Origin: Escherichia phage EI-SP-GF
DNA: 64,000 bases
Sequence record: OR992645.1
Strand: one strand, 5' to 3'
Shown: in pieces, positions 1 to 64,000 of the stretch
Layout: every line of letters starts with the position of its first letter
Position numbering within the stretch: the first letter of the stretch is position 1
Made by a program: the position numbers and the translations under genes
Notes under the pieces: model-generated
Databases searched by the model: none
What the model saw: the letters and a program-made list of their open reading frames with translations, nothing else
What the model was told of the DNA's origin: nothing

Positions 1-92
1 GACATGCAGCTGCCTGAAAATGGCGGGGCAAGACTAGCGACCTTGCCCGAACATGAACGACACAATTCGAATGGGAGCAGATAGACTATCTG

Positions 93-1181
93 ATGTCTCG
101 TCTGCGATCTCAGTCAAAGTATCCATCAAGAATGGTTATCAGCTGTAACCCCGATTCAGAACACATGCTTGCCAAACTGGTTAGATGGTGGTTGGACGAT
201 GAAGGGTATCCAGATCCGGAGAAATGCGGTAAGAAAAGATATTTTATCCGACGCGACGGTGAATTTATCTGGGGAGACTCTAAAGAAGAGTTGATAGAGA
301 AATACACCACGGTTAACGGACTTGGCGTAGAGATCAAGCCAAGACCGTTGTCATTCTCGTTCATAGGCGCAACAATATTCGATAATCCTGTCTGTTTGAG
401 AGACAACCCAGAATACCTTGCTTTCCTCGAAGGTCTACCAGAGCTGGAAAAAGCTCAGCTTCTCCATGGTAACTGGTTTGCAAAGCCTGAGGGTGCAAAC
501 TATTTTCAAAGATCTTTCCTTCGTGATGCCGATAGAGTACCTCTTGGGTCAGTATCTTGCAGGGCATGGGATAAGGCAGGAACCGAGAGAACTTCCGGTA
601 ATAAATTTCCTGACTTTACTGCCAGTATTAAGGTAAGTAAAGATAGCGACGGCTTTTATTACCTGTCCGGTGATTATTGTCCTGAGAACGTGGATGACGG
701 GAGGTATTCCACAGGTCTGGAAGGCAAGTTCTGTAAAAAGGCTGGTGAACGAGATGTGATCATCAGGAAACAGGCGCAGTTCGATGGTGATGATTGCATA
801 ATCGTCTTCTCTGTGGACCCAGGGCAGGCAGGTAAGAGTGAGTTCTTAACCTCCTCCAGATCCTTGCTTGCCGAAGGGTTCAGGGTTGAAGAAGACCCAA
901 TGCCTTCCAACAAGTCTAAACTGACAAGGTTCTCACCTTTTGCCAATCTTGCCCAACAAGGAATGGTGAGGATTGTAAAATCCAGTTTCCATCCTGATAC
1001 TCTGGAAGCATTTCTGACTGAACTTGAAAAATTCAACGGGGAAAGATCAACATTTAACAGAAAAGACGACTGGGCCGACTGTGTAGCTTCTGCGATTAAT
1101 TTCCTAGAGAAAGAGGAGGTAGCACTTCCTTGTGTGATTCCATCAATCTCATCACCTTCTATGTTCAAGCGTTTTATCTAA
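93..1181 (+). CDS. terminase large subunit, C-terminal (nuclease-domain) portion; ATPase N-terminus not contained in this ORF
   Basis: 362-aa ORF directly upstream of the portal gene; product has no Walker A motif; a frame-1 ORF entering from the window start stops at 82-84 while this frame opens at 57, so the gene looks split or frameshifted. Confidence 0.5.
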   Translation: MSRLRSQSKYPSRMVISCNPDSEHMLAKLVRWWLDDEGYPDPEKCGKKRYFIRRDGEFIWGDSKEELIEKYTTVNGLGVEIKPRPLSFSFIGATIFDNPVCLRDNPEYLAFLEGLPELEKAQLLHGNWFAKPEGANYFQRSFLRDADRVPLGSVSCRAWDKAGTERTSGNKFPDFTASIKVSKDSDGFYYLSGDYCPENVDDGRYSTGLEGKFCKKAGERDVIIRKQAQFDGDDCIIVFSVDPGQAGKSEFLTSSRSLLAEGFRVEEDPMPSNKSKLTRFSPFANLAQQGMVRIVKSSFHPDTLEAFLTELEKFNGERSTFNRKDDWADCVASAINFLEKEEVALPCVIPSISSPSMFKRFI

Positions 1182-1184
1182 GTG

Positions 1185-1213
1185 TTGCCAATCTTAATTA
1201 GATGTGGTACAAT
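1185..1213 (+). promoter_or_regulatory. sigma70-like promoter (TTGCCA-N17-TACAAT, TGn extended -10) upstream of portal gene
   Basis: -35 ttgcca 1185-1190, 17-nt spacer ending tgg, -10 tacaat 1208-1213; member of a motif repeated 7 times in the structural block. Confidence 0.4.
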
Positions 1214-1231
1214 AAAGTAATTGGAGATACT

Positions 1232-1257
1232 AGCCCTCTGACGAGGGCTATTTTGTT
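1232..1257 (+). terminator. hairpin plus T-tract after terminase gene (lies in portal 5' leader)
   Basis: agccctc-tgac-gagggct stem-loop followed by attttgtt. Confidence 0.45.
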
Positions 1258-1281
1258 ATACTGTTTTGAGGGGTAAAGCTT

Positions 1282-2838
1282 GTGTCCAAAAAGAACCGCA
1301 GGAAACACAACGCCACAGCCAAAACTGTGAATAAATCTGGGAACGCAGGCGCACCAACTCATAATGTTCGTATGAGTGAGATCGGTTCTGGCGCACTTTC
1401 CCAAATTATGGCAGAATCGCAATCTATGATGGTTGAGGAATTGCGTTGGCCTCAGCTGATTGCCACAGTGGAGACTATGAAATGTGATTCCACAGTTGCT
1501 ACTGCCTTAGATACAAAATATGTTTTCATCACGAAAGCATTCAATGATTTTAAGATCCTTTATAATGTTAAAAGTGAAGACTCTAAGAAAGCTGCCGAGC
1601 TTATAGAGTATTCTTTGCGTAATTTGGCAAACCAACAAACTCTTCGAGATATTGCAAGAAGCGCAGCTACCTTTAACGAGTATGGTTTTTCACTGTTTGA
1701 GAAAGTATACCGCAGAGAGAAAGAAGGTAAATATGCCGGGATGCTTCTTATCGATAAAATTGCATTCCGACCTCAGGCCAGCCTGTCCAGATCAGAGCCG
1801 TTTGTTTTTGATAAGAATAGCAGAACACTGACAGGTATTTATCAGTCACCTAATGCATTTCTAAACACTCAGAATGCACGCTGGGCTGGACCTCTTGCTG
1901 CAATGCCTTCAAAAGGCTTTAATGAGCCTGAAATTTTCATCCCTGCTAAAAAGCTTATGCTCATGACCCTGTCAGGAACAGAATCTAACCCTGCAGGTGT
2001 GTCACCTATGATAGGTTGCTACAGATCTTTCCGTGAGAAAGTTCTGATTGAAAACCTTGAGGTTGTTGGCTGTTCCAAAGACCTTGGTGGTGTGCTTGAG
2101 CTGAAAATTCCTTCCAATATTTTGAACAAGGCCAGCATTGACCCGAATTCAATGGAAGGGAGAATGGTTGCAGACCTTATGCTTGACGCAGCAAACGCCC
2201 ATAGTGGTGAGCAAAGTTTCTTTATACTTCCGTCTGATAGAGATAAGTCTGGTAAAGAGCTTTACTCCATGACCCTGAAGGGGGTTGACGGTATGGGTAA
2301 GCAGTATTCCACTAAAGATTTGATTGATGCCCGTAAAAAGGCGATTCTTGACCGTTTCGGTGCTGGCTTTATTAACCTAGGTAACGATAACGTTGGATCC
2401 TTCTCTCTGTCTGAGTCAAAACAGTCTATCCATGGTCATTTTGTTCAGCGTGATATAGATATTATCACTGAGGCCTTCAATAAGGATCTTATTCCACAGC
2501 TTCTGGCATTGAATGGTATCATCCTTGAAGATGATGATATGCCTAAACTGAAACCTGGTCTGATTGAAGAAGTGGATATGGAGAGCTTCTCCAAGTTTGT
2601 CCAGAGGATCGGTGCTGTAGGTTACTTGCCAAAAACTCCTGCAGTAATTAATAAGATTCTTGAAGTAGGCGGGTTTGATGAAAGATTTGACGAGGACATG
2701 GATCAGGAAGAGCTGATGAAGCTCTTGGGCCAGGACATCAGTAGAGCTGGTGATGGAATGGCTGCAGGATCCACTGGCAACGGTACTTCTAAGATATCAT
2801 CAACCAGAGATAATTCCATATCCAACATGGAAAATTAA
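1282..2838 (+). CDS. portal protein
   Basis: 518-aa ORF, GTG start with gagggg RBS; size and position between terminase and scaffold/capsid genes. Confidence 0.6.
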   Translation: MSKKNRRKHNATAKTVNKSGNAGAPTHNVRMSEIGSGALSQIMAESQSMMVEELRWPQLIATVETMKCDSTVATALDTKYVFITKAFNDFKILYNVKSEDSKKAAELIEYSLRNLANQQTLRDIARSAATFNEYGFSLFEKVYRREKEGKYAGMLLIDKIAFRPQASLSRSEPFVFDKNSRTLTGIYQSPNAFLNTQNARWAGPLAAMPSKGFNEPEIFIPAKKLMLMTLSGTESNPAGVSPMIGCYRSFREKVLIENLEVVGCSKDLGGVLELKIPSNILNKASIDPNSMEGRMVADLMLDAANAHSGEQSFFILPSDRDKSGKELYSMTLKGVDGMGKQYSTKDLIDARKKAILDRFGAGFINLGNDNVGSFSLSESKQSIHGHFVQRDIDIITEAFNKDLIPQLLALNGIILEDDDMPKLKPGLIEEVDMESFSKFVQRIGAVGYLPKTPAVINKILEVGGFDERFDEDMDQEELMKLLGQDISRAGDGMAAGSTGNGTSKISSTRDNSISNMEN

Positions 2839-2905
2839 AAATTATCAACACAGGGGGTTGCAAAACCTCCTTTGGCGTGATAAAATAATCCACATGGGGA
2901 ATAAG

Positions 2906-3325
2906 ATGCCACAGGAAGAAATGATTTCCTACGAAATCATCTACGAGCCTGACACTAAAGATGCTCACGGTGAGTGGATGAGTAAAGACACCATCAAAAA
3001 GGCTAAAGATAACTGGGACGCAGCATACGCTGCAGGCCTAGTTTCTGAAAACCTTTTCCACTTGACCTCTACAGATGCTTTCACTATTGAAAAGACGTGG
3101 ATTCAAGAAGAGTTTGATGTTGTAGTAATTGGCACTGAGCAGGTCATCAAGGCTGGCTCTTGGGTTGCTAAAGTTAAATACAATAATCCTGAATTATGGG
3201 AAGCTAAGAAGGCTGGCATTGTTGGTGGCCTAAGCATTCAGGCAACAGGTAATGTTGATGAAGAAACTGGTGAAATTACCAACGTAAACTTCGGGATCAG
3301 TGTTGTAGAAGAGGGCAATGAATAA
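2906..3325 (+). CDS. head morphogenesis protein (possible prohead protease or scaffold-associated, XkdF-like guess)
   Basis: ORF in track begins 2750 but overlaps portal; in-frame ATG at 2906 (or 2894) after portal stop with GGGGA RBS; function inferred from position only. Confidence 0.35.
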   Translation: MPQEEMISYEIIYEPDTKDAHGEWMSKDTIKKAKDNWDAAYAAGLVSENLFHLTSTDAFTIEKTWIQEEFDVVVIGTEQVIKAGSWVAKVKYNNPELWEAKKAGIVGGLSIQATGNVDEETGEITNVNFGISVVEEGNE

Positions 3326-4302
3326 TGTCTGAAAAAACGATTACTATTAAAGAGAAGGGGATTGCCCTGTGCCATAAGGCGCAAGGCTATAGCGCTAACA
3401 ACAGACCTGTATCTCTTTTGATGAAGAGTGATCTTAAGCCTGAGCAGTTAACAGACGATATTGTTAAGGCACTTCGCCAAGTTACTGTGGAGCTTAGTTT
3501 TGAAGAATACCTGCGTCGTTTCTTCGATATGTGGTATGATGATGCTAAAGCACTTGCACACATGCTTGGTTTTGAGATTGAAGAGGAGGCTTGGGCTAAA
3601 GAGCATCCCGATTGGGAATGGGCGCAAGCTGACGCAGAGTCTTGTATTGCATGGCTGGAAGAGCGTTGTGATAACGTGACCATTCATAAGGCTGCAAAAG
3701 AAGGCAAGCAGCTTAGTGTGGTAGATCAGTACAGCCTGTTAAAAACACAACAGATTTTTGAACAAGTAACCGCTGATCTCTTCGATAAAGAAGGGAACCT
3801 GATCAAGGCGGTACAGGAACCTACTGAGGTAGATAAAACTACCGAGGTGGATGATGTTGCAAAATCCGCAAATACCGAGGAGAATCCGGTGGACGTAACC
3901 AAAACTAAAGAGTATCTGGATCTGCTGAAGCAAGTAGAAGAGCTGAAAGCAACCCAGAGTAAAGCTGAAGAGATCATCAAGGCCCAGGTTGAAGTTGAAA
4001 AAGCTAAAATGCTGACTAAGGCTCAAGCTTTAAGCTTTGTTGGTGAAGAAGATCACGCAACCCTGGTTGACTTCATGCTGGAAAAAGCTAACGAACCTAT
4101 CGTAGCTATGCTGGAGAAAGCTCAAGCAAAAATTGAAGAGCTGGAAGCAGAGGTGCATAAAACTAAAGAAGAGTTTGCCACCACTGAACATGGTAATGAT
4201 GGCGAACCTGTTGTGGATGATATTGCAAAATCCGCAGAAGAAATTCTTGCTGAAAACGTTGCAAAAGCACTTGCTCGTGCACGTGCAGAATCTAACAAAT
4301 AA
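3325..4302 (+). CDS. scaffolding protein
   Basis: 325 aa, very acidic and coiled-coil rich (EELKATQSKAEEIIKAQVEVEKAK...), located immediately upstream of capsid genes, start overlaps previous stop (TAATG). Confidence 0.55.
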   Translation: MSEKTITIKEKGIALCHKAQGYSANNRPVSLLMKSDLKPEQLTDDIVKALRQVTVELSFEEYLRRFFDMWYDDAKALAHMLGFEIEEEAWAKEHPDWEWAQADAESCIAWLEERCDNVTIHKAAKEGKQLSVVDQYSLLKTQQIFEQVTADLFDKEGNLIKAVQEPTEVDKTTEVDDVAKSANTEENPVDVTKTKEYLDLLKQVEELKATQSKAEEIIKAQVEVEKAKMLTKAQALSFVGEEDHATLVDFMLEKANEPIVAMLEKAQAKIEELEAEVHKTKEEFATTEHGNDGEPVVDDIAKSAEEILAENVAKALARARAESNK

Positions 4303-4322
4303 GACATTAACGGGGGAAATAA

Positions 4323-4712
4323 ATGATTACCGCTCAATATTCTGATATCGTGCTCGGCAAAGTTGATTCTAGCGATGCTGGCTACAATTTTAAAGAGATG
4401 GAAATTACACTGACAGAGCACCATCATGCTGGTACTGTTGTAACAAAAACTGGCACTATCGCTAACGATGATGGCTCAGATGTTTATGGTGTTCTTGTAG
4501 ACCGAGCTCTGGTAAAAGATGCAGGAAAAGTTCATCTTGCTGAGCCTCTGCAAACAGGTCAGAAATATAAACTGGTTGTTGCAGTTCACGGTGTTACCTT
4601 TGCAAAAGATAAGCTGCTGGGGTCTAACGGTGAAGCAGCTAAGCAGGCTGTCCTTGAAAAGCTGGAAGCTCTGGGTAACAAAGTCCACGTCCAGACTCTT
4701 GGTGAAGAGTAA
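4323..4712 (+). CDS. small capsid accessory protein (possible decoration protein)
   Basis: 129-aa ORF with GGGGGA RBS between scaffold and major capsid genes; assignment positional. Confidence 0.3.
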   Translation: MITAQYSDIVLGKVDSSDAGYNFKEMEITLTEHHHAGTVVTKTGTIANDDGSDVYGVLVDRALVKDAGKVHLAEPLQTGQKYKLVVAVHGVTFAKDKLLGSNGEAAKQAVLEKLEALGNKVHVQTLGEE

Positions 4713-4759
4713 GCCCTAAATTGTTCGGGAAATATTTAAGTTTTACTTTGGAGAAATAA

Positions 4760-5767
4760 ATGATTACTCGTAAAGATGAATTTGGCATTGTTGATTTAGG
4801 TGCTACTCTGGAACTTGTTCCGCGCCAATTCCGACTGATTACTGGTATGGATCTGTTCGAAACCCGTCTCGGCACCTCAACGATTGCTCAGATCGAGCGT
4901 GTTGATGAAGTTGTAACCGACATTCCGGCACGCCGTCGTGGTGGTGAGCGTAACTACGTTGGTAGTGAACGTGCCCAGGTTAAAAACCTGAACATCCCGT
5001 TCTTCCCTCTGGACAAAGGCATCACTGCCGCAGATGTTCAGAACTTCCGTCGTTACTTCACCCCTGATGCTCCGAAAACTGTTCAGGACGTAGTAACCCG
5101 CGTTGTTCGCCGTATCCGTGTTTCTCATGAAGCACTGCGTGAGAAAGCACTGTTCCAGGCTATTCTGGGTAAATCCTATGCACCTGGTGACACCACCTGT
5201 CAGTATGACTACTACACTCTGTGGGGTGTGTCTCAGAAGTCTGTTGAGATCGACCCTGCAAAAGCAGATCAGGATCCTATGGAGGTTCTGGAAGAAGCTC
5301 GTCTGCACATCGCACTGCAAGCTGGTGATAACGCAGCTGGCTATCGTATTGTAGCTCTGTGCTCACCAGAGTTCTTCAGTGCTATTACCCATCACCCGCT
5401 GGTAGAACTGGCATACACCTATTACGGCTCTGCTCAGGAACCTCTGCGTCGCCGTCTGGGTGCTGGCGGTCAAGACAGCGTATACCGTGTGTTTGAACAT
5501 AAAGGTATCACCTTTATCGAAGATATTTCTGGCAATATTCCTAAGAAAGAGGCTCGCATCCTGCCGATGGGTATTGATCAGATGTTCCAGCTGCACTTTG
5601 CTCCGGCAGACGATGTTAACGAAGCAAACACTCCAGCACAGGAACTGTACATGTGGTACAAACACTCTGCATACCTGCGTGAAGAGAAGATTGAATCTGA
5701 AACTTCCATGCTGGCAGTTAACACCCGTCCAGAGCTGGTTGTTAAAGCAACTCTGAAAGGTGAATAA
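4760..5767 (+). CDS. major capsid protein
   Basis: 335-aa ORF after scaffold, strong RBS, strongly biased codon usage (CGT/CTG/GGT/AAA rich) typical of highly expressed genes, followed by strong terminator. Confidence 0.65.
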   Translation: MITRKDEFGIVDLGATLELVPRQFRLITGMDLFETRLGTSTIAQIERVDEVVTDIPARRRGGERNYVGSERAQVKNLNIPFFPLDKGITAADVQNFRRYFTPDAPKTVQDVVTRVVRRIRVSHEALREKALFQAILGKSYAPGDTTCQYDYYTLWGVSQKSVEIDPAKADQDPMEVLEEARLHIALQAGDNAAGYRIVALCSPEFFSAITHHPLVELAYTYYGSAQEPLRRRLGAGGQDSVYRVFEHKGITFIEDISGNIPKKEARILPMGIDQMFQLHFAPADDVNEANTPAQELYMWYKHSAYLREEKIESETSMLAVNTRPELVVKATLKGE

Positions 5768-5791
5768 TCACTAAGGTGATTCATCCCATAT

Positions 5792-5824
5792 GGGGAGGGG
5801 GTTCTCCCCCTCCCCTTTTTATTT
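5792..5824 (+). terminator. rho-independent terminator after major capsid gene
   Basis: ggggaggggg-ttct-ccccctcccc perfect 10-bp stem followed by tttttattt. Confidence 0.75.
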
Positions 5825-5848
5825 ATTAGGGTTTAACAGGAGTGTCCC

Positions 5849-6676
5849 GTGAATAGAGCCGTGTATCCAGTCGAGTATGATCCTCTATTAAGAGTTTTCA
5901 ACAATCAGTTAAGTTTTTATCAATTTTTAGCACAATACAATCCAGAAATCAATGTTGGTTTATCAGCCCTACTGCCACCAACAGAATTCGTTATTGGCAG
6001 TGTCCACTATCCGTGCAGAACGATTGTAGACTTCTTCGAGAAGATTGCAAAACACACAGGCCTGCCAATTGATACTGGTATTTCAACTATCCGTATGGGT
6101 GTTATTCTTCTGTTCTTCACAGAGAACCTTGATGAAAGCACTTTAACACTGCAAAGCGGTGATGTCAATATCACACTCACCCCGTCAGTGTTTAAAGAGG
6201 TAGATGCGGCTTTCCAAGTTTCCGTGGCAGAGGGCCATCTATGGGACCCTGTAGGGATGCCTAAAAAAGTGACCATAAACGATGAGCAATGCAACATTGT
6301 TTATGAAGAAGATACCCAAACTTTCACCATTGAGTGGCCTAAGAAACGTTCTCAGGTTGTAAATCTTGGACTGGTGTCTACGATAGCTCCACCGCCTGAA
6401 CCAGAGCCGGAGCCGCCTGTAGGTCCTACTGAACCTGGTGGTGACGGTGAAGTTACTGTAGCAGATCCGCAAGATGTGACTGTATCCTCTTCCTCATTTG
6501 TAGCCGTTGAGAATAAGGATGAAATCCTTAAACAGGCCGCAGCTCTTAACAACGAAGATGACAAAAGTGGTTCAAAAGATGCACTCCAAACCTTCGCTAA
6601 AGAGTACGGTGTTACCTTAAGTAAGGCAAAAACTTTCCAAAATATGATGAAAGATTTTGAGGCTGCACTGGCATAA
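5849..6676 (+). CDS. hypothetical virion protein with Pro/Glu-rich linker
   Basis: 275-aa ORF, GTG start with AGGAG RBS; contains PPPEPEPEPPVGPTEPGGDGE linker. Confidence 0.5.
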   Translation: MNRAVYPVEYDPLLRVFNNQLSFYQFLAQYNPEINVGLSALLPPTEFVIGSVHYPCRTIVDFFEKIAKHTGLPIDTGISTIRMGVILLFFTENLDESTLTLQSGDVNITLTPSVFKEVDAAFQVSVAEGHLWDPVGMPKKVTINDEQCNIVYEEDTQTFTIEWPKKRSQVVNLGLVSTIAPPPEPEPEPPVGPTEPGGDGEVTVADPQDVTVSSSSFVAVENKDEILKQAAALNNEDDKSGSKDALQTFAKEYGVTLSKAKTFQNMMKDFEAALA

Positions 6677-6685
6677 TTTTGTTAA

Positions 6686-6720
6686 GGCCCCTTCCAAATC
6701 AGGAATGGGGCTTTATTTTT
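6686..6720 (+). terminator. weak hairpin plus T-tract
   Basis: ccccttcc-aaatca-ggaatgggg followed by ctttattttt. Confidence 0.35.
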
Positions 6721-6735
6721 ACGAGGTATTTTCAA

Positions 6736-7356
6736 ATGGCATGGTATGAAGATGAAGAGATTATCCCGTCACCGCCTAACCATGATGGTGTAGTCGATAC
6801 CCCAGAAGAACCACCAAAAGAAGATCCTGTGCCTCCGGAACCTGATCCAGACCAACCTCTTATTGATATTATGAGGTTATTGCTTGGCAATGTTGATGAG
6901 GAAACTCTCCCTGATGAGGTAATTAAAACATTCCTTGACATGGAGAAGTTGAAACTAAATTATCCGGCAGATCCTGATAAGCTACCTCTGCTTAAGTACA
7001 ATGTGCTTGTGCAACTTGTGCGGTGGCTGATGATGCAGGAAGTGTCCAGTGGTAATGCAAGTATAACTTCCCGTCTGGAAAAAATAGGTGATGAGACCAT
7101 AGAGATTCGTGGTGGATCTTCCTACGCCCAATGGAAGGATTTTCTTGATTGGCTGCTGGCACACCCAGACTATGTAGATTCTGAGTTAGATGCTTACAGC
7201 AGAATGATTATCATTGGTGGTGTTCGTGTAGACGAAGGAATTCGGGTTAAATTTAATGAAAACAGCAACGGACCGTTCGATGTCCAGGGGATTACACCTA
7301 TTAGTGGTCTAAATAATCAACCTCCTCGCCACCCAAGACGCAAACGCAGTTTTTAA
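6736..7356 (+). CDS. hypothetical structural protein (head-tail region)
   Basis: ORF frame opens 6679 but first 57 nt contain the terminator hairpin; in-frame ATG at 6736 (MAWYEDEE...) chosen. Confidence 0.45.
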   Translation: MAWYEDEEIIPSPPNHDGVVDTPEEPPKEDPVPPEPDPDQPLIDIMRLLLGNVDEETLPDEVIKTFLDMEKLKLNYPADPDKLPLLKYNVLVQLVRWLMMQEVSSGNASITSRLEKIGDETIEIRGGSSYAQWKDFLDWLLAHPDYVDSELDAYSRMIIIGGVRVDEGIRVKFNENSNGPFDVQGITPISGLNNQPPRHPRRKRSF

Positions 7357-7362
7357 AAATTG

Positions 7363-7391
7363 TTGCTTTTGATGTATCTTTGTGGTAAAAT
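7363..7391 (+). promoter_or_regulatory. sigma70-like promoter TTGCTT-N17-TAAAAT with TGn extended -10
   Basis: ttgctt 7363-7368, 17-nt spacer ending tgg, taaaat 7386-7391; RBS gaggaa and ATG 7410 follow. Confidence 0.45.
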
Positions 7392-7409
7392 ACATTAGTG
7401 AGGAATATA

Positions 7410-7868
7410 ATGCTAAAGGTTAAATGTCAAACAAGGTTCAACCTAAAGCGTTTAGATCGCTTTTATAAAGACCTTGTGAAACTTGAAAGCAAAACAATAA
7501 CCTACGGCTTTTATGATGAACCTCACCCGTCAGGCTTAAATATGGCAACATTGGCAGCTATTCACAACTTCGGTTGGAACGGGCTGCCTGTTCGCAATTT
7601 CATGGAGACGGCCTTTGCATTTCACAGCACGCAACTACAGACCTTGACAGAAAAATTGTTGAGAGCTATGGCTAGAGGATCAAGTGCAGAGGCTGTTCTT
7701 AGACAGATGGGGGACACAGGGGCCAAAGCTATCCAGTTTGTTATTGAGGCTGGTCAGTTTAGTAACCCTACTGTTAGTGAGCAGTGGGCACAAGAGAAGG
7801 GCTTCAACGAGGCTATGCGGCATTACGATGTGCTGCTTGAATCTGCAACCTTTAAAATTGGACAGTAA
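7410..7868 (+). CDS. head-tail joining / neck protein (hypothetical)
   Basis: ORF in track starts GTG 7398; ATG 7410 has better RBS spacing; position between head and tail genes. Confidence 0.45.
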   Translation: MLKVKCQTRFNLKRLDRFYKDLVKLESKTITYGFYDEPHPSGLNMATLAAIHNFGWNGLPVRNFMETAFAFHSTQLQTLTEKLLRAMARGSSAEAVLRQMGDTGAKAIQFVIEAGQFSNPTVSEQWAQEKGFNEAMRHYDVLLESATFKIGQ

Positions 7869-7882
7869 AATAAGGGGGTTGA

Positions 7883-8308
7883 GTGGCAGCAGGTTATAAG
7901 CTGATAGGAAAGAACAGGCTAATACCTCGTAAAACATTCAAAGGTCGCCACAGAGTGTATAACAAAACAGTTGGTGGTCCTTTTGCTAACGAGGGGTTAG
8001 AACTTGAGTATGAAGAGTTTGATGTCTTAGAGTGTGTTGTGCAGCCGTTGACAGGAAGGGCAGCTAAAGATTACTCCTCTCAAATAAATCCTGAGGGTGA
8101 CAGACAGTACGAGGCTTTTACAGTTTACTCCTCAACCAAGTTGTATAGTCCAGACGAAGGAACATATGCAATGGCTGATCAAATTCAACTGCCTGACATC
8201 CGTGGTGACCTGAAGTGGTTTACCGTTTTAAAATGTGATGCTTATGTCACGTCTGGTGGTGGAAGATATAGATTTTTTGTGGTAGAAGAGCCTGAAGGAG
8301 AAAACTGA
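7883..8308 (+). CDS. head-tail joining protein (hypothetical)
   Basis: 141-aa ORF, GTG start with AAGGGGG RBS. Confidence 0.45.
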   Translation: MAAGYKLIGKNRLIPRKTFKGRHRVYNKTVGGPFANEGLELEYEEFDVLECVVQPLTGRAAKDYSSQINPEGDRQYEAFTVYSSTKLYSPDEGTYAMADQIQLPDIRGDLKWFTVLKCDAYVTSGGGRYRFFVVEEPEGEN

Positions 8309-8859
8309 TGGAAGCTTTCGAAAAAGTTTTTTCTGATCTTGAAACAACCATCGCTAAGCTTGTCAAGGTTGCCACAGGAAGAACTGTAGTTCTGGCAGAA
8401 AGCTCTACCATACCGAAGCCGGAAGGTGAGTTTGTACTTTTGCAAACCCTGGCGATCAATCCCACCACTTGGGAAGATAATGAGTTTCAAGATGCGGAGG
8501 GTAATGCTTACGTCACCCACAGTTATACTGTTACTTATCTGTTAACAGCTTATCGCGGCAGGGCATATGCTGCACTTAGCAGAGTATTGCAAGCAATAAA
8601 CCTTCCAATGTTTTATGACAAGTATTTCCCTCTGGGATCGTGCTTTGCCTACTCTAACAATTCAACAATTTCACCTCAAAGGGTGCCGTTGAATAAGCAG
8701 ACGTATGAAAATAGAGCCACCGTAATGCTGACATTTAACGTAAGGTTTGTTGAGACAGACATTGGGGCTTTTGAGGATCTTCAGGGAATTAAGGCTGAAA
8801 TAACCACACACTTCCCTTCACCCAATTCTGGTAAAGCGGTTACAGACAGTGGTCAGTAA
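8308..8859 (+). CDS. tail completion / neck protein (hypothetical)
   Basis: 183-aa ORF, start overlaps previous stop (TGATGG), immediately upstream of sheath-like gene. Confidence 0.45.
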   Translation: MEAFEKVFSDLETTIAKLVKVATGRTVVLAESSTIPKPEGEFVLLQTLAINPTTWEDNEFQDAEGNAYVTHSYTVTYLLTAYRGRAYAALSRVLQAINLPMFYDKYFPLGSCFAYSNNSTISPQRVPLNKQTYENRATVMLTFNVRFVETDIGAFEDLQGIKAEITTHFPSPNSGKAVTDSGQ

Positions 8860-8874
8860 TCGTTATAATTGTGT

Positions 8875-8891
8875 AGTGTAATGATTACACT
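8875..8891 (+). promoter_or_regulatory. perfect 8-bp inverted repeat AGTGTAAT-g-ATTACACT downstream of a TATAAT box (8864-8869)
   Basis: palindrome read directly in the intergenic region before the sheath-like gene; candidate operator or RNA hairpin. Confidence 0.3.
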
Positions 8892-8931
8892 GCGTGTTTG
8901 ATATCCGTGCACAGATATTAAGAGGAAACAA

Positions 8932-10308
8932 ATGCCATATTTAGATAAAGTGGTAGATGTTACAGTTAACCTCGGAACCCAACCTATTGACACTGTAGGT
9001 TTCGAAACTCCCCTGTTCATCGCTATCCACAACAACTTTACTGAGCGAGCTCGCGTATATGCGGAGCTGGATCAGATGGTGGAAGATGGTTTCGCACAAG
9101 GCTCTGCAGCGTATGAGTTTGCAGCAAAAGCTTTTGGTGGTGTATTCCCTCCACAATATGTTATGATCGGCAGACAGGCCAAAGAAAAAACCACTGTAGA
9201 TTTTAAAGGTATTGCTGCCGCAGCTGATACTGATGTCGTAATGACTATTGCAAAAGGTGGCTACAATACCTCTCTGATAGTGCCTATCTCTGGTGGAACA
9301 GGTGCAACTCAGATTGCAGAGTCAATGAAGACTAAAATCGAAGCAGATGATAATTTGGACGGTATCACTGTAGAGGCTGAAGAAGGTGTTATCACCATCA
9401 CTGGTGACTGCACTGTTGGTTATCATACTGGTAACTATACAATCAAAAATATCGCCAATTCTGAAAAACCTTCTACAATAGTTGATAAGATCAATGCTGA
9501 GCGGGACAATTGGTACTTCCTGTGCCATGAAGACCACACCGACATTGAAGCATGTGCTAAGTGGGCTCAGGCCAACTACAAGCTGCACGTCTACTCTACT
9601 GCAGAAGATGTGACTGGCAAAGACAGTAACATCGCTACCAAACTGAAAGCTGCACAATATGACAGTGTTGGCATGTACGATCCTCGTGCAGATAAGGACT
9701 TCCCGGAGGGTGGTATCATAGGTGCTATGGCATCCAACGATCCGTCCTACGGTGACAGCTTGCACTTAAAACAGATGCCAGGTGTGATTGCACCATCTCT
9801 GACTTTAACTCAGCGTATGGCGATTTGGGAAAACCACGTTAACTTCTACAGAATGATTAACGGTGTTGGCGCTTTCTGGGAAGGTAAGTGTGCTTCAGGT
9901 CAGTATGCAGACGCTATTCGTTTTGCACACTGGATCAAGTTCAGATCTGAAGAATCCATGTTTGGGTACATGCATCGCCGCTCCAACATGGGTTTAAGCA
10001 TGAAGATGTCTGATGATGATCTTCCGGTTATCAAGTCTGTTCTGATGAACAACCCGATCAATACTGGCATTAAGAATGGCGCGATCCTGACAGGTTTTGA
10101 CGAAGACAACAATGTGTTCTACGACCCGATCATCACAGTTCCTAAACGTGCAGAGATCCCAACCAATCAGTTGGCTGCTCGTGTTCTGGAAGGTGTGAAA
10201 GTAGAACTGGTGTATAACAACGCCCTGCACTTCGTTCGTATCCGGATCAACGTCCTTCTGGACAAGGTTGGTTCTAAATCCACCAATGCTGTTGCAATGA
10301 CTGAATAA
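8932..10308 (+). CDS. tail sheath-like major tail protein
   Basis: 458-aa ORF followed by a 157-aa tube-sized protein, chaperones and tape measure; baseplate spike/wedge genes downstream support a contractile tail. Confidence 0.5.
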   Translation: MPYLDKVVDVTVNLGTQPIDTVGFETPLFIAIHNNFTERARVYAELDQMVEDGFAQGSAAYEFAAKAFGGVFPPQYVMIGRQAKEKTTVDFKGIAAAADTDVVMTIAKGGYNTSLIVPISGGTGATQIAESMKTKIEADDNLDGITVEAEEGVITITGDCTVGYHTGNYTIKNIANSEKPSTIVDKINAERDNWYFLCHEDHTDIEACAKWAQANYKLHVYSTAEDVTGKDSNIATKLKAAQYDSVGMYDPRADKDFPEGGIIGAMASNDPSYGDSLHLKQMPGVIAPSLTLTQRMAIWENHVNFYRMINGVGAFWEGKCASGQYADAIRFAHWIKFRSEESMFGYMHRRSNMGLSMKMSDDDLPVIKSVLMNNPINTGIKNGAILTGFDEDNNVFYDPIITVPKRAEIPTNQLAARVLEGVKVELVYNNALHFVRIRINVLLDKVGSKSTNAVAMTE

Positions 10309-10318
10309 GGAAGACTAG

Positions 10319-10792
10319 ATGGAAACTCAAATTTTAACTCCTTATGCTTATGACCCTAAAAAGGTCAAACTGTATCTGATGCAGCAGCGTGTCACTGGCT
10401 TCGCTGCTGACACCAAGATCGTTGTTTCAAGAAATGAAGACAACATCTACCCTCACGTTGGTGTGGATGGCGAAATGTCTGCGGCTCTGTCTCGTAACCA
10501 ATCTGGTGTTATGACTGTATCTTTGCAGAACACTTCTGTATGGAACGCCTACCTTTCCGACTGGCAGAAACAGGCATCAATTACTGGTCTGGTATTCTTC
10601 CCTGTTCTGCTGGAAGGTAGCCAGGGCCCTGGTATTGCCACAATCGGTTGGATCCAGAAACAGCCTGACCTGACTTATGGAACCGAAGTAGGTCAGCTGG
10701 ATTGGGATATCGGTATCCTGGATGCATGGCTCAACCGTGACAACATCACTGGTGCTCTCACTGGCCTCGCAGGTCTTGCAGGTATTATCTAA
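10319..10792 (+). CDS. tail tube protein
   Basis: 157-aa ORF between sheath-like gene and tail assembly chaperones, AAGGA RBS. Confidence 0.55.
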   Translation: METQILTPYAYDPKKVKLYLMQQRVTGFAADTKIVVSRNEDNIYPHVGVDGEMSAALSRNQSGVMTVSLQNTSVWNAYLSDWQKQASITGLVFFPVLLEGSQGPGIATIGWIQKQPDLTYGTEVGQLDWDIGILDAWLNRDNITGALTGLAGLAGII

Positions 10793-10810
10793 GAGCACAC
10801 TTCAGCATAA

Positions 10811-10841
10811 GCCTCACCTTCTGGTGGGGCTTTTTGCTTTT
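10811..10841 (+). terminator. rho-independent terminator after tube gene
   Basis: gcctcacc-ttct-ggtggggc stem-loop followed by tttttgctttt. Confidence 0.65.
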
Positions 10842-10882
10842 ATGGTTCTGACACACGTTCTTGAATTGCTTGAAAGGTTAAA

Positions 10883-10911
10883 TTGACAATGCACCATAAT
10901 CATGGTAAAAT
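10883..10911 (+). promoter_or_regulatory. sigma70-like promoter TTGACA-N17-TAAAAT with TGn
   Basis: ttgaca 10883-10888, spacer 17 nt ending tgg, taaaat 10906-10911. Confidence 0.5.
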
Positions 10912-10954
10912 ACACAAATATGGTGCACAACATGACTAATAAGGATGCTATAAA

Positions 10955-11428
10955 ATGGCTATAAACTTTAGACCTACAACAGAGATTGACTTAGCAGGGC
11001 ACAACTTCGTGATCACCCACTGGGGGCCGATGAAGGCAATGAAAAATATGCCTAAGATTGGCAAGATTGTGGCTGTCCCGTTAGGTGCTATCGGTGGATC
11101 TATTATCTCAGGTGGTCAGAATATGGCTGAGGTTCTTCCTACTGCTCTGGCCTACCTGTTCCAGGAGCTTGATGACAACTCTATTGAAGAGTTGTTTAAA
11201 ATCTTGTTCGAAGATATTACTGTAGACGGTGTGGATAGGCTTAATCCAGATGTTGTGTTTGCAGGGCATCTGCTGGAGATGATTAAACTGGCAGGTAAGG
11301 TTCTGGAGGTTAACTACGGCTGTTTTTTCACACAAGACGGTTTAGGAAGCCTTCTGGAGATGTTACAGCAGATGGGTATGATTCAGCAGGTGAACAATCT
11401 GGATCAGACTCCGGAAGAGCAGGAATAA
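10955..11428 (+). CDS. tail assembly chaperone (short form)
   Basis: 157-aa acidic ORF between tube and tape measure genes. Confidence 0.6.
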   Translation: MAINFRPTTEIDLAGHNFVITHWGPMKAMKNMPKIGKIVAVPLGAIGGSIISGGQNMAEVLPTALAYLFQELDDNSIEELFKILFEDITVDGVDRLNPDVVFAGHLLEMIKLAGKVLEVNYGCFFTQDGLGSLLEMLQQMGMIQQVNNLDQTPEEQE

Positions 11429-11688
11429 GCAAAGTTGTTGTGAGAGCCAGTGAGTGGGCAGCTAAGAACAGCTCACTTAACTGGTTCGACTTTCTTTGGT
11501 GTAGGGTGCTCAAGAACTTTAAAGGGGAAAATTTTGAATCGCTTAATCTTGCAGATATGGCGTATTTCCTCAAGCTGTGTGAGTATCTTGATATCGAAGA
11601 ATTCCTAGATACCGTCCAAAACAGGGAAATGGAGCGGGAGCAGAAGGCTGCCGCAGCTGCTGCGAAAGCTAAGCGCAGGAGAGGATAA
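10955..11688 (+). CDS. tail assembly chaperone, predicted -1 frameshift fusion product
   Basis: overlapping -1 frame ORF (track ORF 11440-11688 extends upstream to 11287) ends with a Lys/Arg/Ala-rich tail; classic G/GT-like arrangement upstream of tape measure. Confidence 0.4.
11323..11329 (+). other. candidate -1 programmed ribosomal frameshift slippery heptamer T_TTT_TTC
   Basis: 0-frame codons tgT TTT TTC in the chaperone ORF; the -1 frame is open from 11287 to 11688. Confidence 0.45.
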
Positions 11689-11693
11689 TCTAA

Positions 11694-11730
11694 GGGCCGG
11701 ATTCCTTTTCTGGGATCTGGCCCTTTTTAT
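11694..11730 (+). terminator. imperfect hairpin plus T-tract
   Basis: gggccggattcc ... gggatctggccc followed by tttttatt. Confidence 0.4.
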
Positions 11731-11742
11731 TATGAGGAAAAC

Positions 11743-14082
11743 ATGGCTACAAATAAGATAGTTGCCACAACAGTCAACAAGATTGGCTTTGAGATAGAGA
11801 ACTCCTCCTACAAAAAAGCTGTAGAGAAAATTCGCAGTATCGGGAAGGAGTTCAGGAAACTGGGCGAGGATTTTAACTCAGCCAACCCTATGAGCAGATG
11901 GCAGGCAGTGGCTGTTAAAACTCAGCAGACAATGCAACGTGTTGCCAGACAGCAATCCCAAGCAAATGCTAAACTGCACAGGGAGAGCGTTGCTCAGGCC
12001 AAGAAAGAGGCTGCAGTAAAGGCTGCAATAGAGCGCAGGGAGAATGCAAGACGTAAGCAAGCTGTAGGCAATATTACCGCCAAAAACCCAGAGATGGCTA
12101 GGATGCGTAAGTTCTACCAGCAGCAAGCTAAAGAGGCCAAAAAAGCTGCCAAATCTGCACCAGTATCCTATGGTGGTTATAAGGCACCTAAGGCAAGAGT
12201 TCTTGCTAACGCCAAGTCTTTCAGATATATCCCAGGCAACCCTAACATGGGTGGGGTGGCTTCAGATCCTAATCTTGTGAAAGCCCAGACTGCTGCCATG
12301 AACCGTTATCACAGACAGTTAAGAAGGGACAGCAAAGCTGGGATGGATAATAGGCTTATGGCAGATCGTGAGGCAAGGAGAACCCACCTCTACAACTCTG
12401 CGATAAGACTTTCTGCCAAATATGGTGCCGGATTCCGTGGTAGTCTGTCTGGATATTCGGAGTTGGAGTCCAGATTTGCTCGCGGGGAAATGAGTAAGTC
12501 AACCTTTAACGCCCACCTGTCTGCGTTGCAGTCTGGGTTTAAAAGTGCCACCAGCCAAACTCTGACCCTCGGTGATGCTATGAGGGATTTGCGTAGATCT
12601 GTAATCAACGCTACAGCTGCGTATACCGCTTTTTCTGGATTTGCTGCAGTTAACAGATCCGGTCATATGATGGAGGGGGCAAGTGCTGCTCTTACTGCTG
12701 TTACTGGAGATCCAAACAAAGCCAACAGTGAAGTTGCGTTTGTCCAGCAGGAGGCTATGCGTCTTGGTTTTGACCTCAAGTCTGGTCTTCAGGGTTATTC
12801 TCAGATGGCGGTGAACGCCAAAAATCAGATGACAAACCAAGAGGTGCATGAGCTATTCTCTGCATACTCGCAGTATGCTGCTGCTTACGGTGCCGATGAG
12901 GTAAAATACCAGCGCGGTATTATGGCAATCCAGCAAATGCTCGGTAAAGGGCAAGTAATGTCCGAAGAACTGAAGCAACAACTTGCTGAAGCATTACCTG
13001 GTGCATACGAACCTTTTATCAAAGCTACCCAAGAGGCTTTTGGTCTTGCTGAGCTCTCCATGGATCAGTTCATGGATATGATGAAAAAAGGTGAAGTTAA
13101 AACAGCCAAGATCATGAAGTATGTGGCTAAGTACATGAATGAGGCATCTGCAGCTGGTTATGAAAGAATGCAGAAGTCTAACGTACTGGCAGAAAACAGA
13201 CTGAAAACCTTTATTGAACTGTCCCGTCAGAAACTGTTCACACGTTGGGCAGATGAGCTGACAGAGTTCTACTACACCTTAATCCGCACAGGTGAGACCC
13301 TGCAATTTGTGTGGGATGCCGCTGGTGATTTTGTTAGCGGGTTTGTGAGAGGTTTGAACTGGGTTGTTGGTGAACTAAACAACACTATAGTTAAGATCCG
13401 TTTGTTTTTCCTTGAATGGGGAATTAAATGGGGTATCATAACTGCTAAGACGAAGGAATATTCCGAAGAGATACATGACACCTTTAGCATGGCTAAATGG
13501 GCAGGGTATGCTGCTGCAATCATGCTGGTAGTGAACGCCCTTACCAAAGGGTTTGTTATGGCATCCATGCTTGTAAAAACATTTAAGTTCCTCAGCAACC
13601 TGAGAGGTGCAGCTGGAGCTGCAGGTGCTGGTGCAGTAACCGCAGACGGCTCTGGAGGAGGAGCAGCCGGAAAAGGTGGTGGAGGCATTAAGACGCCTGG
13701 CGGTAAAGTTGGCATTCTTGGCAAACTAGGTATCATTGGCACAATACTGAGTGCCGGAGAACTATTTAATGACCGTTTCAACCCGCTGAGTGAAAGAAAT
13801 CAACAGCTGGATACCATCAGCGATATGATTCGTAAAGACATCATATCTGGAGGTAACGGGTTTGTTGATCCTCTAAGCACCTTGCCGGGAGGTACTCTTC
13901 CGTTACCAGGTGGTCCTGGTTTTGCTTCTCAATTAAGAACCATGGAAATGCTACCTTTAGAGATCAGTGATGGTAAAATCACGATTTCAATAGATGAGGG
14001 TGAGTTTAGCAAAATATTTGATGCAAAACTTGAGTGGGAGAACAGTAAAGATATCAACTTTATGTCCACAGACCTTTGGTAA
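11743..14082 (+). CDS. tail tape measure protein
   Basis: 779 aa, long alpha-helical N-terminal half, Gly-rich segment GAAGAAGAGAVTADGSGGGAAGKGGGG, position after chaperone pair. Confidence 0.8.
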   Translation: MATNKIVATTVNKIGFEIENSSYKKAVEKIRSIGKEFRKLGEDFNSANPMSRWQAVAVKTQQTMQRVARQQSQANAKLHRESVAQAKKEAAVKAAIERRENARRKQAVGNITAKNPEMARMRKFYQQQAKEAKKAAKSAPVSYGGYKAPKARVLANAKSFRYIPGNPNMGGVASDPNLVKAQTAAMNRYHRQLRRDSKAGMDNRLMADREARRTHLYNSAIRLSAKYGAGFRGSLSGYSELESRFARGEMSKSTFNAHLSALQSGFKSATSQTLTLGDAMRDLRRSVINATAAYTAFSGFAAVNRSGHMMEGASAALTAVTGDPNKANSEVAFVQQEAMRLGFDLKSGLQGYSQMAVNAKNQMTNQEVHELFSAYSQYAAAYGADEVKYQRGIMAIQQMLGKGQVMSEELKQQLAEALPGAYEPFIKATQEAFGLAELSMDQFMDMMKKGEVKTAKIMKYVAKYMNEASAAGYERMQKSNVLAENRLKTFIELSRQKLFTRWADELTEFYYTLIRTGETLQFVWDAAGDFVSGFVRGLNWVVGELNNTIVKIRLFFLEWGIKWGIITAKTKEYSEEIHDTFSMAKWAGYAAAIMLVVNALTKGFVMASMLVKTFKFLSNLRGAAGAAGAGAVTADGSGGGAAGKGGGGIKTPGGKVGILGKLGIIGTILSAGELFNDRFNPLSERNQQLDTISDMIRKDIISGGNGFVDPLSTLPGGTLPLPGGPGFASQLRTMEMLPLEISDGKITISIDEGEFSKIFDAKLEWENSKDINFMSTDLW

Positions 14083-14091
14083 TTAAACTAT

Positions 14092-14120
14092 GTGGGGGCT
14101 TCTGGCCCCCTTTATTTTAT
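14092..14120 (+). terminator. rho-independent terminator after tape measure gene
   Basis: gggggc-ttctg-gccccc followed by tttatttta. Confidence 0.65.
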
Positions 14121-14125
14121 CAGTG

Positions 14126-14154
14126 TTGTAAAAACGGCTATTTTATGATACAAT
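14126..14154 (+). promoter_or_regulatory. sigma70-like promoter TTGTAA-N17-TACAAT with TGn
   Basis: ttgtaa 14126-14131, 17-nt spacer ending tga, tacaat 14149-14154. Confidence 0.4.
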
Positions 14155-14187
14155 ATCTAAATGGTATCGGAGTGTCCTGGAGAGGTT

Positions 14188-15072
14188 ATGCCAAGTAATA
14201 TAGTTGATGAAAAAGACCTGTACAAGCCTCAAGAGGTTAAATCTCCAAAGGCTGAAAAGGCAGAGCAGCAAACTGAAAGTGATGTAAAGTATACTATGTT
14301 TGTCAGCGGTCTTAACTACGGCGGTCGCAATATAGAGATGAAGGGTAAAAACTTCACTAACGACCTTGCCATTATCTTCGATCAGGTTGAGAATTATTCT
14401 TTTAAACAAACGGTCGATAAGTCAGATTTTGCAGTAGAAGATAAGTCTACCCTGTCAGACCATGCGGTGGTTAAGGATGGGGTATTTTCTTTCACTGGTC
14501 GGGTAAATACATCTCCTCATATAATTTATGAGCAAAACTACATTGATAGAAATACTGACTCCAAAAACCCTGCAGCGTCTATGCGACCTGGTGCGGCATT
14601 AGAAGCTTTGACAGAGATCATTAATAAGCGACAGTTGGTTTCTTTAGTTACCGAGGAGAGACTCCTTGAAAACTACATTATAACCAGTCTTTCTGCCAAC
14701 AAGTCTGTTGGTGAAGGTGCTGCAATGGTGTTTGATGTGGAACTTACAGAATTCCGCACATTCTACTTGAACAAGGTTGTTAATGCAACTGTATACAGCA
14801 ATCCTAAGAAGGTCGGTAAGACTCAACAAAAAGGTGCTGTCAACGATTGCAAGAATGGTAGTAACGTAGGTAACAAGAGAGACACAGGGGCATTTGCAGA
14901 CACCGCGTCCACAAATGCTGCAGAAGAGTGGCAGCCATACAAATCCATGATGTGGACAGATGAAAACGGTGTTACCCAATCAGCTGCAGATTGGTACTAT
15001 CAGGAATATGGAAGACCTTCCACCATAGTCCCATCTGAGCAGGGGAACTACAACAAAGTTAACGGAAAATAA
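14188..15072 (+). CDS. tail/baseplate assembly protein (post-tape-measure), function unknown
   Basis: ORF frame opens at 14161 but promoter -10 sits 6 nt upstream of that ATG; ATG 14188 has GGAG RBS. Confidence 0.45.
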   Translation: MPSNIVDEKDLYKPQEVKSPKAEKAEQQTESDVKYTMFVSGLNYGGRNIEMKGKNFTNDLAIIFDQVENYSFKQTVDKSDFAVEDKSTLSDHAVVKDGVFSFTGRVNTSPHIIYEQNYIDRNTDSKNPAASMRPGAALEALTEIINKRQLVSLVTEERLLENYIITSLSANKSVGEGAAMVFDVELTEFRTFYLNKVVNATVYSNPKKVGKTQQKGAVNDCKNGSNVGNKRDTGAFADTASTNAAEEWQPYKSMMWTDENGVTQSAADWYYQEYGRPSTIVPSEQGNYNKVNGK

Positions 15073-15084
15073 GGGGAGCGTGTA

Positions 15085-15465
15085 ATGGAGCTTAAAGATT
15101 GGTGCATAATCACCTTTGTGTGGGACATTGACGGCTTTCCTGATCAGACCATGCGTGTGGTTTTAGATAATGAAACCTATGAAATGCGTATGCAATGGAA
15201 CGAGAGGGATGAGTCCTGGTGGTTATCTCTTGGTCCAGTAGGCGACAGTCCTTTAGTAACCAGAAAAGTAACAGCTTGTCAAGACATTTTAGACGGACTG
15301 CATTACAGAGACGATTTACCGAAGGGTAGGCTGATGGCCCTGTCGTTTAAAGACGATCAATATTGGGGCAGGGTTGGAAGATACAACCTTGGGGCCAGAT
15401 CTGAGCTACAACTTGTATACGGCACCCCAGTTGATCTTTACAAGGAACAGCAAGGGTTAGCATAA
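15085..15465 (+). CDS. small tail/baseplate protein
   Basis: 126-aa ORF with RBS, in baseplate gene run. Confidence 0.45.
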   Translation: MELKDWCIITFVWDIDGFPDQTMRVVLDNETYEMRMQWNERDESWWLSLGPVGDSPLVTRKVTACQDILDGLHYRDDLPKGRLMALSFKDDQYWGRVGRYNLGARSELQLVYGTPVDLYKEQQGLA

Positions 15466-16469
15466 TGGCAGAGTATAGACGTAGAACATGGCGATTATTG
15501 TTTGGTCGCCCTGTAGAACATGGCGGAAAATCAAAAACCAATATCCCAAAATCTGTTGAAAAGAAAGGAGAAAGTGATTCTGGCGTTTATGAGATTAGCT
15601 CAGACACAGGTGCTGCCAATATAGAGTTCGACATACAAAAGGATAACACCAAAGAGCCAAACAAAGGCTATGTGATAGTTTACAACCTGTCTGACGATAC
15701 GGTTAACTATCTGGACATGCACCAGGCTGATGCTCTTGCGGTGATGTTTGAGGCTGGCTATGATAATGAGAACCAGTTGATATTCTCCGGAACTGTAGAG
15801 TTTGTTGAAGACAGGTGGGAAGGTCCGACTAGGAAAACTAAGTTCATCTTTGGAGATGGCACTGAGAACATCATTAAGTGCCAAAGCACCAGATCTTATC
15901 AGAAAGGTACACCTCTGGACTCTGTGCTTAATGACCTCCTGAAGGATATGAACTTACCAAAAGGTAGGGTTGTTGGTTTTGGAAACCAAACTTTGCAATA
16001 CTCCATGGCTTTCTCGGGGAATACTGCAGAGAACCTCCGCAGATTTGCAAGACTGACCAACTCAACATTTAGCGTTCAGGATGGGGCTTTATATTGGACC
16101 AAGGTTGGAAAAAGGTTCAAGGACTCTGTGTTTGAAATTAGTGCAGAGTCTGGGATGCACGGATCGCCCACCCCTAAAAACCCAGAGCCTGCGAGAAAAC
16201 GGAAAGCTAAAGCTGCTGCAAAAGGCGGTTCAACATCTAAAAAGAAAAAGAAAAACCCGAAAGAGGACGTTGGTCTTACCGTGACCACATGCCTTAACGG
16301 GGCTATCCTCCCAGAGTCAACCATCTATCTTAAGAGCAGACAATATACAGGCTTCTACAAGGTGATCACAGTGCACCACAAAGGCACCATCGAAGGAGGT
16401 GATTACATTACAGAGCTTGGACTTGGGGAAGCTGTTGGTGGGATTGTTGACAAAACTGAGGAGGTATAA
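15465..16469 (+). CDS. baseplate hub-like protein (P2 gpD / XkdQ-like, tentative)
   Basis: 334 aa, start overlaps upstream stop, immediately upstream of gpV-like spike; internal Lys-rich segment. Confidence 0.4.
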   Translation: MAEYRRRTWRLLFGRPVEHGGKSKTNIPKSVEKKGESDSGVYEISSDTGAANIEFDIQKDNTKEPNKGYVIVYNLSDDTVNYLDMHQADALAVMFEAGYDNENQLIFSGTVEFVEDRWEGPTRKTKFIFGDGTENIIKCQSTRSYQKGTPLDSVLNDLLKDMNLPKGRVVGFGNQTLQYSMAFSGNTAENLRRFARLTNSTFSVQDGALYWTKVGKRFKDSVFEISAESGMHGSPTPKNPEPARKRKAKAAAKGGSTSKKKKKNPKEDVGLTVTTCLNGAILPESTIYLKSRQYTGFYKVITVHHKGTIEGGDYITELGLGEAVGGIVDKTEEV

Positions 16470-17146
16470 TGGCAATAAACAGGAAAGATGCTGCTGTAAG
16501 ATCCTTTATAGAAAAAATAATGAGGGACTACCACACCAGTATTAGAGCCAGAGTTGTCAGTGTAGATTACAGTATCCCCTCTGCAGCCGTGCAGCCAATA
16601 GCCGAAACCATGTTTGACGATGGGGATGTAGAAAGGTACCCTCTTATCTATGATGTTCCAATCCAGGTGATGTCTGCAAACGGTGGGAAGGCAAGGTTAA
16701 CGCTTCCTATTAAAGCTGGTGATGTTGTAGGGCTGCAATTTTCAGAGAGAAATGAAAACAATAACGATGACCAGCAAACCCACGGCCTGTTTCCAGGATG
16801 GGCTATCACCTCTGTTCATTCAGACTCGAATGCTTTGCAGATCGATCCTGATAATGTAGAGTTATGGAATGATAGGGTTTATTTTAAGCTAACACCTTCT
16901 GGTGATTTTGAGCTTCAAACACCTGGTGGGACATTACGGTGCGACAGTAGCGGGGAGTTTTCTTTCACCAACGGGGCTGCCAATTTACGAGCTGCTGTGG
17001 ATGGAAATATCAGAATGAATGGTGCCACAATAGACCCATCAGGTAGAATTATAACGGCTGCTGGTGTGGATTTGGACTCATTCTATGCAGAATATAAAGG
17101 TCATACCCACTCTTGCCCTGATGGCGAGACAAGTGGACCGCACTAA
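16469..17146 (+). CDS. baseplate central spike protein (P2 gpV-like)
   Basis: 225 aa ending ...YKGHTHSCPDGETSGPH, resembling the His-containing apex motif (HTH..PGD.GGTTG.P) of gpV-type spikes. Confidence 0.65.
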   Translation: MAINRKDAAVRSFIEKIMRDYHTSIRARVVSVDYSIPSAAVQPIAETMFDDGDVERYPLIYDVPIQVMSANGGKARLTLPIKAGDVVGLQFSERNENNNDDQQTHGLFPGWAITSVHSDSNALQIDPDNVELWNDRVYFKLTPSGDFELQTPGGTLRCDSSGEFSFTNGAANLRAAVDGNIRMNGATIDPSGRIITAAGVDLDSFYAEYKGHTHSCPDGETSGPH

Positions 17147-17158
17147 TAGAGGGCTTGA

Positions 17159-17875
17159 ATGGCTACGCTTTATAGTGATATATTGATGGACCCACAGACA
17201 GGTGATTTGGCGATAGACAAAGGTCTTGAGTTGATAGATTCAAACCAAGTAAGTCTGCGCCAGCGCCTGTGGATGAGGTTTAATACATGGAAGGGGAGCT
17301 GGTACTTTGATGAGTTGTTTGGCTTCCCTTATATGGACTTTCTCAGTAAGAAGGTCATGAAGACTGTTCTTGATAACAAGATTATGGAAGTGGCAAGACA
17401 AGAGCCAGATGTGCTAAACATCATAAACTTCCAGTCTACTATGGATCGAAGATCGAGAACATACCAAGCGTTCTTTGAGGTTGTTACCAAGGAGAACGAG
17501 ATTGTAAGGCTGGCTTTCGTAGGTCTTGATCAGTTTACCTACCCACAGCCTGATGACGGGGCAACCTCTCTTTGTGATGATGAAGGTTGGATTAAGTGGG
17601 CTAATAAACTGTACTACCTGATCAACTTCAGATTGCCTAGAACTGGAGATGCTACGTGGTGGAACCAGTATGCTGGTCCTGAGATGGAAAACCCGATTCC
17701 TGTAGGTTCTCTGTTGACTCAGAATAAAGATCTGTTGATGACTGATGCAGAACAAACCATTAACCGCAATACCTGGACGCTTGCTCCAGATGAGCGCGAA
17801 TATTCTGGTGTTATTGCTACCTCTAATGATGAGGCTATTGCCAACCAGTCTGGTCGTGCTATCGATGTTAACTAA
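17159..17875 (+). CDS. baseplate wedge protein (gpW/gp25-like N-terminal domain)
   Basis: N-terminal region GDLAIDKGLELIDSNQVSLRQRLWMRFNTWKGSWYFDELFGFPY...EPDVLNI fits gpW/gp25 pattern. Confidence 0.5.
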   Translation: MATLYSDILMDPQTGDLAIDKGLELIDSNQVSLRQRLWMRFNTWKGSWYFDELFGFPYMDFLSKKVMKTVLDNKIMEVARQEPDVLNIINFQSTMDRRSRTYQAFFEVVTKENEIVRLAFVGLDQFTYPQPDDGATSLCDDEGWIKWANKLYYLINFRLPRTGDATWWNQYAGPEMENPIPVGSLLTQNKDLLMTDAEQTINRNTWTLAPDEREYSGVIATSNDEAIANQSGRAIDVN

Positions 17876-17884
17876 GGAGAAATC

Positions 17885-18553
17885 ATGGCTGTAGCTTATC
17901 CTACAATACCAATCCCAGATCTTGAAGATGCAGAAACAGTCTTGAGTGATGACTTCTTGGTTGTCAACCAGACTGACGGGACAAGAAAGGCTAAGATTGA
18001 TGATGTTGTCAATGATCTTAGCATTACTAAAATAGTTTATTTCACAGAGGGCGGTTATCTTAAGAGCAAGAAGGATTTTGCTTATGATCCGGAAACTAAG
18101 CGCTACTACACATGGAATGGAGATTATCCTAAAATAATCCTCCCAGATTCTACTGTAGAGGGTGCCGGAGGTGTGTCTGCAAAAGCATGGTCTGTTTTTG
18201 GAGAGCTTGCTGCAACTTCTTCAGGTAGGATAGTTGATTACGGCTCTATTGGTGGTCAACTTGACATGGATCTTGACGTTGCAGACACGTTTAAAGTTCG
18301 GCTCACTTCAAACACTACAATCTCTTTTGAAAATCAAACAGAAGGGCTCGACGGAGTGGCAAGAACTATAACTGTATGCATAACGCAGACCTCGGGTGGT
18401 AACAAAGTTTATTGGCCTGACAATGTTAAATGGGCCTACGGGAGAGATCCTATCCTAACATTTACAGCTGGTGCAACAGACATTTTCAAGTTGGAAACAT
18501 ATGATAATGGACTAACTTGGTACGGGGCACTGATCATCGCAGGAGCTATCTAA
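17885..18553 (+). CDS. tail fibre/tailspike N-terminal anchor-domain protein
   Basis: 222 aa; N-terminus (DDFLVVNQTDGTRKAKIDDVV...FTEGGYL...DFAYDPE) is paralogous to the N-terminus of the 1268-aa fibre at 21188. Confidence 0.55.
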   Translation: MAVAYPTIPIPDLEDAETVLSDDFLVVNQTDGTRKAKIDDVVNDLSITKIVYFTEGGYLKSKKDFAYDPETKRYYTWNGDYPKIILPDSTVEGAGGVSAKAWSVFGELAATSSGRIVDYGSIGGQLDMDLDVADTFKVRLTSNTTISFENQTEGLDGVARTITVCITQTSGGNKVYWPDNVKWAYGRDPILTFTAGATDIFKLETYDNGLTWYGALIIAGAI

Positions 18554-18554
18554 G

Positions 18555-21152
18555 ATGCGTATTCAACACAACATTGATAACGTATTTCAGATGATCGAGG
18601 GGCACAGGAAGTGCCTCGATAACAACACAGGTATTACCAATCTCCCTACACAGAACAAACTGGTAAACCAGGATGGACTTATAGCGTCAGGTTGGTCAGG
18701 AAGTAAGATAAATAATGATTGGGCAATGCATGAGTCCCAAGCCGTGTTGATTCTGGGATACATTGAGGCATACAGGGCATCAAAAAGCGATTTTTATCTA
18801 GACAGGGCCAAAGAGGCTTGGGAAGCCTACAACAGTCATCTTCTGGGAGTATATGCAGTAGAAAGTAAAATGCAAAGATTGTCCCACTACCCGTTATCCA
18901 CAGATGGAGTTCCATCACATGGTGGGTTTAAAGATGTGGTTGTGTCTTTTAACAAAGGTAGAGGAAAAATCCCAGCAGGATCCCCGACATGGGGAGAATA
19001 CTTGGACAAGGCTTTTCAGGCGTATAACGGTGTTTTAGGAAGAAACACTGTAGACTCTGATGTTTACGGCGGCACAGATGCTAATCCTAATTGGACAACT
19101 TCCGGATTAAGTTGGTGGGTTGAGTGGTATATAGCATGGGATGGTAACCGCTATTGGGCCAACGGTAGCATAGCCGACAGTGGTCATACGTCTGCAGAGT
19201 TCGGCACAATCCAACTGCAAGATAAGGGTGTTACAGGCAACCACAAGGTTACCTATTGTGTGAGATTGCCTAAAGAGCAGGGAGGATCGGTGATACCTGC
19301 TGGATCCCCTGTAATTGTAAATCCTATAAACGTGGTTGCAGACAATCAAGCCCCAGAGTTAGACGGGGAAGAGATGTGGTGTGACGCTTGTTATCAACTC
19401 TACACCTTGACAGGTGAGGAAAAGTATTACACCGCGTTTAAGCAGTCTTACAATAAGTTGCTTAATTTTAGTGATATAAATGCCTACGACAAGCTGTTCA
19501 GAAAGACCACGTTGATTAAGGCCCCGTTCACAGATGGCACTTGTCTAGTTGCAGGAACAGTACCTGTCATGAGTAGGGATAGTGACGGATATATCAATTT
19601 TAGAATGAACGCACGCCAGCCTTGCGAAATAATCCAAAAAGGGACTACATACAAAATAGGCAGAGATGCTGAAATTGTTATGAATTTCGGAGGAGAAGGG
19701 GTTCTGTTCCAGCCACATTTCATCCTTAATGATGGCAACAATAACAAAAAACAGTACAGAATAGGTGTACCTTTTGGAGGGGCAGAGGTAACAGAAACAG
19801 TTGCCAAGGTTACTGATTTTGTAGAGGTGGTTGGTAAAGACGGTAACCCGTATCTCTTGCCAAAAGAGGAAAACATTGCCGTAAGCGGTGGCGCTAGTGT
19901 TAGTATGCAGTATGATACCGACATTTACAACCACTCTGACAACTTCACCCGTTGCAACATAGTAAGAGGCAAGGTAACTTTCAATTTTGGAAGAGAGATT
20001 TCTTTAAACTCAGTGACTTATCGGTCAGATGATGAGATGGTAAGGGTCAAATTTCTTGACAAAGACCGTTGGTTATGGTATGCTGATCTATATGCTACTA
20101 ACGGGCAATGGATAACAGAAACTCTTACCCTGGGCGATTTTAAACTAGACCCAACACAACCTCATCACACAGAAGATGAGATTAAACCTTTCTTTGCTAA
20201 CCCTAAAGGAATTACCTCTGTAGATTTCAGTCTGAGCGACAGGCAGATAGGCAATGGCTTGTTCGATCTGTATTGCGTCAACACGCTGCCGCAATTTTAT
20301 GTTGCAGATAGGGATGCTTATCTGATCTGGTTTAGTGTATGGATGGCAAGCAAGACAGAATCAACCGCCAAGGTTGGTGATTGCTATGTCAGAAACTACA
20401 AGCAAGGAGCATACAGACACACTCCTGGTGTGTTCCCTGCTGGGAAGGTGATAGATAAGGAAAACTATCTCTTAGAGGAAAAGCCAAATTGGCCCTATCC
20501 TGGCATGCAATACCCAGCAGTCTACTGCATGGGTGCAGAAAACATAGATCGCCATAGATTGTCAAATACAATAGGCTTTCTGTACGACTCTCAAGTCTGG
20601 TATAATAATACATTTAAGACAGAGGGTCCAGTTGCCTCACGTTATGTATGGCAAAGAGGTAATGAAGGGTTGACTGGTTGGTGGGAGATGGTAGATAACT
20701 CTAAGCTCCAGTCAAGATCTTTTGTTGCTGCGTGCCGCACAATATATGAGCTCAAGAAACATAAAGAACCTGTTGATGAAAGACTGTTCCTGTTCTGCCA
20801 GAAATGGGCATGGTTCCTCAACAGATTCCAGTCATCTCATTCAGGAAATCTACCTACAGACTTTAACACCTCTGGAGGATACTCTTATCAGGACAGAGGA
20901 GACAGGATGTGGGTGGTAGGTGAATGGCTTGCAGGTTGCTGCTGGCTAGGTCTTTGCGGGTATTCAGAGACAATACCTCAAATAGATATTGTTGTAGAGG
21001 CCTGTATGAAGTTACTGCAAAAGCACCACTTCATTAACGGGGATAATGTTTTAAACGGCTGCTGGGCAGTTTCTGATCCGGTAGGCTATCACTCTGGCGA
21101 AATCCTTCGCGGTCTGGGACTTTATGCTCAATACCGTGGATTGTACCTTTAA
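18555..21152 (+). CDS. large tail-associated protein, putative carbohydrate-active enzyme (depolymerase candidate)
   Basis: 865-aa ORF starting 1 nt after the anchor-protein stop with AGGAGC RBS; Trp/Tyr-rich, no fibre repeats; enzymatic role is inference. Confidence 0.4.
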   Translation: MRIQHNIDNVFQMIEGHRKCLDNNTGITNLPTQNKLVNQDGLIASGWSGSKINNDWAMHESQAVLILGYIEAYRASKSDFYLDRAKEAWEAYNSHLLGVYAVESKMQRLSHYPLSTDGVPSHGGFKDVVVSFNKGRGKIPAGSPTWGEYLDKAFQAYNGVLGRNTVDSDVYGGTDANPNWTTSGLSWWVEWYIAWDGNRYWANGSIADSGHTSAEFGTIQLQDKGVTGNHKVTYCVRLPKEQGGSVIPAGSPVIVNPINVVADNQAPELDGEEMWCDACYQLYTLTGEEKYYTAFKQSYNKLLNFSDINAYDKLFRKTTLIKAPFTDGTCLVAGTVPVMSRDSDGYINFRMNARQPCEIIQKGTTYKIGRDAEIVMNFGGEGVLFQPHFILNDGNNNKKQYRIGVPFGGAEVTETVAKVTDFVEVVGKDGNPYLLPKEENIAVSGGASVSMQYDTDIYNHSDNFTRCNIVRGKVTFNFGREISLNSVTYRSDDEMVRVKFLDKDRWLWYADLYATNGQWITETLTLGDFKLDPTQPHHTEDEIKPFFANPKGITSVDFSLSDRQIGNGLFDLYCVNTLPQFYVADRDAYLIWFSVWMASKTESTAKVGDCYVRNYKQGAYRHTPGVFPAGKVIDKENYLLEEKPNWPYPGMQYPAVYCMGAENIDRHRLSNTIGFLYDSQVWYNNTFKTEGPVASRYVWQRGNEGLTGWWEMVDNSKLQSRSFVAACRTIYELKKHKEPVDERLFLFCQKWAWFLNRFQSSHSGNLPTDFNTSGGYSYQDRGDRMWVVGEWLAGCCWLGLCGYSETIPQIDIVVEACMKLLQKHHFINGDNVLNGCWAVSDPVGYHSGEILRGLGLYAQYRGLYL

Positions 21153-21187
21153 CATAGGGGGCTGTTTGCCCCCTTTCAGGAGAAAGA

Positions 21188-24100
21188 ATGGCTGATATTA
21201 AAGTTGTCAGAATTGAATCTCTTCCTGCCACTACCGCAGTGACAGAGGATGATTACCTGGTTGTTCAACAACCAGACCTGACCCGTCGTGTAAAAATTGG
21301 CGATGTTGTCCATGTGGATGGGACTGTTTCTCATGTAATCTCCTTTAAGGAAGGTGGTAAGTTAAACGGCCCAATGGATTTTGCCTACTTCGAAGAGGAA
21401 GATCTATACCTGCGTTGGAAAGGCGAATTTCCACACACTGTCCCTGCACTGTCTTCACCATATTCTGACGGTGGTATTACTGACGCTGCGTGGATGGTAT
21501 ATACAGATCCGTCCTTAAGGGAGGAGCTGGAGTCTACCATTGGCGCATCTATGATCATGACAGCCGAAGGGCAGTCTGTCCAAGATGTAATGGATGTTAC
21601 TGTTCAGACAGCCAACGATGCTAAAGCACTTGCACAGCGGGTAGATTTTGGCACAGTGCATACTGTAGGCGATGTTATTCACCTTGTCAACTTTGTTGGT
21701 CCTGCAGTTATTGAAGAGGGAAGAACTACTAACTACCCTTCTGAAGCGGCGGGTGAAAAATTTCTGAACGGTGTGGTATCTCGTCGTGATACTACAACTG
21801 TTGATGGCATTTTCCGTGGCGCTACCTCCGGAGCCATGTATACCATTGCAGTAACCAACGGTGTAGCAACAACAAAAAGAATAGCACTTCGTGACGAATT
21901 TAAACGCCTGGAGGCAAACAACCCAACAAGAACAGTTATCCGTGCCGGAGATGATTTAAACACAGCAGGGTACTTGCAGCTTGATGCAACAGGCCGTTGG
22001 GGTATGTGGAACCAACAAACAGCTTCGTGGCAACCTCTTGCTATAGAGCAAGGCGGCACAGGGGCCAGAGATGCCGCAGGTGCACGCATTAATTTAGGGG
22101 CTTTCTATAAGCAACGTGCAGCCCTTGAGTCAAATTTTAATATCAATAACTTGACTGGTAATCAGGATGGTATATACTACCAGCCGATGACTGCTTATGC
22201 AACTGAGGCAAATGGTTACCCTGCAGGTTCTGGTGCTGGTCACTTGATTGTCTGGCAGAACAATGCTAACGGCGGTACAGGTTGTCGTCAGGAATACTAT
22301 CCATTCTCTAACGTAGATGTTTGGTATTTGAGAACCTATCAGGCCAACACAAATCAGTGGACTGCATGGCAGCCAATGGTCAGACCCCGTAACGATGAGA
22401 CCTTTAGATCGCACATCGGTCTTGGGTCTAGGAATTCTCCTACCTTCGGGCACCTTTACCTGTCTCAAAGCTCGGCTGATGTTAAGTCGGCATCAGGTAT
22501 TGTTAACGGGGACAAATACAGCGCTGACGGTGTCCTTGAGCATGGGTATAGGATCTACTCTGAGGTAAGAAACGACAATAAGGCTTGGTTGACAATCCAC
22601 CTGCACAAAGGCGCAAAAGGATCTGAAACTCATAGATATTTAGGCTTCCGCGAGGATGGGGTCTTAGATTGTCCTAAATATATGCAGGTTGGTGATCTGA
22701 ACGGTCAGCTGGCAAACTGGGGACTTGGAGAATGGATCCGCAGTTCAGGAGCAGAAAGAGGTTTCTGGGGATCTAAGAAAGCCGCCAAGATGGTTATCTG
22801 GGATGGCGGTATGGACGAGCAAGGTGAAGGAACGCTTGAGTGGGGTGTTTATAACAACCGGAAAGCCAAATGGGAACCACTACCGATAGCTTGTGGTGGT
22901 ACCAGTGCCAGGACTGTAGGGGATGCTCAAGCACAATTCAGAATCCCTCTGGCATCAGGCGCTAGACCATATGTAAACCTGCCTAGAACTGCAGCTATGC
23001 AGGACGGTAAGTATTATCCTATTATCGTCAGAACTGACCCCAACTTTGCAGCAACTATCGGGACAGATTTAACCATTGTCACCAGATCTTCTTCTGGCGG
23101 CGACCCAATGAACTGTGCTACACTACAGTGTCACTACAGAACTGGTGGCTGGACAGACAGAGGTGATTCTTTCCAAGGGGTTATTAATTTCTACCAAAAC
23201 GAGAGAGCAATCCTCGGATGTGTATCTCCAACCAGAGGTAAGCAGGAGTATGTTGCATTCTATGTAGAGGCACGTGCATTCCCTGTTACAGTATATGCTG
23301 GCGCTACTGTAATAGAAGTGTCAACCAGGGAGGCTGATTGGCAAGTAGGCAACGTGACAGGTAACCAAGATGGTGTCAAGTTCTGTGCTCCTCTGGAATC
23401 TGCAGATTTGAGTCTTGCAATCAAAGGTGATGATGTAACAAACACCAGACCTCTGGTTGAGTTCAAAGGAACATCAGGTTTCTACACTGGTGGTGGAACT
23501 ATGTGGCACTACCTGGGGACTCCTGAACGCTATGCAGTGATGAGCAAAACGAACATGCCTAAAGTCGAGCTGTGGGCAGACGGTCTTGACTATTTGTGCT
23601 ACGGCGGTCCTAGAAAGGCATTATTCTCTAACGCGGGATTCCAGTGTGCATCTGACGGAACAGAGGATCTAACTAACGGCACGTTTACCTCTAAATGTGG
23701 TAATGGTGCTGGCCTTAAAGGCCAAGCAGAGTTCAGGTCTACTCCAGAAGCTGGTCAAGTTATTGTTCGAGATGTTGTGGGAACAGCTCATAGATTCTAC
23801 AACTTCAACAAAGATGGTACTTTCTCAGCCCCAGGTGGTTTTGTATGTCATACTGGTGGAGACTGGAACAACCAGTTCGGGCCTAATAACCCGTCAAAAA
23901 TAATGGCTGGCAACGTCAACGGACCAGAAGGTTCGATGGTTGTTGGTGGGTTGTCTGTGGCGTTTTCTGGAAACTATGCCTTCCAAATGGCTGGTCGCCT
24001 TGATCAGTTATACACCAGATCTATTGAGGGTGGTAACCACAGGGCGTGGAACAAAGTTATTCAGCACCGTGGTCAAGGTCTGGGGACAGAAGACCTTAAT

Positions 24101-24994
24101 GCCTACGATGGTAGCCGTGAAGGTTTCTATCACCAAGGTTCAAACGCTGACGCACTTGTAATAGATCGCCACTACCCTGCTCCGTACGCTGGTACACTGC
24201 TTGTTTACAAAAACACAGCTAACAGACCTCAAGGTTGTGTGCAGGAATATATCACCTATTTTGGTGACAGATATACTCGTGCTGGTAACTACGTTGGCGA
24301 TGTCTTTACTTGGGAAGAATGGAGACACGATGCTGGTAAAGGCATTCAGTTAAGACCTAATTACACTTTTGGTGAAACCAGTAATCAACTGGAAATTCAT
24401 GTCGGTGCTAATAGTCTTTCTAGCAACGCCGATAACTTACCTACCAATACAGGTAGAATGTTCTATTGGGGTAACGCAGACAGGAAGAACGTGCTTGAGT
24501 TTCAGGTAAACGACAACGCTGCATCTGCTAGCTGGGTATTCCACTGTGGCACTAGGTCAGACGAGGCTAAGTCAAGATATTTTGCTGTCAACGGTGTAGT
24601 AGAGTGCACCACTGTGAGCCAGAGCTCTGATAGAGACCTGAAGGACAATATAGAGGTTATTCCTAACGCGCTGGAAGCTATCCGTAAGATGAAGGGCTAT
24701 ACCTACACTTTAAAAGAGAATGGTATGCCTCACGCGGGGGTAATTGCTCAAGAGGTCATGGAAGCATTGCCAGAGGCAGTAGGGTCTTTCGTGAAAAGGA
24801 AGGAAATCCCAAACCCTGATCAAGATGGAACTCCTTTGATAACAGAAGAAAGGTTCTATAACGTTGACTACGCAGCTGTAACAGGCTTGCTTGTCCAGGT
24901 TTGCAGGGAACAGGACGATAAAATAACCGCCCTTGAGGAGCAGGTTAAAAAATTGACAGAGGTTGTTACTGGGTTGCAAGAGAAACTGAAGTAA
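21188..24994 (+). CDS. tail fibre/tailspike with C-terminal intramolecular chaperone (peptidase S74-like)
   Basis: 1268 aa; N-terminal anchor domain; GGTGARDAAGARINLG and GGTSARTVGD fibre motifs; C-terminus SDRDLKDNIEVIPNALEAIRKMKGYTYTL...GVIAQEVMEALPEAV matches S74 autoproteolytic chaperone signature. Confidence 0.75.
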   Translation: MADIKVVRIESLPATTAVTEDDYLVVQQPDLTRRVKIGDVVHVDGTVSHVISFKEGGKLNGPMDFAYFEEEDLYLRWKGEFPHTVPALSSPYSDGGITDAAWMVYTDPSLREELESTIGASMIMTAEGQSVQDVMDVTVQTANDAKALAQRVDFGTVHTVGDVIHLVNFVGPAVIEEGRTTNYPSEAAGEKFLNGVVSRRDTTTVDGIFRGATSGAMYTIAVTNGVATTKRIALRDEFKRLEANNPTRTVIRAGDDLNTAGYLQLDATGRWGMWNQQTASWQPLAIEQGGTGARDAAGARINLGAFYKQRAALESNFNINNLTGNQDGIYYQPMTAYATEANGYPAGSGAGHLIVWQNNANGGTGCRQEYYPFSNVDVWYLRTYQANTNQWTAWQPMVRPRNDETFRSHIGLGSRNSPTFGHLYLSQSSADVKSASGIVNGDKYSADGVLEHGYRIYSEVRNDNKAWLTIHLHKGAKGSETHRYLGFREDGVLDCPKYMQVGDLNGQLANWGLGEWIRSSGAERGFWGSKKAAKMVIWDGGMDEQGEGTLEWGVYNNRKAKWEPLPIACGGTSARTVGDAQAQFRIPLASGARPYVNLPRTAAMQDGKYYPIIVRTDPNFAATIGTDLTIVTRSSSGGDPMNCATLQCHYRTGGWTDRGDSFQGVINFYQNERAILGCVSPTRGKQEYVAFYVEARAFPVTVYAGATVIEVSTREADWQVGNVTGNQDGVKFCAPLESADLSLAIKGDDVTNTRPLVEFKGTSGFYTGGGTMWHYLGTPERYAVMSKTNMPKVELWADGLDYLCYGGPRKALFSNAGFQCASDGTEDLTNGTFTSKCGNGAGLKGQAEFRSTPEAGQVIVRDVVGTAHRFYNFNKDGTFSAPGGFVCHTGGDWNNQFGPNNPSKIMAGNVNGPEGSMVVGGLSVAFSGNYAFQMAGRLDQLYTRSIEGGNHRAWNKVIQHRGQGLGTEDLNAYDGSREGFYHQGSNADALVIDRHYPAPYAGTLLVYKNTANRPQGCVQEYITYFGDRYTRAGNYVGDVFTWEEWRHDAGKGIQLRPNYTFGETSNQLEIHVGANSLSSNADNLPTNTGRMFYWGNADRKNVLEFQVNDNAASASWVFHCGTRSDEAKSRYFAVNGVVECTTVSQSSDRDLKDNIEVIPNALEAIRKMKGYTYTLKENGMPHAGVIAQEVMEALPEAVGSFVKRKEIPNPDQDGTPLITEERFYNVDYAAVTGLLVQVCREQDDKITALEEQVKKLTEVVTGLQEKLK

Positions 24995-25001
24995 CTGTTT
25001 T

Positions 25002-25030
25002 GCCCTCGCTTCGGCGGGGGCTTTTTGTTT
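25002..25030 (+). terminator. rho-independent terminator (UUCG-loop hairpin)
   Basis: gccctcgc-ttcg-gcgggggc followed by tttttgttt. Confidence 0.7.
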
Positions 25031-25033
25031 GTA

Positions 25034-25062
25034 TTGCGTATTAACTCAAAATCTGGTAAAAT
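25034..25062 (+). promoter_or_regulatory. sigma70-like promoter TTGCGT-N17-TAAAAT with TGn
   Basis: ttgcgt 25034-25039, 17-nt spacer ending tgg, taaaat 25057-25062. Confidence 0.45.
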
Positions 25063-25093
25063 AACTATCATGATTGTTTAACCTGGAGGCACA

Positions 25094-25684
25094 ATGTTTT
25101 TATGGGAAAGGCCTAGATACCTTCCAGATATTAGATTGGAGCTGCTGGCAGATATTGTTACGTTTAAAAGTCCGTTTACAGGTAAAACGCAAAAAGTGAC
25201 CTATGCCACACCTAACTGGAAAGGCACTTTGACGGTTTCCAATATCAGCGAGTCACAGTTGCTAGAGCTTAAGAGCTTTGTTGATCAGGTGTATAAAGAC
25301 GGGAACATTTTTCTTATTAAAACGTACGGTCACTCAGTAACAGCTAATGAGCCAATCGCCCTTGGGCCTACCGGTAACGACGATTTTTTGAAGACGGTCG
25401 GATGGGAGCCAAACAGAGACATAGCCAGAGCTGGGGATAAAATATCTGTTAACGATGAATTGAAAGTGGTAACAGCTCCAGTGCGCAGCGATGGTGTTGG
25501 GTCTGCTGTTATAAGCATATCTCCAAGACTTAGAAAACCTATTGCCGCAGGGGACACTATGAAGATAATAACTCAATCCCCAAAGGGTAGGTTTCATATC
25601 AGAGATATTTATAAAATTAAGCAAAAAGTCGATGCTATGCAAAAAGGTGATAATATAGTTATCAACTTCTTTGAGGATTTCTAA
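25094..25684 (+). CDS. tail tip assembly protein (lambda gpM / GTA g12 position, tentative)
   Basis: 196-aa ORF with GGAGG RBS, first gene of a four-gene run ending in the lambda J-like protein. Confidence 0.4.
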   Translation: MFLWERPRYLPDIRLELLADIVTFKSPFTGKTQKVTYATPNWKGTLTVSNISESQLLELKSFVDQVYKDGNIFLIKTYGHSVTANEPIALGPTGNDDFLKTVGWEPNRDIARAGDKISVNDELKVVTAPVRSDGVGSAVISISPRLRKPIAAGDTMKIITQSPKGRFHIRDIYKIKQKVDAMQKGDNIVINFFEDF

Positions 25685-25685
25685 G

Positions 25686-26237
25686 ATGATTAGAGCGCCA
25701 TTAGATAATTTATTTCTTGAAAAGCTGGAGCTTGATAGTGTTGAGATCTTAATTGCTGCAAAGCTAGAGCTACCAACAGGGACTGTCAGGGTGTGCTCAG
25801 GAACTGGTGTTGTGGTGATTGAGGGGCAACATTTTATAGGGATAGGTGGATCAGCAACATTGACTGCTGTGTCTGAGAAAGATGCTACCAACTTCGGATC
25901 TGTGGTAGCAACATTGAACGGATTTGATCCCAAGTATGTAGGTGATCTGCTGAAGACAGAGTATTCGGGTTGTCGTGCCACGTTGTATATCACAGCTATG
26001 GAGAATGGTTTACCTGTTACAACCAATGGCTTGTTTGACGGCCTTATAACAGACATGGCTATTCAGACAGGGGAGAATAGTGCTTTGTCCATATCCATAT
26101 CTTCCATCTTCAACAGCTGGTTAAGAGGTTTTCCTTATCGATACACAGAGGAGAGCCATAGCTCAAGAAACGATAATGACAGATTTTTTAAATATGTGGA
26201 TCAGGTGGCAAGCCGCCCGATCATTTGGGAGGTTTAA
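25686..26237 (+). CDS. tail tip protein (lambda gpL / GTA g13 position, tentative)
   Basis: ORF frame opens 25671; ATG 25686 follows upstream stop; position-based call. Confidence 0.4.
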   Translation: MIRAPLDNLFLEKLELDSVEILIAAKLELPTGTVRVCSGTGVVVIEGQHFIGIGGSATLTAVSEKDATNFGSVVATLNGFDPKYVGDLLKTEYSGCRATLYITAMENGLPVTTNGLFDGLITDMAIQTGENSALSISISSIFNSWLRGFPYRYTEESHSSRNDNDRFFKYVDQVASRPIIWEV

Positions 26238-26662
26238 TGAGCACACACCCTCGTTTAGTAGACTGGCAAGAAAGATTGTGGAAAGTGTTTGACGAAGAAG
26301 CTACCGTCCAGTTTGAATGGGGATTCCACGATTGTTGCACTTTTGCGGCTAAATGTGTTGATGCCCAATATGGAACAGATTTTCTTTCTAACTTTGAAGG
26401 AACGTATAAAACAGAGTTGGAAAGCAAGAGATGGTGCATGCTCCGTTTCAAAACCACCCACCTGCCTACTATTTTTGATCTCTTTTTGACTCGACTGGAT
26501 ACTCCTAAACAGGTTCAGCGTGGCGATATTGTTATTTTCGAAGGTCTGAACGGGCTCACCGCTGGTGTGTTCTGGAACAACCAGATTTGGGCGAAAGGTG
26601 ATAAGGGGATCTTTATGTTCGACATGAAAGATTCTATCGTTGTTGATGTCTGGAGGTATTAA
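26237..26662 (+). CDS. NlpC/P60-like tail tip protein (lambda gpK C-domain / GTA g14-like)
   Basis: EWGFHDCCTFAAKCV (Cys-containing motif) and RGDIVIFEG; catalytic His not evident; located directly upstream of J-like gene. Confidence 0.4.
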   Translation: MSTHPRLVDWQERLWKVFDEEATVQFEWGFHDCCTFAAKCVDAQYGTDFLSNFEGTYKTELESKRWCMLRFKTTHLPTIFDLFLTRLDTPKQVQRGDIVIFEGLNGLTAGVFWNNQIWAKGDKGIFMFDMKDSIVVDVWRY

Positions 26663-29600
26663 TGCCAATTGCAATGATTGATAACATCGTTGCTTCTGCA
26701 AGATCTTCGAGCTATGACTGGAACGCATCCAAGGCAGCTCTGGCTGACAGCCTGAACACTGTTACCACCAGAACCCTGGATAAGATTTTCGAAGGTAACA
26801 AATCTTACAGAAGTCAGCAAGATAGACAAAAGCTTCTCAGATCTTCTGCTGCACCTTGCTCTGTAGTGTATGGGAAGACACGCACATCTGGATTGCTTGC
26901 GTTTTTGGAGCAGGACAGGGACAGAACCCTTCATTGTGCTATTGTTCTTGCCAATCATCCCTTGGAAGGTATAGAAGATATACTTATCGACGGTAATCCT
27001 ATTTCCTCGTATGGGGATTTGGTATCGTGGGAGTTACATAACGACAGGAAAACCTCTGATCCTTTCATGGGTACACACTGCCCTTCGTGGTCACCAGACA
27101 TGATAGGTAGAGGGATCAGTTGGCTACGTGCCAGCTTTAAGTTTGACCCTAACAAGTTTCCTTTTGGGTTGCCAAACGTTACACTCGTCAAGGTTGGTAA
27201 AAAATGTTATGATCCTCGTATCAGTAAAGAGGTGTATACCAATAACGCTGCCTTGGTGATTCTGGACTACCTAAGAACGTACCTTAAATGTCCTGACGAA
27301 ACCATCAACTGGGAGTCCTTCAAGGAAGCTGCCAACATATGCGATGAGGCTGTAAAAAACGCGGACGGAACCAGTGAGCGCCGTTACACCATTAATGGCG
27401 AGTTCGACATGGATGAAGCACCAGCAAGCATTATGGCAGAGATGCTGAAAGCTTGTGGTGCAGACCTTAGCTATGTAGCTGGCAAATATGGTCTGCTGGT
27501 AGGTGCATACTATGGCCCGGCAACAATGACACTTAGCGAGAACTGTGTTTGCGGTGAGGTTAAGATCTATCCTGAAGCCTCCTTCGACAAAAGATCCAAC
27601 ACAATAACTGGCAGATTCACTAGTCCGGCCAAAGGGTATTCTGAAACAGATTTTCCATCAGTGTTTGTCCCAGAGTGGGTAGAGAAGGATGGAGAAAGAA
27701 AGATAATCGATATAGATTATCGCTTTGTTACCAGTCCTTATCAAGCTCAGCGTGTTTCTGCAATCTTCTTAAGACGTGCCAGAGCTGGTAGGATTATTGA
27801 AGTAACCTGCAATATGCGGGGTTTTAAATTTAAGCCTGGGCGTTACGTTACGATGGACCTCCCAAGTATTGGTATAGTGGGCCAAGAAATGAGGGTTCTT
27901 GAATGGGAGTTCACCAAAAAGGGCGGTGTCAAGGTAAAACTCCGTCAAGATGCTAAAGAGTGGAATGATGCCACAGGGCAACTTCCGGATTCTGGAGATG
28001 TGGATATTCCGATATCCCCGTCCGGCGTAGCTCAACCGCAAAACTTCAGATACTCTGTTCTTCAAGCTGGGGAAGTAACTCATGGTGTTTTGGCTTGGGA
28101 CAACGTTGGAACTTATGCTCAAAATATTGTGCAGGTAAGAAAGAACGGAGAGATTATTTGGACAGCACAGACAGTTGAGCAGTTTGTCCGCGTAGAAGGA
28201 TTGACCAAAGGGTCATACACAGCAACCGTGGTTGCAACATCTTATAAAGGTGGTGTATCTCCAGAAGCTTACTGCGAGTTTAACATTCAAGCACCTGAAG
28301 CTCCTGTTTCTGTAGAAGTTAAGCAGGGATACTTTGCTATCACCTTGATTCCGCACAGCAGGGACTTAGCAAGTGTAAGCACCCAGTATGATTTTTGGAC
28401 ATCTGGTATGACAAGGTTGCCGGACACAAGTGATGCAACCGTTACTTCAAAAGCCACCCGTATGGGTGTTGGTTCAACTTGGACATCTGAAGGTCTGCAG
28501 AACGATAAGATTTATTATTGGTATATTCGAACCACAAACGCTTTTGGTAGTTCTCAGTTTGTAGAATGCGCTGCACGCTGCTACACCTCTATTGAAGATT
28601 TGATGCCTCAGATAGATGCTGAATTTAAAAAGACAGAAACTTATAAAGAGTTGATGAGCACTTTAGATTCCTCTATCGAGGAGGTTGAAAATCGTGTCAC
28701 AGAGCTTAACAAGTACATGGACGGAAGGGTAGATGAGGCATTCCAACAACTTGGAGATAGGATAGGTGCGGTAGTTGCAGAGACAACTCAGAAGTTTGAG
28801 GATGTCAATGGTAATATCACAGCTCTGGATAGGAAACTTGTTGCTGCACAGAACAAGTTCACCAACGATCTGAACACTGAAAGTGGAAGACTGGCATCCC
28901 TGATCGAGACAACCAATAAAGCAACCACTGATCTTCTGAACAAAAAGACAGAGGCTTTAGACGAGAAATTGGTTGCAGCCAAAGGGGAGTTGGTAGAACA
29001 AATAAGTGGTGTGGAGAGCGGATACCTTGCCGGAGATAAAACTCTAGATGGCAAGATCAATACCCAGAGAACGGAACTTGATGCAAGCATCTTAAGCACC
29101 AACCAGGCGACAGTGGATCTTCTCAACAGGACATCTGAAACTTTGGATCAAAAGATCAGTCAGACAAACGCGACGGTATCTAAGAACTATACCACCCTTG
29201 ATGGTAAGATAACTACCGCAAAAACTGATCTCAATACCTTGATTGCCAATACCAACAAGGCCACCACAGATTTGTTGAATCAGAAAACCTCTGCACTGTC
29301 GGAGCAGATAACTTCTGCACGTGGAGAAATTTCTACCAACAAACAGGCGATTAAGGATTTGGATGGTAAGCTGACCTCCACAAAAACAGCACTGGACGCT
29401 ACAATCTCCGATACCAACAAAGCAACCGTGGATCTTATTAACGGCACAGCGTCAGCTATTCGTCAAGAACTTGCTGTTGCTAAGCAGGAGATCATTGATG
29501 ATGTCGGTGATGTGTCAGAGCTTAGAGCTGCAGTAGCTACAACATCTAAGGCTGTGACAGACTTAGAGGGCAAAGTAACTGCTCAATGGGGCACAAAAAT

Positions 29601-30501
29601 ACAGGTAGACTCCGCAGGGAATAAGTATGTGGCAGGTATCCAATTGGGCATGGAAGGCTCTGGAGGCCAAGTTCAATCATACTTCATGGTTAGTGCAAAC
29701 AACTTTGCGGTATACAACCCCGGAAATGGAACAGCAACCCTTGCTTTCGCAATCAAGAACAACCAAGCATTCTTGAAAGATGCTTTTATAGAGAACGGGA
29801 CGATCTCTTCTGCCAAGATTGCACAAGAAATTTCGTCTAACAACTACGATGGCAACGGGTACCATAAATACGGTTGGTATATTAACAAGAACGGACACGC
29901 CCAGTTTATGGATGTGTGGGTGAAAGGTAACATCAACGCTAGTGCAGGTAACTTCACAGGGGCAGTTAACGCTACCAGTGGCACTTTCCGTGGGGATGTT
30001 TATGCCAATAATGGTAGCTTTAGAGGCACCATAGATGCAACAGGAGGTACATTCCGTGGACGTGTAGAAGCTTCCGTTATCCGTGCTAACCAGTTCGAAG
30101 GTGCAATCGTTGCACATAGGACCTATGGTGACTGTCCTCCGGTATATAACTCGCAGCAGAGGGTTTGCCGTTGGAGGTGGAGATATGTGGACAACGTTTC
30201 AGGGCAAGGTAAGAACGTAACATTCTTCTTTAAACTAAACGGAACCTTGTCTGGCTCCCAGCTCAACGTTTGGATAGCCGGACATCAAATCCTTGCAGGT
30301 AAGAAGTACGGAAACGACAACAACGGCATGTGTGCGGTAGGGATAACTGGTCTCGGTGAACAAACCATAGACATTATCGTCGAGATATACACACCATGGT
30401 CAACGTCAAGCGTGACAGGAGTTACAATATCTTGTCCAACCGTAATAGTTAGTCGTTCAAACTCTAGCTTCCAGGGACCTTGGAACGAGTCTCATGACTA
30501 A
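26662..30501 (+). CDS. lambda gpJ-like host specificity / central tail fibre protein
   Basis: 1279 aa; FN3-region motifs PEAPVSVEVKQGYFAITLIPH...FW...YYWYIRTTNAFGSSQFVE and VQSYFMVSANNFAVYNPGNG...NNQAFLKDAFI closely parallel lambda J ([21 protein letters not shown]...YYFYIRSVNTVGKSAFVE; LSQFLVAANRIAFIDPANG). Confidence 0.8.
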   Translation: MPIAMIDNIVASARSSSYDWNASKAALADSLNTVTTRTLDKIFEGNKSYRSQQDRQKLLRSSAAPCSVVYGKTRTSGLLAFLEQDRDRTLHCAIVLANHPLEGIEDILIDGNPISSYGDLVSWELHNDRKTSDPFMGTHCPSWSPDMIGRGISWLRASFKFDPNKFPFGLPNVTLVKVGKKCYDPRISKEVYTNNAALVILDYLRTYLKCPDETINWESFKEAANICDEAVKNADGTSERRYTINGEFDMDEAPASIMAEMLKACGADLSYVAGKYGLLVGAYYGPATMTLSENCVCGEVKIYPEASFDKRSNTITGRFTSPAKGYSETDFPSVFVPEWVEKDGERKIIDIDYRFVTSPYQAQRVSAIFLRRARAGRIIEVTCNMRGFKFKPGRYVTMDLPSIGIVGQEMRVLEWEFTKKGGVKVKLRQDAKEWNDATGQLPDSGDVDIPISPSGVAQPQNFRYSVLQAGEVTHGVLAWDNVGTYAQNIVQVRKNGEIIWTAQTVEQFVRVEGLTKGSYTATVVATSYKGGVSPEAYCEFNIQAPEAPVSVEVKQGYFAITLIPHSRDLASVSTQYDFWTSGMTRLPDTSDATVTSKATRMGVGSTWTSEGLQNDKIYYWYIRTTNAFGSSQFVECAARCYTSIEDLMPQIDAEFKKTETYKELMSTLDSSIEEVENRVTELNKYMDGRVDEAFQQLGDRIGAVVAETTQKFEDVNGNITALDRKLVAAQNKFTNDLNTESGRLASLIETTNKATTDLLNKKTEALDEKLVAAKGELVEQISGVESGYLAGDKTLDGKINTQRTELDASILSTNQATVDLLNRTSETLDQKISQTNATVSKNYTTLDGKITTAKTDLNTLIANTNKATTDLLNQKTSALSEQITSARGEISTNKQAIKDLDGKLTSTKTALDATISDTNKATVDLINGTASAIRQELAVAKQEIIDDVGDVSELRAAVATTSKAVTDLEGKVTAQWGTKIQVDSAGNKYVAGIQLGMEGSGGQVQSYFMVSANNFAVYNPGNGTATLAFAIKNNQAFLKDAFIENGTISSAKIAQEISSNNYDGNGYHKYGWYINKNGHAQFMDVWVKGNINASAGNFTGAVNATSGTFRGDVYANNGSFRGTIDATGGTFRGRVEASVIRANQFEGAIVAHRTYGDCPPVYNSQQRVCRWRWRYVDNVSGQGKNVTFFFKLNGTLSGSQLNVWIAGHQILAGKKYGNDNNGMCAVGITGLGEQTIDIIVEIYTPWSTSSVTGVTISCPTVIVSRSNSSFQGPWNESHD
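28860..29480 (+). repeat. in-frame tandem repeat region encoding repeated T-x-NKATTDLLN-x-KT/ TLDGKI coiled-coil units inside the J-like gene
   Basis: protein segments TNKATTDLLNKKTEALDEK / TNQATVDLLNRTSETLDQK / TNKATTDLLNQKTSALSEQ / TNKATVDLINGTASAIRQE recur about every 40 aa. Confidence 0.5.
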
Positions 30502-30507
30502 CAGTAA

Positions 30508-30536
30508 AGCCCCGCTTCGGCGGGGTTTATTTTTAT
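30508..30536 (+). terminator. rho-independent terminator (UUCG-loop hairpin)
   Basis: gccccgc-ttcg-gcggggt followed by ttatttttat. Confidence 0.7.
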
Positions 30537-30543
30537 GCTCAGA

Positions 30544-30572
30544 TTGACTATTGTTACAAAATTTGGTAAAAT
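30544..30572 (+). promoter_or_regulatory. sigma70-like promoter TTGACT-N17-TAAAAT with TGn
   Basis: ttgact 30544-30549, spacer 17 nt ending tgg, taaaat 30567-30572. Confidence 0.5.
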
Positions 30573-30605
30573 ACCTTGTAGAGATTTTCATACCGGAGGA
30601 GTGAC

Positions 30606-32096
30606 GTGGCTAAGTATGGATTGACAGAGGCTGGTTTCGTTATACCAACCCTAAATGACCTAATCGTTGAAACTAAGCAAAGCCTGATCCGTGCTTTTGG
30701 CGAAAACTTCAACGTACAGAGTAACTCCGTTGCAGATAAGCTGACCACTATCTTCAACGAGCGAGAGTATCAACTTATTCTTATGGCAGCATCTGTATAC
30801 GCATCGCAGACGCTGTATGGGGCAGAAGGTATTTACCTGGATGAGCTTCTTGGAAGACAGGGTATTTACCGAAGAGGCCGTTCTAAATCATCAGGTACCT
30901 GCCAGTTGACAATCAACACAACTGTGCCGTACAATATGATTTATGATTCCAAAACTTATACGCTGGACAGTGGCAACTTTGTTCTTAGCAACGATGTGCA
31001 GGTGGCGGGAAATCTTATTGCTCACAGAATAAACGCTCCAGACCTAAGAATTGGGAAATACAACTTTCAAATTACCAACCAGACAGACGGAAGTATCAAA
31101 ACAAAAAGTCTGGTTTTAACAGATAAGGCTCTGGACTCTTCTGATTTGCCAAGCTTTTACGGCGAGATTAAGCAATTCATTGTCGATAATACAACCCTGC
31201 TGAATGATGATTTAATTCAGATAGATATGTTGACAGGGACGTTGTGGATAGGGTACAATTCGAATCTTGATCAAGTTGGACTTAATAGCAGGGTAGATTT
31301 CAGAGTATCCCCGATTGTAGGGGAAAGAACTATCACCCTAGATGTTATCGCTAACGAGGCTGGTGAGCTGTCAAGAGAGGCAGAAACCGTGACAACAATG
31401 TCACCTACTCCCAGTGGATTTATCAAGCTTACCAACCGAGAAAGATTCAATGAGGGTAGGGATGTTGAGAAAGACTCTGAGTATCGCTTAAGAGCTTCCA
31501 GCACTAAACAGCTGACATCTAAAGCTACCCGTCCTGCAATCCTTAGCGCTGTAAGCGAGGTGAAAGGTGTTGAGAAAGTAAGAGTGTTCTCCAACAACAC
31601 CGATAAAACGGATGCGAAAGGTATACCACCTTATAAGTTTCAAGTGGTGGTGTTTGGTGGTGCAACAGAGGATATCTGTCAGGCGCTGTATCAAACCATA
31701 GCTTGCACAAACAGAACTTATGGGAATATCTTCTACGATATTACCACATCAGACGGTCAGACTGAAAGGATTTATTACTCCAAGGCAAATACCTACCGCC
31801 TAGATGTAAGAATTACCTACTCAGGTGCTGCGCTTTCCACAACCGAAAAAGATGCCATTGTAGAGGCTCTTTTACAGGTTGTTAACGGACTGGATGTTGC
31901 AGATACGTTGTACAATATCCAATTGGTTGGTGCTGCATCAGCTGCTGTGTCAATAGGCAGATTTAACAGACTTGTGATTCAAGTAAAACCTGTGGGAGCC
32001 TCTGATGAAGCTTACACTACAAACGATATTGTTGCAAACATGACTGAGGTGTTTGACCTAGACGAAAGTAATATAACTTTCCAACAAACTATTTAA
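30606..32096 (+). CDS. baseplate J-like wedge protein (P2 gpJ / T4 gp6 family, tentative)
   Basis: 496 aa, GTG start with GGAGG RBS; C-terminal half shows the same pattern as P2 gpJ (alternating hydrophobic strands, ...YNIQLVGAA...); followed by gpI-like gene. Confidence 0.45.
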   Translation: MAKYGLTEAGFVIPTLNDLIVETKQSLIRAFGENFNVQSNSVADKLTTIFNEREYQLILMAASVYASQTLYGAEGIYLDELLGRQGIYRRGRSKSSGTCQLTINTTVPYNMIYDSKTYTLDSGNFVLSNDVQVAGNLIAHRINAPDLRIGKYNFQITNQTDGSIKTKSLVLTDKALDSSDLPSFYGEIKQFIVDNTTLLNDDLIQIDMLTGTLWIGYNSNLDQVGLNSRVDFRVSPIVGERTITLDVIANEAGELSREAETVTTMSPTPSGFIKLTNRERFNEGRDVEKDSEYRLRASSTKQLTSKATRPAILSAVSEVKGVEKVRVFSNNTDKTDAKGIPPYKFQVVVFGGATEDICQALYQTIACTNRTYGNIFYDITTSDGQTERIYYSKANTYRLDVRITYSGAALSTTEKDAIVEALLQVVNGLDVADTLYNIQLVGAASAAVSIGRFNRLVIQVKPVGASDEAYTTNDIVANMTEVFDLDESNITFQQTI

Positions 32097-32107
32097 GGCG
32101 GTGAGAT

Positions 32108-32794
32108 ATGGCAGAGATTAAGTCGGATGTCAACCACATCCACACTCTGCCAGATTTTGTTCAGGGAGGTCTTGATTACCTGCCTGGAGATTTTCTGGCT
32201 GAGAAGGTTAATTTAGTCACATTCTTAACCGTGTACCTTAAAAGGTTGGAGGATGTTGATAAAATGCTGGTAGGCTTGGCTGAAGGAAGATTGCTTAACA
32301 ATGCCAGCGGGAGATACCTTGACGAAGTTGGTAATCAACTCGGTATTCTTCGGAATGGGCTTTCAGATGCGGATTTTCGTGCTACCCTGGTTATTCAGCA
32401 AGCAGCAGCATCAAGGGGTGGGACTCGCGAAGATGTCATCTCCACCTTGCGACAATTGTTCGGAAGAGACAATTTCGATACGTGGAAAGGTGACAATTTC
32501 AGGTTTGACATAAACATTAGAAAAACTTGCTTTGACATATTGCAGTCTATCGACCAGATCTTAGATATGCTGCCATTGCCTTGTCATTTGCGTCTTACGG
32601 AGTCGCAAGGGCAAGCTTTTGGTTTTGAAGGGGACTCTACAGCTCTCGGCTTCGGATCAGTGTGGGAAGAAAACCAGTTCGGGGTTGGTGGGCTGGCTAC
32701 TTTGTTATATGTTCCTGACGTAAGACCTGATTGGGATACCACAACTATTTATTGTGAAAGTATTACAGTAAACGCAACTAGACAGGAGGGTTAA
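32108..32794 (+). CDS. baseplate wedge protein (P2 gpI-like, tentative)
   Basis: 228-aa ORF immediately after baseplate J-like gene. Confidence 0.4.
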   Translation: MAEIKSDVNHIHTLPDFVQGGLDYLPGDFLAEKVNLVTFLTVYLKRLEDVDKMLVGLAEGRLLNNASGRYLDEVGNQLGILRNGLSDADFRATLVIQQAAASRGGTREDVISTLRQLFGRDNFDTWKGDNFRFDINIRKTCFDILQSIDQILDMLPLPCHLRLTESQGQAFGFEGDSTALGFGSVWEENQFGVGGLATLLYVPDVRPDWDTTTIYCESITVNATRQEG

Positions 32795-34866
32795 TGGCAA
32801 CAGCTGTTTTTAAACCTTACCGTGATTACTCTACAATGGCTGCACGGTTTCATTACCGCACAGTTCAGGATACTGCAGTTCCGGGTAGGGATTATGATCA
32901 TGTTGAGGGCGATGTAACTATCCCGGTTGGGGCAACCAGTATTGAGATCCCTGTAGAAATTGTTGACAAATTGCCAAACAGGTTGCCAAGAAGCTTCTTT
33001 ATGGAGTTTTCATCAAACTCCCAAGGGGTTATGATTGGAACACAAAGAGCGAAATGTACAATAGTTTCAGATGAGAATCTTGACAGAATATCTTGGGATA
33101 CCGTTGAGGAGAGAATGTTTCACCCAAGATACTGGGTTACAACCACACAGCAGACTGAAAGCACCTGTATTGTTGCGGATAATAACTGCTGTATTAACCG
33201 TTTAGTGTCAAGAACATATGGGGGCATGGCTGGGTGCATTTGGGAAACAGTTGACAAGTATGACCATTTCGGCATTGGATTTGATGATCACTACGAGATG
33301 AGAAACACCAAGCTTTGGTTCAGAATGTCAATAACCAATGCCAGCAACTTCTCCACCCCTGAAAAGATGATTATGACTGTAGACCTTGTTGATGGTACAA
33401 TCATCTATGTTCCTTTAGCTCAATATGCTGTCAGCATCTCAGAGGATAAGAATGTTGCAGAAATTCATATTGATTTCGAGGACTGCGTCGGGATGGACCA
33501 GAACAACAACATGATGGGTGTTGATCCTCGGCAGGTGAGAAGGATTCTAATACCACTTATGCCTAAAGATTGGGTAGGTAATAGCACAGACCCGAGAACG
33601 GAAAATGTAGAGTGTGAGTTGCGTCTAGATCTTCTTCAGCCGGACACAGGCTGGAAAATGATGCAACTTAACAATATTCAGGTGAAAGAACACGATGTTG
33701 GGATCTGCACAGCATATGACGATATGTGGAACGTATCCCCTTTAAGGGTGTTGAGCAATATCAAGCGTCTGGGCTATACAGGAACCATAAACCATTATGT
33801 TGGTATGAGCCATTATTATGACTACACATGGTCAGGAACCCAATGGTCTATAAACAAAACAGGAGCTCTAAACGCTGCAGCTTATAAATGGCATGATGAT
33901 TTTATGTACAATGCCAAACGACATGACTTCGACGTTATGCAGTCTGTAAGCTTTGAGCTTTATAGCGATGCCTGTCCGTTGGAATGGACCCAGAGAGACT
34001 GGAACGATAACTATGCTAAAACAGGCTATACGCCTTGTAGTTACCTCCTGTCTCCAACCATTGAAGAGGGCATGAATTTCCTTACTGCAGTATTTAAGAA
34101 TTTTGCATCAGCCGCTATGAGAAACAACCTGCCAGTGATTATGCAGATTGGTGAACCGTGGTGGTGGTTCAATACCGATACTCGTAAGCCTTGTATTTAT
34201 GACTACCCTACAAAGCAGGCGTTTTATGATGAGACTGGTGAATATGCACTAGACATTGGGACTATTGACGATCCTAAAACTGGCGGTGTTTATGACAAGT
34301 ATGTAGCATTTTGTCGTGGTAAGCTTGGCGCTCGTATTGCAGCCATTTCAAAGGCAATAAAAGCACACGCTGCATCGGCTCAGATGACAGCTTTACTGTT
34401 TTTCCCCACTATTATGGAAACCGAGCTTACGCAAAAACTGAACCTTGCTGACCAATATAAAAAGGAAGCAGGTGCTCTTGATTTCTTCTGCACTGAGTGC
34501 TACGATTGGGTGATGCAGGGAGGTATTGAAAAGGCAAAAGAGTCTGTAAACATACCTATCGTTAAGTTAGGTTGGAAACCGTCTGAAATACAATACCTTG
34601 CAGGGTTCGTTCCTAGCAAAGAGCTTGCTCCGGTATATGGCTACGACCCAACCAGGAATTACCAAGAATTTTTATGGAGATGTATTTGCGGAAACATGGC
34701 AACCATAGAGTATAGATACCCTGAGGTAAAACAGTATGTGTGGGCATACCCGCAAGTAATGTCTGACAGCATCACTGTTACCGCCAGAGATTCTACTGTT
34801 CTGCATATGGGGCAGGTTGCTCTGAAAGGGTATGTAGAAGATGTTGTTCCGCCAGACTTCTCATAA
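32794..34866 (+). CDS. tail-associated protein with N-terminal Calx-beta-like domain and large C-terminal domain (possible glycoside hydrolase / TIM-barrel)
   Basis: N-terminus VPGRDYDHVEGDVTIPVGATSIEIPVEIVD resembles Calx-beta motif; C-terminal region Trp-rich (GEPWWWF); enzymatic role is inference. Confidence 0.45.
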   Translation: MATAVFKPYRDYSTMAARFHYRTVQDTAVPGRDYDHVEGDVTIPVGATSIEIPVEIVDKLPNRLPRSFFMEFSSNSQGVMIGTQRAKCTIVSDENLDRISWDTVEERMFHPRYWVTTTQQTESTCIVADNNCCINRLVSRTYGGMAGCIWETVDKYDHFGIGFDDHYEMRNTKLWFRMSITNASNFSTPEKMIMTVDLVDGTIIYVPLAQYAVSISEDKNVAEIHIDFEDCVGMDQNNNMMGVDPRQVRRILIPLMPKDWVGNSTDPRTENVECELRLDLLQPDTGWKMMQLNNIQVKEHDVGICTAYDDMWNVSPLRVLSNIKRLGYTGTINHYVGMSHYYDYTWSGTQWSINKTGALNAAAYKWHDDFMYNAKRHDFDVMQSVSFELYSDACPLEWTQRDWNDNYAKTGYTPCSYLLSPTIEEGMNFLTAVFKNFASAAMRNNLPVIMQIGEPWWWFNTDTRKPCIYDYPTKQAFYDETGEYALDIGTIDDPKTGGVYDKYVAFCRGKLGARIAAISKAIKAHAASAQMTALLFFPTIMETELTQKLNLADQYKKEAGALDFFCTECYDWVMQGGIEKAKESVNIPIVKLGWKPSEIQYLAGFVPSKELAPVYGYDPTRNYQEFLWRCICGNMATIEYRYPEVKQYVWAYPQVMSDSITVTARDSTVLHMGQVALKGYVEDVVPPDFS

Positions 34867-34878
34867 TCAGGAGATAAA

Positions 34879-35919
34879 ATGTCAAAACCTAGTTTTCCAT
34901 TAGAGATTTGGGCAGAGGAGGATCAGGTTCTGCCTAACACCCACAGACAGAACAGGCTACGCCCGATTGATGATTTGTGGAGAAAAGGTTGGGATCTTGG
35001 TCAAAAGCCGTCATGTGAAGAACTTAACTATATTTTCAATATGCTCGGGACTTGGGCAAAATATATTGCTGACGAGCAGATCCCCGCCCAAGAGGGCCGT
35101 TATCTGGTACGTGATAATAACCTGAGCGATCTTCTGAACATTCCTGTCGCCCGTAGAAACCTTGGGATTATTACTAAGGAAGAGGCAGACGCCAGGTATG
35201 TAAAAGTTACAGGAGATACAATGACAGGCCCCTTAGGTTTGCAGCGTATCAACTTTAAAGCTGCCGAGACAGATAAGGCTTGGATAGAGACAACTATTGG
35301 TCCAGATAAGACAACTCTCGACTTTGGGTTAAGTGATAACACTGGGGCGTTTGATGATGGTGGCACATCTACAGTAGATGCGTTTCGTTGGAGATTCCAG
35401 CCAACTCAGCCAGACATTAATCCAGAGTTCACTTTGATGTACCTGAACGCGATCACGGCTAACCGTGCGCTGTTGAAAGTGGTAGGTAATGTTGAAGTTG
35501 TCGATAACATGCGGTGTAACAACCTTACCATCAGCAGCACAGCAACATTCACCAACTGTAATGTGGCTAGTCAGTTGACAGCTGGGTCCGTATATGTTAA
35601 TGGCGGCGCAAGTTGTGACAGTATGGTTGTAAGAAGCCAGCATTGTGTTGTCGGTAACAGAAATGTGGTGCGCTCTGTGAATGGAGTGACGGCTAACGGT
35701 AACGGCGATGTAACGATCACCATCCCGCAGACAGGGGTACAGGATATCAGAATCGGTGCAAGACTTGTTGATGGTGTTTCTGAATCTCCAGTTCGCAACG
35801 GCTACGTTGTCACAGGTTGGCATTTTGGTGATAAAAAAGAGATGCGTGGTTCAACCTACTGGGCAGGACCTTTACAAAAACTTGTAAATGGTCAATGGAT
35901 CACTGTTAATTATGCGTAG
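34879..35919 (+). CDS. tail fibre protein (short fibre, copy 1)
   Basis: 346 aa; TGDTMTGPL fibre motif; paralogous to 36935-37978; followed by Tfa chaperone. Confidence 0.7.
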   Translation: MSKPSFPLEIWAEEDQVLPNTHRQNRLRPIDDLWRKGWDLGQKPSCEELNYIFNMLGTWAKYIADEQIPAQEGRYLVRDNNLSDLLNIPVARRNLGIITKEEADARYVKVTGDTMTGPLGLQRINFKAAETDKAWIETTIGPDKTTLDFGLSDNTGAFDDGGTSTVDAFRWRFQPTQPDINPEFTLMYLNAITANRALLKVVGNVEVVDNMRCNNLTISSTATFTNCNVASQLTAGSVYVNGGASCDSMVVRSQHCVVGNRNVVRSVNGVTANGNGDVTITIPQTGVQDIRIGARLVDGVSESPVRNGYVVTGWHFGDKKEMRGSTYWAGPLQKLVNGQWITVNYA

Positions 35920-35933
35920 ATCGGAGGACTAGC

Positions 35934-36518
35934 ATGAAAATACTTCAAGAGTTTAAACTTTACCAACCGGGATCTGGCGAATACTACACCAACAAGGAGA
36001 CCAAGGAGCTGACTCCTCAGGAGGTTGAGGATTACACAGCATACACTGGATATTTTTTACGTAATGATGATGGCGATTGGTATGTGCAATCACGAACACT
36101 GCGACAAGAAAATCCCGGCTGTATCTTCTTACTTGTTGACGAGAAGGGTATTCTTAAGACATCTACAGAAGAACCTGATGCCTTGTGGCCTGCTCCAGGT
36201 CTTCGTGTGGTTATCGCCAAAAAAGAAGAGGTACCAGAAAACATTATGCTCCACCACGACGCTTTGCGTTTAGTTGGTGATGAATTTGTCACAGACAATG
36301 AATTCTTTGTTCAACAGGCAGAGGGTGTCATAGAGACAGAACTTGCTTGGGCTACTGCTAGAATTGGTGCCTATCAAGACATGATTGACCTTGAATACGA
36401 TCTTACTGATGACCAAAAACGCAACATCAGAGATTTGAAAATGTACAGGGTAAAACTTCTTGAAATAGATACATCTAAAGCCCCTGACATTTTCTTCCCG
36501 GAACGACCTACCCTCTAA
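35934..36518 (+). CDS. tail fibre assembly protein (Tfa / P2 gpG-like chaperone)
   Basis: C-terminal motif QKRNIRDLKMYRVKLLEIDTSKAPDIFFPERP matches the conserved Tfa C-terminal signature (..YR..L..vDts.APdI.WP..P). Confidence 0.75.
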   Translation: MKILQEFKLYQPGSGEYYTNKETKELTPQEVEDYTAYTGYFLRNDDGDWYVQSRTLRQENPGCIFLLVDEKGILKTSTEEPDALWPAPGLRVVIAKKEEVPENIMLHHDALRLVGDEFVTDNEFFVQQAEGVIETELAWATARIGAYQDMIDLEYDLTDDQKRNIRDLKMYRVKLLEIDTSKAPDIFFPERPTL

Positions 36519-36529
36519 GAGGAGGTGTT

Positions 36530-36844
36530 GTGGAGTTGGATTTGGCGGCATTGTACGGTATCTGCATGGGTACCGTTGTCCCGATCTGTGTATGGGCTTT
36601 CAACCAGTGGCACACCAAATGGAAAGGTATTTCCAAGAGGTTGGATGAGCTGGAGAAAGACCTCATTTTAGTGAAAAATAGCATGGTTACAAAAGATAGA
36701 CTTGATTCCATTATCGAGACCCGGTTAAGTAAGCTAGAGGCCGATATTAACGACCTTAAGCAAGATGTCAGGACAGATGTCTCCGGTATCCGAGCTGATG
36801 TACAAAAGATTTTGCACATGCTTGTAGAGCATAGTAAAAGGTAA
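36530..36844 (+). CDS. small membrane protein with N-terminal TM helix and coiled coil (holin/spanin-like candidate)
   Basis: 104 aa, GTG start with AAGAGGAGG RBS; hydrophobic LAALYGICMGTVVPICVWAF then charged coiled-coil. Confidence 0.4.
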   Translation: MELDLAALYGICMGTVVPICVWAFNQWHTKWKGISKRLDELEKDLILVKNSMVTKDRLDSIIETRLSKLEADINDLKQDVRTDVSGIRADVQKILHMLVEHSKR

Positions 36845-36874
36845 ACAAAGGTAAGAACGGTAAGGATGCCGTTC

Positions 36875-36903
36875 TTGCATTTTGTTCTCTAAAGTGTTAA
36901 AAT
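36875..36903 (+). promoter_or_regulatory. sigma70-like promoter TTGCAT-N17-TAAAAT with TGn, overlapping a weak upstream hairpin (36855-36874)
   Basis: ttgcat 36875-36880, 17-nt spacer ending tgt, taaaat 36898-36903. Confidence 0.45.
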
Positions 36904-36934
36904 AGTCCTTAAGGAATTTTCTCAGGAGAATGTG

Positions 36935-37978
36935 ATGACTAAACCAGTTATCCCTCTCGATATTTGGGCCAATCAGGATGTTGTGCTTGAAAATACAGGA
37001 GAGTTGAACAAGTCTCAACCGAACAAAGAAGAGAGATTGAAAGGTTGGGATATGACACAAAGGATAGCATGTGAAGTTGTTAACTTTGAACTCCACATGC
37101 TCTCTGCGTGGCTAAAGCATTTAACAGAAGATGTTGTCCCTGGATGGGATAATAGATTCTTAAGGGTCACTAATAATCTGGCAGACGTTCCAGACAAAGC
37201 TGCTGCACGTAAAGTCCTCAATGTATACTCGCCTGAAGAAATGGATGACCTGTATGTTGACAAGACTGGGGACACAATGACCCAGACTCAAACTTTGGGT
37301 CTTCAAAGAATCGAGTTTGCATCCGCGTCAACAGACAATGCAGCGATATACACCACCATAACTCCAGACAAAACGATGATGGATTTCTGGATTATGGACA
37401 ACATCGGCGGCGCTGACGGCACAGACCTTGATGATCCTTCTCACCAAATAGACGGTTTCCGTTGGAGATTTCAACCTTCTGGTGGGCAGCCTGTGTTTTC
37501 GGCTATGAAGCTTAATGCTATAACTGCCAACCGTGCAAGACTGGCTATCCAAGGGAATCTTGAATGCAATGATGCAAAAAGCTCCTCTGCAAATGCTAAT
37601 GCGGTAACGATACCAAGAGCCACTGTTAATGGACAACAATCCTGCGGCAGCGCTCAAATAGGTGGAAGAGTGGATTGTAACGATAACACCGCCAGGGGTC
37701 AATATGCAACAGTTGGTGGGAGAAACGTGGTCCGCAGGGTAAATGGTAGTAGCGCAGATAGCAGTGGTAACCTTACTATTCCTATGCCTAGTAGGGGTGT
37801 TGAAGATGTAAGGATAGCAAACCGTTTCAGAACCACCTACAGAGAATCAAGAGTATACCCTGGGCATGTAATGTGCTCCGGCAATTACGCCTATAAACAC
37901 CCGTATCAAGGCGACTATTGGACTGGTGCCATTCAAAAATTTGTAAACGGTCAATGGATCACTATATCTTATGCTTAA
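36935..37978 (+). CDS. tail fibre protein (short fibre, copy 2, paralog of 34879-35919)
   Basis: N-terminus PLDIWANQDVVLEN / KTGDTMTQTQTLGLQRIEF and C-terminus ...FVNGQWITISYA align with copy 1 (...LVNGQWITVNYA); ATG 36935 preferred over GTG 36932. Confidence 0.7.
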   Translation: MTKPVIPLDIWANQDVVLENTGELNKSQPNKEERLKGWDMTQRIACEVVNFELHMLSAWLKHLTEDVVPGWDNRFLRVTNNLADVPDKAAARKVLNVYSPEEMDDLYVDKTGDTMTQTQTLGLQRIEFASASTDNAAIYTTITPDKTMMDFWIMDNIGGADGTDLDDPSHQIDGFRWRFQPSGGQPVFSAMKLNAITANRARLAIQGNLECNDAKSSSANANAVTIPRATVNGQQSCGSAQIGGRVDCNDNTARGQYATVGGRNVVRRVNGSSADSSGNLTIPMPSRGVEDVRIANRFRTTYRESRVYPGHVMCSGNYAYKHPYQGDYWTGAIQKFVNGQWITISYA

Positions 37979-37987
37979 AGAGGGTAA

Positions 37988-38254
37988 ATGAAATTAACTC
38001 AGTTTTTATGGGGGTTGGTTGCGGCATCGGATGACCCTACGAAAGTGTCCCAATCTAAGCTATGGTCAAACATAGGCATGGCAGTGATGACTGGGGTGTT
38101 TATTCATATGGGGTACAATGATACGCTTCCTGAATGGTATGCGTGGATATACGCACCTTCAGTAGCCTGCCCCCAGCTTATTAGCAAATTCATCTCGCTC
38201 CGGTGGGGTTGCCAGCACCCTGACCACGTTAAAAACGAAGAGCAAAAAGCTTAA
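37988..38254 (+). CDS. small hydrophobic membrane protein (possible holin-like)
   Basis: 88 aa with at least two hydrophobic segments (FLWGLVAAS; NIGMAVMTGVFIHMGY; WYAWIYAPSVA). Confidence 0.4.
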   Translation: MKLTQFLWGLVAASDDPTKVSQSKLWSNIGMAVMTGVFIHMGYNDTLPEWYAWIYAPSVACPQLISKFISLRWGCQHPDHVKNEEQKA

Positions 38255-38263
38255 GGAGAAATC

Positions 38264-40009
38264 ATGGCGCAAGACATGACAAGCTTCGAGCAGGCGGTAG
38301 ATCAAGTAATTGTTGATTCTGAACGTTTGCACTTGGTTGTCAACGGTAACGCTGTGGATGAAGTTGTCGTAGAGGATGGGACCACTATCCCTACGGTACG
38401 AAAAGCCATGCTTGACAACCTTTATTTTAAAACGCCACCGATCCCTTGGGCGTATGGTGCATCCACAACAGTTTTTAACCAGCTGTATGAGTTTAAAGGA
38501 GATACAGGCCCTCAGTGGTGGTACGCTCCAGCAGCGTCAAAATCTAACCCGGTTAGGATGCCAGCAGATCCTTCACAATCTCCGAACTGGAGATTATACA
38601 CCGACTCTGCAGTAATGGCAAAATACTACGCAAAACTTAACAGCCCAAGGTTCGAAGGTGACCCGAGAGTACCTACACCTCCAATGGATGATAAGTCCGA
38701 GTCTATAGCAAACACAGAGTTTGTTGTTGACTATGTGGATAGCATATTTAAAGCCATGGAGGGGATGAAAGTTACTGTAGGATCTTTGGTGGTAAAAGGT
38801 CTTACAGAACTTGCTAACACTATAGTTGGGGGTACCCTTACCTTACACGGACCTGTTAATGGAGCAGATTCTACTGCACGCTTCAGGAACCTAATCCTTA
38901 CGGCAAATACTTCTACACTGACTTTTGCGTGGAGCGATCCTAAGCATGCAGACTGGAGAAGCACAGAGCTGCAACCTCATGAAGTATCAACTCACAGAGT
39001 TATAGCTGACACTATAACTTCTGGGAAACCAGTGGCTAATAACAACGATGTGCATTTTGATGGTCTAGGTAATAACTTTTTTGACTACGTGTACATTCGC
39101 GGTAATGCCATGAAGGCAGCCACCGAACCGACATTGCAGGTTGATGGGACCACCAGGGTTAAGAACCTTGAGGTGACAGGCACCGTTACAGGGATAACCT
39201 ACTCTGTAGATGGCACCATGATCTACCCTAGCTATATTGAAAGCACGGGAGATGCACTGATCAATGGAGATTTAGAGGTTGGCGGATCTATAGTCATTCG
39301 TGGCACAGCATCTGTCCAGAACATATCTTTAAATACTCTGAGGGTGAATGAGCGTGCCACTTTTGAAGGAGAAGGGCTTACAGCCAACAAAGGTGTAATT
39401 ACCGAGCTGACAACCACCACTTTAACTGCAACAACTGCAAACTCTGAAAACTGCAACGTTACCAGAAACTTGCAGGTAAATGGAGATGTTAGTTTAAACG
39501 CAGCAGGGACTGGCACCACCTACCTTCACAACCTTGAAATATCAGGTACAGTGACTGGGTGGCTGCCAGACTTCTCTAATGTCAACTTTGTCTGTAATGG
39601 CATTAACTCCAGTGGCAAGATAACCACCTCTCAAGAAATTGAAGCTGGTAAAACTATTACTGCCCCTGCTTTCCATGCAGGGAAGGTGGAGTTTGACTTA
39701 GAGGAGGCTGACGCATCTAGTGGGACATGGACACCTAACGGGCAGGCCAATATGTATGTTGTCCACGCGAAAGGGGACTTTACAATAGGGCAATGGCCTG
39801 GAACATCGGCTGAAGATAAACCTTACCCGTTCACTGCAATCATCTATGTCATTCAGGATGCTGTAGGCCACAACGTGACTTTACACGATAAATATGCCAT
39901 ACTGTCGGCTACTCCTGTTATTAACAACAAAGCCAACAGTGTCACCTTGCTACAATTGACATATTGTGGTGTTGGTGATATTGTGGATGTGGTTATTGCA
40001 CAACGTTAA
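38264..40009 (+). CDS. tail fibre protein with beta-helix-like repeats
   Basis: 581 aa; N-terminus MAQDMTSFEQAVDQVIVDSERLHLVVNG typical of fibre N-termini; repetitive T/G/N-rich beta-strand segments. Confidence 0.6.
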   Translation: MAQDMTSFEQAVDQVIVDSERLHLVVNGNAVDEVVVEDGTTIPTVRKAMLDNLYFKTPPIPWAYGASTTVFNQLYEFKGDTGPQWWYAPAASKSNPVRMPADPSQSPNWRLYTDSAVMAKYYAKLNSPRFEGDPRVPTPPMDDKSESIANTEFVVDYVDSIFKAMEGMKVTVGSLVVKGLTELANTIVGGTLTLHGPVNGADSTARFRNLILTANTSTLTFAWSDPKHADWRSTELQPHEVSTHRVIADTITSGKPVANNNDVHFDGLGNNFFDYVYIRGNAMKAATEPTLQVDGTTRVKNLEVTGTVTGITYSVDGTMIYPSYIESTGDALINGDLEVGGSIVIRGTASVQNISLNTLRVNERATFEGEGLTANKGVITELTTTTLTATTANSENCNVTRNLQVNGDVSLNAAGTGTTYLHNLEISGTVTGWLPDFSNVNFVCNGINSSGKITTSQEIEAGKTITAPAFHAGKVEFDLEEADASSGTWTPNGQANMYVVHAKGDFTIGQWPGTSAEDKPYPFTAIIYVIQDAVGHNVTLHDKYAILSATPVINNKANSVTLLQLTYCGVGDIVDVVIAQR

Positions 40010-40018
40010 TATATCTGA

Positions 40019-40043
40019 CCGCTCCTGACGGGGCGGTTTTCTT
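40019..40043 (+). terminator. rho-independent terminator
   Basis: ccgctcc-tgac-ggggcgg followed by ttttctt. Confidence 0.65.
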
Positions 40044-40057
40044 ATCTGGAGAACACA

Positions 40058-40834
40058 ATGCTTCCAATCCCTTTGCTAAAACTTGGTCGTCATTTCCTCG
40101 ATAAGAGGGGTGGAGTTAAGGAACTTGCTGTTCTGTCATACCCAATAGACAACAGTGACGGTACAAGCACTACAGTAGCCTATGTAAATAGCTTAGCTAT
40201 ACTTTTTGACGATGGTCAGCTTAATATTACTGGCTATAACAAGTTCGGGGAGTGTCGCACTGGGGATCGTAACCCTATAAACTACCCGAGCGAGACGGCC
40301 TGGAATGTTGATCATGTGTGGAGAGCAGACCGTGCGTTTGTGATCCGGACTTTTGATAACCAGTTTTTCTACATCGGCTGCACTGCAGGTCTTATCGGAT
40401 CCACTGCGGCAGGTGGTAACGATGTTTGCGTAAACGAGTGGACACCTCTTCCGGAACAGATTGTTAAAGGATTGCACCTTGACACCCACCCAGAGCGCCT
40501 TATTGAGGTAATGGGAGGTATTAACAACACTGTCTGGGTTATTGCAGAGGCAGAAGGTACTGGCATACTGAACCTGTATGGGTCTGGTAACAACACCTAC
40601 GGATCTTTACATGTAGATAAAAACCAGCATGCAACTCCTGTAAAGATTGGTGAAACATCAGAAAATCCTGAAACAGGCCCTTGGAAAAACCCAAGTATCA
40701 ACTGCGAGGTGCATGACAACTCTGTTATTTTCGGTGGGCCTAGAGGTTTTTGGATTGCTGGATACGACTTTCTGAGAAACAACAGTAGAAACGACCTTGT
40801 TTGGCCCCTGCTCAGATTACTCGCAACGATTTGA
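40058..40834 (+). CDS. RCC1-like beta-propeller repeat protein (possible N-terminal part of the following giant protein)
   Basis: 258 aa with GxNxxGxLG-like repeats (YGSGNNTYGSLHVD); ORF ends inside the start region of the 1626-aa ORF in another frame. Confidence 0.5.
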   Translation: MLPIPLLKLGRHFLDKRGGVKELAVLSYPIDNSDGTSTTVAYVNSLAILFDDGQLNITGYNKFGECRTGDRNPINYPSETAWNVDHVWRADRAFVIRTFDNQFFYIGCTAGLIGSTAAGGNDVCVNEWTPLPEQIVKGLHLDTHPERLIEVMGGINNTVWVIAEAEGTGILNLYGSGNNTYGSLHVDKNQHATPVKIGETSENPETGPWKNPSINCEVHDNSVIFGGPRGFWIAGYDFLRNNSRNDLVWPLLRLLATI

Positions 40835-40869
40835 AAGGCATTCCTGCAGATGAGGAGTGGAAAGGATTC

Positions 40870-43800
40870 ATGTGTGGTCCGAACGGGGCGATAATTGCAA
40901 CGCAGAGGATGCACAAGCCTAATGATCAGCAACTTGTTAACGTATTCTACGGGCAAGATGTCTGGGGAGATGATACATGGCGTTCCTTAAATATTACCTA
41001 CACCCATGAAGTAATAATGGCTCGTGGGTACGGAACAAGTGGCATTTTCTTCAATAATGGTACTAAGCAGTATCGCGGATTCTCTCGCAACCTGTGCAAC
41101 GATATTGGAGCACAATCTGCAAACAATAATCCTCGCGCCAATTTTATCCATTATCAAGCTCTTGCTACAGCCAAGTATGTTGAGCAACGACTGCCAGTTA
41201 GCTGGACAGAGAGTGTTTACTTCCAGGGTATTCATAGAGAAGGTTTTTTAGGGACCTTTACCGTTGTTAATGGCAAACTTTGGTGGTCAGGCATCCCAAG
41301 GGGAAGTTTTGCAGGATCTAATAACCTGTTTGGCGGCAGACTTAACAGCCAGGGGTTCACAGAGGTTCCTGAGAATTGGTATAAAAATGTCCCAGTAGAT
41401 AGTTGGGATATTGATGATATTTTTGACGTTAACGGTGTTAGCAGTGTTAGCAATATTTACATCGGTGACACGGTCAAGATGAAATTGAAGCCTCAACCAG
41501 AGGGGGCCACGTTCATTATTGACAAGATTGAACTGGTAAATGCTGCAGGCACGGTTGTTACAGATGCAAATTACCAATTCTCCACCAACTGGAACCACGG
41601 CGGGGCCAACGAGGTTGTTGTTACTCAGTATAACAGAAATGTTAACAGACGCGGTCTGTACTCTGTAAAAATAACCTATCATGACAAGCATGGCACGGGC
41701 AGAACTCACACAACAAGGACTTTGAACTGGAACACTATAGTTCCTGCGTATCCGTCTGATGGTAAATGGCACACTGTAGGCAGAAACAAACAGTTCCATG
41801 TTAACGATACTGTGTACTTTGGGCTTAACGCTGCTCAGCCAGCTCCAGAAAGCGATACAGCGTATATGGTTCGGCTGCACAGGCAAGATGCTGGGTCTGT
41901 TACCTACGATGTGACCCAAGAGATCTACAATCAGAGACGCTCCACGTATGACAATATTGTGAAAACACAAGCCTTGTGGGAGTTCAACCCTAACGGCAAA
42001 GGTGGTAAAATGTTGCAGGTTAACGAGCAAAACGGAACATCGTTAACTGTCCACGAACACCCAGACCCTTGGCCTGACCCTGGTAAACCTAACTCAGGTG
42101 CTCGCACACTGCAAGTTGTCAGTCATGATGTAGGCTATTTTGGGATACGTTGGGAGGCCACAGTAAAATATGCCGATGGGACAACAAACAACATAGGGAT
42201 TACGCTTGGTGGCACTAGTGAGAGTAACTCGCTGAAAATTGCCTACACTCCTAGAGGTATCTCTATTGACAACATGGATATAGTCCGTAACGGTTACGGA
42301 GATGTAAACATCAAAGTTACTCTTGGTGAGCATCTTGGCGGAGAAAGGATCATTATGTATGCCTTTGATCATGACCCTCGAACCAACGGAACTTATGCAA
42401 ATCAGGCCTGGAGTTACCTGATAAGTGCACCTGAGCCGAATACTAAAGAATTCTACTACGGTATGAAGCGAGATGTGTGCAAGAAAACAGGAACACACGA
42501 CTGGATTGCTATCTGTGTTAAAGATGAGAGAACAGCTTGGGATGAGCCTGTTAACCGCTGGTTCATAGGTATTCCCACCAGAAGTGATAAATACGTTGAA
42601 GAATATATTGTATGTATGGGCGGCACCAACCTCAACATGTGTTGGAACGAGGACGCAAACAAATATTCTGATTATGACTATATGAGGGACTACTCTTGTA
42701 ATCAATGGTTCAACCAATCCGGGTATGCTAATAGACAGTCAAGGGTAAACCCTGCAATCTTCACAGATACGCAGGTTTTCTTGACAAAACAGGCCAACGA
42801 GGTTCAGACCTTCAAGAACAACTATGATCCTAACAAGTGGTTCTACAACTGTTCCGGAGCAATATTCTGGGGGCCTGGTGAACTGCCTGATAGTGGTTCT
42901 TGCTTCGAGGCTGCAACCTATGGCAGTGACTATATTATGGGGCAGGTCAAGAAGTACAAGATGATTCCAGGACCTGAAACTTTAGGTAATGCTGTTGACC
43001 CGTACATAAATTTCGCAGCTATACATGCTAATATGGATGGAGAGAGATATCCGTTTGTTGTTCCGTTAACTTGGGGGTACAAACGTGTCGTGATGATTAT
43101 TAAATGCGATCTGATCGGGAAGCAAGTTCTTGCAGAAAATGGAACATCCACACACCCTTTTGAAGTTGCTCTGCACTACCAGTTTGCAGACTCACCATAT
43201 GCAGGGGATAAAAGAATATCCGACACAGACTCTAAGCGCTGTAAGAAAGTTTTACTTGGAGCCGGGTGGTGGTGGTACGAGTTTGATTTGACAGATAAGT
43301 TCACAGATGATACCAAAACTCTCACAGGTATCCGTCTGGACCTTGGTGAGAACATGCATAAAAGTGTTTGTGATGGTACCTACGGTGACCCTACGGTATA
43401 TCTAAAGTATGTTTCTCTTGAGCATCGCGAAGAGGATGTTTACGGTCCAAAACTGAGATTGTTTGGCGCATGGATTGCCAAAGACAGAGTAGGTATGGGT
43501 AAGAAGGTGAGAGGCTTCTTGATAGATGTAGGGACAGAGGACATGCTGGTTAATGCAGTATGGCCTGAATTACCCGGAACTCAGTGGAACAACTCTGCCA
43601 AATCTATAAACTGGTACAATATTCACAGAGCTATGTGGACCACTAACTGCTACTTGTGGAGAGAGCTTAACGATCAGGCCTTTGGCTTTAGTAACGGCAG
43701 AAGGATGGCGATCATTTGCTGGACAACATTGCAAAGATGTTATGACCATGACTATGAGATTGGTGGTAGGGCATGGAAAGATATCAGGGACAGAGTTATA

Positions 43801-45681
43801 TACAATTTTGCAGACGATAATGGTGGCGGGGCATATAACTTTGGCACAAGCCGACTTATCCATTTGAACGGATCCTCAGCCTACAAGAAAGAGGGTTACT
43901 CTGGGTCTATGATTGAGTGGGGTCTGGTGAAAGATGCTCGCGTATTGATGGGTCAACAACTTGCTGCTGCAATAGGACCTAGCGCAGTGCAGTCGGTTAA
44001 ACCAGCGTGGTTCGATATCCCAATATGGTCATCTGGAACACCAGGAACTGCGGCAATTAACCCTACCACCGGAGATTTGGAAATCTCTTGGGAGGACTTA
44101 AAGCAGGTCGGTGGCTGGGATAAGACTGGGTACCAGGTGCAATGGTGGAGATCTGACGGATCGTTAGCGGCTGATGAGTTTGTTAAGGACAATTTCTACA
44201 CCATGTCCTCTGCAAAAGCACAACAATTGTTTGGTCAGGCCACCCCGTCAACGATCACTATGTCCATGTGCTGTAAAGACAACAGGACGGGAGCTCTGGG
44301 ACCAAGGGTTGCTAAAGTTTTCTCAGGTATTAAATGGAATCTCCCTGTTCAAAGTGTTTCATGGAAGCAAATAGGTGATAACAAGCTGCTGGTTACTCCT
44401 GCCTGTCAGTTCAACGCAACTCTTAACGTTGATCCTGCTGTTGCGGCAAACTCAGCTAAAGCTTCTGACTTCTCTGTGTCTAACACTGCTATGGCAGATG
44501 TGAGGAAGATTGACACACTGAACGCCAGAATTACCTGTAAAAACACTTATGGCACATTCCAGATCATCAACAACTTCACAGATGCTGATTCTAAGGTAGT
44601 AAGGACAGCAAGCCAGACTATGCAGTTGGGCACTCTGGCATACTCTGCCCTGATCACTGAACAATCTCCTACTCTTCAGGGTGGGGGTGTTGGTAAGTTG
44701 ATCACAACACCTGTGTGGAAGCCAAATGAGTGGGTTGTGTTTGATTTGACTGTAGACTTCTCCAGTGACAATAACTGGACATGGGTAAGGAATTGCTTGC
44801 CACAGTTGATGGGCGGTCCAAATTCCGTTAGTGATAGCCACGACTCTACCGATCCGAGCGTGTTCCAGGTGGGGAAAACTCACCCAGAGACTGGGGAAAC
44901 GTTGCCTGACAGGAAGTATGCTTTAGTTTGCATCTCCAACGGCAAGGCAGATATAACCTTCTCGGGGATACACTCGTATAACGGCACTTACAACTTCTCT
45001 AAAAAGTACAGCCTCAAGGCAGGTAACATTATAGACGAAGTTGGTCCGTTATATAACCCAGGTAACGGTATTGGGATTGTAACTGGTATTCTTCCTATGC
45101 AGGAGCCTTCTATAACCCCAGCCAACGTGCCTGGTATCAGAAAAACTTGGGAAAGTAGCAATACCAATATTGCAACAGTGGATGCTACCACAGGACTGGT
45201 AACATTTAAGGCTACCGGGAATGTCACCATAAGGTTTGTAGTTACAGATGATGCAGGCCGCAAAACGTCTTCAACATCGTTTACTGTCAAACAGATGGCA
45301 CCTCAGTGGTTTATTTGGGAAGGAAATCCTCTTGACGGGGCTTACCCTAGACCTGCAGGAACGTCTAATATGAGGGTCTTTACCGGTCCAGTCATGGACA
45401 ATCCAACCACAACCACCAACCCTGCATTTTTTGGTGCTTACATACCTGAAATTATTGGCCTACCAAGGAACCAAATACAATTGCTTTTCGGGGCAGGCGT
45501 TGATGGTCTAGCCACTTTCGGGTACAGTGACAACATTGATGCAGCCAGAAGCTCGGGTTGGATTGGATTTAAGTTCCAGTGGAACCCTGGTGGTAGAACA
45601 TTAGGTCTTGCAAGTGTAGGTGTTATGCTGCCTGGCAACCAGCAATACCATCTCGAAGCTTATACAAACTTCCCTAGTTAA
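40870..45681 (+). CDS. giant virion-associated protein with propeller-like repeats and C-terminal Ig-like (BIG2-like) domain
   Basis: frame open from 40789; track start is TTG 40801 without RBS, first ATG 40870; BIG2-like segment NVPGIRKTWESSNTNIATVDATTGLVTFKATGNVTIRFVVTDDAGRKT near C-terminus. Confidence 0.6.
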   Translation: MCGPNGAIIATQRMHKPNDQQLVNVFYGQDVWGDDTWRSLNITYTHEVIMARGYGTSGIFFNNGTKQYRGFSRNLCNDIGAQSANNNPRANFIHYQALATAKYVEQRLPVSWTESVYFQGIHREGFLGTFTVVNGKLWWSGIPRGSFAGSNNLFGGRLNSQGFTEVPENWYKNVPVDSWDIDDIFDVNGVSSVSNIYIGDTVKMKLKPQPEGATFIIDKIELVNAAGTVVTDANYQFSTNWNHGGANEVVVTQYNRNVNRRGLYSVKITYHDKHGTGRTHTTRTLNWNTIVPAYPSDGKWHTVGRNKQFHVNDTVYFGLNAAQPAPESDTAYMVRLHRQDAGSVTYDVTQEIYNQRRSTYDNIVKTQALWEFNPNGKGGKMLQVNEQNGTSLTVHEHPDPWPDPGKPNSGARTLQVVSHDVGYFGIRWEATVKYADGTTNNIGITLGGTSESNSLKIAYTPRGISIDNMDIVRNGYGDVNIKVTLGEHLGGERIIMYAFDHDPRTNGTYANQAWSYLISAPEPNTKEFYYGMKRDVCKKTGTHDWIAICVKDERTAWDEPVNRWFIGIPTRSDKYVEEYIVCMGGTNLNMCWNEDANKYSDYDYMRDYSCNQWFNQSGYANRQSRVNPAIFTDTQVFLTKQANEVQTFKNNYDPNKWFYNCSGAIFWGPGELPDSGSCFEAATYGSDYIMGQVKKYKMIPGPETLGNAVDPYINFAAIHANMDGERYPFVVPLTWGYKRVVMIIKCDLIGKQVLAENGTSTHPFEVALHYQFADSPYAGDKRISDTDSKRCKKVLLGAGWWWYEFDLTDKFTDDTKTLTGIRLDLGENMHKSVCDGTYGDPTVYLKYVSLEHREEDVYGPKLRLFGAWIAKDRVGMGKKVRGFLIDVGTEDMLVNAVWPELPGTQWNNSAKSINWYNIHRAMWTTNCYLWRELNDQAFGFSNGRRMAIICWTTLQRCYDHDYEIGGRAWKDIRDRVIYNFADDNGGGAYNFGTSRLIHLNGSSAYKKEGYSGSMIEWGLVKDARVLMGQQLAAAIGPSAVQSVKPAWFDIPIWSSGTPGTAAINPTTGDLEISWEDLKQVGGWDKTGYQVQWWRSDGSLAADEFVKDNFYTMSSAKAQQLFGQATPSTITMSMCCKDNRTGALGPRVAKVFSGIKWNLPVQSVSWKQIGDNKLLVTPACQFNATLNVDPAVAANSAKASDFSVSNTAMADVRKIDTLNARITCKNTYGTFQIINNFTDADSKVVRTASQTMQLGTLAYSALITEQSPTLQGGGVGKLITTPVWKPNEWVVFDLTVDFSSDNNWTWVRNCLPQLMGGPNSVSDSHDSTDPSVFQVGKTHPETGETLPDRKYALVCISNGKADITFSGIHSYNGTYNFSKKYSLKAGNIIDEVGPLYNPGNGIGIVTGILPMQEPSITPANVPGIRKTWESSNTNIATVDATTGLVTFKATGNVTIRFVVTDDAGRKTSSTSFTVKQMAPQWFIWEGNPLDGAYPRPAGTSNMRVFTGPVMDNPTTTTNPAFFGAYIPEIIGLPRNQIQLLFGAGVDGLATFGYSDNIDAARSSGWIGFKFQWNPGGRTLGLASVGVMLPGNQQYHLEAYTNFPS

Positions 45682-45690
45682 CAGGAGACA

Positions 45691-45724
45691 AATAAAAAGG
45701 GGCCAAACGGCCCCTTTCTTTTTA
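45691..45724. terminator. bidirectional rho-independent terminator between convergent blocks
   Basis: A-tract aataaaaa, ggggcc-aaac-ggcccc hairpin, T-tract tttcttttta. Confidence 0.75.
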
Positions 45725-45727
45725 TAG

Positions 45728-45928
45728 TTAGTAATACTCCCAACATGCCCCATCTTCAGACGGCTTGACTCGCTTACCCTTGTGGTCCACATAAGTGTAA
45801 CCGCAACCTTCGCAGATAACAGGTGCCGCATAACCTTCCTTCCACTGATCTTCTGTGATCAGTCCTTCCAGATCTCTGCAGTCAAAACCAAACAACTCTT
45901 CAGAACAATTTTTGCAAAAATCAGCCAT
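45728..45928 (-). CDS. small zinc-ribbon protein
   Basis: 66 aa with CKNC ... CEGC pairs. Confidence 0.5.
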   Translation of the reverse strand: MADFCKNCSEELFGFDCRDLEGLITEDQWKEGYAAPVICEGCGYTYVDHKGKRVKPSEDGACWEYY

Positions 45929-45931
45929 TTC

Positions 45932-46339
45932 TCAGTCCTCGCATTTAACAAATTTTTCTACAGATCCACCAAGCACAGCTTGTTGTTTGATGGCACTTTC
46001 TTCATCATAGTGGATAGACTTATGTTCCGTACCTCCGAACTTACCTGTGTGGAAGGTGTGCACCCAAATCTCTTTGGGAAGGGATTTATTCTCTTCTTCC
46101 ACCAATTCCCACATACCCCACAAGTGATCTGTGATATCTTTGATGAAATATCCCTCGCCGAGGTTTGTATTCACACTATAGGCCGATTCGTGATCTCCGT
46201 GAATATAACGGAAGGCAGTATACTCTTTCCCTGGCGTGAAGTGGGTATCCATCAGTATAGCTGTTAGAGAATTAGGGTCTCGAAAGCCCAAGAACTTTAG
46301 TTTAACAATTTCGACGTTCACACTTGCAAGATTATCCAT
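45932..46339 (-). CDS. hypothetical His-rich protein
   Basis: ORF in track begins at TTG 46414; ATG 46339 (MDNLASV...) has GAGGAG RBS; contains HGDHE and HTFHTGKFGGTEH. Confidence 0.45.
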   Translation of the reverse strand: MDNLASVNVEIVKLKFLGFRDPNSLTAILMDTHFTPGKEYTAFRYIHGDHESAYSVNTNLGEGYFIKDITDHLWGMWELVEEENKSLPKEIWVHTFHTGKFGGTEHKSIHYDEESAIKQQAVLGGSVEKFVKCED

Positions 46340-46502
46340 GACAATCTCCTCTGCTTGGTTGATGAGATAATCATATATAAATCTGGTGTTGATGTCAAGC
46401 TTAATTTTAAGCAATTTGAGAGGGTATTTTATTTAGAGAGGTAATCACACAGAGGTAGGCAGTTTATGAAGGCACAGGCCTCGTTTGAGGCCTTAAAACA
46501 GA

Positions 46503-46883
46503 TTATGACGATTTGACGTAGCGCTCTGACAAAGCTGGGAAGCCAAAAGCAGCACCTACACTACCGTACGCTATCCACCATTGAAGTTCATCGTGACACC
46601 ATTTTCCGATCAGAAAGGTGCTGGGGTAGCGAGTCAGTATTTTGGCATAAGCTTTAGGGTCTGCATCCTCTGGGATAATGATGCTTGGAACATCTTTGTT
46701 ATGACCACAGCAGCAGTTTAGAGTTTTCAATCCTGCCGCCCATAGACTCATGATAGGTTTAGCCATGCACTTATCAAGGCACACACGTTTTTTGCCGTCA
46801 CGGAGCTTTTTAGGCACATCAACGATAACATTTGGATGCTTGGCACCTTTCACTTTCCAATTATAAGATTTACACTTGCACAT
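46503..46883 (-). CDS. Cys-rich putative zinc-binding protein
   Basis: 126 aa with CKCK, CLDKC and CCCGH clusters; GGAGA RBS. Confidence 0.5.
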   Translation of the reverse strand: MCKCKSYNWKVKGAKHPNVIVDVPKKLRDGKKRVCLDKCMAKPIMSLWAAGLKTLNCCCGHNKDVPSIIIPEDADPKAYAKILTRYPSTFLIGKWCHDELQWWIAYGSVGAAFGFPALSERYVKSS

Positions 46884-46913
46884 TTAGTCAGTCTCCATCT
46901 AGAAAGCCATACT

Positions 46914-47084
46914 TTACTTAAAGTCTTTGTCACCTATTACGATTGCACGAATCCACTCATTGTGATGCTCAATGGATGTAAGGTGTAACATAATGCAGTG
47001 ATTGTCATTACCGAACACGGCTCGATAAGCCTTAGCAGCACCATGATATAACTTCCACATCACGTAATGGTATCTTCGTTTCAT
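46914..47084 (-). CDS. small hypothetical protein (56 aa, below ORF-track cutoff)
   Basis: ATG at 47084 overlaps the TGA stop of the HAD gene (ATGA coupling); translated by hand. Confidence 0.3.
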   Translation of the reverse strand: MKRRYHYVMWKLYHGAAKAYRAVFGNDNHCIMLHLTSIEHHNEWIRAIVIGDKDFK

Positions 47085-47554
47085 GGTTCTTTCTCCGGTT
47101 CAGGATCTGGGTAATCTTCAATAATAAAGGGCCATCCGTTACGCTTAGCGTCAGACTTATACTCAATCTCCTTCATTGCAAACTCTAACTGATTCTTAGC
47201 CGGAATGCAAGCTGGAGAGTCATCAACCCAGATGTCTGGGTAGATATCAAACTGCGCCAGATAAGCGGCCTTCTGAACGCCTCCAGTATAAAACACTCCA
47301 ACATCGAGCTCCTTGCGCCAGTATTCGATGTCCACGTTGTCTTGAGTGATGAATCGGGAAGTCACAAGATAGACTGTCCACCCTTCCTTCTTCAGGTCCT
47401 TAATAAGGCGGGAGAAGATGAAAGGGCTCGCATTAAACGTTCCATCAAAGTCAATAGCAATGATGTGTGTGCCGTGACGAGTCTCATATGGATTACTCGT
47501 GGTGAGATTGCTGTAGTTAAAAGGTACTTCTTCTCCGCAGTAGCTGTAGTCCAT
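47081..47554 (-). CDS. HAD-superfamily phosphatase (nucleotidase-like)
   Basis: motif I IIAIDFDGTF (DxDGT), motif II VYLVTSR, motif IV DIWVDDSP; ATG 47554 preferred over GTG 47560. Confidence 0.65.
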   Translation of the reverse strand: MDYSYCGEEVPFNYSNLTTSNPYETRHGTHIIAIDFDGTFNASPFIFSRLIKDLKKEGWTVYLVTSRFITQDNVDIEYWRKELDVGVFYTGGVQKAAYLAQFDIYPDIWVDDSPACIPAKNQLEFAMKEIEYKSDAKRNGWPFIIEDYPDPEPEKEP

Positions 47555-47556
47555 AT

Positions 47557-47832
47557 TCACACCTTCTCGTTGATAAATTTACGGGCGGTTTGGTGAGTTG
47601 TTTCTGCTGTCTTCAGAATGATATTAATTTTATTGTCAAGATCATTCATCTCAGCAGTTAATTCAGGAATCTCTCCAGCATGCATGGTGAAATCATACAT
47701 AGACATACCCAGGATCTCATTGATGCGGCGGTTGCATTCTGCAGCACGCTGGTTCATTTTCCAAGCTAACACCAAAGCCTCCTGCGTAGCCTCCAGTGCA
47801 AAGTCTAATACGTCAGCTTCTTCTTTCGTCAT
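47557..47832 (-). CDS. hypothetical protein
   Basis: 91-aa ORF, tightly packed in leftward block. Confidence 0.45.
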   Translation of the reverse strand: MTKEEADVLDFALEATQEALVLAWKMNQRAAECNRRINEILGMSMYDFTMHAGEIPELTAEMNDLDNKINIILKTAETTHQTARKFINEKV

Positions 47833-47888
47833 CTCAGTCTCTCTTGTTGTATTGTTGATAGGTGTATGAATGCTTTATAACTCACCTT

Positions 47889-48455
47889 TTATTCAAACTG
47901 CAATAGCAAATCCACTACCGCGCTAGGTCTGTCAACAAATTCCCCAGGCCCACATGCCCACAGAGGGTATCCGTCTACATACCGCCAAATCCAACCTGCA
48001 GTGTGGAGTTCTAGCAGGGCAGTACCGTCTTTACTGTCAACCACTCTTTCCCACAGTGTTGGGCAGCGAAGCTTGAGGATCGGATCCCCTCCCTTATACC
48101 CATCCATGTAGATACCCATCGCAAAGTTTAACATCATCTTTTTGTGCACTGACCTCTTACTGAGGGTGCTCATCACTTCCTCTTTGTGAATGTTTGTAAG
48201 CTTCTCCTTGGCTACCCGCAGATCGTTGCAGCCATTGTTCAGAAGATCTTCCAGACACTTGATCCGAAGGTCGTGAATATCTTTGTCGTGCACCGTTGGT
48301 ACAGGGTCGTAGCGATAGAGCACCGTTGATACAAGGTTGCTCGGGTGTGGGTCTGACAGCAACCCATAACCCCAATACTCCTCTGTATCTGAAAGGACAA
48401 GACACCCAATGTCTCTGTCAAGCTTTCCTGTGTTGTAAGCCACATTGACCGCCAT
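47889..48455 (-). CDS. hypothetical protein
   Basis: 188-aa ORF with GGAG RBS. Confidence 0.5.
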   Translation of the reverse strand: MAVNVAYNTGKLDRDIGCLVLSDTEEYWGYGLLSDPHPSNLVSTVLYRYDPVPTVHDKDIHDLRIKCLEDLLNNGCNDLRVAKEKLTNIHKEEVMSTLSKRSVHKKMMLNFAMGIYMDGYKGGDPILKLRCPTLWERVVDSKDGTALLELHTAGWIWRYVDGYPLWACGPGEFVDRPSAVVDLLLQFE

Positions 48456-48457
48456 GA

Positions 48458-48703
48458 TTATAGCTCCACTAGCAAAGTGCTCTCAAAATGCCTCTCATGC
48501 AGACCGTTATAAGGAACCACTTCCACAACACCGTCGCGGATGTATGGAGCCATCATGGTGACATAATCACCGAACGGGTTGACATTATCACTAACCACGA
48601 CCACATGCTGGCCCTCCTTGGCAGAGTGCCAGATAGATCTGCACTTCATCATGTGTTCGAGAGCGCCAGGTAAAATCTTGTTACGTTCTTTACGGGTCTT
48701 CAT
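48458..48703 (-). CDS. hypothetical protein
   Basis: 81-aa ORF; start overlaps upstream stop (ATGA). Confidence 0.45.
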   Translation of the reverse strand: MKTRKERNKILPGALEHMMKCRSIWHSAKEGQHVVVVSDNVNPFGDYVTMMAPYIRDGVVEVVPYNGLHERHFESTLLVEL

Positions 48704-49149
48704 AACAGATATAGCTCCTTATGAAAGTGGGCTTTCAATTTCTCACCGAGAAACTTCTTGATACCTTCCTCTAAAGTGTTTTCGATGTAGTCCAACTTAA
48801 CTGCTTCGATGGACATATCATAGATCGCCAGCTCTAAGCTGTCAAGTCCCATCATAGCATGAACCATAAGATTTTCATCTTCAGATACATTCAGGGGACT
48901 TCCTATAACATCTGGAGGTAGAATAGTTTCCCAATTATTCTGGGCGGTAGATCTCCCGCCATCCACCTTACGTCTCAGCTCGAATGTATTCTTAGTGTAG
49001 AACACTTCATAAGAAACGATACGACTGTCACTCTCATAATGGACGAAGTTCAAGTAGGAGCCCAGCCGTAGTCGGCAAACTTCTACCCCAAACCATTGTT
49101 TCTTATAAGAATTCAGGCTAATGCTGTCGCATTCACGTTTGCTCAACAC
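48700..49149 (-). CDS. hypothetical protein
   Basis: 149-aa ORF, GTG start with AAGGAGAG RBS. Confidence 0.5.
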   Translation of the reverse strand: MLSKRECDSISLNSYKKQWFGVEVCRLRLGSYLNFVHYESDSRIVSYEVFYTKNTFELRRKVDGGRSTAQNNWETILPPDVIGSPLNVSEDENLMVHAMMGLDSLELAIYDMSIEAVKLDYIENTLEEGIKKFLGEKLKAHFHKELYLL

Positions 49150-49165
49150 GGCTCTCTCCTTCTTG

Positions 49166-49399
49166 TTAATCTTCGTAAATAATGATTTCTGCTTTAGGTT
49201 TTCGTGCTTTCAGGTCCAGCTCTATCCAGTGCACCATCGCTGTTTCAAGAAAAACAGCCTGGATGCATCCGTCTTCAGCGTGCCCTACCAGCATAACAAG
49301 ATCTTCACATTCATCATCTGCATCACGGACATACAAGATCTCTCCAGATTCAAAGTCTTTCACAACCTGATTGCTGGATAATTTACGAATTTTTGCCAT
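49166..49399 (-). CDS. hypothetical acidic protein
   Basis: 77-aa ORF with RBS. Confidence 0.45.
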   Translation of the reverse strand: MAKIRKLSSNQVVKDFESGEILYVRDADDECEDLVMLVGHAEDGCIQAVFLETAMVHWIELDLKARKPKAEIIIYED

Positions 49400-49400
49400 A

Positions 49401-49664
49401 TCAGAAACCCTCTAAAAAGCTCTTGTAGAAAATAATCTCAGTATCCACACCAGTCACGATCTTGTCGTTCCTGATTTCATCTGTAAGATAGGTGTCAAAA
49501 CGCAGCACCTGTGTGGTATTGTCACACATCCACTCGGCTGTGACCATGGCAAAAATCTTGGCATCTTCATTATCTGGTGTGAATGTTACCACCTCACCGC
49601 ATTTAAACTTTTCGATAGGTTGCGTGTTAGCTTTTGGTTCTGCAATGGTGATTTTTGTAGTCAT
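49401..49664 (-). CDS. hypothetical protein
   Basis: 87-aa ORF with GGAGGA RBS; start overlaps upstream stop. Confidence 0.45.
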   Translation of the reverse strand: MTTKITIAEPKANTQPIEKFKCGEVVTFTPDNEDAKIFAMVTAEWMCDNTTQVLRFDTYLTDEIRNDKIVTGVDTEIIFYKSFLEGF

Positions 49665-49930
49665 TACTCTTCCTCCATAGTTTCACCAAATACTTCGATA
49701 CGAGCGTCAAGCTCTGTTGCTTTCAGCTCCCCGACAAAATCTTTCAGTTCTTTCTCGTCAAGATCGTATGCCCACACACAAGATGAGCATGCAGATTTCA
49801 CGATTAGCAGTGTAGATACACGGCCTGACTCTGTAATCATGCTCACAATGGTTCCTACAGGGAACGTGTTGATAGCTTTTTTAACTGGGCGTTCAGCTTT
49901 AATTACTACCTCTGTTGCCATAAATACCAT
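49664..49930 (-). CDS. hypothetical protein
   Basis: 88-aa ORF. Confidence 0.45.
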   Translation of the reverse strand: MVFMATEVVIKAERPVKKAINTFPVGTIVSMITESGRVSTLLIVKSACSSCVWAYDLDEKELKDFVGELKATELDARIEVFGETMEEE

Positions 49931-49936
49931 CCTCTC

Positions 49937-51397
49937 TTACTTAGCATACTCGATTAATTCCACAGTTTTCCCAAAGCTCGGGATATAATTTTTATTATAC
50001 CCTTCAGTGAGAACCCATAAAGTATCGTACTTTTTCCACTTGTTGTCAACAGCCTTTTGTTCAAAGTTATGCTCAAAGTAGAGGTCGGTAAGGACGATGA
50101 CATCTTTTGCATTCGGTATGTTAGCATCCAGATACTCGAACACGCAGGCGGCTGTTGTGCCCCATGTTGAGTGGACCTCATAGTTGATCATCTCATCGAT
50201 GTTACCGCGAGTGTATACTTTAACCTCTCCAACCTCGGTTGACCAACAGAACATCGTAACCTTAAACTCTTTATACAAATTGCACAACCCGGTGATCTCA
50301 TTGAACATTTTCTTTAAAGTTCTTTGCGAGATCGATCCAGAAACGTCCAAAGCCACTACAATATCTATGGTGTTTTCCGGATTACGACCAGGAACAATAA
50401 TGTGTTGATTCTTGTTTATAGCTCTAACTTTTCGCATTGTGGTGGTCAAAGACCCAGATCGGCGACCAGGTTTTCTGTAGGTTAGCTCGGCCTTTCGTTT
50501 AGACAACATACGTTGCTTAATAATATCTATATAGTTGATTACAGGCTTGCCTCTGTTTTTGACAAACTCGCGCACCGCCTCAGGGCAACGACCTCCTGAA
50601 GCTTGCATTGCTGCTTCCAACATGTCACCAGAGTCCTGCATGGCCTGATCTTTATCAGATTGACTGATTACTGGTTGCGGCTGATCATACCCCATAGCCT
50701 TTCCAAGATCATCACTAGTGCCACCGTTCCCGCTCATGTGATCATCGGTTTGTCGTTTATCTCCTTGGGAGTTCTCGCCTTTACCATTCTTACTTTTACC
50801 GCTATTCTGATCTCTTTGTTTATCAAGAACTGCATAGACGTTCTCAGCAATCCATCCATGAAACTTCATGTCGCAGTAGCAATTAGCTAAGAAGCCAAAA
50901 GGCTTACCTTTTACGAACTCAGTGCTTTTCCCCTTCGGGAAGAAAACACAAGGAGGCTTGCTAAAGTCAACCACAAGACCTGTGTTGATAACGTGATCAC
51001 AAGCAATATTGAACAGTTCCGGCTCAAAGCTTTTACCACGGACCAGATGATCACAGATAATATGCCCCACCTCATGTGACAGAAGGAAGGCCACCTCTTT
51101 CACAGATTTTGGGGAATAGAAAACCTCAGCCATCTCAAACTGCTTGTCAGTCAGAGATGCTTTAAGAATGGTTTTACGCTCATCTGCCAACCCCATAATG
51201 AACTCAGGGCTGTAGTAGATGCGTTTATGGTCTGTTGCCATAGTGGAGCACCATGTGTGGTTTTCTACGAACTGCAACCCTGACAACAGTGTGCCATAAA
51301 ACGGCAGCTTTTCAAGAAGGTACATGCGAGCGGCCTGCAGCATTCGCAAGGCATCATCTTTTTGTGCGGTAATGATTTCTGAACTTCTGCTATCCAT
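49937..51397 (-). CDS. VWA-domain protein with N-terminal HExxH metallopeptidase-like domain (DUF2201-type)
   Basis: HExxH motif in LLSHEVGHIICDH; MIDAS motif DxSxS in VVALDVSGSIS; ATG 51397 with GGAG RBS preferred over 51418. Confidence 0.7.
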   Translation of the reverse strand: MDSRSSEIITAQKDDALRMLQAARMYLLEKLPFYGTLLSGLQFVENHTWCSTMATDHKRIYYSPEFIMGLADERKTILKASLTDKQFEMAEVFYSPKSVKEVAFLLSHEVGHIICDHLVRGKSFEPELFNIACDHVINTGLVVDFSKPPCVFFPKGKSTEFVKGKPFGFLANCYCDMKFHGWIAENVYAVLDKQRDQNSGKSKNGKGENSQGDKRQTDDHMSGNGGTSDDLGKAMGYDQPQPVISQSDKDQAMQDSGDMLEAAMQASGGRCPEAVREFVKNRGKPVINYIDIIKQRMLSKRKAELTYRKPGRRSGSLTTTMRKVRAINKNQHIIVPGRNPENTIDIVVALDVSGSISQRTLKKMFNEITGLCNLYKEFKVTMFCWSTEVGEVKVYTRGNIDEMINYEVHSTWGTTAACVFEYLDANIPNAKDVIVLTDLYFEHNFEQKAVDNKWKKYDTLWVLTEGYNKNYIPSFGKTVELIEYAK

Positions 51398-51430
51398 TAA
51401 AACTCCAGAAGGGGCCATTGGCCCCTGTCA

Positions 51431-52420
51431 TTATTTAACGTGCTTGAAAATACCAGCCAACTCGGTCATTGTCATGCGAGTGGTCTTCATAAGGTCTGTC
51501 ATAGCCTTCTCCATGATTGGAGATACTACCATGAAGTTACCTTTGGTGAAACCTTTGTTCCAGTCGGTAACTAATAGGGGTTTAAGTCCGGCACCGAGAC
51601 GTTCACCAGTTAAAGCACAACATTTTCGAATGTATGTGCTCTTAAACTGGCTGAATGACAGATCAACTTTCATACCTGCATCGTAGAACGTCTGGCAATA
51701 GAAAGTGTAAGCTTTGGCAATCTCAACATCGTCAGGCAGTGCAGGAACCTCTTCTGTAAGCTCTTCTTCGACCCCTTGAGGCTCTTTTTCCTCTTCGTAA
51801 GCCTGTTGCGTCATCTCTTCAATCTCCTCTACTACAGGCTCGTTTACAATGTCAGAAATGTGCTTGTTGGCTCCACGATTAGCCATGAAGTTTTTAAAAT
51901 CCTGCATTGGTGACATATCTTCCTCCCATTCTTCGTCAAAGAGTGCTAGTTTATCCTCTTCCGTTCCATATTGCAAGATGAAATCTTCAAAAGTGTAATC
52001 ACCTTTCAATTTCTCCATACGCTCTTCGCTCAGGTGGAGCATCATCTGCTGGACAATTTTTCGATCAGTTTTATCTTTAATCAGGACTGCGGTCTTTTTA
52101 TCTACCAGACAATCCTTTAGAGAGTTGCATCTCAATCCCACCACACAACAGTTATCAACCGCATAAGGACCTTCATCATCTATCCGCTCTAGAGATGGGT
52201 AGAAAGGATTTCCCAGTCCGTTTTCATCTGTGTGCATGTCGAAAGGTATAAGGGTATAGTCGCATACCCCCTCTCCTAAAAGTTTTTTACCAAATAGGAG
52301 ATATTCTTCCCATGACAGGTTGAACTCTATATCTCGTTTCCGTGCATTATTCTGTTTGCGTCTGTATTTTTTGAGCAAGCGCTCTAACTCTTCTGGTGTA
52401 TAATATTTTTCAAGATTCAT
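51431..52420 (-). CDS. HNH_3-like domain protein (degenerate HNH/AP2-type, two related modules)
   Basis: SLERIDDEGPYAVDNCCVVGLRCNSLKD and LVTDWNKGFTKGNFMVVSPIMEKAM both fit the ..ID..G.Y...N..VV.....N..K pattern; ATG 52420 with AAGAGA RBS preferred over TTG 52486; central acidic linker. Confidence 0.4.
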   Translation of the reverse strand: MNLEKYYTPEELERLLKKYRRKQNNARKRDIEFNLSWEEYLLFGKKLLGEGVCDYTLIPFDMHTDENGLGNPFYPSLERIDDEGPYAVDNCCVVGLRCNSLKDCLVDKKTAVLIKDKTDRKIVQQMMLHLSEERMEKLKGDYTFEDFILQYGTEEDKLALFDEEWEEDMSPMQDFKNFMANRGANKHISDIVNEPVVEEIEEMTQQAYEEEKEPQGVEEELTEEVPALPDDVEIAKAYTFYCQTFYDAGMKVDLSFSQFKSTYIRKCCALTGERLGAGLKPLLVTDWNKGFTKGNFMVVSPIMEKAMTDLMKTTRMTMTELAGIFKHVK

Positions 52421-52451
52421 GAGTTGTCTCTTGTTCTCTGTGGGTGGAGAA

Positions 52452-52480
52452 ATCTTACCAAGCGCCTGGGGAGATGTCAA
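52452..52480 (-). promoter_or_regulatory. leftward early promoter TTGACA-N17-TAAGAT
   Basis: on minus strand: -35 ttgaca (52480-52475), 17-nt spacer, -10 taagat (52457-52452). Confidence 0.5.
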
Positions 52481-52493
52481 CCTCAAAAACGTG

Positions 52494-52522
52494 TTGACTT
52501 TACTCTAAATCTCCGATATAGT
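52494..52522 (+). promoter_or_regulatory. rightward early promoter TTGACT-N17-TATAGT
   Basis: ttgact 52494-52499, 17-nt spacer, tatagt 52517-52522; AGGAG RBS and ATG 52563 downstream. Confidence 0.5.
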
Positions 52523-52562
52523 GCACCCATTCGAAAGAAAACTAACATAGGAGCACTTATTC

Positions 52563-53462
52563 ATGGCAAATCTTAACAGTTTTAGCACCAGGTGGCAACA
52601 GGATATAACAACCAATCTTTCAGCTGGAGATATCCTTTCTGCAATTTACGAGGCTTTGGATGATAAAGCTACTTCAAGATCGGTTTGTACTAATCCGCTA
52701 ATTCCTATGGTGATGAAGGTAATTGAGCGGAGGTTGGTATCTGGGTCCGATAAGTGGACATACCTTGATAATGGAGGGCATACTTACTCCAACGGATATG
52801 TTGATATAAAAGTGGAATACGCAGTATCATACCGCCGGAGCGGTTCTGTAACTTTCAACTTCTCTGGAGGTTTCCGATCTCTGGCAACTTCACCTTTTGT
52901 TTCCTCAGAGGAGAAGTATGAGCTGCCATTTCTTTGGATGATGGCTAACGCGACAGGAAAAACCCCCGTTAGCATCCGAGTAAAATACAACTACAACGGA
53001 TCTAGTAAGATCTATGCCGAGAGTGTCTCAGCAAGTTTTTATTTTGTGATGGGGGATGGAATCCTCAAACATATAAAGATGTGCGATATGCATGATGTTA
53101 TAAATGAAGTGACTGATAAGAATGTCCTAGTGAAAGACCTCAATAATTTTTATACACCTGGAGACTATTACGTCAACCGCCCACTGTGCATCTTTAATGC
53201 CGCACACCCTTTAGGTGAGTATTTGATCGCCAATAGCGATATTGCCAATAATCGCTTCGAGGTAGCAAGAGTACAGAATGAGGTGTTGACATCTTGCAAG
53301 AGCGGTGATAAGTTTACCGAAGAAGAGATGGGTGTTTTAGAGATGATGGGATATAAGTGTAGCCTTTGGGTAGATGAGGTGTTTAATGACGGCATCTATG
53401 GACAGGATATTTACCCACTAAAGAAGTATACTGATTCCAGTTTAATTTACGCGGAGATTTGA
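52563..53462 (+). CDS. hypothetical protein (first gene of rightward block)
   Basis: 299-aa ORF with AGGAG RBS. Confidence 0.5.
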   Translation: MANLNSFSTRWQQDITTNLSAGDILSAIYEALDDKATSRSVCTNPLIPMVMKVIERRLVSGSDKWTYLDNGGHTYSNGYVDIKVEYAVSYRRSGSVTFNFSGGFRSLATSPFVSSEEKYELPFLWMMANATGKTPVSIRVKYNYNGSSKIYAESVSASFYFVMGDGILKHIKMCDMHDVINEVTDKNVLVKDLNNFYTPGDYYVNRPLCIFNAAHPLGEYLIANSDIANNRFEVARVQNEVLTSCKSGDKFTEEEMGVLEMMGYKCSLWVDEVFNDGIYGQDIYPLKKYTDSSLIYAEI

Positions 53463-53464
53463 CT

Positions 53465-53737
53465 ATGATGAAGTCATGTGGTAGTGTATATTATGTTGGT
53501 GAGAATGTTCAGGCAGATAGTGTGTGGAAATCCATTAAGTCCACCACCGATGATGCCTTCTTGAGCGGGTTATGTTTCCCCAATCCTGGGGACATTCTCC
53601 CTCACCCTGGGGATTTTGTTGTCAACAAGACAGACGGTTATACCGTGTGCCTGATGGTTGAAAAAATCTTTTTAGACACTAGACACAATCACCGTCTTGT
53701 GCTAAAATTTCAAGAATGTAAAATGACAGTTGCCTAA
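53465..53737 (+). CDS. hypothetical protein
   Basis: ORF in track starts TTG 53459; ATG 53465 with GGAG RBS. Confidence 0.45.
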   Translation: MMKSCGSVYYVGENVQADSVWKSIKSTTDDAFLSGLCFPNPGDILPHPGDFVVNKTDGYTVCLMVEKIFLDTRHNHRLVLKFQECKMTVA

Positions 53738-53749
53738 GGAGGCCTATCA

Positions 53750-54106
53750 ATGTCTAAAGTTACTTATCGTGCAGCTATTTACTGCAATGAGCAACCAATC
53801 AATAGTGATGGTCACTGCTTTTTTAAAGAAAATCAGTTGGGCTGTATTGCCCTCCCTGATGAAGGGGAAGGTTATATGATTGCATTGACAGGGTTTGAGC
53901 CTGAAGCCTTGGAAGCCAATCTGGACTACCTAGTAGAGAAGGGTGCTGCAGACTTGGTTGCCAATGGCCTCTCCATAAGCCTTGAAGAAGTGGAGCGCTT
54001 CATGGGCAATTACCGTGTAGTGCGTGAGTTCACTATCGAGGTGGAAACTCCAGAGTGGGGTAGCACTGAAACTAATGCTGAAGAAAAAGAAGAGGGGGTA
54101 GAATAA
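53750..54106 (+). CDS. hypothetical acidic protein
   Basis: 118 aa, AGGAGG RBS. Confidence 0.5.
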   Translation: MSKVTYRAAIYCNEQPINSDGHCFFKENQLGCIALPDEGEGYMIALTGFEPEALEANLDYLVEKGAADLVANGLSISLEEVERFMGNYRVVREFTIEVETPEWGSTETNAEEKEEGVE

Positions 54107-54363
54107 TGAAAGTGCAGATCTTGACTAATGCCGAGAAGATGTTTATCGAAGATACGCCTTTTGAAACTGGTGAGCTACAGTTTGTATATTTTGTTGACTT
54201 AGATAAGGTTTTTCCTGCGCTGAATCTGGGTTTGGAGAAAGTACCTTATAAAACTCTATGCCAGGTTGTCCGTGCCTTAGCAGCAGATGGAGAGTTCCAC
54301 ACCCTTGAAGATATCCAGACCTATGGGTATCTTGAACTGCAACGAGAAGAAGAGGTAGACTGA
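54106..54363 (+). CDS. hypothetical acidic protein
   Basis: 85 aa, start overlaps previous stop. Confidence 0.45.
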   Translation: MKVQILTNAEKMFIEDTPFETGELQFVYFVDLDKVFPALNLGLEKVPYKTLCQVVRALAADGEFHTLEDIQTYGYLELQREEEVD

Positions 54364-54365
54364 TA

Positions 54366-54746
54366 ATGGCCCAGTGGAAGACAACAGTTGACCTTCATGA
54401 TCAGTGGTTAGGACGCATAACTGAAGACGGGAAACTGGTAGAGTGGGACAACAAGCATGTTAGCGAGTTGGCAAGTATTGTGGCTGGCAAGTTACGCTCC
54501 AAGTTCCCTGAACAACTGGATCCTGATAATTCAAAGTTCGATCCTGAGTTGGAGGATGTTGTATACTACTTCGATACCGTGGATGACTACGATGCGTGGC
54601 TTGCAGCACGGAATCTTTACCCGCAAGGCTCTGCTATGCGCCAGATGGAAGAAGATTATCCTCCGTGTGAGCAATTCAATAGCGCAATGACTTGCCTCTA
54701 TGATTGGGCAGATAAGAACCTTGTCTGGATTCGAACTGCATTCTAG
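54366..54746 (+). CDS. hypothetical protein
   Basis: 126 aa. Confidence 0.5.
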   Translation: MAQWKTTVDLHDQWLGRITEDGKLVEWDNKHVSELASIVAGKLRSKFPEQLDPDNSKFDPELEDVVYYFDTVDDYDAWLAARNLYPQGSAMRQMEEDYPPCEQFNSAMTCLYDWADKNLVWIRTAF

Positions 54747-54761
54747 TAGGTGGTGGCAGGG

Positions 54762-55055
54762 ATGCCGCTTAGAAGAGTAATAAACATGTTATACCAGAAA
54801 CACGAACTTTGTGCAGAAAAAGAGTTAAATTTTGACAAAGTTATCCACAGATATTGTTACGGGAAAACCGGAAGATACCTAAAAAGGTGGACTCCAGCAT
54901 TCTTTCACCCCAGCAGGAGACTAAGCCCTGAAGAAGCAACAGCAGAAAGGGTTGCATACAACTGGGAAGTTGTGTACGATATTGACAGATCCGATGTGAC
55001 ATCTGTTTTGGAAAACTTTGAAAACACTTACACACAAGTAGAGGACTTTTACTAA
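54762..55055 (+). CDS. hypothetical protein
   Basis: ORF in track starts GTG 54750; ATG 54762 with GGTGG RBS. Confidence 0.45.
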   Translation: MPLRRVINMLYQKHELCAEKELNFDKVIHRYCYGKTGRYLKRWTPAFFHPSRRLSPEEATAERVAYNWEVVYDIDRSDVTSVLENFENTYTQVEDFY

Positions 55056-56239
55056 TGTCAAGAAACGTATTTGAAAGTGGTCAAATCACTGTCCGTGAGT
55101 TGCCAGCTATTATTCAGTTTGCCCAGCGTCATAACCGATCTGTCCTGATTTTAGGACCAATGGGCGTGGGTAAGAGCCAGGTGATGAAGCAGATTGCCGA
55201 TAATATGTTCGGTGAGCGAGATGACAACCTGGTTGACGTGCGACTGTCAGATAAAGATCCTGCCGACTTATCTGGGCTACCTATCCCTGTAGAAGCGGAT
55301 GGAACTACACGTACAGTGTTTGCAATTCCAGAATTTTGGCCTTCGGATCCGGACTGGAGCGGAATTATCTTTCTGGATGAGCTTACTCATGCAGATAATT
55401 ACCTGCAAAAGGTTGCAATGCAGATTATGCTCGACCACAAGTGCGGCACCTATGCATTCCCTAAAGGCTCTGTTTTTGTGGCTGCGGGTAACCGTTCTAC
55501 AGATGGTGCGGTTCTTTCGGCGCTCGAAGCTCCTCTGGCTAACCGCTTTATCATTGTAGAGGTTACAAGCAATGCAGAGGTGTTTATTGAGGACTACGCA
55601 TTCCTTAATGGGGTGCATTCCTCTGTAATTGGATATCTGAAAAGAGTTCCATCAGCTATCGATAATTATGAGGCTATGGCTGAGATTAATTGTCCATCTT
55701 TTGCCACACCGCGATCTTGGGTTGCTGCATCTGATATCTTGCACGATTTTGACAGCGGTATTATTTCTGACGCTATGGCCCGTGTTCTTCTGCAAGGTGC
55801 TATTGGTCACACTGCAGCGGTAGAGATCTGGACCTACCACACCAAGAAACGCAACTTACCGGAAATCGGTCGGATTATGGCAGGTGGTTGCAAAGAATAC
55901 GTAGGTCCTAAGCAGCCAGACATCTTGTGGATTCTTGGATCTGAAGGTTGTATCGCTATTCGTAATATGATGGAAAATGCAAGTATCTCTGACGAAGATC
56001 TTGTCAGCTGCGTGGCAAACTTCCTCGATTTCCTTTGGGAAAACTTCAAGGACGAGAACCGAGATTTTGTATTCTCAGTCTTTATGGCGATGATGAAACC
56101 TAACGCCTTAGGAAATGCCTTGCTTATCGGTAAAGGGCGTGACAAGATCGTTGCTCAACTGATCAAAGCGTACCCAAACCTGATGAAGATTGTAAAAGAG
56201 TTTGGTGAAGAGTTTAGCGCCATTTTAGCTAAAGCTTGA
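55055..56239 (+). CDS. MoxR-type AAA+ ATPase
   Basis: Walker A GPMGVGKS, Walker B IIFLDEL, sensor-1 AAGN and Arg-finger-like ANRF. Confidence 0.75.
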   Translation: MSRNVFESGQITVRELPAIIQFAQRHNRSVLILGPMGVGKSQVMKQIADNMFGERDDNLVDVRLSDKDPADLSGLPIPVEADGTTRTVFAIPEFWPSDPDWSGIIFLDELTHADNYLQKVAMQIMLDHKCGTYAFPKGSVFVAAGNRSTDGAVLSALEAPLANRFIIVEVTSNAEVFIEDYAFLNGVHSSVIGYLKRVPSAIDNYEAMAEINCPSFATPRSWVAASDILHDFDSGIISDAMARVLLQGAIGHTAAVEIWTYHTKKRNLPEIGRIMAGGCKEYVGPKQPDILWILGSEGCIAIRNMMENASISDEDLVSCVANFLDFLWENFKDENRDFVFSVFMAMMKPNALGNALLIGKGRDKIVAQLIKAYPNLMKIVKEFGEEFSAILAKA

Positions 56240-56248
56240 GGAGGTTGT

Positions 56249-56629
56249 ATGGCTAAAGTAGGTAAGCGGGGAAACTACTTGGTGGTATTGACCGAGGAGC
56301 CGGAGAAGGAGTACGAATGCAGCTCCACTTGTGTGATCGATATCCGAGAAAAAGATGTGGATGAAATCTGGTTTAAAATACTGGACGCTTGCGACAGCAG
56401 TGACTATTTCTTCATCTATGTCAACGATAAAGCTGGGTTCTTCCATGACGATGGGGAATTACCGTATGAAATTTATGAACTTGTAGAGGCTTGCCATCGT
56501 GGAGATGCGGAGTTGTTTGGTCTACGGCTGAAAAGCGGTAAATTCTTCTATCAAGATGAATGCATGAATCTTCACAACTTCGTAGAGGGGACTTGCAACG
56601 ATGGAGAGATTTTGGCACACTACGATTAA
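56249..56629 (+). CDS. hypothetical protein
   Basis: 126 aa, GAGGAGG RBS. Confidence 0.5.
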   Translation: MAKVGKRGNYLVVLTEEPEKEYECSSTCVIDIREKDVDEIWFKILDACDSSDYFFIYVNDKAGFFHDDGELPYEIYELVEACHRGDAELFGLRLKSGKFFYQDECMNLHNFVEGTCNDGEILAHYD

Positions 56630-56643
56630 TTTCTAAGACACAC

Positions 56644-56671
56644 CCCCGCTTCGGCGGGGATTTTCTATTTG
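56644..56671 (+). terminator. rho-independent terminator (UUCG-loop hairpin)
   Basis: ccccgc-ttcg-gcgggg followed by attttctattt. Confidence 0.6.
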
Positions 56672-56679
56672 GAGCTATT

Positions 56680-57180
56680 GTGAAAATTAAAATCTTTGCT
56701 ATTATTTTGAGCGCATTTTTATCGCTGCCTGTTGTTGCAGCACCAAAACAAAAAGTATATCACACTTGCAAGCCGTCGGATACTAAGGAAAACATTCTAG
56801 CATGCAATATCTACAGGGAGGCTAGAGGGGATGGCACGATGGGTATGCTGGCATCCGGATTTGCCACACTAAACAGGAAATCCCACCCCAAATACCCAGA
56901 CACTATAAGAAAGATTGTCTACCAACCTAACCAGTTTTCGTGGACAAACCACGGCAAAACTTTTAAGGTGACAGAAAAAGATTCATGGGATCACGCTAAA
57001 AGTCTTGCAAAGATGCTTCTAAAGGTCTATAATAACAACCATGTTGCATACATGGCTATGGATATAACAGGTGGAGCAACACACTACCATACAACAAAAG
57101 TACGACCGAAATGGGCAAAAAAGATGCAGAGGACAGCTCAATTCGGGAGTCATATCTACTACAAGGAGCGCAATAAATGA
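56680..57180 (+). CDS. endolysin, SleB-like cell wall hydrolase (Hydrolase_2) with N-terminal signal peptide
   Basis: GTG 56680 with GGAG RBS (upstream part of track ORF contains terminator hairpin); signal-like MKIKIFAIILSAFLSLPVVAAP; CNIYREARGDG...NQFSW motifs of SleB-type hydrolases. Confidence 0.65.
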   Translation: MKIKIFAIILSAFLSLPVVAAPKQKVYHTCKPSDTKENILACNIYREARGDGTMGMLASGFATLNRKSHPKYPDTIRKIVYQPNQFSWTNHGKTFKVTEKDSWDHAKSLAKMLLKVYNNNHVAYMAMDITGGATHYHTTKVRPKWAKKMQRTAQFGSHIYYKERNK

Positions 57181-59159
57181 TTGTAAACAGCAATGAAACT
57201 AAAGCGGTGCTAACTGGGAATATGGAGGTAACCCGGGGATCAATTTCTCTGAACAAAGAGACTTTTGGGCTAATCATCAAAGGGATTTATGAAGATAAGG
57301 TACTGGCAAGCTGCCGTGAACCGATCTTCAATGCTGTGGACTCCCATGTTGAGTCTGGACGGGGTGATGTTCCGATCATCATTCACTCTCCTACAGACCT
57401 TGAACCATACTTCTTTGTGCAGGACGTTGGATTAGGCATGTCAGAAGAGATGGTCCGCAACACCTTCATGAACCTCGGAGAGTCAACCAAGCGCAACAGC
57501 AACGCTCTGGTAGGCAATAAAGGTGTTGGTTCAAAGGCCCCGTTCAGTATGGTGGACACTTTCGATGTAATCAGTGTGCACAACGGTGTGGAAAGCACAT
57601 ACCTATTGTTCTTAGACCAGGGTATCCCAAATGTCACCAAGATCCGTGAGCGGAAGACTGAAGAGCACAATGGGGTAAAAGTTCAGTTTCATGTTAAGAA
57701 AGAGCATGTTCTGAAATATCGTACCGCTATTGCATCATGCCTGCGCTATGCAAAATTTCCGTTCACTGTCACCGATCCGATGACGAGCAAGATGCTGGAG
57801 GGGGACAAAGTAGAGGCGCAGTATCGCTACGAGAAAGATGGTTGGAAAATGACTATCCTGAAAGGTTATACCAGCTCTGATGAGAGCCGTGTTGTGATGG
57901 GTCACCAACCTTACCGCTCTAAGTTCCTGGAGACATTGACCGATTACCCTGCAATCTGCGTGGAAATTCCTATTGGGGATTGCAATATTAACCCTGGGCG
58001 TGAATGGACCATAGAGGGCCATGACGACGGTGGATTCCAGGATCGCCTGGAGGCCTTTGTCAAAGAAGGTATACGTCTTCGCGGGGCAGAAGTTGTTGCA
58101 GAACTGGAGACGGCAAAAACCTCCGCAGAAGCACGTGAAATGATGAAGAATAGTGGGGTGTTCGGACACATCTTCGGTAAAAACTTTATGTGGAACCGTT
58201 GGGAAGAAACAGGACTTGGAGACTTAGGCGATTGTGAAATTTTCGCTGGCGGCTTAAATAAAGGCCGCATAGGCTATGCTCGTTATGGAAAGTCAGAGTT
58301 CTTACGGGGAGTCTATTTAGTATTTAACGACGGAGACGGCAAATATAACCGAAATAAGTGTAACTACTTAAGCGAGATCACCGGACGCAACGTTTTCTAT
58401 TGCCGTAACACGGATCTGGTGGAAGAGTTTAAAGAAGCGGCACACCACCCGTTCTTTGCAGATACGGTCAAATTGTTATCAGAGCTCCCTCGCCGACCTG
58501 TCAAGAAAGGTGAAACAAAAACTCGTTATGAGCCAGGCTATTGGGTTAAAAAACTTGAGAAGGATGGTTACTTCCGCCGTGAACGTATTACTAAGGCAGA
58601 GTTCCGGAAGATTAAACACTGCATCCCTTATGAGGGTGATATCCAACGTGGAAGTTGTTGGCTGGGGCAGATGAGTAACATCTACCAGCAAGATTATGAC
58701 CGTGTACGTGCGGCACTTCAGATTCCTGAAGGTGAAGATCTGTATCTGGTATCTGAATCTCGTCTGCTTTGGACTGATCCTGATTGCCAGTATGTTACAG
58801 AGAAGAATGTGGAGCACCTGTTGAAAGAGGATGCTTGGAAATTCTTACTGACCCGTGCAGCAAATGAGACTTCTTATGACAGCCTGTATAGACAATTAGG
58901 GAAAATTATTCCCATGCAAGATTTTGGAAATTATCGGCCACATTTCCACAAGTGGGAAGGTAACACCACGTGGAAGCACAGTGAGCTAAATCATCGTGCC
59001 AAAATCTTAATCGCCAACCGAGTTAAATGCGGGAAGGCCTATATTGCAAGATTGGAAAAGAAATACCCACTTTTGAAGCATGTAGGCTTGAAATATTGGG
59101 ACACCCCTGCTATGATTGAATACCGTGAGCTGATTGATACAAAGAATAACACCAAATAA
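57177..59159 (+). CDS. rIIA-like protein with N-terminal GHKL (histidine-kinase-like) ATPase fold
   Basis: N box EPIFNAVDS, G1 box VQDVGLGMS, G2 box GNKGVGSKAPF; 660 aa; ATGA overlap with endolysin stop. Confidence 0.5.
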   Translation: MIVNSNETKAVLTGNMEVTRGSISLNKETFGLIIKGIYEDKVLASCREPIFNAVDSHVESGRGDVPIIIHSPTDLEPYFFVQDVGLGMSEEMVRNTFMNLGESTKRNSNALVGNKGVGSKAPFSMVDTFDVISVHNGVESTYLLFLDQGIPNVTKIRERKTEEHNGVKVQFHVKKEHVLKYRTAIASCLRYAKFPFTVTDPMTSKMLEGDKVEAQYRYEKDGWKMTILKGYTSSDESRVVMGHQPYRSKFLETLTDYPAICVEIPIGDCNINPGREWTIEGHDDGGFQDRLEAFVKEGIRLRGAEVVAELETAKTSAEAREMMKNSGVFGHIFGKNFMWNRWEETGLGDLGDCEIFAGGLNKGRIGYARYGKSEFLRGVYLVFNDGDGKYNRNKCNYLSEITGRNVFYCRNTDLVEEFKEAAHHPFFADTVKLLSELPRRPVKKGETKTRYEPGYWVKKLEKDGYFRRERITKAEFRKIKHCIPYEGDIQRGSCWLGQMSNIYQQDYDRVRAALQIPEGEDLYLVSESRLLWTDPDCQYVTEKNVEHLLKEDAWKFLLTRAANETSYDSLYRQLGKIIPMQDFGNYRPHFHKWEGNTTWKHSELNHRAKILIANRVKCGKAYIARLEKKYPLLKHVGLKYWDTPAMIEYRELIDTKNNTK

Positions 59160-59169
59160 GGAGACAGTT

Positions 59170-60375
59170 ATGATTTTCATCTACGAACACTTCAAAACTC
59201 GTAAAGAAGCACGCGACCGCCGTGCAGAACTTGAGAAGAAGGGTTTCACATGTGCCATTGAGAAAGGTGACACAACCTGGACACTGGCAGTTGGTGCCCC
59301 AGAGTTGTTCGATCCTGACCGTGACAGCGTCTGCTACACCCGTGAGGATTTTGAAACCCGCGAAGAGGCCCGTTTATTTCGATACGGTCTGGAAGATAAC
59401 GGTAAGTACGCTATGATCTTAGATTTAGGCGAAGGTTCCGTTAAACGTTGGGGCGTGGTATACCCACTGTGTGTTGTTCACGGTGTGGGGTTCACTGGGG
59501 TAGCAATCAAGTCAGAAGAACCTTTAGTAGAAGTCAAAGATCCGGTGCTGGAGGTGGTGAGCAGTGTGTCTCAGCAACAGACTCGAAGCATCGAGCCTTT
59601 GGTGGTTATTTGCGGGGAACTCCTCCAGATCACCTGCAACGAAGGCATTTTTGAAATTCGCCGCAGTGAAAGTGAGGAAGTTTACCAGAAAGTCTTCGAC
59701 CATATCTCTGTTCAGGAATATGACGAGGCAATTGGTGAAATCCTTGTCTGGCTGGAACGCAAGAATGAGTTCACCACACTTGCAGACAACCTGATCATGA
59801 AAGATGGTAAGCTCTACTACTACGGTGTAGAGATGCGATCCACCATTGCAAAGAAAATTGAGAAAGATTATGCAGACGGAACACTGGATGACCGCTATGT
59901 GAAATTCCTCGTTCGCCTGCTACGCAATCCTTCTGCAAAATCTGTAAACATGCTCTACGATTTTATGCAGGCAAACGACATTCAGATTGCAGAAGATGGT
60001 CGAATCATTTGCTACAAAGGGGTTCAGTTTAACGGCGACAAGTGGGTGGATTGGCACAGTGGTAAAGTCCCACAATACCAGGGGGCTTTTGTATCCATGC
60101 CTCGTAACTTTGTAGAGGATGATCCGGAAGCTGCATGCTCTTATGGCCTGCACTGTGCCAGCAAAGAGTATGCAAAGAGCTACGGAACTGTGATGACGGT
60201 TATGGTTGACCCTGCCGATGTAGTTAGTGTACCTTACCAACACAACAGCGCCAAGTGTCGTGCATGCCGCTACGAAATCGTAGTAGCTCCAGAATCACGC
60301 AAAGATGGCGACCCAATTGAGTACGTGGTTGACCGCGACGGTAATACTATCGACATTATCTACGAGGAGGCGTAA
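59170..60375 (+). CDS. hypothetical protein (possible rIIB-like partner)
   Basis: ATG 59170 with TAAGGAGA RBS; adjacency to rIIA-like gene is the only basis for rIIB suggestion. Confidence 0.3.
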   Translation: MIFIYEHFKTRKEARDRRAELEKKGFTCAIEKGDTTWTLAVGAPELFDPDRDSVCYTREDFETREEARLFRYGLEDNGKYAMILDLGEGSVKRWGVVYPLCVVHGVGFTGVAIKSEEPLVEVKDPVLEVVSSVSQQQTRSIEPLVVICGELLQITCNEGIFEIRRSESEEVYQKVFDHISVQEYDEAIGEILVWLERKNEFTTLADNLIMKDGKLYYYGVEMRSTIAKKIEKDYADGTLDDRYVKFLVRLLRNPSAKSVNMLYDFMQANDIQIAEDGRIICYKGVQFNGDKWVDWHSGKVPQYQGAFVSMPRNFVEDDPEAACSYGLHCASKEYAKSYGTVMTVMVDPADVVSVPYQHNSAKCRACRYEIVVAPESRKDGDPIEYVVDRDGNTIDIIYEEA

Positions 60376-61745
60376 TGGAAAAAGGGCAGTACGATGTAGG
60401 CACAGATGCTGCCCTTGTTGCAATCATGAGTGGTGAGAATGTCTTCGTAAGTGGACCTGGTGGAACCGGGAAGACATATCTTATCAACATGATCCAGTCC
60501 ATGTATGGAGACTCTTGCATAACGGTTGCCCCGACAGGGGTAGCCGCTTTAAACGTTAATGGAGCAACAGCGCACCGAACTTTCGATCTTGCCGCAGGTG
60601 TGAGCATGGAGTCAGACTGGACAGCAATAAGGGCAAAAACAGCAAAGCCTCTGAAAAGCAAGGCATTTACCATCCTAATTATCGATGAAATTTCTATGAT
60701 CCGTGCTGACAAGTTCATAGAGATGGATAGAAAACTCCGCTTTCTTCGGAAAAATGACAAACCTTTCGGGGGCATTCAGGTGTTATTGTTTGGAGATTTC
60801 TACCAAGCACCTCCGGTTGTCTCTTCTATGGAGAAGGAAGCCTACTTCAACTTCTACCACACAGATCTGTGTTGCTATACAGAGTCTTGGGAGGATCTTA
60901 ATCTTCACAATATAGCTTTAGTAGACCAGTTCCGTCAGGAATCTGTTCGCTTCGCCACAATGTTGAACTGTGTTCGTGAAGGTCGTCGCATAAAAGAGGT
61001 TGTAGCAGAGCTTAACACTCGTTGCTATCATGGTGGTGTCCCAACCGATGCCTTGACCATCTGTGCCACCAATAAGCAAGCAGAAGAGGTGAACAGACGT
61101 TTCTATGATGCCATCAAGGCCCCAGAGAAGACCTACATTGGTAAAATGAAAGGTAAGTTCCCCTCCACACTACCTGTGGAGCAGGAAATGAGGCTGAAGA
61201 TAGGGATGAAGGTTATGATAACCTCAAACGATGTTGACCCGACACACAAAGTTCCGTACTATGTCAACGGGACACGCGCCACAGTGGTAAAATTCAAGAC
61301 CAAGTCTGTGGTGGTTGAGCTGGAAGACGGGACACAGGTTGAAATCGAGCCGAGATTGTGGGAGAATAACGAGTACAAACCTTCCCAGAGGTACAATATT
61401 GCCGAAAGGAAGATGGAGAAGTTCATAGAGAGGGTTGTGATCGGGTCTTATGAGCAACTTCCTTTGAAATCTGGGTACGCAGTAACATCGCATAAAAGTC
61501 AAGGACTTACGTTAGATTGTTACAACCTAGACCTCGGAAAGAACGGAGCTTTCTCTCCCGGAATGACGTATGTTGCCTTGAGTCGGGTTAAGACGATACA
61601 AGGAATAAACTTGTTGCGTCCATTAAGAGAGGTGGATATTATTGTTGACCCGAGAGTCGTAGAGTTTTATAATACAACTTTCCCTGGCTTAGACGAGAAA
61701 GTCAGGAAAGATTTTGAAACTAGAGCAGAAAAGGGGGACGTATGA
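60375..61745 (+). CDS. SF1B DNA helicase (Dda / PIF1 / RecD-like)
   Basis: Walker A VSGPGGTGKT, Walker B ILIIDEISM, C-terminal YAVTSHKSQGLTLD motif. Confidence 0.75.
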   Translation: MEKGQYDVGTDAALVAIMSGENVFVSGPGGTGKTYLINMIQSMYGDSCITVAPTGVAALNVNGATAHRTFDLAAGVSMESDWTAIRAKTAKPLKSKAFTILIIDEISMIRADKFIEMDRKLRFLRKNDKPFGGIQVLLFGDFYQAPPVVSSMEKEAYFNFYHTDLCCYTESWEDLNLHNIALVDQFRQESVRFATMLNCVREGRRIKEVVAELNTRCYHGGVPTDALTICATNKQAEEVNRRFYDAIKAPEKTYIGKMKGKFPSTLPVEQEMRLKIGMKVMITSNDVDPTHKVPYYVNGTRATVVKFKTKSVVVELEDGTQVEIEPRLWENNEYKPSQRYNIAERKMEKFIERVVIGSYEQLPLKSGYAVTSHKSQGLTLDCYNLDLGKNGAFSPGMTYVALSRVKTIQGINLLRPLREVDIIVDPRVVEFYNTTFPGLDEKVRKDFETRAEKGDV

Positions 61746-62083
61746 GTTTGTGGAGAAATATAGTTAACTACGTGTGCGGTAATCCAAATCCTGAAGAGAA
61801 GGATGTTGTGATTCACGATTTTACTAAAAGATCTCGTGAAAAAGACCTCCTGCTAACAAAGGTGATCGATAAAGACCCTGCAGTAGGAGATTGGGCAGGT
61901 TTTGCGTTTACATCTGACAAATACACCTTTAACAAAGGTGACTACCTTGTTGTGGATTTTAACGAAGACATCGAGGGTGCTGAACCTTACTATCAGACCC
62001 TTATCGTTGCAGAGTGTGTTGAGCTCTCTGCAAACATGCACAGTTTGATTCTTTTTGAGCTTGACTCTGAAGACCTTCAGTAG
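61742..62083 (+). CDS. hypothetical protein
   Basis: 113 aa, ATGA overlap with helicase gene. Confidence 0.5.
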   Translation: MSLWRNIVNYVCGNPNPEEKDVVIHDFTKRSREKDLLLTKVIDKDPAVGDWAGFAFTSDKYTFNKGDYLVVDFNEDIEGAEPYYQTLIVAECVELSANMHSLILFELDSEDLQ

Positions 62084-62143
62084 TAAGATGTGAGTCTAAA
62101 GGGGAGGCACTCCTCCCCACAAAAACTAAGGAAGCACTAAACG

Positions 62144-62446
62144 ATGAAACGTTATAAACCATACACTTTTGAAATCGATTTCGAACTTGACGATATGTTT
62201 ACTGTGGAAGCTCAGGCAGTTGTCCAGTTGCCAGACCCGGAGTGCCGTGATTCTGATGTTGACTATTACGGATTTAGACAAATTACCGATGTGCATGTTT
62301 ACCACAACGGTGAAGAGGTGAACTTCCACCAACTGCCAAACGATATGCGCCACTCAATTTACAAACGTGCAGCCCGTGAACTAGAGTCCTATCTGGATGC
62401 AGCGACGACAGCAGCTGCGTTTGCGGAAGAAGTAGGAGGTTTCTGA
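62144..62446 (+). CDS. hypothetical protein
   Basis: 100 aa, AAGGA RBS. Confidence 0.5.
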   Translation: MKRYKPYTFEIDFELDDMFTVEAQAVVQLPDPECRDSDVDYYGFRQITDVHVYHNGEEVNFHQLPNDMRHSIYKRAARELESYLDAATTAAAFAEEVGGF

Positions 62447-62841
62447 TGATTACAGGTGTGAAGATTATCCAATACCACTTAACCAAATTGGAGGATGCTG
62501 AAAAAGAGCTTGCAGAAGTTCTGAATAGTGGATATACTTTGCTATCATGCGCCTGCTCAGACACCTACGCTGTGTGGACACTTATCCGGAAGGAAGAGCC
62601 TGCGGGGATCTTGGTGCCAAACCCTAAGATCATTAGTGAGGTGGATGACTACGCTCAGGACGGCCTTCCAGAAGGCTGGGAAGTATGGGAAGGTGGTGAA
62701 AACCCTGCGCCAGGTAAGTGGGTAAAATACAAACTACGTAGCGGTGCACAGCACGCTGGATACTCTGATAACCTGGACTGGAGTCATTCTTCACCGGAAT
62801 CATTGGTAAGTGCATATGATATCATAGCTTTTAAGGAATAA
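62446..62841 (+). CDS. hypothetical protein
   Basis: 131 aa, start overlaps previous stop. Confidence 0.5.
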   Translation: MITGVKIIQYHLTKLEDAEKELAEVLNSGYTLLSCACSDTYAVWTLIRKEEPAGILVPNPKIISEVDDYAQDGLPEGWEVWEGGENPAPGKWVKYKLRSGAQHAGYSDNLDWSHSSPESLVSAYDIIAFKE

Positions 62842-62853
62842 GGAGAAGGCGGT

Positions 62854-63336
62854 ATGTCAGATTTTATGTGGAAAGTGGGTTATGCCTCTCCTGAAATGTG
62901 CGAGGCTTGCTTTGTAAAAATAGGCCGCGAGGATATTGACAAAGTAATCTTTAAGTTTCGTGATGTATCTGTGATCGGCAACCGAGTGCTTAAGCACTTA
63001 AAGAATCTGAAGCTCACCAAAAAGAAGTTCTTCGGACTTTTCGAAGAGAAAGTTGATGCTTGGACCCATTGCATTCAGGAAGCTAAATCTCACTACAGTG
63101 CTATCGTTACCCCAGAACGGGTAGCCAAGATGGAAGGATTCATCAACAGCACAGAGTTTGAGTGCCTAAAGGCTGCCCTTGATAGCTATCCAAAGTGCCT
63201 CAAACACCTTGACAAGTATGTAGAAAAGGATGGTGAAATGTATCTCACTCTGGACGCATACTATGAGATGCAAGAAATTTTAAATTTAGATTTGACATTG
63301 GTATCCACCGAGTATACAATAGGTATCCGGGTTTAA
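62854..63336 (+). CDS. hypothetical protein
   Basis: 160 aa, AAGGAGAAGG RBS. Confidence 0.5.
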   Translation: MSDFMWKVGYASPEMCEACFVKIGREDIDKVIFKFRDVSVIGNRVLKHLKNLKLTKKKFFGLFEEKVDAWTHCIQEAKSHYSAIVTPERVAKMEGFINSTEFECLKAALDSYPKCLKHLDKYVEKDGEMYLTLDAYYEMQEILNLDLTLVSTEYTIGIRV

Positions 63337-63342
63337 CACTAG

Positions 63343-63369
63343 GCCCTGCCCGAAAGGGTGGGGCTTTTT
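63343..63369 (+). terminator. hairpin with GNRA (GAAA) loop plus T-tract
   Basis: ccctgccc-gaaa-gggtgggg (with G-U pairs) followed by ctttttg. Confidence 0.45.
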
Positions 63370-63387
63370 GCATTAGGAGACAGCAAA

Positions 63388-64000
63388 TTGAAATTTATCT
63401 ACAAAGACCACTACCACAAAGGTGTTGTGTGGAGTCTATTTGACGGGTCTGGTGGTGCAGTTATTGACTGGGCAAAAGCTGGGTACCTGTGCCTGTGCTT
63501 TAATGCAGAAGGTGCTGACCACGGTAGTTATGCAGAGGTGATAACCGATCATCCCAATATTCACTATGTGGATTATTGGATTGACCCATGGTTCCCTCAG
63601 GAAACTTTTTGCATGTACCCAGCTCCAGACTTTATTCTTGCATTTCCTCCGTGCACGCATTTAGCGGTGTCGGGTGCTGCACATTTTAAGAAAAAGCTGG
63701 CTAAGGACCCCCTGATCCAAATTAATGCTGTAAAGGATGCTCGGGTTGCGGAAGAGCTGGGAGAGATTTACGATTGCCCGTGGCATGTAGAGAATCCTGT
63801 TGGTGTTATGTCCACACTGTGGCGCAAACCTGATTACCGTTTTCATCCTTCTGACTATGGCGGGTATTTACCGGAGGATGATGTAAACCCCTGGTTTCCT
63901 GAATTTATAGCTCCACGTGATGCCTATCCAAAAATAACTTGCGGCTGGATAGGTAATGGATTTATAATCCCGGCCACAAAACCTGTCCCGCAAATAGTTG
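63388..64000 (+). CDS. DNA cytosine-C5 methyltransferase-like protein (5' partial, continues past window end)
   Basis: hand-translated from TTG 63388 after AGGAGA RBS: motif I SLFDGSGGAV (FxGxGG), motif IV AFPPCTHLAVSGA (PC catalytic Cys), motif VI HVENPVGV (ENV); no stop before window end. Confidence 0.5.
   Translation, partial: MKFIYKDHYHKGVVWSLFDGSGGAVIDWAKAGYLCLCFNAEGADHGSYAEVITDHPNIHYVDYWIDPWFPQETFCMYPAPDFILAFPPCTHLAVSGAAHFKKKLAKDPLIQINAVKDARVAEELGEIYDCPWHVENPVGVMSTLWRKPDYRFHPSDYGGYLPEDDVNPWFPEFIAPRDAYPKITCGWIGNGFIIPATKPVPQIV

Follow-up and report, generated by a model that had tools for sequence, protein, structure and literature searches.

How a phage with a contractile tail comes to carry the end-piece of a siphovirus tail among its baseplate genes is the question raised by a locus of Escherichia phage EI-SP-GF (OR992645.1), a Vequintavirus, that is, an rV5-like myovirus infecting E. 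coli. An earlier note on the 64,000-nucleotide stretch analysed here (the window) had read positions 14188-32794 as baseplate genes interrupted by a module resembling the lambda J tail tip, and had called a virion with both an unusual architecture. Every open reading frame that it named was found on the plus strand at the coordinates it gave, and our results support the view that the block encodes two tail-end devices, a contractile baseplate and a siphovirus tip cassette (Table 1). Positions 14000-33000 are at least 80% covered in 113 independent phage records at 90-96% identity, so the block is neither a chance arrangement nor an assembly artefact. The cassette genes themselves are not new, as they are public in about 116 records, where they are annotated piecemeal and in part ('central tail fiber J', 'distal tail protein'); in the literature we found no account of the place of the complex on the particle or of its role.

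Table 1. Tail-end features of the window, with the matches that identify them
Feature	Coordinates	Strand	Evidence
Tape measure protein (TMP)	11743..14082	+	TMP annotation in relatives; dN/dS 0.04
Tube initiator, Dit_like fold	14161..15072	+	PF21821 E 7e-22; phiTE 9cuy_K E 2e-43; phi92 gp135
Spacer / Pam3 gp18-type plug	15085..15465	+	PF22479 E 3e-18; phiTE spacer E 4e-24
Baseplate hub (trimer)	15465..16469	+	phrog_196 E 2e-81; phiTE 9cuy_X E 2e-107; phi92 gp137
Central spike	16469..17146	+	PF18352 E 6e-10; phiTE puncture apparatus 5e-59; 3pqi 'gene product 138' 4e-17
Sheath initiator (gp25/gpW equivalent), 238 aa	17159..17875	+	phiTE sheath initiator E 4e-59; phrog_120
Anchor protein, Tail_spike_N, 222 aa	17885..18553	+	PF18668 E 3e-10
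Tail protein common to phi92-like phages, 865 aa	18555..21152	+	phrog_2871; muut gp024
Fibre, 1268 aa	21188..24994	+	Pfam Tail_spike_N + Peptidase_S74
Terminator hairpin + late-promoter-like motif	25002..25063	+	Directly upstream of cassette
Dit, T5 pb9 type, 196 aa	25094..25684	+	phrog_1302 E 2e-50; CAjan post-TMP protein, 32% identity
Hub adaptor, gpL / BHUB1 / DUF2163 type	25671..26237	+	CAjan counterpart, 40% identity
DUF6950 protein, gpK / GTA g14 position	26225..26662	+	PF22262 E 3e-33; CAjan 'putative peptidase', 44% identity
J-like tail tip protein, 1279 aa (= rV5 gp37)	26662..30501	+	phrog_31 E 9e-163; CAjan J-like, 54% identity
Second terminator + late-promoter-like motif	30507..30573	+	Between cassette and wedge gene
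Wedge protein, Baseplate_J family	30606..32096	+	PF04865; phiTE 494-aa wedge chain E 4e-157; phi92 gp145
Second wedge protein, gpI position	32108..32794	+	phrog_4056 E 4e-103; phiTE 214-aa wedge E 4e-65; phi92 gp146

The native baseplate is complete. When the baseplate proteins were concatenated and searched against the PDB in a single phmmer search, all seven core proteins matched phiTE baseplate chains (9CUY/9MJN) with E values from 4e-24 to 4e-157, and phi92 gp135-139, gp145 and gp146 (entry 21vq) were matched as well. By these sequence matches, the seven parts of a simple contractile-tail baseplate of the phiTE / phi92 / Pam3 type are all present. The hub-like, gpV-like and gpW/gp25-like assignments proposed earlier thus hold, as does the reading of the 496-aa and 228-aa proteins as baseplate J/I homologues. 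At the 5′ end, position 14188, where the earlier reading began, is an alternative start of the tube-initiator gene, which we take from 14161. The spike ends in ...KGHTHSCPDGETSGPH, exactly as previously read, and its C-terminus is an HxH apex (…HTHSCPDGETSGPH). In the sheath initiator, the phiTE match spans residues 1-171 only and a C-terminal extension of about 65 aa lies outside it. Directly 3′ of the TMP gene lie the myovirus hub genes and not the tip cassette, which starts some 11 kb further on. The core genes are split 3′ of the sheath-initiator gene by a 12.7 kb insert (17885-30501), which occupies the interval that the earlier note had described between the wedge-type gene and the J/I pair.

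The first three genes of this insert encode tail proteins with ties to other phages. An anchor-domain protein had been proposed here, and the Tail_spike_N match bears this out; it is paralogous to the fibre in its N-terminal part, and shares its C-terminal half with gp023 of the phi92-like phage muut (41% identity by tblastn). The 865-aa protein, proposed to be a putative enzyme, had no match in a Pfam search and is 35% identical to muut gp024 over 927 aligned positions (query residues 2-863). The expected fibre with an S74 chaperone is the 1268-aa protein, a chimera that joins a Tail_spike_N anchor to a Seuratvirus-type lateral-fibre shaft (31-46% identical to that of CAjan) and the S74 chaperone. 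It is the most variable gene of the block, with a dN/dS of 0.13-0.15.

The last four genes of the insert (25094-30501) form a complete siphovirus tail-tip cassette. A four-gene run had been noticed before, and it is more complete than was claimed, since the two genes 5′ of that for the DUF6950 protein encode a Dit and an adaptor of the gpL/BHUB1 type. The four products have 196, 188 (likelier 183), 145 (likelier 141) and 1279 aa. The adaptor probably starts at the ATG at 25686, which abuts the preceding stop, and the DUF6950 protein probably at the ATG at 26237, with a one-base overlap with the preceding stop. The Dit family profile matched a PDB pb9-type Dit over its full length (E 8e-4), and hhalign against DT57C pb9 gave a probability of 92% and an E value of 7e-7 over 176 columns, which gives the 196-aa protein the pb9/Dit fold of a distal tail protein. 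The N-terminal adaptor of the hub (gpL / BHUB1 / DUF2163) is likewise present.

The DUF6950 protein stands, as had been suggested, in the gpK / GTA g14 position before the 1279-aa gene, and is collinear with the CAjan 'putative peptidase'. DUF6950 is the sole profile that it matched, and a search against NCBIfam gave no match. It keeps an NlpC/P60-like Cys motif, and the usual catalytic His is not conserved. In a weak hhalign comparison of the family with lambda gpK (E 0.08), FxWGxxDC and RGD(I/V)V line up with gpK motifs, and the gpK His (HAAIY) lies opposite T/L/S. 'NlpC/P60-like' is a putative label drawn from motifs.

The 1279-aa protein has a hydrophilic N-terminal segment of 47 aa, followed by hub domains (~64-490), Ig_J domains (493-652), a long coiled coil, a tail-tip region (957-1097) and a C-terminal domain; its Pfam matches are Ig_J, Ig_J_second and Phage_Tail_Tip. 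A parallel between its FN3 region and lambda gpJ had been drawn earlier, and plain phmmer does align it to lambda J, over the Ig/FN3 and fibre regions only. Several lines of evidence place a hub in front of these. Over residues 48-490 the protein shares 57% identity with its J-like counterpart in the Seuratvirus CAjan, many homologues (46-57% identity) bear Phage-tail_3 (PF13550; E 0.04 only for the window protein itself), and tblastn from the protein reaches T5-type pb3. With an AF2 model of residues 1-520 of moderate confidence (mean pLDDT 59), Foldseek returned DT57C pb3 (E 5e-16), T5 pb3 (1e-13) and lambda gpJ (1e-9); these, RcGTA 6tba_8A and the JBD30 and Sf11 hubs all had a Foldseek probability of 1.00. 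Together these results predict N-terminal hub domains, then Ig/FN3 domains, then a tail-tip fibre. Because the N-terminus carries the hub fold, the objection that the likeness to J might lie in fibre and FN3 repeats with no hub domain fails. Identity with lambda TipJ (NCBIfam NF049904) was rejected: the protein scores 147.8 bits against a cut-off of 1950, over residues 497-722 only, and at a score so far under the cut-off it is not a lambda-J equivalent. It is to tips of Queuovirinae and of the T5 type, rather than to lambda, that it is most closely related. An F2-pyocin fibre is among the PDB matches to its fibre region.

One feature sets the J-like protein apart from most of its homologues. 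Its first 47 residues have a mean Kyte-Doolittle hydropathy of -0.15 and include 10 charged residues, whereas the N-termini of 22 prophage or metagenome homologues range from +0.9 to +1.6 and those of six of the seven phage homologues from +0.5 to +1.6. The seventh is Caulobacter phage Kronos, a distant homologue that also lacks the hydrophobic segment lost in the window protein.

Gene order shows the type of tail tip to which the cassette belongs. Its four proteins are collinear with the four genes directly after the TMP in CAjan (32/40/44/54% identity). The same TMP-to-J order occurs in PMBT28, Vibrio phage 1.004.O, psageK9 and Kronos, while HTVC111P differs by a single additional small ORF; in the six siphophages where the TMP was identified the cassette directly follows it, which is not so in the window. 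At each boundary of the cassette stands the late-promoter-like motif TGGTAAAATA, and the cassette has its own terminator: at the 5′ end the terminator lies at 25002-25021 and the motif AAAATCTGGTAAAATA at 25048-25063, and at the 3′ end they lie at 30507-30528 and 30558-30573. The wedge gene has equivalent elements before it in CR8 (a Certrevirus, the genus of phiTE) and Seu621. The cassette genes have dN/dS values of 0.00-0.10, in the same range as core genes (0.00-0.02 for Dit, BHUB1 and DUF6950), and a GC3 equal to that of their neighbours. Within Vequintavirus, the J N-terminus (at 95% identity or more) and the wedge gene are each found in 116 records. Single representatives of three other genera, Certrevirus, Mydovirus and Justusliebigvirus, lacked the cassette at the baseplate locus. 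In Certrevirus CR8 the sheath-initiator gene adjoins the wedge gene, as it does in the published gene order of Septuagintavirus W70, from which the cassette is also absent (PMC11370258). In Mydovirus Seu621 and Justusliebigvirus muut, other receptor-binding genes occupy the slot between these two genes, with no counterpart of any of the four cassette proteins found within about 19 kb.

On balance, we favour a native baseplate to which a captured siphovirus tip has been added as a displayed accessory organelle and not as a DNA channel. A Vequintavirus ancestor probably captured the cassette from a Queuovirinae-like (Seuratvirus/Nonagvirus-type) E. coli siphophage, probably together with the Seuratvirus-type lateral fibre, and the capture site would be the sheath-initiator/wedge slot, which holds receptor-binding genes in related phages. 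The cassette appears to be transcribed as its own late unit and has been retained under strong purifying selection. By analogy with the solved tips of Sf11, T5 and lambda, its products should self-assemble as a hexamer of Dit with one trimer each of BHUB1 and J, the last of these ending in a long coiled-coil fibre. The myovirus would display this complex as an extra receptor-binding or anchoring organelle, while the native contractile baseplate would cap the tube and deliver the DNA. Two features argue against a DNA channel: the complex comes with neither a tape measure nor a tube, and its J protein has lost the hydrophobic N-terminal segment that the siphovirus homologues examined keep, Kronos excepted. 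The most likely role of the cassette is that of an accessory adhesin rather than a DNA conduit.

Published particle and host data bear on where these products might sit. Peptides of rV5 gp37 were detected in purified particles by mass spectrometry (4 peptides and 5 spectra, with only one strong tryptic peptide; PMC3606486 supplement), and we infer that both devices are physically present on the virion. The tail proteins named as detected in the text of that paper do not include gp38-40, nor do supplement parts 1, 3 and 4 list them (PMC3606486). These observations, and the BASEL annotation 'lateral tail fiber protein with fibronectin type III domain', would agree with a virion that takes in only the J-like trimer, as a lateral fibre of the usual kind, and leaves out the Dit-like, BHUB1-like and DUF6950 proteins, which would serve only as helpers in folding or trimerisation. 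However, the data set is too shallow to show that gp38-40 are absent (the sheath protein itself gave only 15 spectra), Dit and BHUB1 are stoichiometric structural parts in solved tips (Sf11 Table 1, PMC12724387), and the supposed helper genes have the same low dN/dS as core structural genes. We regard a lone J-like fibre as unlikely. A different placement would put the Dit-BHUB1-J complex under the native hub, in line with the tail axis and enclosing the small spike, as a lambda/T5-like central fibre whose cone, like those of T5 pb3 and lambda gpJ, opens on receptor binding and thereby licenses sheath contraction. In favour of this, selection has kept every part of a coaxial tip that passes from six-fold to three-fold symmetry, the tail axis is the only place where hub-type proteins are otherwise known, the hydrophobic J N-terminus might just as well have been lost to empty the cone lumen for the spike, and the low gp37 spectral counts are compatible with three copies per virion. 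Yet the native baseplate has its full hub and spike, close to those of phiTE, whose spike tip is free, a Dit ring stacks on a tube end that the tube initiator and hub already occupy, and the descriptions of rV5-type particles that we consulted report no central fibre. We hold such a cap to be distinctly improbable.

Structural and receptor data add further constraints. Cryo-EM of two Vequintaviruses showed only three fibre types near the baseplate, none of them assigned to the J-like protein, which these low-resolution maps did not localise (PMC12143355), and no docking or adaptor domain for attachment to the baseplate was found in the cassette proteins, of which the Dit, BHUB1 and DUF6950 proteins are equal in length to their siphovirus counterparts. 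Genome-wide screens in K-12 derivatives assigned Vequintavirus to the NGR glycan, and NGR or LPS-core sugars were reported for non-Straboviridae myoviruses as a group; since the screens report no outer-membrane protein receptor, none is assigned to the J-like fibre (10.64898/2026.04.02.716166). The lack of structural localisation, and the closest homology, which is to co-occurring E. coli siphophages, would also suit products that act outside the virion, as free tips that, once released at lysis, block the receptors of siphophage competitors, or else a recombination remnant in decay. Decay is opposed by the purifying selection on all four genes and by a record count equal to that of the wedge gene, and a role outside the virion by the late-promoter-like motif, the position of the cassette inside the structural operon region and the gp37 peptides found in purified particles; either form of this reading is very hard to credit. 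A further reading, doubtful though conceivable, is that virions carry the fully assembled siphovirus tip on the contractile baseplate, as a coaxial receptor-gated cap and central fibre over the spike or as a new kind of hub-based peripheral organelle, and that in either position a second T5/lambda-style receptor-triggered device is coupled to sheath contraction. Wholesale capture of the end-piece of another tail type would then have produced a hybrid adsorption machine.

Among known systems, CAjan (BASEL 'J-like tail tip protein') is the nearest to the cassette, with the same four genes in the same order and of similar sizes. The two J-like proteins align from residue 48 through Ig_J and again through the tail-tip fibre domain, but the N-terminus is hydrophobic in CAjan and hydrophilic in the window, where the protein also has about 200 aa of extra coiled coil and a different C-terminal domain. 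The CAjan cassette comes straight after the TMP gene and makes the sole tail end, whereas that of the window lies within a myovirus baseplate cluster; the fibre shaft is common to both, but its N-terminal anchor is PF08400 in CAjan and Tail_spike_N in the window. Sf11, with its DTP6-BHUB1(3)-BHUB2(3) tip, provides a solved precedent (PMC12724387). Compared with the solved siphophage tips of Sf11 (DTP/BHUB1/BHUB2), T5/DT57C (pb9/pb3), lambda (gpM/gpL/gpK/gpI/gpJ), RcGTA (6tba), T1, JBD30, R4C and Chi, the cassette shares a pb9-type Dit and a hub split into BHUB1/gpL and J/BHUB2, and with lambda gpJ the Ig/FN3 and Phage_Tail_Tip fibre domains. Unlike them, it has no gpI homologue, no MPN/C40 gpK and no associated tube or TMP, and it belongs to a contractile particle. 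The Pseudomonas R-type/F-type pyocin clusters hold contractile and J-fibre-bearing flexible-tail modules side by side under common control, but there each is a full tail with tube and TMP, and two separate particles are made; the window has one set of tube, sheath and TMP only, so a second particle is not expected. The seven core baseplate proteins match those of phiTE (9CUY/9MJN) and phi92 (21vq) chain for chain, with Pam3, P2 and Mu more distant. In the slot that the cassette occupies, Certrevirus CR8 has the sheath-initiator and wedge genes side by side and phi92-like phages have other receptor-binding genes, and only Vequintavirus adds a tip cassette.

By megablast, the region from 14000 to 33000 matched 127 phage records. 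In 113 of them, at least 80% of the query is covered, with identities of 90-96%, and nearly every one of these comes from an Escherichia phage in the genus Vequintavirus, among them rV5, FV3 and a number of BASEL isolates. Because the same arrangement recurs in these 113 independent genomes, we regard it as well sampled and natural, and rule out an assembly artefact, chimera or contamination. Eighteen records named 'Campylobacter phage' (host C. jejuni) also match the region, including MG065646, MG065647 and MG065653, with ~92% identity for two of those listed; these are probably coliphage carry-over or mislabelled hosts.

An earlier note, made from the sequence alone, had read contractile baseplate parts in this region and an HxH apex motif at the spike C-terminus. 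When the concatenated candidate baseplate proteins were compared with the PDB in one phmmer search, all seven core proteins matched chains of the solved baseplate of Certrevirus phiTE (9CUY/9MJN), and phi92 gp135-139, gp145 and gp146 (PDB entry 21vq) were matched as well. Pfam and PHROG matches are concordant with these assignments, and the HxH motif is present in the sequence. In phiTE, the hub, the wedge ring and the start of the sheath are built in full from these proteins (PMC11972413). By homology, the contractile baseplate is complete in the window, and the chain-for-chain matches, taken with the phiTE architecture, indicate that the phage itself supplies the hub that caps the tube and the spike that pierces the membrane. 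Entry 21vq, for which our literature search found no paper, could reveal what docks in the Vequintavirus insert slot. The sheath initiator is 238 aa here, versus 177 aa in phiTE and CR8, 204 aa in Seu621 and 211 aa in muut (a phi92-like Justusliebigvirus) and phi92. The phiTE match spans residues 1-171 only, with a C-terminal extension of ~65 aa beyond it. [quoted passage not shown]

Features of the tail region and border elements, with positions in the window and matches; all genes discussed are on the + strand
Feature	Position	Strand	Match
Exact TGGTAAAATA, upstream of a late gene	7383-7392		
Exact TGGTAAAATA, upstream of a late gene	10903-10912		
Tube initiator	14161-15072	+	phiTE tube initiator, E 2e-43 (phmmer)
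Spacer	15085-15465	+	phiTE spacer, E 4e-24 (phmmer)
Hub	15465-16469	+	phiTE hub, E 2e-107 (phmmer)
Spike	16469-17146	+	phiTE spike, E 5e-59 (phmmer)
Sheath initiator	17159-17875	+	phiTE sheath initiator, E 4e-59 (phmmer)
1268-aa fibre	21188-24994	+	
Hairpin, 5' end of cassette	25002-25021		
AAAAT(C/T)TGGTAAAATA	25048-25063		
Four-gene run	25094-30501	+	
J-like protein	26662-30501	+	
J-like residues 1-47	26662-26802	+	
Hairpin, 3' end of cassette	30507-30528		
AAAAT(C/T)TGGTAAAATA	30558-30573		
Wedge protein	30606-32096	+	phiTE 494-aa wedge protein, E 4e-157 (phmmer)
Second wedge protein	32108-32794	+	phiTE 214-aa wedge protein, E 4e-65 (phmmer)
690-aa N4 gp65-like protein	32794-34866	+	
Short tail fibre, first copy	34879-35919	+	phrog_4465
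Tail fibre assembly protein, lambda-type	35934-36518	+	
Short tail fibre, second copy	36932-37978	+	phrog_4465

The baseplate core had been described in the earlier note as interrupted, and comparison among related genera bears this out. The sheath-initiator and wedge genes are split here, whereas the wedge gene directly follows the sheath-initiator gene in Certrevirus CR8, and the two are also contiguous in the published gene order of Septuagintavirus W70 (PMC11370258). In Mydovirus Seu621, the slot holds ~7.7 kb of depolymerase and fibre genes, and in muut an anchor protein, a 958-aa tail protein, an N4 gp65-like protein and a small membrane protein. These varied contents mark the slot as a hot spot for receptor-binding genes. 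By tblastn, the 222-aa anchor, the 865-aa protein and the 690-aa N4 gp65-like protein are common to the window and muut, and no homologues of the four proteins encoded in the four-gene run were found within ~19 kb of the wedge gene in Seu621, CR8 or muut. On these searches, the block from 21188 to 30501, comprising the S74 fibre and the four-gene run, is Vequintavirus-specific among the genera examined. The J N-terminus and the wedge gene are each present at no less than 95% identity in 116 Vequintavirus records.

The four-gene run makes up a full tail-tip cassette of the siphovirus type. When residues 1-490 of its J-like protein (rV5 gp37) were used as a tblastn query, the 116 Vequintavirus copies at 95% identity or above were followed by a straight drop to siphophages. 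The next-best relatives are CAjan, a siphophage of the Queuovirinae, and other Seuratviruses (57%), with further matches in Salmonella, Klebsiella, Pantoea, Vibrio, Pseudomonas, Acinetobacter and Pelagibacter phages, and T5-like pb3 was reached at ~20% identity (E about 1e-4). In CAjan, the tape measure protein (TMP) gene is followed by proteins of 194, 194, 144 and 1040 aa, which share 32, 40, 44 and 54% identity, respectively, with the window's 196-, 188-, 145- and 1279-aa proteins. The same gene order lies directly 3' of the TMP gene in PMBT28, Vibrio phage 1.004.O, psageK9 and Kronos, and after it in HTVC111P, with one extra small ORF.

Single-sequence homologue searches returned near-identical Vequintavirus copies only. 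In the PDB, no match to the 196-, 188- or 145-aa protein was obtained by plain phmmer, nor to the 188- and 145-aa families with small profiles built from 7-8 sequences; for the 196- and 188-aa proteins, Pfam and NCBIfam were also negative up to E 10. The 196-aa protein is assigned as Dit, as its family profile matches T5-type Dit pb9 over the full length (E 8e-4) and hhalign with DT57C pb9 gave a probability of 92% and E 7e-7. The 188-aa protein, encoded at 25671-26237, is the gpL/BHUB1 hub adaptor. An exhaustive HMMER search recovered 638 homologues, six family members match PF09931, and a PDB link emerged only with a 105-sequence profile, which matches pb3 residues 16-178 (E 1e-8). The AF2 model of this protein has a pLDDT of 92 and lambda gpL was matched in the fold search, although hhalign of the 105-sequence profile with the single lambda gpL sequence gave no match. 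Some BHUB1-like homologues (P0165, P0176, P0270, P0174 and P0249) are 320-490 aa long and match in their C-terminal half, and PHROG 2048, a profile of 390 positions, is matched only at positions 173-359; in the long homologues, BHUB1 may be fused to Dit or may carry a further domain at its N-terminus. The 145-aa protein in the gpK position belongs to DUF6950 (Pfam, E 3e-33). Its earlier label, NlpC/P60-like, is no more than plausible. W-G-x-x-D-C and R-G-D-(I/V)-V are kept and line up with the lambda gpK Cys region and 'GDV' motif, but the hhalign match to gpK is weak (E 0.08) and the gpK catalytic His is aligned with Thr, Leu or Ser in this family. Even if the gpK fold is common to both, the canonical triad appears to be absent.

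The J-like protein, which the earlier note had likened to lambda gpJ through its FN3 region, has a hub domain in addition, so that the outcome named in that note as a refutation, an alignment to lambda J lacking any hub domain, did not occur. Pfam Phage-tail_3 is found in many homologues at 46-57% identity, and the top Foldseek matches of the AF2 model of residues 1-520 were DT57C pb3 (5e-16), T5 pb3 (1e-13), lambda gpJ (1e-9), the RcGTA virion chain 6tba_8A and the JBD30 and Sf11 hubs, all at probability 1.00. The TM-scores are low (0.3-0.4), which we attribute to the poor global geometry of the model, whose mean pLDDT is 59, with about 80-90 for residues 64-270. The N-terminus is thus modelled as carrying the hub fold, and a mere FN3/fibre look-alike is ruled out by the pb3 tblastn match, the Phage-tail_3 homologues and the Foldseek hub matches. 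COG4733 and HHpred matches to Mu-type hub proteins had been noted for gp37 in 2013 (PMC3606486). The rest of the protein contains Ig_J, Ig_J_second and Phage_Tail_Tip domains (Pfam), and its C-terminal 183 aa share ~30% identity with J-like C-termini of phage 9g and Klebsiella siphophages. Residues 1-47 are hydrophilic (mean Kyte-Doolittle -0.15, 10 charged residues), whereas the same segment is hydrophobic and Ala/Gly/Ile/Val-rich in 22 of 22 prophage and metagenome homologues (+0.9 to +1.6, 1-4 charged residues) and more hydrophobic in six of seven phage homologues (+0.5 to +1.6), Caulobacter phage Kronos being the exception. An M-P-x-A start is common to the Vequintavirus copy and its homologues. 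The hydrophobic stretch of the homologues resembles a transmembrane segment. We infer that, in a true tail end, it would act in the lumen, with the tape measure or in a membrane channel, and that losing it is in keeping with a copy no longer conducting DNA; the altered N-terminus suggests adaptation after capture.

The shaft of the 1268-aa fibre is 31-46% identical to that of the CAjan lateral fibre, and the two have the S74 chaperone in common, but the anchors differ: that of CAjan is lambda-Stf-type PF08400, whereas the window's is Tail_spike_N, paralogous to the anchor of the 222-aa protein. Because the cassette and the fibre shaft both resemble CAjan, with the anchor swapped and the J N-terminus altered, the homologies suggest that one Queuovirinae-like donor supplied side fibre and tip, and that the side fibre was refitted for a new mounting point. 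This fibre gene is the most divergent of the block (85% nucleotide identity to FV3, dN/dS 0.13-0.15) and is likely a host-range determinant. The N4 gp65-like protein (NCTSP_N, TIM-barrel_NCTSP and Calx-beta) carries a GMSHY motif, tied to NGR (N4 glycan receptor) in a 2026 preprint (10.64898/2026.04.02.716166); its gene lies between the sheath-initiator and wedge genes in muut, but after the second wedge gene here. The two short-tail-fibre genes are paralogous and separated by the tail fibre assembly gene, and the N-terminus of the first product matches the N-terminal part of the short tail fibre of phiTE, the part that binds to a wedge protein. At ~44000-52000, GC skew and AT skew flip sign, from about +0.1 to -0.15, and are positive again after ~52 kb, consistent with a minus-strand gene block.

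The cassette is under strong constraint. Nei-Gojobori dN/dS between the window and two other Vequintaviruses is 0.00-0.02 for Dit, 0.01 for BHUB1, 0.08-0.10 for DUF6950 and 0.03-0.04 for the J-like protein, which we count in the same range as the core baseplate genes (0.007-0.047). GC and GC3 match those of the neighbours. Together, low dN/dS and matching composition point to long residence, and a recent or decaying insertion is ruled out by dN/dS and GC3. A strong hairpin, CGCTTCGGCGGGG with a T-run, stands at both cassette ends, and AAAAT(C/T)TGGTAAAATA lies 3' of each; this 16-mer has only those two matches in 64 kb, versus 0.11 expected, and exact TGGTAAAATA also occurs just upstream of two other late genes. 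From position and enrichment, TGGTAAAATA is probably a late promoter -10 element, and the terminator and promoter-like motif at the borders predict that the cassette is separately transcribed. Equivalent elements are found 5' of the wedge gene in CR8 and Seu621, and those at the cassette ends may mark borders used in module exchange.

By analogy with Sf11, T5 and lambda, the cassette products would assemble as a ring of Dit and trimers of BHUB1 and J, the J trimer bearing a long coiled-coil fibre; the Sf11 tip contains six DTP, three BHUB1 and three BHUB2 copies (PMC12724387). We lean towards this complex being an accessory receptor-binding or anchoring organelle and not a DNA conduit, because the native tube initiator, hub and spike already fill the tube end, the cassette comes without tube or tape measure, and the J N-terminus is without the hydrophobic segment. 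A coaxial, receptor-gated cap over the spike we consider quite improbable. Genome-wide host screens assigned Vequintavirus to the NGR glycan, and NGR or LPS-core sugars were reported for non-Straboviridae myoviruses as a group; an outer-membrane protein receptor is not reported (10.64898/2026.04.02.716166).

It is also unlikely, though worth weighing, that J alone is in the virion and the small proteins are helpers. In the text and part of the supplement of the rV5 paper (PMC3606486), gp37 is credited with four peptides and five spectra, including only one strong tryptic peptide, and gp38-40, the other cassette proteins, are not named among the detected tail proteins; that data set is shallow, the sheath itself having given 15 spectra. 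A non-virion role for the cassette, set beside this detection of gp37, is very improbable. No docking domain was found on the tip proteins, whose sizes are the same as those of their siphovirus counterparts. In cryo-EM of two BASEL Vequintaviruses, which have nine annotated fibre proteins each, three types of fibre were resolved close to the baseplate, and the J-like protein was not placed (PMC12143355). The phiTE, RBPseg, BASEL, rV5 and Sf11 papers, searched for clues to J-like localisation or docking, do not localise the protein, and in the view of the BASEL authors the assignment of rV5-like genes to individual fibres is unclear (PMC8594841).

The sequences are in public databases, where automated annotation already labels parts of the cassette: RefSeq FV3 has a 'distal tail protein' and a 'central tail fiber J', and other records have a 'tip attachment protein J'. 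Our literature search found no paper stating that Vequintavirus has a complete Dit-gpL-(K)-J cassette, and no statement that it is closest to Queuovirinae tips, occurs only in Vequintavirus among the related genera examined, is separately transcribed or strongly constrained, or has an altered N-terminus; a search for any tail-tip discussion in Vequintavirus gave nothing relevant. Few E. coli phages are isolated more often than those of the rV5 type, which are prized for their broad host range. A complete, conserved Dit-gpL-J set beside the phage's own hub and spike raises the questions of how a tube-closing tip is mounted on a contractile baseplate and what the tip complex senses. A test could draw on existing material, namely the BASEL Vequintaviruses and two maps already deposited, EMD-51868 and EMD-51869. 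The answer would show whether whole tail-end assemblies, beyond fibre tips, move between siphoviruses and myoviruses, and the cassette offers a natural engineering scaffold through which a contractile phage might be given J-type fibres whose receptor domains are known. Set against known systems, the cassette is a familiar kind of module in an unexpected host architecture.

Follow-up and report, generated by a model that had tools for sequence, protein, structure and literature searches.

A putative docking-domain protein and a predicted (alpha/alpha)6-barrel virion protein form a conserved gene pair in Vequintaviruses and distant phages

Two adjacent genes of Escherichia phage EI-SP-GF, encoding proteins of 222 and 865 amino acids (aa), probably constitute a two-component receptor-recognition module made up of an adaptor and a docked, probably glycan-active large protein. 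We analyzed a 64,000-nucleotide stretch of the phage genome (OR992645.1; hereafter the window) together with homologous loci from other phages, and the evidence that carries this reading is the gene pairing itself: judging by sequence, the C-terminal "docking" domain of the small protein and the large protein form a pair that is ancient, widespread, inseparable and adjacent across very distant phages. rV5-like phages belong to the broad-host-range coliphages that are isolated most often, and the assignment of genes to lateral appendages in these phages was described as "far from clear" in the BASEL paper. Cryo-EM papers of 2025–2026 on phi92 and two Vequintaviruses leave density unassigned and place neither protein of the pair (PMC13450770, PMC12143355); in the 2026 phi92 paper, gp141 goes unmentioned and no protein is assigned to fibre II. 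The conserved pair offers a concrete hypothesis for one lateral appendage and, if docking is true, possibly a handle for swapping receptor-binding cargo between phages.

The two genes, gp43 and gp42 in rV5 numbering, were already catalogued, and an enzyme-like fold had been predicted earlier. The large protein is annotated as "six-hairpin glycosidase-like domain" in Murica, "lateral tail fiber protein with glycosidase domains" in Bas59 and "glycosidase superfamily protein" in Atoyac14, and a table in a review lists phi92 gp141 as a "glycosidase" and predicted receptor-binding protein (PMC5380687). For the rV5-type genes, published accounts go no further than "tail protein", "tail fiber protein" or "glycosidase domains", and none of them presents the two products as a complex; for biochemical work on family members (Rosemountvirus, Melnykvirinae, PVP-SE1, "six-hairpin glycosidase"), the searchable literature returned annotations only.

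Results

Conserved arrangement of the locus in Vequintaviruses

The window belongs to a Vequintavirus with 97.9% identity to phage ECP32. Megablast with the region matched 123 phage records, 115 of which cover at least 80% of it, and its nucleotide identity to the rV5-type relatives (rV5, Murica, ECP32 and the BASEL Vequintaviruses) was 90–98%. These relatives carry direct orthologues of the pair, with equal lengths of the first two genes and an identical order and 1-nt gap, and present no material difference. The two genes belong to the Vequintavirus gp43/gp42 orthologue group (PHROG 7760/PHROG 2871), the 222-aa protein matching phrog_7760 ("tail fiber protein") with an E-value of 2.6e-118 and the 865-aa protein matching phrog_2871 with 1170.7 bits. 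They lie between a sheath-initiator-like gene and the long fibre gene, an order identical in rV5, Murica and Bas59, and the rV5 annotation (gp043/gp042/gp041) has the identical arrangement down to the 1-nt gap and the length of rv5_gp043.

The first-pass annotation, made from the sequence of the window, had described three open reading frames (ORFs) of 222, 865 and 1268 aa, the second starting 1 nt past the stop of the first with its own ribosome-binding site (RBS) inside the upstream gene; all of this was borne out, with the three ORFs on the plus strand (Table 1). Downstream, a GC-rich hairpin separates the 865-aa gene from the fibre-gene RBS (AGGAG, 21178–21182). A terminator is annotated at the equivalent position in phage Murica, and our terminator scan missed the hairpin because its T run is short.

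Table 1 Features of the gene pair and the adjacent fibre gene (positions in the window)
Feature	Position	Strand	Basis or detail
222-aa ORF (putative adaptor), rV5 gp43 orthologue (phi92 counterpart gp140)	17885..18553	+	ORF list, phrog_7760, rv5_gp043
N-terminal anchor peptide, aa 1–45 of 222-aa protein	17885..18019	+	HMM from eight such N-termini
Tail_spike_N domain, aa 51–104 of 222-aa protein	18035..18196	+	Pfam PF18668
Putative C-terminal docking domain (~100 aa), aa 121–222 of 222-aa protein	18245..18550	+	Conserved C-terminus upstream of large-protein homologues
Coupling junction	18541..18557	+	AGGAG 18541–18545, TAA 18551–18553, one G 18554, ATG 18555–18557
865-aa virion protein, rV5 gp42 orthologue (phi92 counterpart gp141), predicted (alpha/alpha)6-barrel core	18555..21152	+	
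Predicted barrel helices, N-terminal part, aa 1–96; conserved E60, Q62	18555..18842	+	Model helices 2–22, 59–76, 79–96
First beta-rich insertion, aa 100–268, low confidence	18852..19358	+	Model strands, pLDDT mostly below 50
Predicted barrel helix hairpin, aa 269–306; conserved D270, E272, D277	19359..19472	+	Helices 269–286, 289–306, pLDDT 84–93
Predicted large beta-sandwich insertion, aa 330–613	19542..20393	+	Model, pLDDT about 70–90
Mobile CBM/CIA30-like module, about aa 482–580, inside the beta-sandwich insertion	19998–20294	+	phrog_23426 match, aa 482–580
Predicted barrel helices, C-terminal part, aa 663–865; conserved N671, D678, Q680, W699, R721, E849	20541..21149	+	Six long model helices
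GC-rich hairpin GGGGGC-tgttt-GCCCCC, then TTT	21157..21173	+	Sequence read
1268-aa lateral fibre, rV5 gp41 orthologue (1272 aa in rV5)	21188..24994	+	
Shared anchor of 1268-aa fibre, first ~105 aa	21188–21502	+	
Peptidase_S74 chaperone domain of 1268-aa fibre, aa 1147–1198	24626–24781	+	

The gene of a fibre chaperone typically lies immediately 3′ of the fibre gene, and no solved structure places the 865-aa protein; both points would suit a role in assembly, as chaperone or scaffold of the adaptor or the fibre, rather than as a functional part of the virion. We regard this as very unlikely, given that mass spectrometry detected rV5 gp41, gp42 and gp43 in virions (PMC3606486). Moreover, members of the large-protein family span 860–1800 aa, far above known fibre-chaperone size, and the CBM-like addition and a Laminin_G_3 domain added in one member (P0007) are typical of receptor binders. 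The virion data on gp42 and gp43 likewise speak for the first-pass reading.

An N-terminal anchor shared with the long fibre

A hidden Markov model (HMM) of the anchor peptide, built on eight N-termini, matched only two ORFs of the window, those of the 222-aa protein (E 2.6e-20) and the 1268-aa fibre (E 1.1e-20). Residues 8–105 of the former and 7–105 of the latter are 38% identical (E 2e-18), and both proteins exceed the 25-bit gathering cut-off of Pfam Tail_spike_N (PF18668), with 40.4 and 40.7 bits, respectively, confirming the common anchor that had been proposed for them. The 865-aa ORF, described at the same time as anchorless, indeed drew a blank with Pfam (Tail_spike_N included), NCBIfam and the anchor-peptide HMM. 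Matches of the 222-aa protein to PDB sequences fell only on tailspike N-terminal domains (9occ_G, 8x8m and CBA120 TSP3/TSP4), and a related peptide is borne by the N-termini of phi92 gp140 and the phi92 endosialidase gp143.

The label "sialidase domain protein" that the 222-aa protein bears in BASEL was considered and rejected: no sialidase match was obtained in Pfam, NCBIfam or PDB sequences, and all 222 residues are covered by the anchor peptide, Tail_spike_N and the docking domain. The sole sialidase link found was the anchor peptide itself, common to the 1268-aa fibre, phi92 gp140 and the N-terminus of gp143.

Gene pairing of the putative docking domain with the large protein

The docking domain, which occurs once within the window, had no match in Pfam, NCBIfam or PDB sequences, the last also searched with a docking-domain profile, and an AF2 model of the 222-aa protein from an alignment of 4 close sequences reached a pLDDT of 30, too low for use. 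Residues 109–222 are 41% identical to residues 44–157 of phi92 gp140 (E 1.5e-28). For the large protein, word-index searches returned only 6–7 relatives (4 for the small protein), and an exhaustive search gave 90 representatives. In 10 of 11 sampled GenBank/metagenome loci, the gene that immediately precedes a large-protein homologue matched the docking-domain HMM at its extreme C-terminus, four further loci aligned later (phi92, phage 7-11, Atoyac14 and PJNS034) share this arrangement, and a large-protein homologue directly follows the docking domain in 13 sampled GenBank and metagenome loci. By tblastn, each partner was found in 524 phage records, with nearly identical host-genus counts. An IMG/VR scan seeded on the docking domain alone yielded 80 loci, 79 of them informative in that downstream sequence was present, and in all 79 a large-protein homologue starts 1–55 nt past the stop of the docking-domain gene.

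The proteins that carry the docking domain form 16 clusters, and their N-termini are of about a dozen types that appear unrelated: a Burkholderia prophage has SPRY, for example, and the Autographiviridae phages ISAO8 and Atoyac14 have the T7 tail-fibre N-terminal domain (PF03906). ISAO8 and Atoyac14 carry the pair at the position of the gp17 fibre, immediately ahead of the holin gene, and their fibre is truncated, having neither shaft nor tip.

Phage structural genes often adjoin without contact between their products, and the co-divergence signal between docking domain and large protein is weak (mirror-tree test: Mantel r 0.43, p 0.026; Spearman not significant). Both points would fit independent tail components that are mere neighbours in a late operon, the small protein serving as a short fibre or knob of its own and the large one being attached elsewhere. 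This appears improbable, however: the two genes remain adjacent in every informative locus and every sampled morphotype while N-termini and neighbourhood change completely, and the stretch examined in ISAO8 and Atoyac14 would have no receptor-binding part without the large protein.

The first-pass annotation had also offered a recent fission of one tailspike gene, to which a programmed frameshift yielding a single 1088-aa protein can be added. In favor of these are the 1-nt gap and an AGGAG positioned 2 nt ahead of the final sense codon, in a layout that we take to recall the prfB +1 frameshift site, as well as a minority of relatives (PCH45, P0026, P0032, P0035 and P0065) with a ~280-aa N-terminal extension in one polypeptide. 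The end of this extension resembles the docking domain too weakly for a relationship to be claimed (HMM E 0.003–0.06; hhalign P 0.003, probability 10.7%). Against them, the split is ancient, being conserved between lineages whose large proteins are 24–35% identical, and in-frame fusions numbered 0 of 79 among the IMG/VR loci. Junction gaps in other lineages range from −8 to +12 nt, with a 35-nt overlap in phage 7-11; because relative frames and gaps thus differ (−35, −8, −4, −1, 0, +1 and +12 nt), the recoding signal is not conserved. In addition, a shift from AUC to UCU would probably not re-pair the tRNA, and the AGGAG, 9 nt before the ATG of the 865-aa gene, is correctly spaced for ordinary initiation. 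A programmed +1 frameshift at AUC-UAA-G was discarded because the junction geometry varies between lineages, and either a recent fission or a recoded fusion protein now seems extremely improbable.

Predicted fold of the 865-aa protein

Like the profile databases, a single-sequence PDB search returned no match for the 865-aa protein. Its predicted structure is an (alpha/alpha)6 barrel of the glycosidase/epimerase type with beta-sandwiches, not a structural fibre fold, and has no beta-helix; confidence in the barrel model is moderate (pTM 0.55; 228 residues with pLDDT below 50). The prediction favors the putative enzyme of the first-pass annotation over a non-enzymatic structural fold, and on this modelled barrel we place the protein, with moderate confidence, in the six-hairpin glycosidase superfamily. 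Over the N-terminal barrel part, a family profile hit the GH76 mannanase hairpin motif (E 1.4e-4) as well as cellobiose 2-epimerases. Three of 29 relatives have a sub-threshold Pfam match to GH76 (P0003 reached 16.8 bits, the cut-off being 25.9), and the window protein itself is below every Pfam GH threshold. It is 8–14% identical to six-hairpin proteins of GH8, GH48, GH76, GH88, GH105 and the AGE family, and differs from them in a barrel split by two large beta insertions.

Catalytic residues of (alpha/alpha)6 barrels usually lie at helix N-termini. Five carboxylates in such positions (E60, D270, E272, D277 and E849) are kept in 86–97% of 29 family members that are only 23–56% identical to the window protein; the barrel could not be assigned the catalytic motif of any particular family. 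Of 38 highly conserved polar or aromatic positions, 10 carry a non-consensus residue in the Vequintavirus protein (W274M, Y651M, W715N and D703N, for example). Its identity to the rV5, Murica, ECP32 and BASEL Vequintavirus orthologues is 97–99.8%. The main competing view accepts the same complex and takes the barrel protein for a receptor binder of the lectin type, without catalysis, or for a structural cap. We consider it rather unlikely, as the five carboxylates persist at the usual catalytic positions in such divergent members, and 97% conservation of the large protein within the genus is what would be expected for a fixed glycan target.

A classical tailspike depolymerase, that is, a trimeric right-handed beta-helix or beta-propeller with its own anchor, was also considered and set aside: the body of the 865-aa protein is modelled as an alpha-helical barrel with beta-sandwiches, and the anchor is absent. 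The first-pass reading of an adaptor plus a separately translated module is hence partly upheld. Its small anchor protein and its enzyme-like large protein are supported by the predicted fold and by a strict pairing of the two genes under exchanged anchors; the term tailspike in its classical sense, which implies a beta-helix, does not stand.

Foldseek matches of the large beta-sandwich insertion include NDUFAF1/CIA30 (TM 0.43 over the target) and CBM-bearing enzymes. The CBM/CIA30-like module within it also ends a separate 502-aa tail protein in a Kolesnikvirus-like locus (L004, 5749–7257) and is likewise terminal in P0078 and in Erwinia phage MM7 G0YPM2.

Discussion

In the two-component module that we favor, the 45-aa N-terminal peptide and Tail_spike_N, common to the 1268-aa fibre, would fix the 222-aa adaptor to the baseplate/fibre network, and its C-terminal ~100-aa domain would hold the 865-aa protein, in a docking and stoichiometry that we infer. 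Translation of the large protein would be coupled to that of the adaptor and initiate at a separate start codon, one base past the adaptor stop, and the protein would combine a six-hairpin barrel, with carboxylates at helix starts (E60, D270/E272/D277 and E849), with a CBM-like beta-sandwich insertion. It would most likely bind, and probably cleave or modify, a conserved host surface glycan; catalysis and substrate are both putative.

A bolder extension, possible but doubtful at present, is that the docking domain and the (alpha/alpha)6 protein constitute a portable two-component receptor-recognition cassette, undescribed in searchable papers, that is mounted, in myo-, podo- and jumbo phages as well as in prophages, on anchors of about a dozen seemingly unrelated kinds. 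It would apparently be the sole receptor-binding device in some T7-like Melnykvirinae, would explain unassigned baseplate density in phi92 ("fibre II") or Bas49/Bas54, and its enzyme would act on a glycan common to Enterobacterales, Vibrio, Aeromonas and Burkholderia.

Adaptors with separate cargo have precedents. In the gp37-type system of SP6, K1-5 and K1E, a small tail-attachment protein holds a separately translated enzymatic receptor-binding protein (PMC9145550). The pair described here would resemble it in that the attachment domain (Tail_spike_N here, PF03906 in ISAO8 and Atoyac14) resides on the upstream protein alone, while a separate gene without an anchor encodes the cargo; in ISAO8 and Atoyac14, moreover, the T7 gp17 N-terminal domain opens the adaptor as it does in the SP6 type. 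No sequence relationship between the gp43/gp42 pair and the SP6 gp37-type system was detectable. In the SP6 type, the cargo is a trimeric spike of the beta-helix or beta-propeller kind that brings a small N-terminal docking part of its own, whereas here the cargo is a predicted (alpha/alpha)6 barrel without a recognisable docking extension, and a dedicated docking element of ~100 aa sits on the adaptor.

Tail_spike_N, named in Pfam after CBA120 TSP1 and G7C gp66, links the adaptor and the 1268-aa fibre to the branched tailspikes of CBA120 (TSP1–4) and G7C (gp66/gp63.1). Those proteins each continue into their own beta-helix or esterase receptor-binding domain, whereas in the 222-aa protein only the docking domain follows. 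The gp38 adhesin of the T2/T6/S16 type is likewise a separate receptor-binding subunit, encoded immediately 3′ of its carrier fibre gp37; it is small (~260 aa) and non-enzymatic, its fold is unrelated, and any likeness of gp38/gp37 to gp42/gp43 would be functional only.

In phi92, gp140 (157 aa) and gp141 (958 aa) form an orthologous pair whose stop and start overlap, and gp141 is 35% identical to the 865-aa protein over its full length. phi92 gp140 consists of the anchor peptide and docking domain only, without Tail_spike_N, and shares its anchor peptide with the gp143 endosialidase and not with a long fibre.

The gene pair lies in the baseplate region of an rV5-like coliphage

A megablast search with region 17000-25100 matched 123 phage records, all of them Vequintavirus or other rV5-like myoviruses; Escherichia phage vB_EcoM-ECP32 (97.9% identity, 100% query coverage) and Murica (94.3%) were the best matches. 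Some 20 records that carry the name "Campylobacter phage" and list Campylobacter jejuni as host share 91-98% identity with this region of an E. coli Vequintavirus (for example MG065646.1, MG065647.1 and MG065690.1), and their host label looks doubtful. The upstream gene order (tape measure, tube initiator, plug, hub, spike and sheath-initiator-like protein) also occurs in rV5, Murica and Bas59 and, at a greater distance, in phi92; the gene pair sits within the baseplate and lateral-fibre cluster. Re-derivation of the three ORFs confirmed the first-pass annotation.

Features of the gene pair and the adjacent fibre gene
Feature	Nucleotides (+ strand)	Residues of small protein
Small protein, 222 aa	17885-18553	
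Large protein, 865 aa	18555-21152	
Fibre, 1268 aa	21188-24994	
Anchor peptide		1-45
Tail_spike_N		51-104
C-terminal domain		121-222

In rV5, the three genes are catalogued as gp43 (222 aa), gp42 (865 aa) and gp41 (1272 aa), with gp43 and gp42 again 1 nt apart, and mass spectrometry found all three in rV5 virions (PMC3606486), placing the orthologue of the large protein in the particle. In phi92, the counterparts are gp140 (157 aa; 41% identity across the C-terminal domain) and gp141 (958 aa; 35% over the full length), whose stop and start overlap. The literature and GenBank already contain these genes, together with a glycosidase-like prediction: the Murica annotation reads "contains six-hairpin glycosidase-like domain", that of Bas59 "lateral tail fiber protein with glycosidase domains", and a review table after Schwarzer et al. 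2012 gives gp141 as "glycosidase" among the receptor-binding proteins of phi92 (PMC5380687).

At the junction, the order is AGGAG (18541-18545), TAA (18551-18553), G and ATG (18555); the second gene therefore starts one base past the stop, with its Shine-Dalgarno sequence inside the first gene, as originally described. Translational coupling across this junction would tend to balance synthesis of the two proteins. A GC hairpin (21157-21173) lies 3′ of the large gene, where Murica carries a terminator annotation. It is GC-rich, has a short T run only and adjoins the ribosome-binding site of the fibre gene (AGGAG, 21178-21182); the hairpin may terminate transcription incompletely or serve in translational control.

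The small protein joins a shared anchor to a distinct C-terminal domain

Alignment of the small protein (residues 8-105) with the 1268-aa fibre (residues 7-105) gives 38% identity (E 2e-18), and Pfam Tail_spike_N scores above threshold in both, bearing out the proposed common anchor. Likeness of the rV5 gp43 N-terminus to that of the P22 tailspike was remarked previously (PMC3606486). Across the whole window, the 45-aa anchor peptide is carried by these two ORFs only; the large protein lacks both it and Tail_spike_N and is anchor-free, as had been claimed. In phi92, the anchor peptide of gp140 recurs in the endosialidase gp143 (39% across 38 residues), which is compatible with attachment of both to the same kind of site, wherever located. 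The small protein is labelled "sialidase domain protein" in BASEL, for which no support was found, the sole sialidase link detected being the resemblance of the anchor peptide of the 1268-aa fibre and phi92 gp140 to the phi92 endosialidase N-terminus.

The C-terminal domain has no relative in Pfam, NCBIfam or PDB sequences and matches the C-terminal ends of several PHROG "tail fiber" families that are otherwise dissimilar.

The C-terminal domain and the large protein travel together under changing anchors

We compared upstream genes from two metagenome contigs, a Burkholderia prophage, Salmonella BP63, Yersinia ISAO8, phAPEC8, Erwinia Asesino, a Kolesnikvirus, Vibrio D506 and Serratia PCH45. 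In all but PCH45, the upstream protein ends in the same ~100-aa domain (small HMM, E 6e-25 to 4e-49), at a distance of -8 to +12 nt from the large gene; phi92, phage 7-11, Atoyac14 and PJNS034 share this arrangement. By tblastn, the domain alone and the large protein are each present in 524 phage records, with nearly identical genus counts. An IMG/VR scan seeded only with the most conserved motif of the domain returned 80 loci; a large-protein homologue starts 1-55 nt past the stop in 79 of the 79 with downstream sequence, and none of these is an in-frame fusion. At two IMG/VR loci (L034 and L069), the homologue was matched as a short ORF fragment only, and these may be pseudogenes or sequencing frameshifts.

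Clustering of the parts that precede the domain gave 16 groups, which represent about a dozen architectures with no apparent relationship to one another. Among these is the T7 tail-fibre N-terminal domain (PF03906, above threshold), present in the Autographiviridae ISAO8 and Atoyac14, where a truncated "fibre" and the large gene occupy the gp17 position directly before the holin gene. Judged from sequence, a constant C-terminal domain with a constant partner and a changing anchor is what would be produced by a cargo-docking domain. The mirror-tree signal is weak. We found no description of this association across many anchor types in the literature searched. One 293-aa metagenome protein (P0066) has the reverse domain order: it opens with the N-terminal ~194 residues of a large-protein homologue and continues into the putative docking domain (HMM E 3e-20), and may be a recombinant or assembly chimera.

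The first-pass annotation had read the pair either as an adaptor with a separate enzyme-like module or as a recent fission of one tailspike gene. The latter is rejected because the split is conserved between lineages only 24-35% identical; programmed frameshifting is likewise rejected because junction frames vary from lineage to lineage. The adaptor reading is supported by the constant domain and partner under changing anchors and by the predicted enzyme-like fold described below.

About five family members carry a ~280-aa N-terminal extension within one polypeptide: Serratia phage PCH45 (L013, 3158-7156), whose upstream gene lacks the docking domain, and P0026, P0032, P0035 and P0065. This extension resembles the docking domain without statistical significance, and the same holds for its motif KWPENIQW, which echoes the docking-domain WPxNVKW.

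The large protein has a predicted enzyme-like fold

Single-sequence searches with the 865-aa protein gave no match in Pfam, NCBIfam or PDB; among 1.84 billion proteins clustered at 50%, its family has ~90 representatives. AlphaFold2, run on an alignment of 8 sequences, gave a model (mean pLDDT 66, pTM 0.55) with eleven long helices within 2-22, 59-96, 269-306 and 663-860, broken up by beta-rich segments (100-268 and 330-613). Against PDB sequences, a 29-member family profile matched helix-hairpin motifs of a GH76 mannanase (E 1.4e-4) and of cellobiose 2-epimerases, and family members gave sub-threshold Pfam matches to GH76, GH127, GH47, C5-epimerase and CIA30. Family-conserved polar residues include E60, Q62, D270, E272, D277, R341, Y489, D502, Q680, W699, R721 and E849, and the conserved carboxylates are placed at helix starts. 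Together, the helical model, profile matches and carboxylate positions indicate an enzyme-like predicted fold, with GH-family matches in Pfam remaining sub-threshold and pointing to no one glycoside hydrolase family, mechanism or substrate.

The well-modelled beta insertion contains a CIA30/CBM-type jelly-roll-like module at ~aa 482-580 (phrog_23426). The same module forms the C-terminal end of a separate 502-aa tail protein of Kolesnikvirus-like phages, encoded two genes upstream of the large protein (L004, 5749-7257; L011, 2909-4417), so that one such phage has the module twice.

Of 38 positions at least 85% conserved among 29 members, the Vequintavirus protein differs from the consensus at 10 (45, 97, 99, 103, 249, 250, 274, 651, 703 and 715; for example W274M, Y651M, W715N, R249A and D703N), which may point to a change of specificity or partial degeneration of the site.

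A proposed two-component receptor-recognition module

The best-supported reading of the gene pair is a two-component receptor-recognition module. The adaptor would be fixed to the baseplate or fibre network through the anchor common to the 1268-aa fibre, and its C-terminal domain would carry the (alpha/alpha)6 protein, which would bind a conserved glycan and probably process it. Of nine annotated fibres, three were placed by cryo-EM of Bas49 and Bas54, in which one density has no fit (PMC12143355), and a 2026 study of phi92 does not assign fibre II and contains no mention of gp141 (PMC13450770). The docking domain and its cargo are a testable candidate for baseplate density left unassigned in rV5-like and phi92-like phages.

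Neighbouring genes

A siphovirus-type tail-tip set lies inside the myovirus baseplate cluster at 25094-30501. It consists of two proteins of 196 and 188 aa, a DUF6950 protein (26225-26662) and a lambda-J-like protein of 1279 aa that contains Ig_J and Phage_Tail_Tip domains; the rV5 counterparts are gp40-gp37, whose annotations read PY54-like "distal tail protein" and "central tail fiber J". Further downstream, a 690-aa protein (32794-34866) has an N4 gp65-type non-contractile-sheath TIM-barrel domain (PF23845, E 6.7e-80) and a Calx-beta domain. It is the counterpart of the phi92 gp142-type fibre, which a 2026 preprint ties to NGR polysaccharide recognition.

Follow-up and report, generated by a model that had tools for sequence, protein, structure and literature searches.

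Two tail genes of one phage, set on either side of a third, begin with similar sequences; what does the shared beginning do, and what does each protein carry behind it? The window (the whole 64-kb stretch of DNA analysed) has 98% DNA identity to phage ECP32 and 90-94% to about 110 Vequintavirus genomes, and represents the tail region of a myovirus of the rV5 type (Vequintavirus). ORF222, ORF865 and ORF1268 (Table 1) are the homologues of rV5 gp43, gp42 and gp41, all three of which are present in virions according to the proteomics of the rV5 paper. Sf14 gp41 and gp43 are unrelated proteins that happen to bear the same names. The reading favoured here, with a probability of roughly 0.68, is that the shared heads fix both proteins to the periphery of the baseplate, ORF1268 being a fibre and ORF222 an adaptor for ORF865. 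The locus would then use one type of plug to mount both a fibre and an adaptor-borne enzyme as devices for host recognition.

Table 1. Features of the locus, with positions in the window and residues of the encoded protein.
Feature	Residues	Positions	Strand	Basis or remark
ORF222, putative three-module adaptor (A + B + XD1-like C-domain)		17885..18553	+	phrog_7760 end to end, 2.6e-118
Sub-module A of ORF222	1-48	17885..18028	+	aligns with ORF1268 aa 1-48; proposed docking segment
Sub-module B of ORF222	~50-110	18032..18214	+	PF18668 Tail_spike_N, 40.4 bits (cutoff 25), aa 51-104
ORF222 C-terminal XD1-like β-sandwich	112-222	18218..18550	+	proposed docking platform for ORF865
ORF865, (α/α)6 six-hairpin glycosidase-like tail protein with β-sandwich insertions		18555..21152	+	proposed adaptor cargo
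ORF1268, predicted lateral tail fibre (A+B head, neck, siphovirus-type body, C-terminal chaperone)		21188..24994	+	phrog_6578 end to end
Sub-module A of ORF1268	1-48	21188..21331	+	alignment and A profile
Sub-module B of ORF1268	~50-110	21335..21517	+	PF18668 Tail_spike_N, 40.7 bits (cutoff 25), aa 46-103
ORF1268 fibre body	~168-1146	21689..24625	+	homology to the lateral tail fibres of siphoviruses, large and small
ORF1268 C-terminal intramolecular chaperone (predicted)		24626..24991	+	Peptidase_S74 PF13884, aa 1147-1198, 1.8e-16, 60.6 bits (cutoff 22)
Baseplate wedge proteins (496-aa Baseplate_J-like and 228-aa partner)		30606..32794	+	PF04865 match; homologues of phi92 gp145/gp146

The original prediction described two different receptor-binding proteins, paralogous over roughly their first 90 residues and wholly divergent thereafter. 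Both reading frames start where it placed them (ATG at 17885, 222 aa; ATG at 21188, 1268 aa), and the paralogy is well founded: BLASTP aligns ORF222 aa 8-105 with ORF1268 aa 7-105 at 38% identity (38 of 99 residues, 55% positives, one gap; 72 bits, E = 2e-18), against a mean of 10.3 bits (sd 6.0, maximum 22.3) in 200 residue shuffles. Pairwise protein alignment places the similarity well above chance. The shared N-terminus was correctly recognized and its length set slightly short, as it extends to about residue 105; further on BLASTP finds no significant similarity, in keeping with the predicted divergence. The codon-aligned DNA of the two heads is 51.7% identical, with third positions matching in 20 of the 40 codons for identical residues, so the duplication is old. 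A recent duplication or repeat, or gene conversion, is ruled out by the same figures. Six-frame HMM scans, run for the whole module and also for each half on its own, find exactly two copies of the head in the window, those of ORF222 and ORF1268. On the other fibres of the window (the J-like ORF1279, ORF690, ORF1626, ORF581, and the short fibres) three different profiles detected none.

Each of these paralogous heads, of about 105 residues, is built from two sub-modules, A and B. The A profile matches only ORF222 and ORF1268 in the window (E 2e-20 and 5e-21). Sub-module A has no match to a Pfam family, and among solved structures only a weak one, to aa 28-58 of the crAss001 tail fibre gp22 (E 0.13), which is a lead only. 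Sub-module B corresponds to PF18668 (the TSP1/Gp66 N-terminal domain), whose match is confined to aa ~46-104 and leaves A outside. Compared with PDB sequences, the B of ORF222 has matches including Sf11 gp13, CBA120 TSP1/3/4 and G7C gp63.1, and that of ORF1268 matches including Sf11 gp13 (1.3e-10), 9d84 and 9lna; the heads also match, at the sequence level, structures of the CBA120-tailspike type (4oj5, 5w6f, 5w6h, 4qnl). The authors of the rV5 paper obtained an HHpred match of the gp43 N-terminus to that of the P22 tailspike. An AF2 model of ORF222 aa 1-112, made from a shallow alignment, had pLDDT <50 and was unusable. The two sub-modules can occur apart: phi92 gp140 and gp143 have A at residue 1 and lack B, and phi92 gp151 has B and lacks A.

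Is the head a docking element at all? PF18668 is widespread in tailspikes, and B alone is found in some 750 protein clusters; most copies are internal, with other N-terminal segments ahead of them, and this placing counts against docking as its function. In Shigella phage Sf11, moreover, the part of gp13 modelled in contact with the tail is a helix bundle that precedes PF18668 at the N-terminus, and not that domain, so that sub-module B could be a neck instead of a plug. Taken with the B of phi92 gp151, which stands without A, these observations would suit a generic neck or trimerisation module, inherited along with PF18668, the real attachment lying elsewhere. That seems a poor prospect for this locus: there is no sequence upstream of A in ORF222 or ORF1268, A alone has been retained at the first residue of phi92 gp140 and gp143, and the adaptors of other lineages exchange the region before their C-domain for other N-termini, including PF03906 in podoviruses. 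In CBA120, binding needs the heads, TSP1 and TSP3 contacting their partners through heads that include the PF18668 region. The A+B head most likely serves for docking, and would fix each protein, as a trimer, to the baseplate periphery.

What stands behind the head differs greatly. In ORF1268 it is an exchangeable lateral-tail-fibre body ending in a predicted self-cleaving chaperone, a region matched by HHpred, in the rV5 paper, to the C-terminus of the K1F endosialidase. By tblastn, ORF1268 aa 168-1263 is 33-37% identical to proteins of Salmonella phage Kenya-K16 and of SE11, HASG4, VAH1, tonijn, Greed and others, and these siphoviral lateral fibres carry other N-termini. The alleles of ORF1268 are mosaic, and those of the gp41 type range from 617 to 1599 aa; judged by its sequence, ORF1268 is the true, variable receptor-binding fibre of the pair. 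More widely, the full head lies at residue 1 in about 20 protein clusters of 110-1599 aa, as in Seunavirus PVP-SE1 gp49, where a colanidase-like body follows it, and sub-module A precedes an endosialidase body in phi92 gp143. The modular host-range exchange that had been proposed is thus supported, very different bodies following the same N-terminus: the head is the extreme N-terminus of two virion proteins, behind which bodies have been swapped.

Exchange points at aa 105-170 are seen only when genera or families are compared; inside the genus they are found far past the head, beyond aa ~330-455 and once more at aa 1047. The end of the plug can be put at aa ~105-134 for comparisons of genera, and further along for those inside the genus, which should be useful for building chimeric fibres in rV5-like therapeutic phages. 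The sharing of a head by proteins with differing bodies follows the known modular principle on which phage tail fibres are ordinarily built. Keeping an N-terminal anchor while swapping the receptor-binding bodies behind it is how phages normally change host range, and the finding as first noted has little significance in itself. It was in part already known to database annotators, since the GenBank record of PVP-SE1 calls gp49 a "putative fusion protein" with an N-terminus similar to rV5 gp43.

The description of both proteins as receptor-binding did not hold up for ORF222. This 222-aa protein is most likely an adaptor for a putative sugar-cutting enzyme, and its C-domain is tied by synteny to ORF865. 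The fold of the C-domain matches XD1-type adaptor domains. ORF865 has an (α/α)6 barrel fold and, at its N-terminus, a conserved helix (aa 2-23); it falls in no defined GH family, having no Pfam match and homologues that match GH76, GH127 and GH47 only below threshold. The genes closely abut, ORF222 ending at 18553 and ORF865 starting at 18555 (a gap of 1 nt). A small protein with the C-domain is encoded directly upstream of an ORF865 homologue in nine lineages: Vequintavirus, Seunavirus, phi92/phAPEC8, Rosemountvirus, Kolesnikvirus, Aghbyvirus (a podovirus), Erskinevirus, Asteriusvirus and Vibrio phage D506. Among the first six of these, the C-domains match in pairwise BLAST at E 1e-11 to 1e-35, and in the last three they are matched by the C-domain HMM at 1e-27 to 1e-32. 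The adaptor N-termini are unrelated across these lineages and vary with the type of virion: A+B in Vequintavirinae, A alone in phi92, a helical segment in BP63, PF03906 in podoviruses, and other sequences in jumbo phages. Serratia phage PCH45 has a C-domain-like motif (a weak HMM match, E 0.014) just before an ORF865-like part, within one polypeptide.

The N-termini of Kolesnikvirus were considered as A-like and rejected: in the Erwinia phage, gp040 and gp041 resemble each other over about 150 N-terminal residues (E 4e-12) and have no match to the A profile. Of these proteins only gp039 matches that profile, and weakly (E 0.056).

Most likely, then, the ORF222 C-domain, an XD1-like β-sandwich of about 110 residues, would hold the product of ORF865, a conserved (α/α)6 glycosidase-like protein that would have no anchor of its own. 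One argument against such a platform is that the XD1 domains of T4 gp10 and CBA120 TSP4 have been described as spacers rather than binding platforms. The pairing of a trimeric adaptor with an enzyme fold that is usually monomeric also goes unexplained in the adaptor model.

Alternatively, ORF222 might itself be a short receptor-binding fibre with the β-sandwich as a lectin-like tip, ORF865 attaching independently. The glycan-binding modules of CpaA and StcE do have this fold, and annotators have labelled ORF222 homologues "tail fiber protein"; we nevertheless consider it very unlikely, given that the genes are strictly neighbours in nine lineages, irrespective of virion type. The ORF865 homologue of podovirus ISAO8 lacks a tail-binding domain, and it is the small protein there that carries the T7 tail-fibre N-terminal domain. 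ORF222 is also 98-100% conserved across ~118 Vequintavirus genomes while the host-range gene varies. With ORF222 taken as an adaptor, that label would replace "tail fiber" or "sialidase domain protein".

The distribution of the pair allows a broader suggestion, put forward tentatively and at somewhat less than even odds: an adaptor ending in an XD1-like C-domain may form, together with an (α/α)6 glycosidase, a mobile two-gene host-recognition unit, which would cross between myoviruses, jumbo phages and podoviruses by exchange of the adaptor's N-terminal plug alone. In rV5- and phi92-like phages the plug would be the unannotated sub-module A of ~45 residues, common to the variable fibre, so that both devices would be docked next to each other on the wedge. 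If this is true, the "short, thick" fibre II of phi92 would consist of gp140 and gp141, with ORF222 and ORF865 as its equivalent in the window. Fibre II could not be assigned in the phi92 cryo-EM study, whose text makes no mention of gp141; the suggestion offers a concrete candidate for this fibre in the maps.

Where the heads would dock is a further question. The wedge proteins are candidates for the socket; fibre I of phi92 is attached, in the cryo-EM map, to gp145 at its C-terminal domain. Both heads might plug into the same baseplate site, competing for it or alternating there. The core residues L13, Q29 and T33 are invariant, and a D-x-LVV-Q motif common, in both copies and all relatives, as one socket would lead one to expect. 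The Seunavirus paralogues are 46-48% alike, as against 35% between the second of them and Vequintavirus gp41, which would fit co-evolution with a shared partner. In the cross-genus identity matrices, the Vequintavirus gp41 head is an outlier (27-37% to heads outside its own allele group) and the Seunavirus second copies are nearer the gp43 type, although such matrices do not settle the orthology of paralogues across genera.

A single socket is nonetheless unlikely. The heads in the window are just 38% identical, with saturated DNA; the phi92 map has three sets of fibres, six copies each, at positions of their own, fibre II joining at the base of fibre I; and in CBA120 homologous heads dock differently, TSP1 on TSP4 and TSP3 on the TSP2:TSP4 complex. 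The 20-kb phAPEC8 locus, furthermore, has a single A-bearing protein, so the socket does not require a pair. Given the age of the copies (52% DNA identity), a pair of homologous sockets seems no less probable than a single one.

Several known systems resemble this arrangement in part. As in CBA120 (Kuttervirus TSP1-4) and G7C (gp66/gp63.1), several virion proteins (at least two, in the window) have homologous N-terminal heads containing PF18668, connecting proteins have XD domains of the T4 gp9/gp10 type, and the receptor-binding bodies are exchangeable. Unlike in CBA120, the head in the window is A+B, not D1+D2, and one of the cargoes is an (α/α)6 enzyme, not a β-helix tailspike. Pfam scans covering 19 of the window's tail ORFs found no T4 gp10-like XD2/XD3 jellyroll domains, which supply the docking surfaces in complexes of the CBA120 type; in further contrast to CBA120, the window has only the XD1-like sandwich, at the C-terminus of the small protein ORF222.

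In phi92 (Justusliebigvirus), the gene order after the sheath initiator matches that in the window, where the sheath initiator occupies 17159-17875. Its gp140 combines A with a C-domain of the ORF222 type (41% identity, E 2e-28), gp141 is an ORF865 homologue (35% identity, E 1e-173), and gp143 begins with A. However, gp140 lacks the sub-module B of ORF222, the variable partner is an endosialidase rather than a lateral fibre, and a deacetylase fibre gene, gp142, lies between them. PVP-SE1 (Seunavirus) has a three-gene arrangement (gp51/gp50/gp49) identical to that in the window; gp49 differs in its body, which is similar to the phi92 colanidase (38% identity over 610 aa) and not to a lateral fibre, and PVP-SE1 lacks the lambda-type module that comes next in the window.

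In T7-like podoviruses, finally, ISAO8 gp38 and its PF03906 relatives have the same C-domain, followed by an ORF865 homologue, and a short adaptor there would present the enzyme encoded by the next gene; in their N-terminal part these adaptors have the T7 tail-fibre N-terminal domain (PF03906) in place of A+B. A short adaptor paired with an enzyme from the next gene also resembles the adaptor proteins of SP6 and K1-5 and the "anchor-branch" depolymerase systems of Klebsiella phages.

Over the 8 kb around ORF222 and ORF1268, DNA identity is 98% to Escherichia phage ECP32 and 90-94% to some 110 genomes of Vequintavirus (rV5-like phages). The window has the usual myovirus gene order of tape measure, hub, spike and sheath-initiator-like protein, followed by ORF222, ORF865 and ORF1268, which were mapped to their rV5 homologues via the PVP-SE1 and BASEL annotations (see table); all three homologues have been seen in rV5 virions by mass spectrometry. 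Some 18-25 GenBank records titled "Campylobacter phage" (MG0656xx) also have >90% identity to window positions 17000-25000; they give Campylobacter jejuni as host, and these labels look doubtful.

Positions of the tail genes and related features
Feature	Sequence	Position	Assignment
ORF222	window	17885-18553	rV5 gp43
ORF865	window	18555-21152	rV5 gp42
ORF865 N-terminal helix (aa 1-25)	window	18555-18630	
ORF1268	window	21188-24994	rV5 gp41
Tail-tip module	window	25094-30501	lambda-type
ORF690	window	32794-34866	N4 gp65-type
PCH45 "tail protein I"	L010	1658-5656	ORF865 homologue
vEam_W_28 gp040 and gp041	L007	5909-8163	tail protein (gp040), adaptor (gp041)

Two further features lie downstream. 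A lambda-type tail-tip module (distal-tail-protein-like ORF196, ORF188, ORF145 with DUF6950, and a 1279-aa lambda J-like protein with Ig_J and Phage_Tail_Tip domains) is embedded in the myovirus baseplate gene cluster; it is missing from the corresponding place in Seunavirus (PVP-SE1, EC152) and phi92. ORF690 resembles the non-contractile tail sheath protein of N4 gp65 type (PF23845, 6.7e-80) and also matches PF23844 and Calx-beta; a 2026 preprint ties this fibre to NGR glycan recognition.

The original prediction, that ORF222 and ORF1268 have paralogous N-termini and then diverge, is confirmed: aa 8-105 of ORF222 and aa 7-105 of ORF1268 are 38% identical (BLASTP, E 2e-18), with no significant BLASTP similarity past aa 105. 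This alignment scores 72 bits, against 10.3 ± 6.0 (maximum 22.3) in 200 shuffles. In a codon alignment the two DNA sequences are 51.7% identical, with third positions at chance level, so the duplication of this N-terminal module (the "head") is old. No further copies turned up when all 64 kb were scanned with profiles in six frames.

In both proteins aa ~46-104 match the Pfam family PF18668 (Tail_spike_N), with scores that exceed the curated threshold. When a two-sequence profile of the head was searched against 1.8 billion representative proteins, three patterns of match appeared. The whole head begins at residue 1 in about 20 clusters, with proteins of 110 to 1599 residues; in most of the 748 clusters (E up to 0.001) only positions ~53-112 match, internally, behind other N-termini; and a few match positions 1-50 only, with ~60 extra residues preceding their second half. 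On this basis the head was divided into sub-modules A (aa 1-48) and B (aa 50-110). A matches no Pfam family, and its sole PDB sequence match, to a crAss001 tail fibre, is weak (E 0.13). In phi92, the endosialidase gp143 starts with A, gp140 has A fused directly to an ORF222-type C-terminal domain without B, and gp151 has B without A. A is thus the part kept at the extreme N-terminus, and B a widespread neck or head domain.

That the head is an anchor is a well-supported inference. In CBA120, TSP1 and TSP3 bind their partners via head domains that include the PF18668-matched region; the rV5 authors found by HHpred that the gp43 N-terminus resembles that of the P22 tailspike; and in other phage groups ORF222-type proteins have their N-terminal part swapped for other sequences, among them the T7 tail-fibre N-terminal domain PF03906. 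Against B as the point of contact, in the Sf11 model it is a helix bundle located upstream of PF18668 that touches the tail. The AF2 model of the head was not usable.

The description of both proteins as receptor-binding did not hold for ORF222, which is better read as an adaptor. Its C-terminal ~110 residues are predicted to form a β-sandwich (AF2, pLDDT 65-85), a fold that Foldseek matches best to CBA120 TSP4-N (E 5e-4); other matches are CpaA, StcE and a gp9-type protein, which Chao et al. also list among matches to the TSP4 XD1 domain. In nine lineages this C-domain ends a small protein directly upstream of a homologue of ORF865, a glycosidase-like protein: Vequintavirus, Seunavirus, phi92 and phAPEC8, Rosemountvirus BP63, Kolesnikvirus and podovirus ISAO8 (pairwise BLAST, E 1e-11 to 1e-35), and Erskinevirus Asesino, Asteriusvirus UB and Vibrio phage D506 (C-domain HMM, E 1e-27 to 1e-32). 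The adaptor N-termini are unrelated between lineages. In the window, the start of ORF865 lies 2 nt past the ORF222 stop. The large ISAO8 protein lacks a tail-binding domain; its small neighbour is the one with the T7 tail-fibre N-terminal domain. Most simply, the large protein would be mounted by the small one, with ORF222 a putative adaptor for ORF865.

The ORF865 homologue of Serratia phage PCH45 (1332 aa) may, judging from its sequence, be an adaptor-enzyme fusion: a weak C-domain-like motif (WPENIQW...FYLFTTQNKGQSY; C-domain HMM, E 0.014) closes its N-terminal stretch of ~280 residues, immediately ahead of the conserved N-terminal helix of ORF865 type. This helix (consensus IDNVFQLI-GH--FL-RNTG) is unusually conserved among homologues otherwise only 28-37% identical, and is a candidate adaptor contact. 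In Erwinia phage vEam_W_28, an unrelated myovirus, the logic of a shared N-terminus is repeated: gp041, the adaptor that precedes the ORF865 homologue, has its first ~150 residues in common with gp040, a tail protein of 502 aa encoded next to it (29% identity, E 4e-12).

ORF1268 is a variable fibre. Over aa 168-1263 it shows 32-37% identity with lateral tail fibres from siphoviruses both large and small, fibres that begin with other N-termini, and it ends in a Peptidase_S74 chaperone (Pfam). Alleles of 617, 827, 988, 1481 and 1599 residues have their first ~330-455 residues in common, followed by deletions, insertions and different tips, in agreement with the strong allelic variation reported by the BASEL authors. 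Seunavirus shares only aa 1-134, followed by a colanidase-like body. Modular exchange behind the head, as originally proposed, is therefore real; breakpoints fall at aa ~105-170 between genera and farther downstream within the genus.

A cross-genus identity matrix of heads gave no clean orthologous groups. The fetched phAPEC8 locus encodes just one A-bearing protein, so the head, as a plug for its proposed baseplate socket, needs no partner plug. The phi92 map has three fibre sets of six copies each; its authors left fibre II, "short, thick and rigid," without a protein assignment, and gp141 is absent from their text. It is conceivable, though somewhat doubtful, that two A-bearing proteins occupy adjacent positions and that fibre II is a short adaptor bearing a globular enzyme of ~100 kDa; the former would fit the map, the latter the authors' description of this fibre.

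The N-terminal likeness of PVP-SE1 gp49 to rV5 gp43 is already stated in its GenBank record. No description of the A/B division, of gp43 as an adaptor, or of the adaptor-glycosidase pair across virion types was found in the literature searched, a scope outside which the 2012 phi92 genome paper fell. The shared head is real, and its original interpretation was partly right. It is an ordinary case of a known principle, conserved N-terminal attachment with exchangeable bodies being textbook knowledge; the closest worked-out system to the head shared by ORF222 and ORF1268 is the CBA120 tailspike complex.
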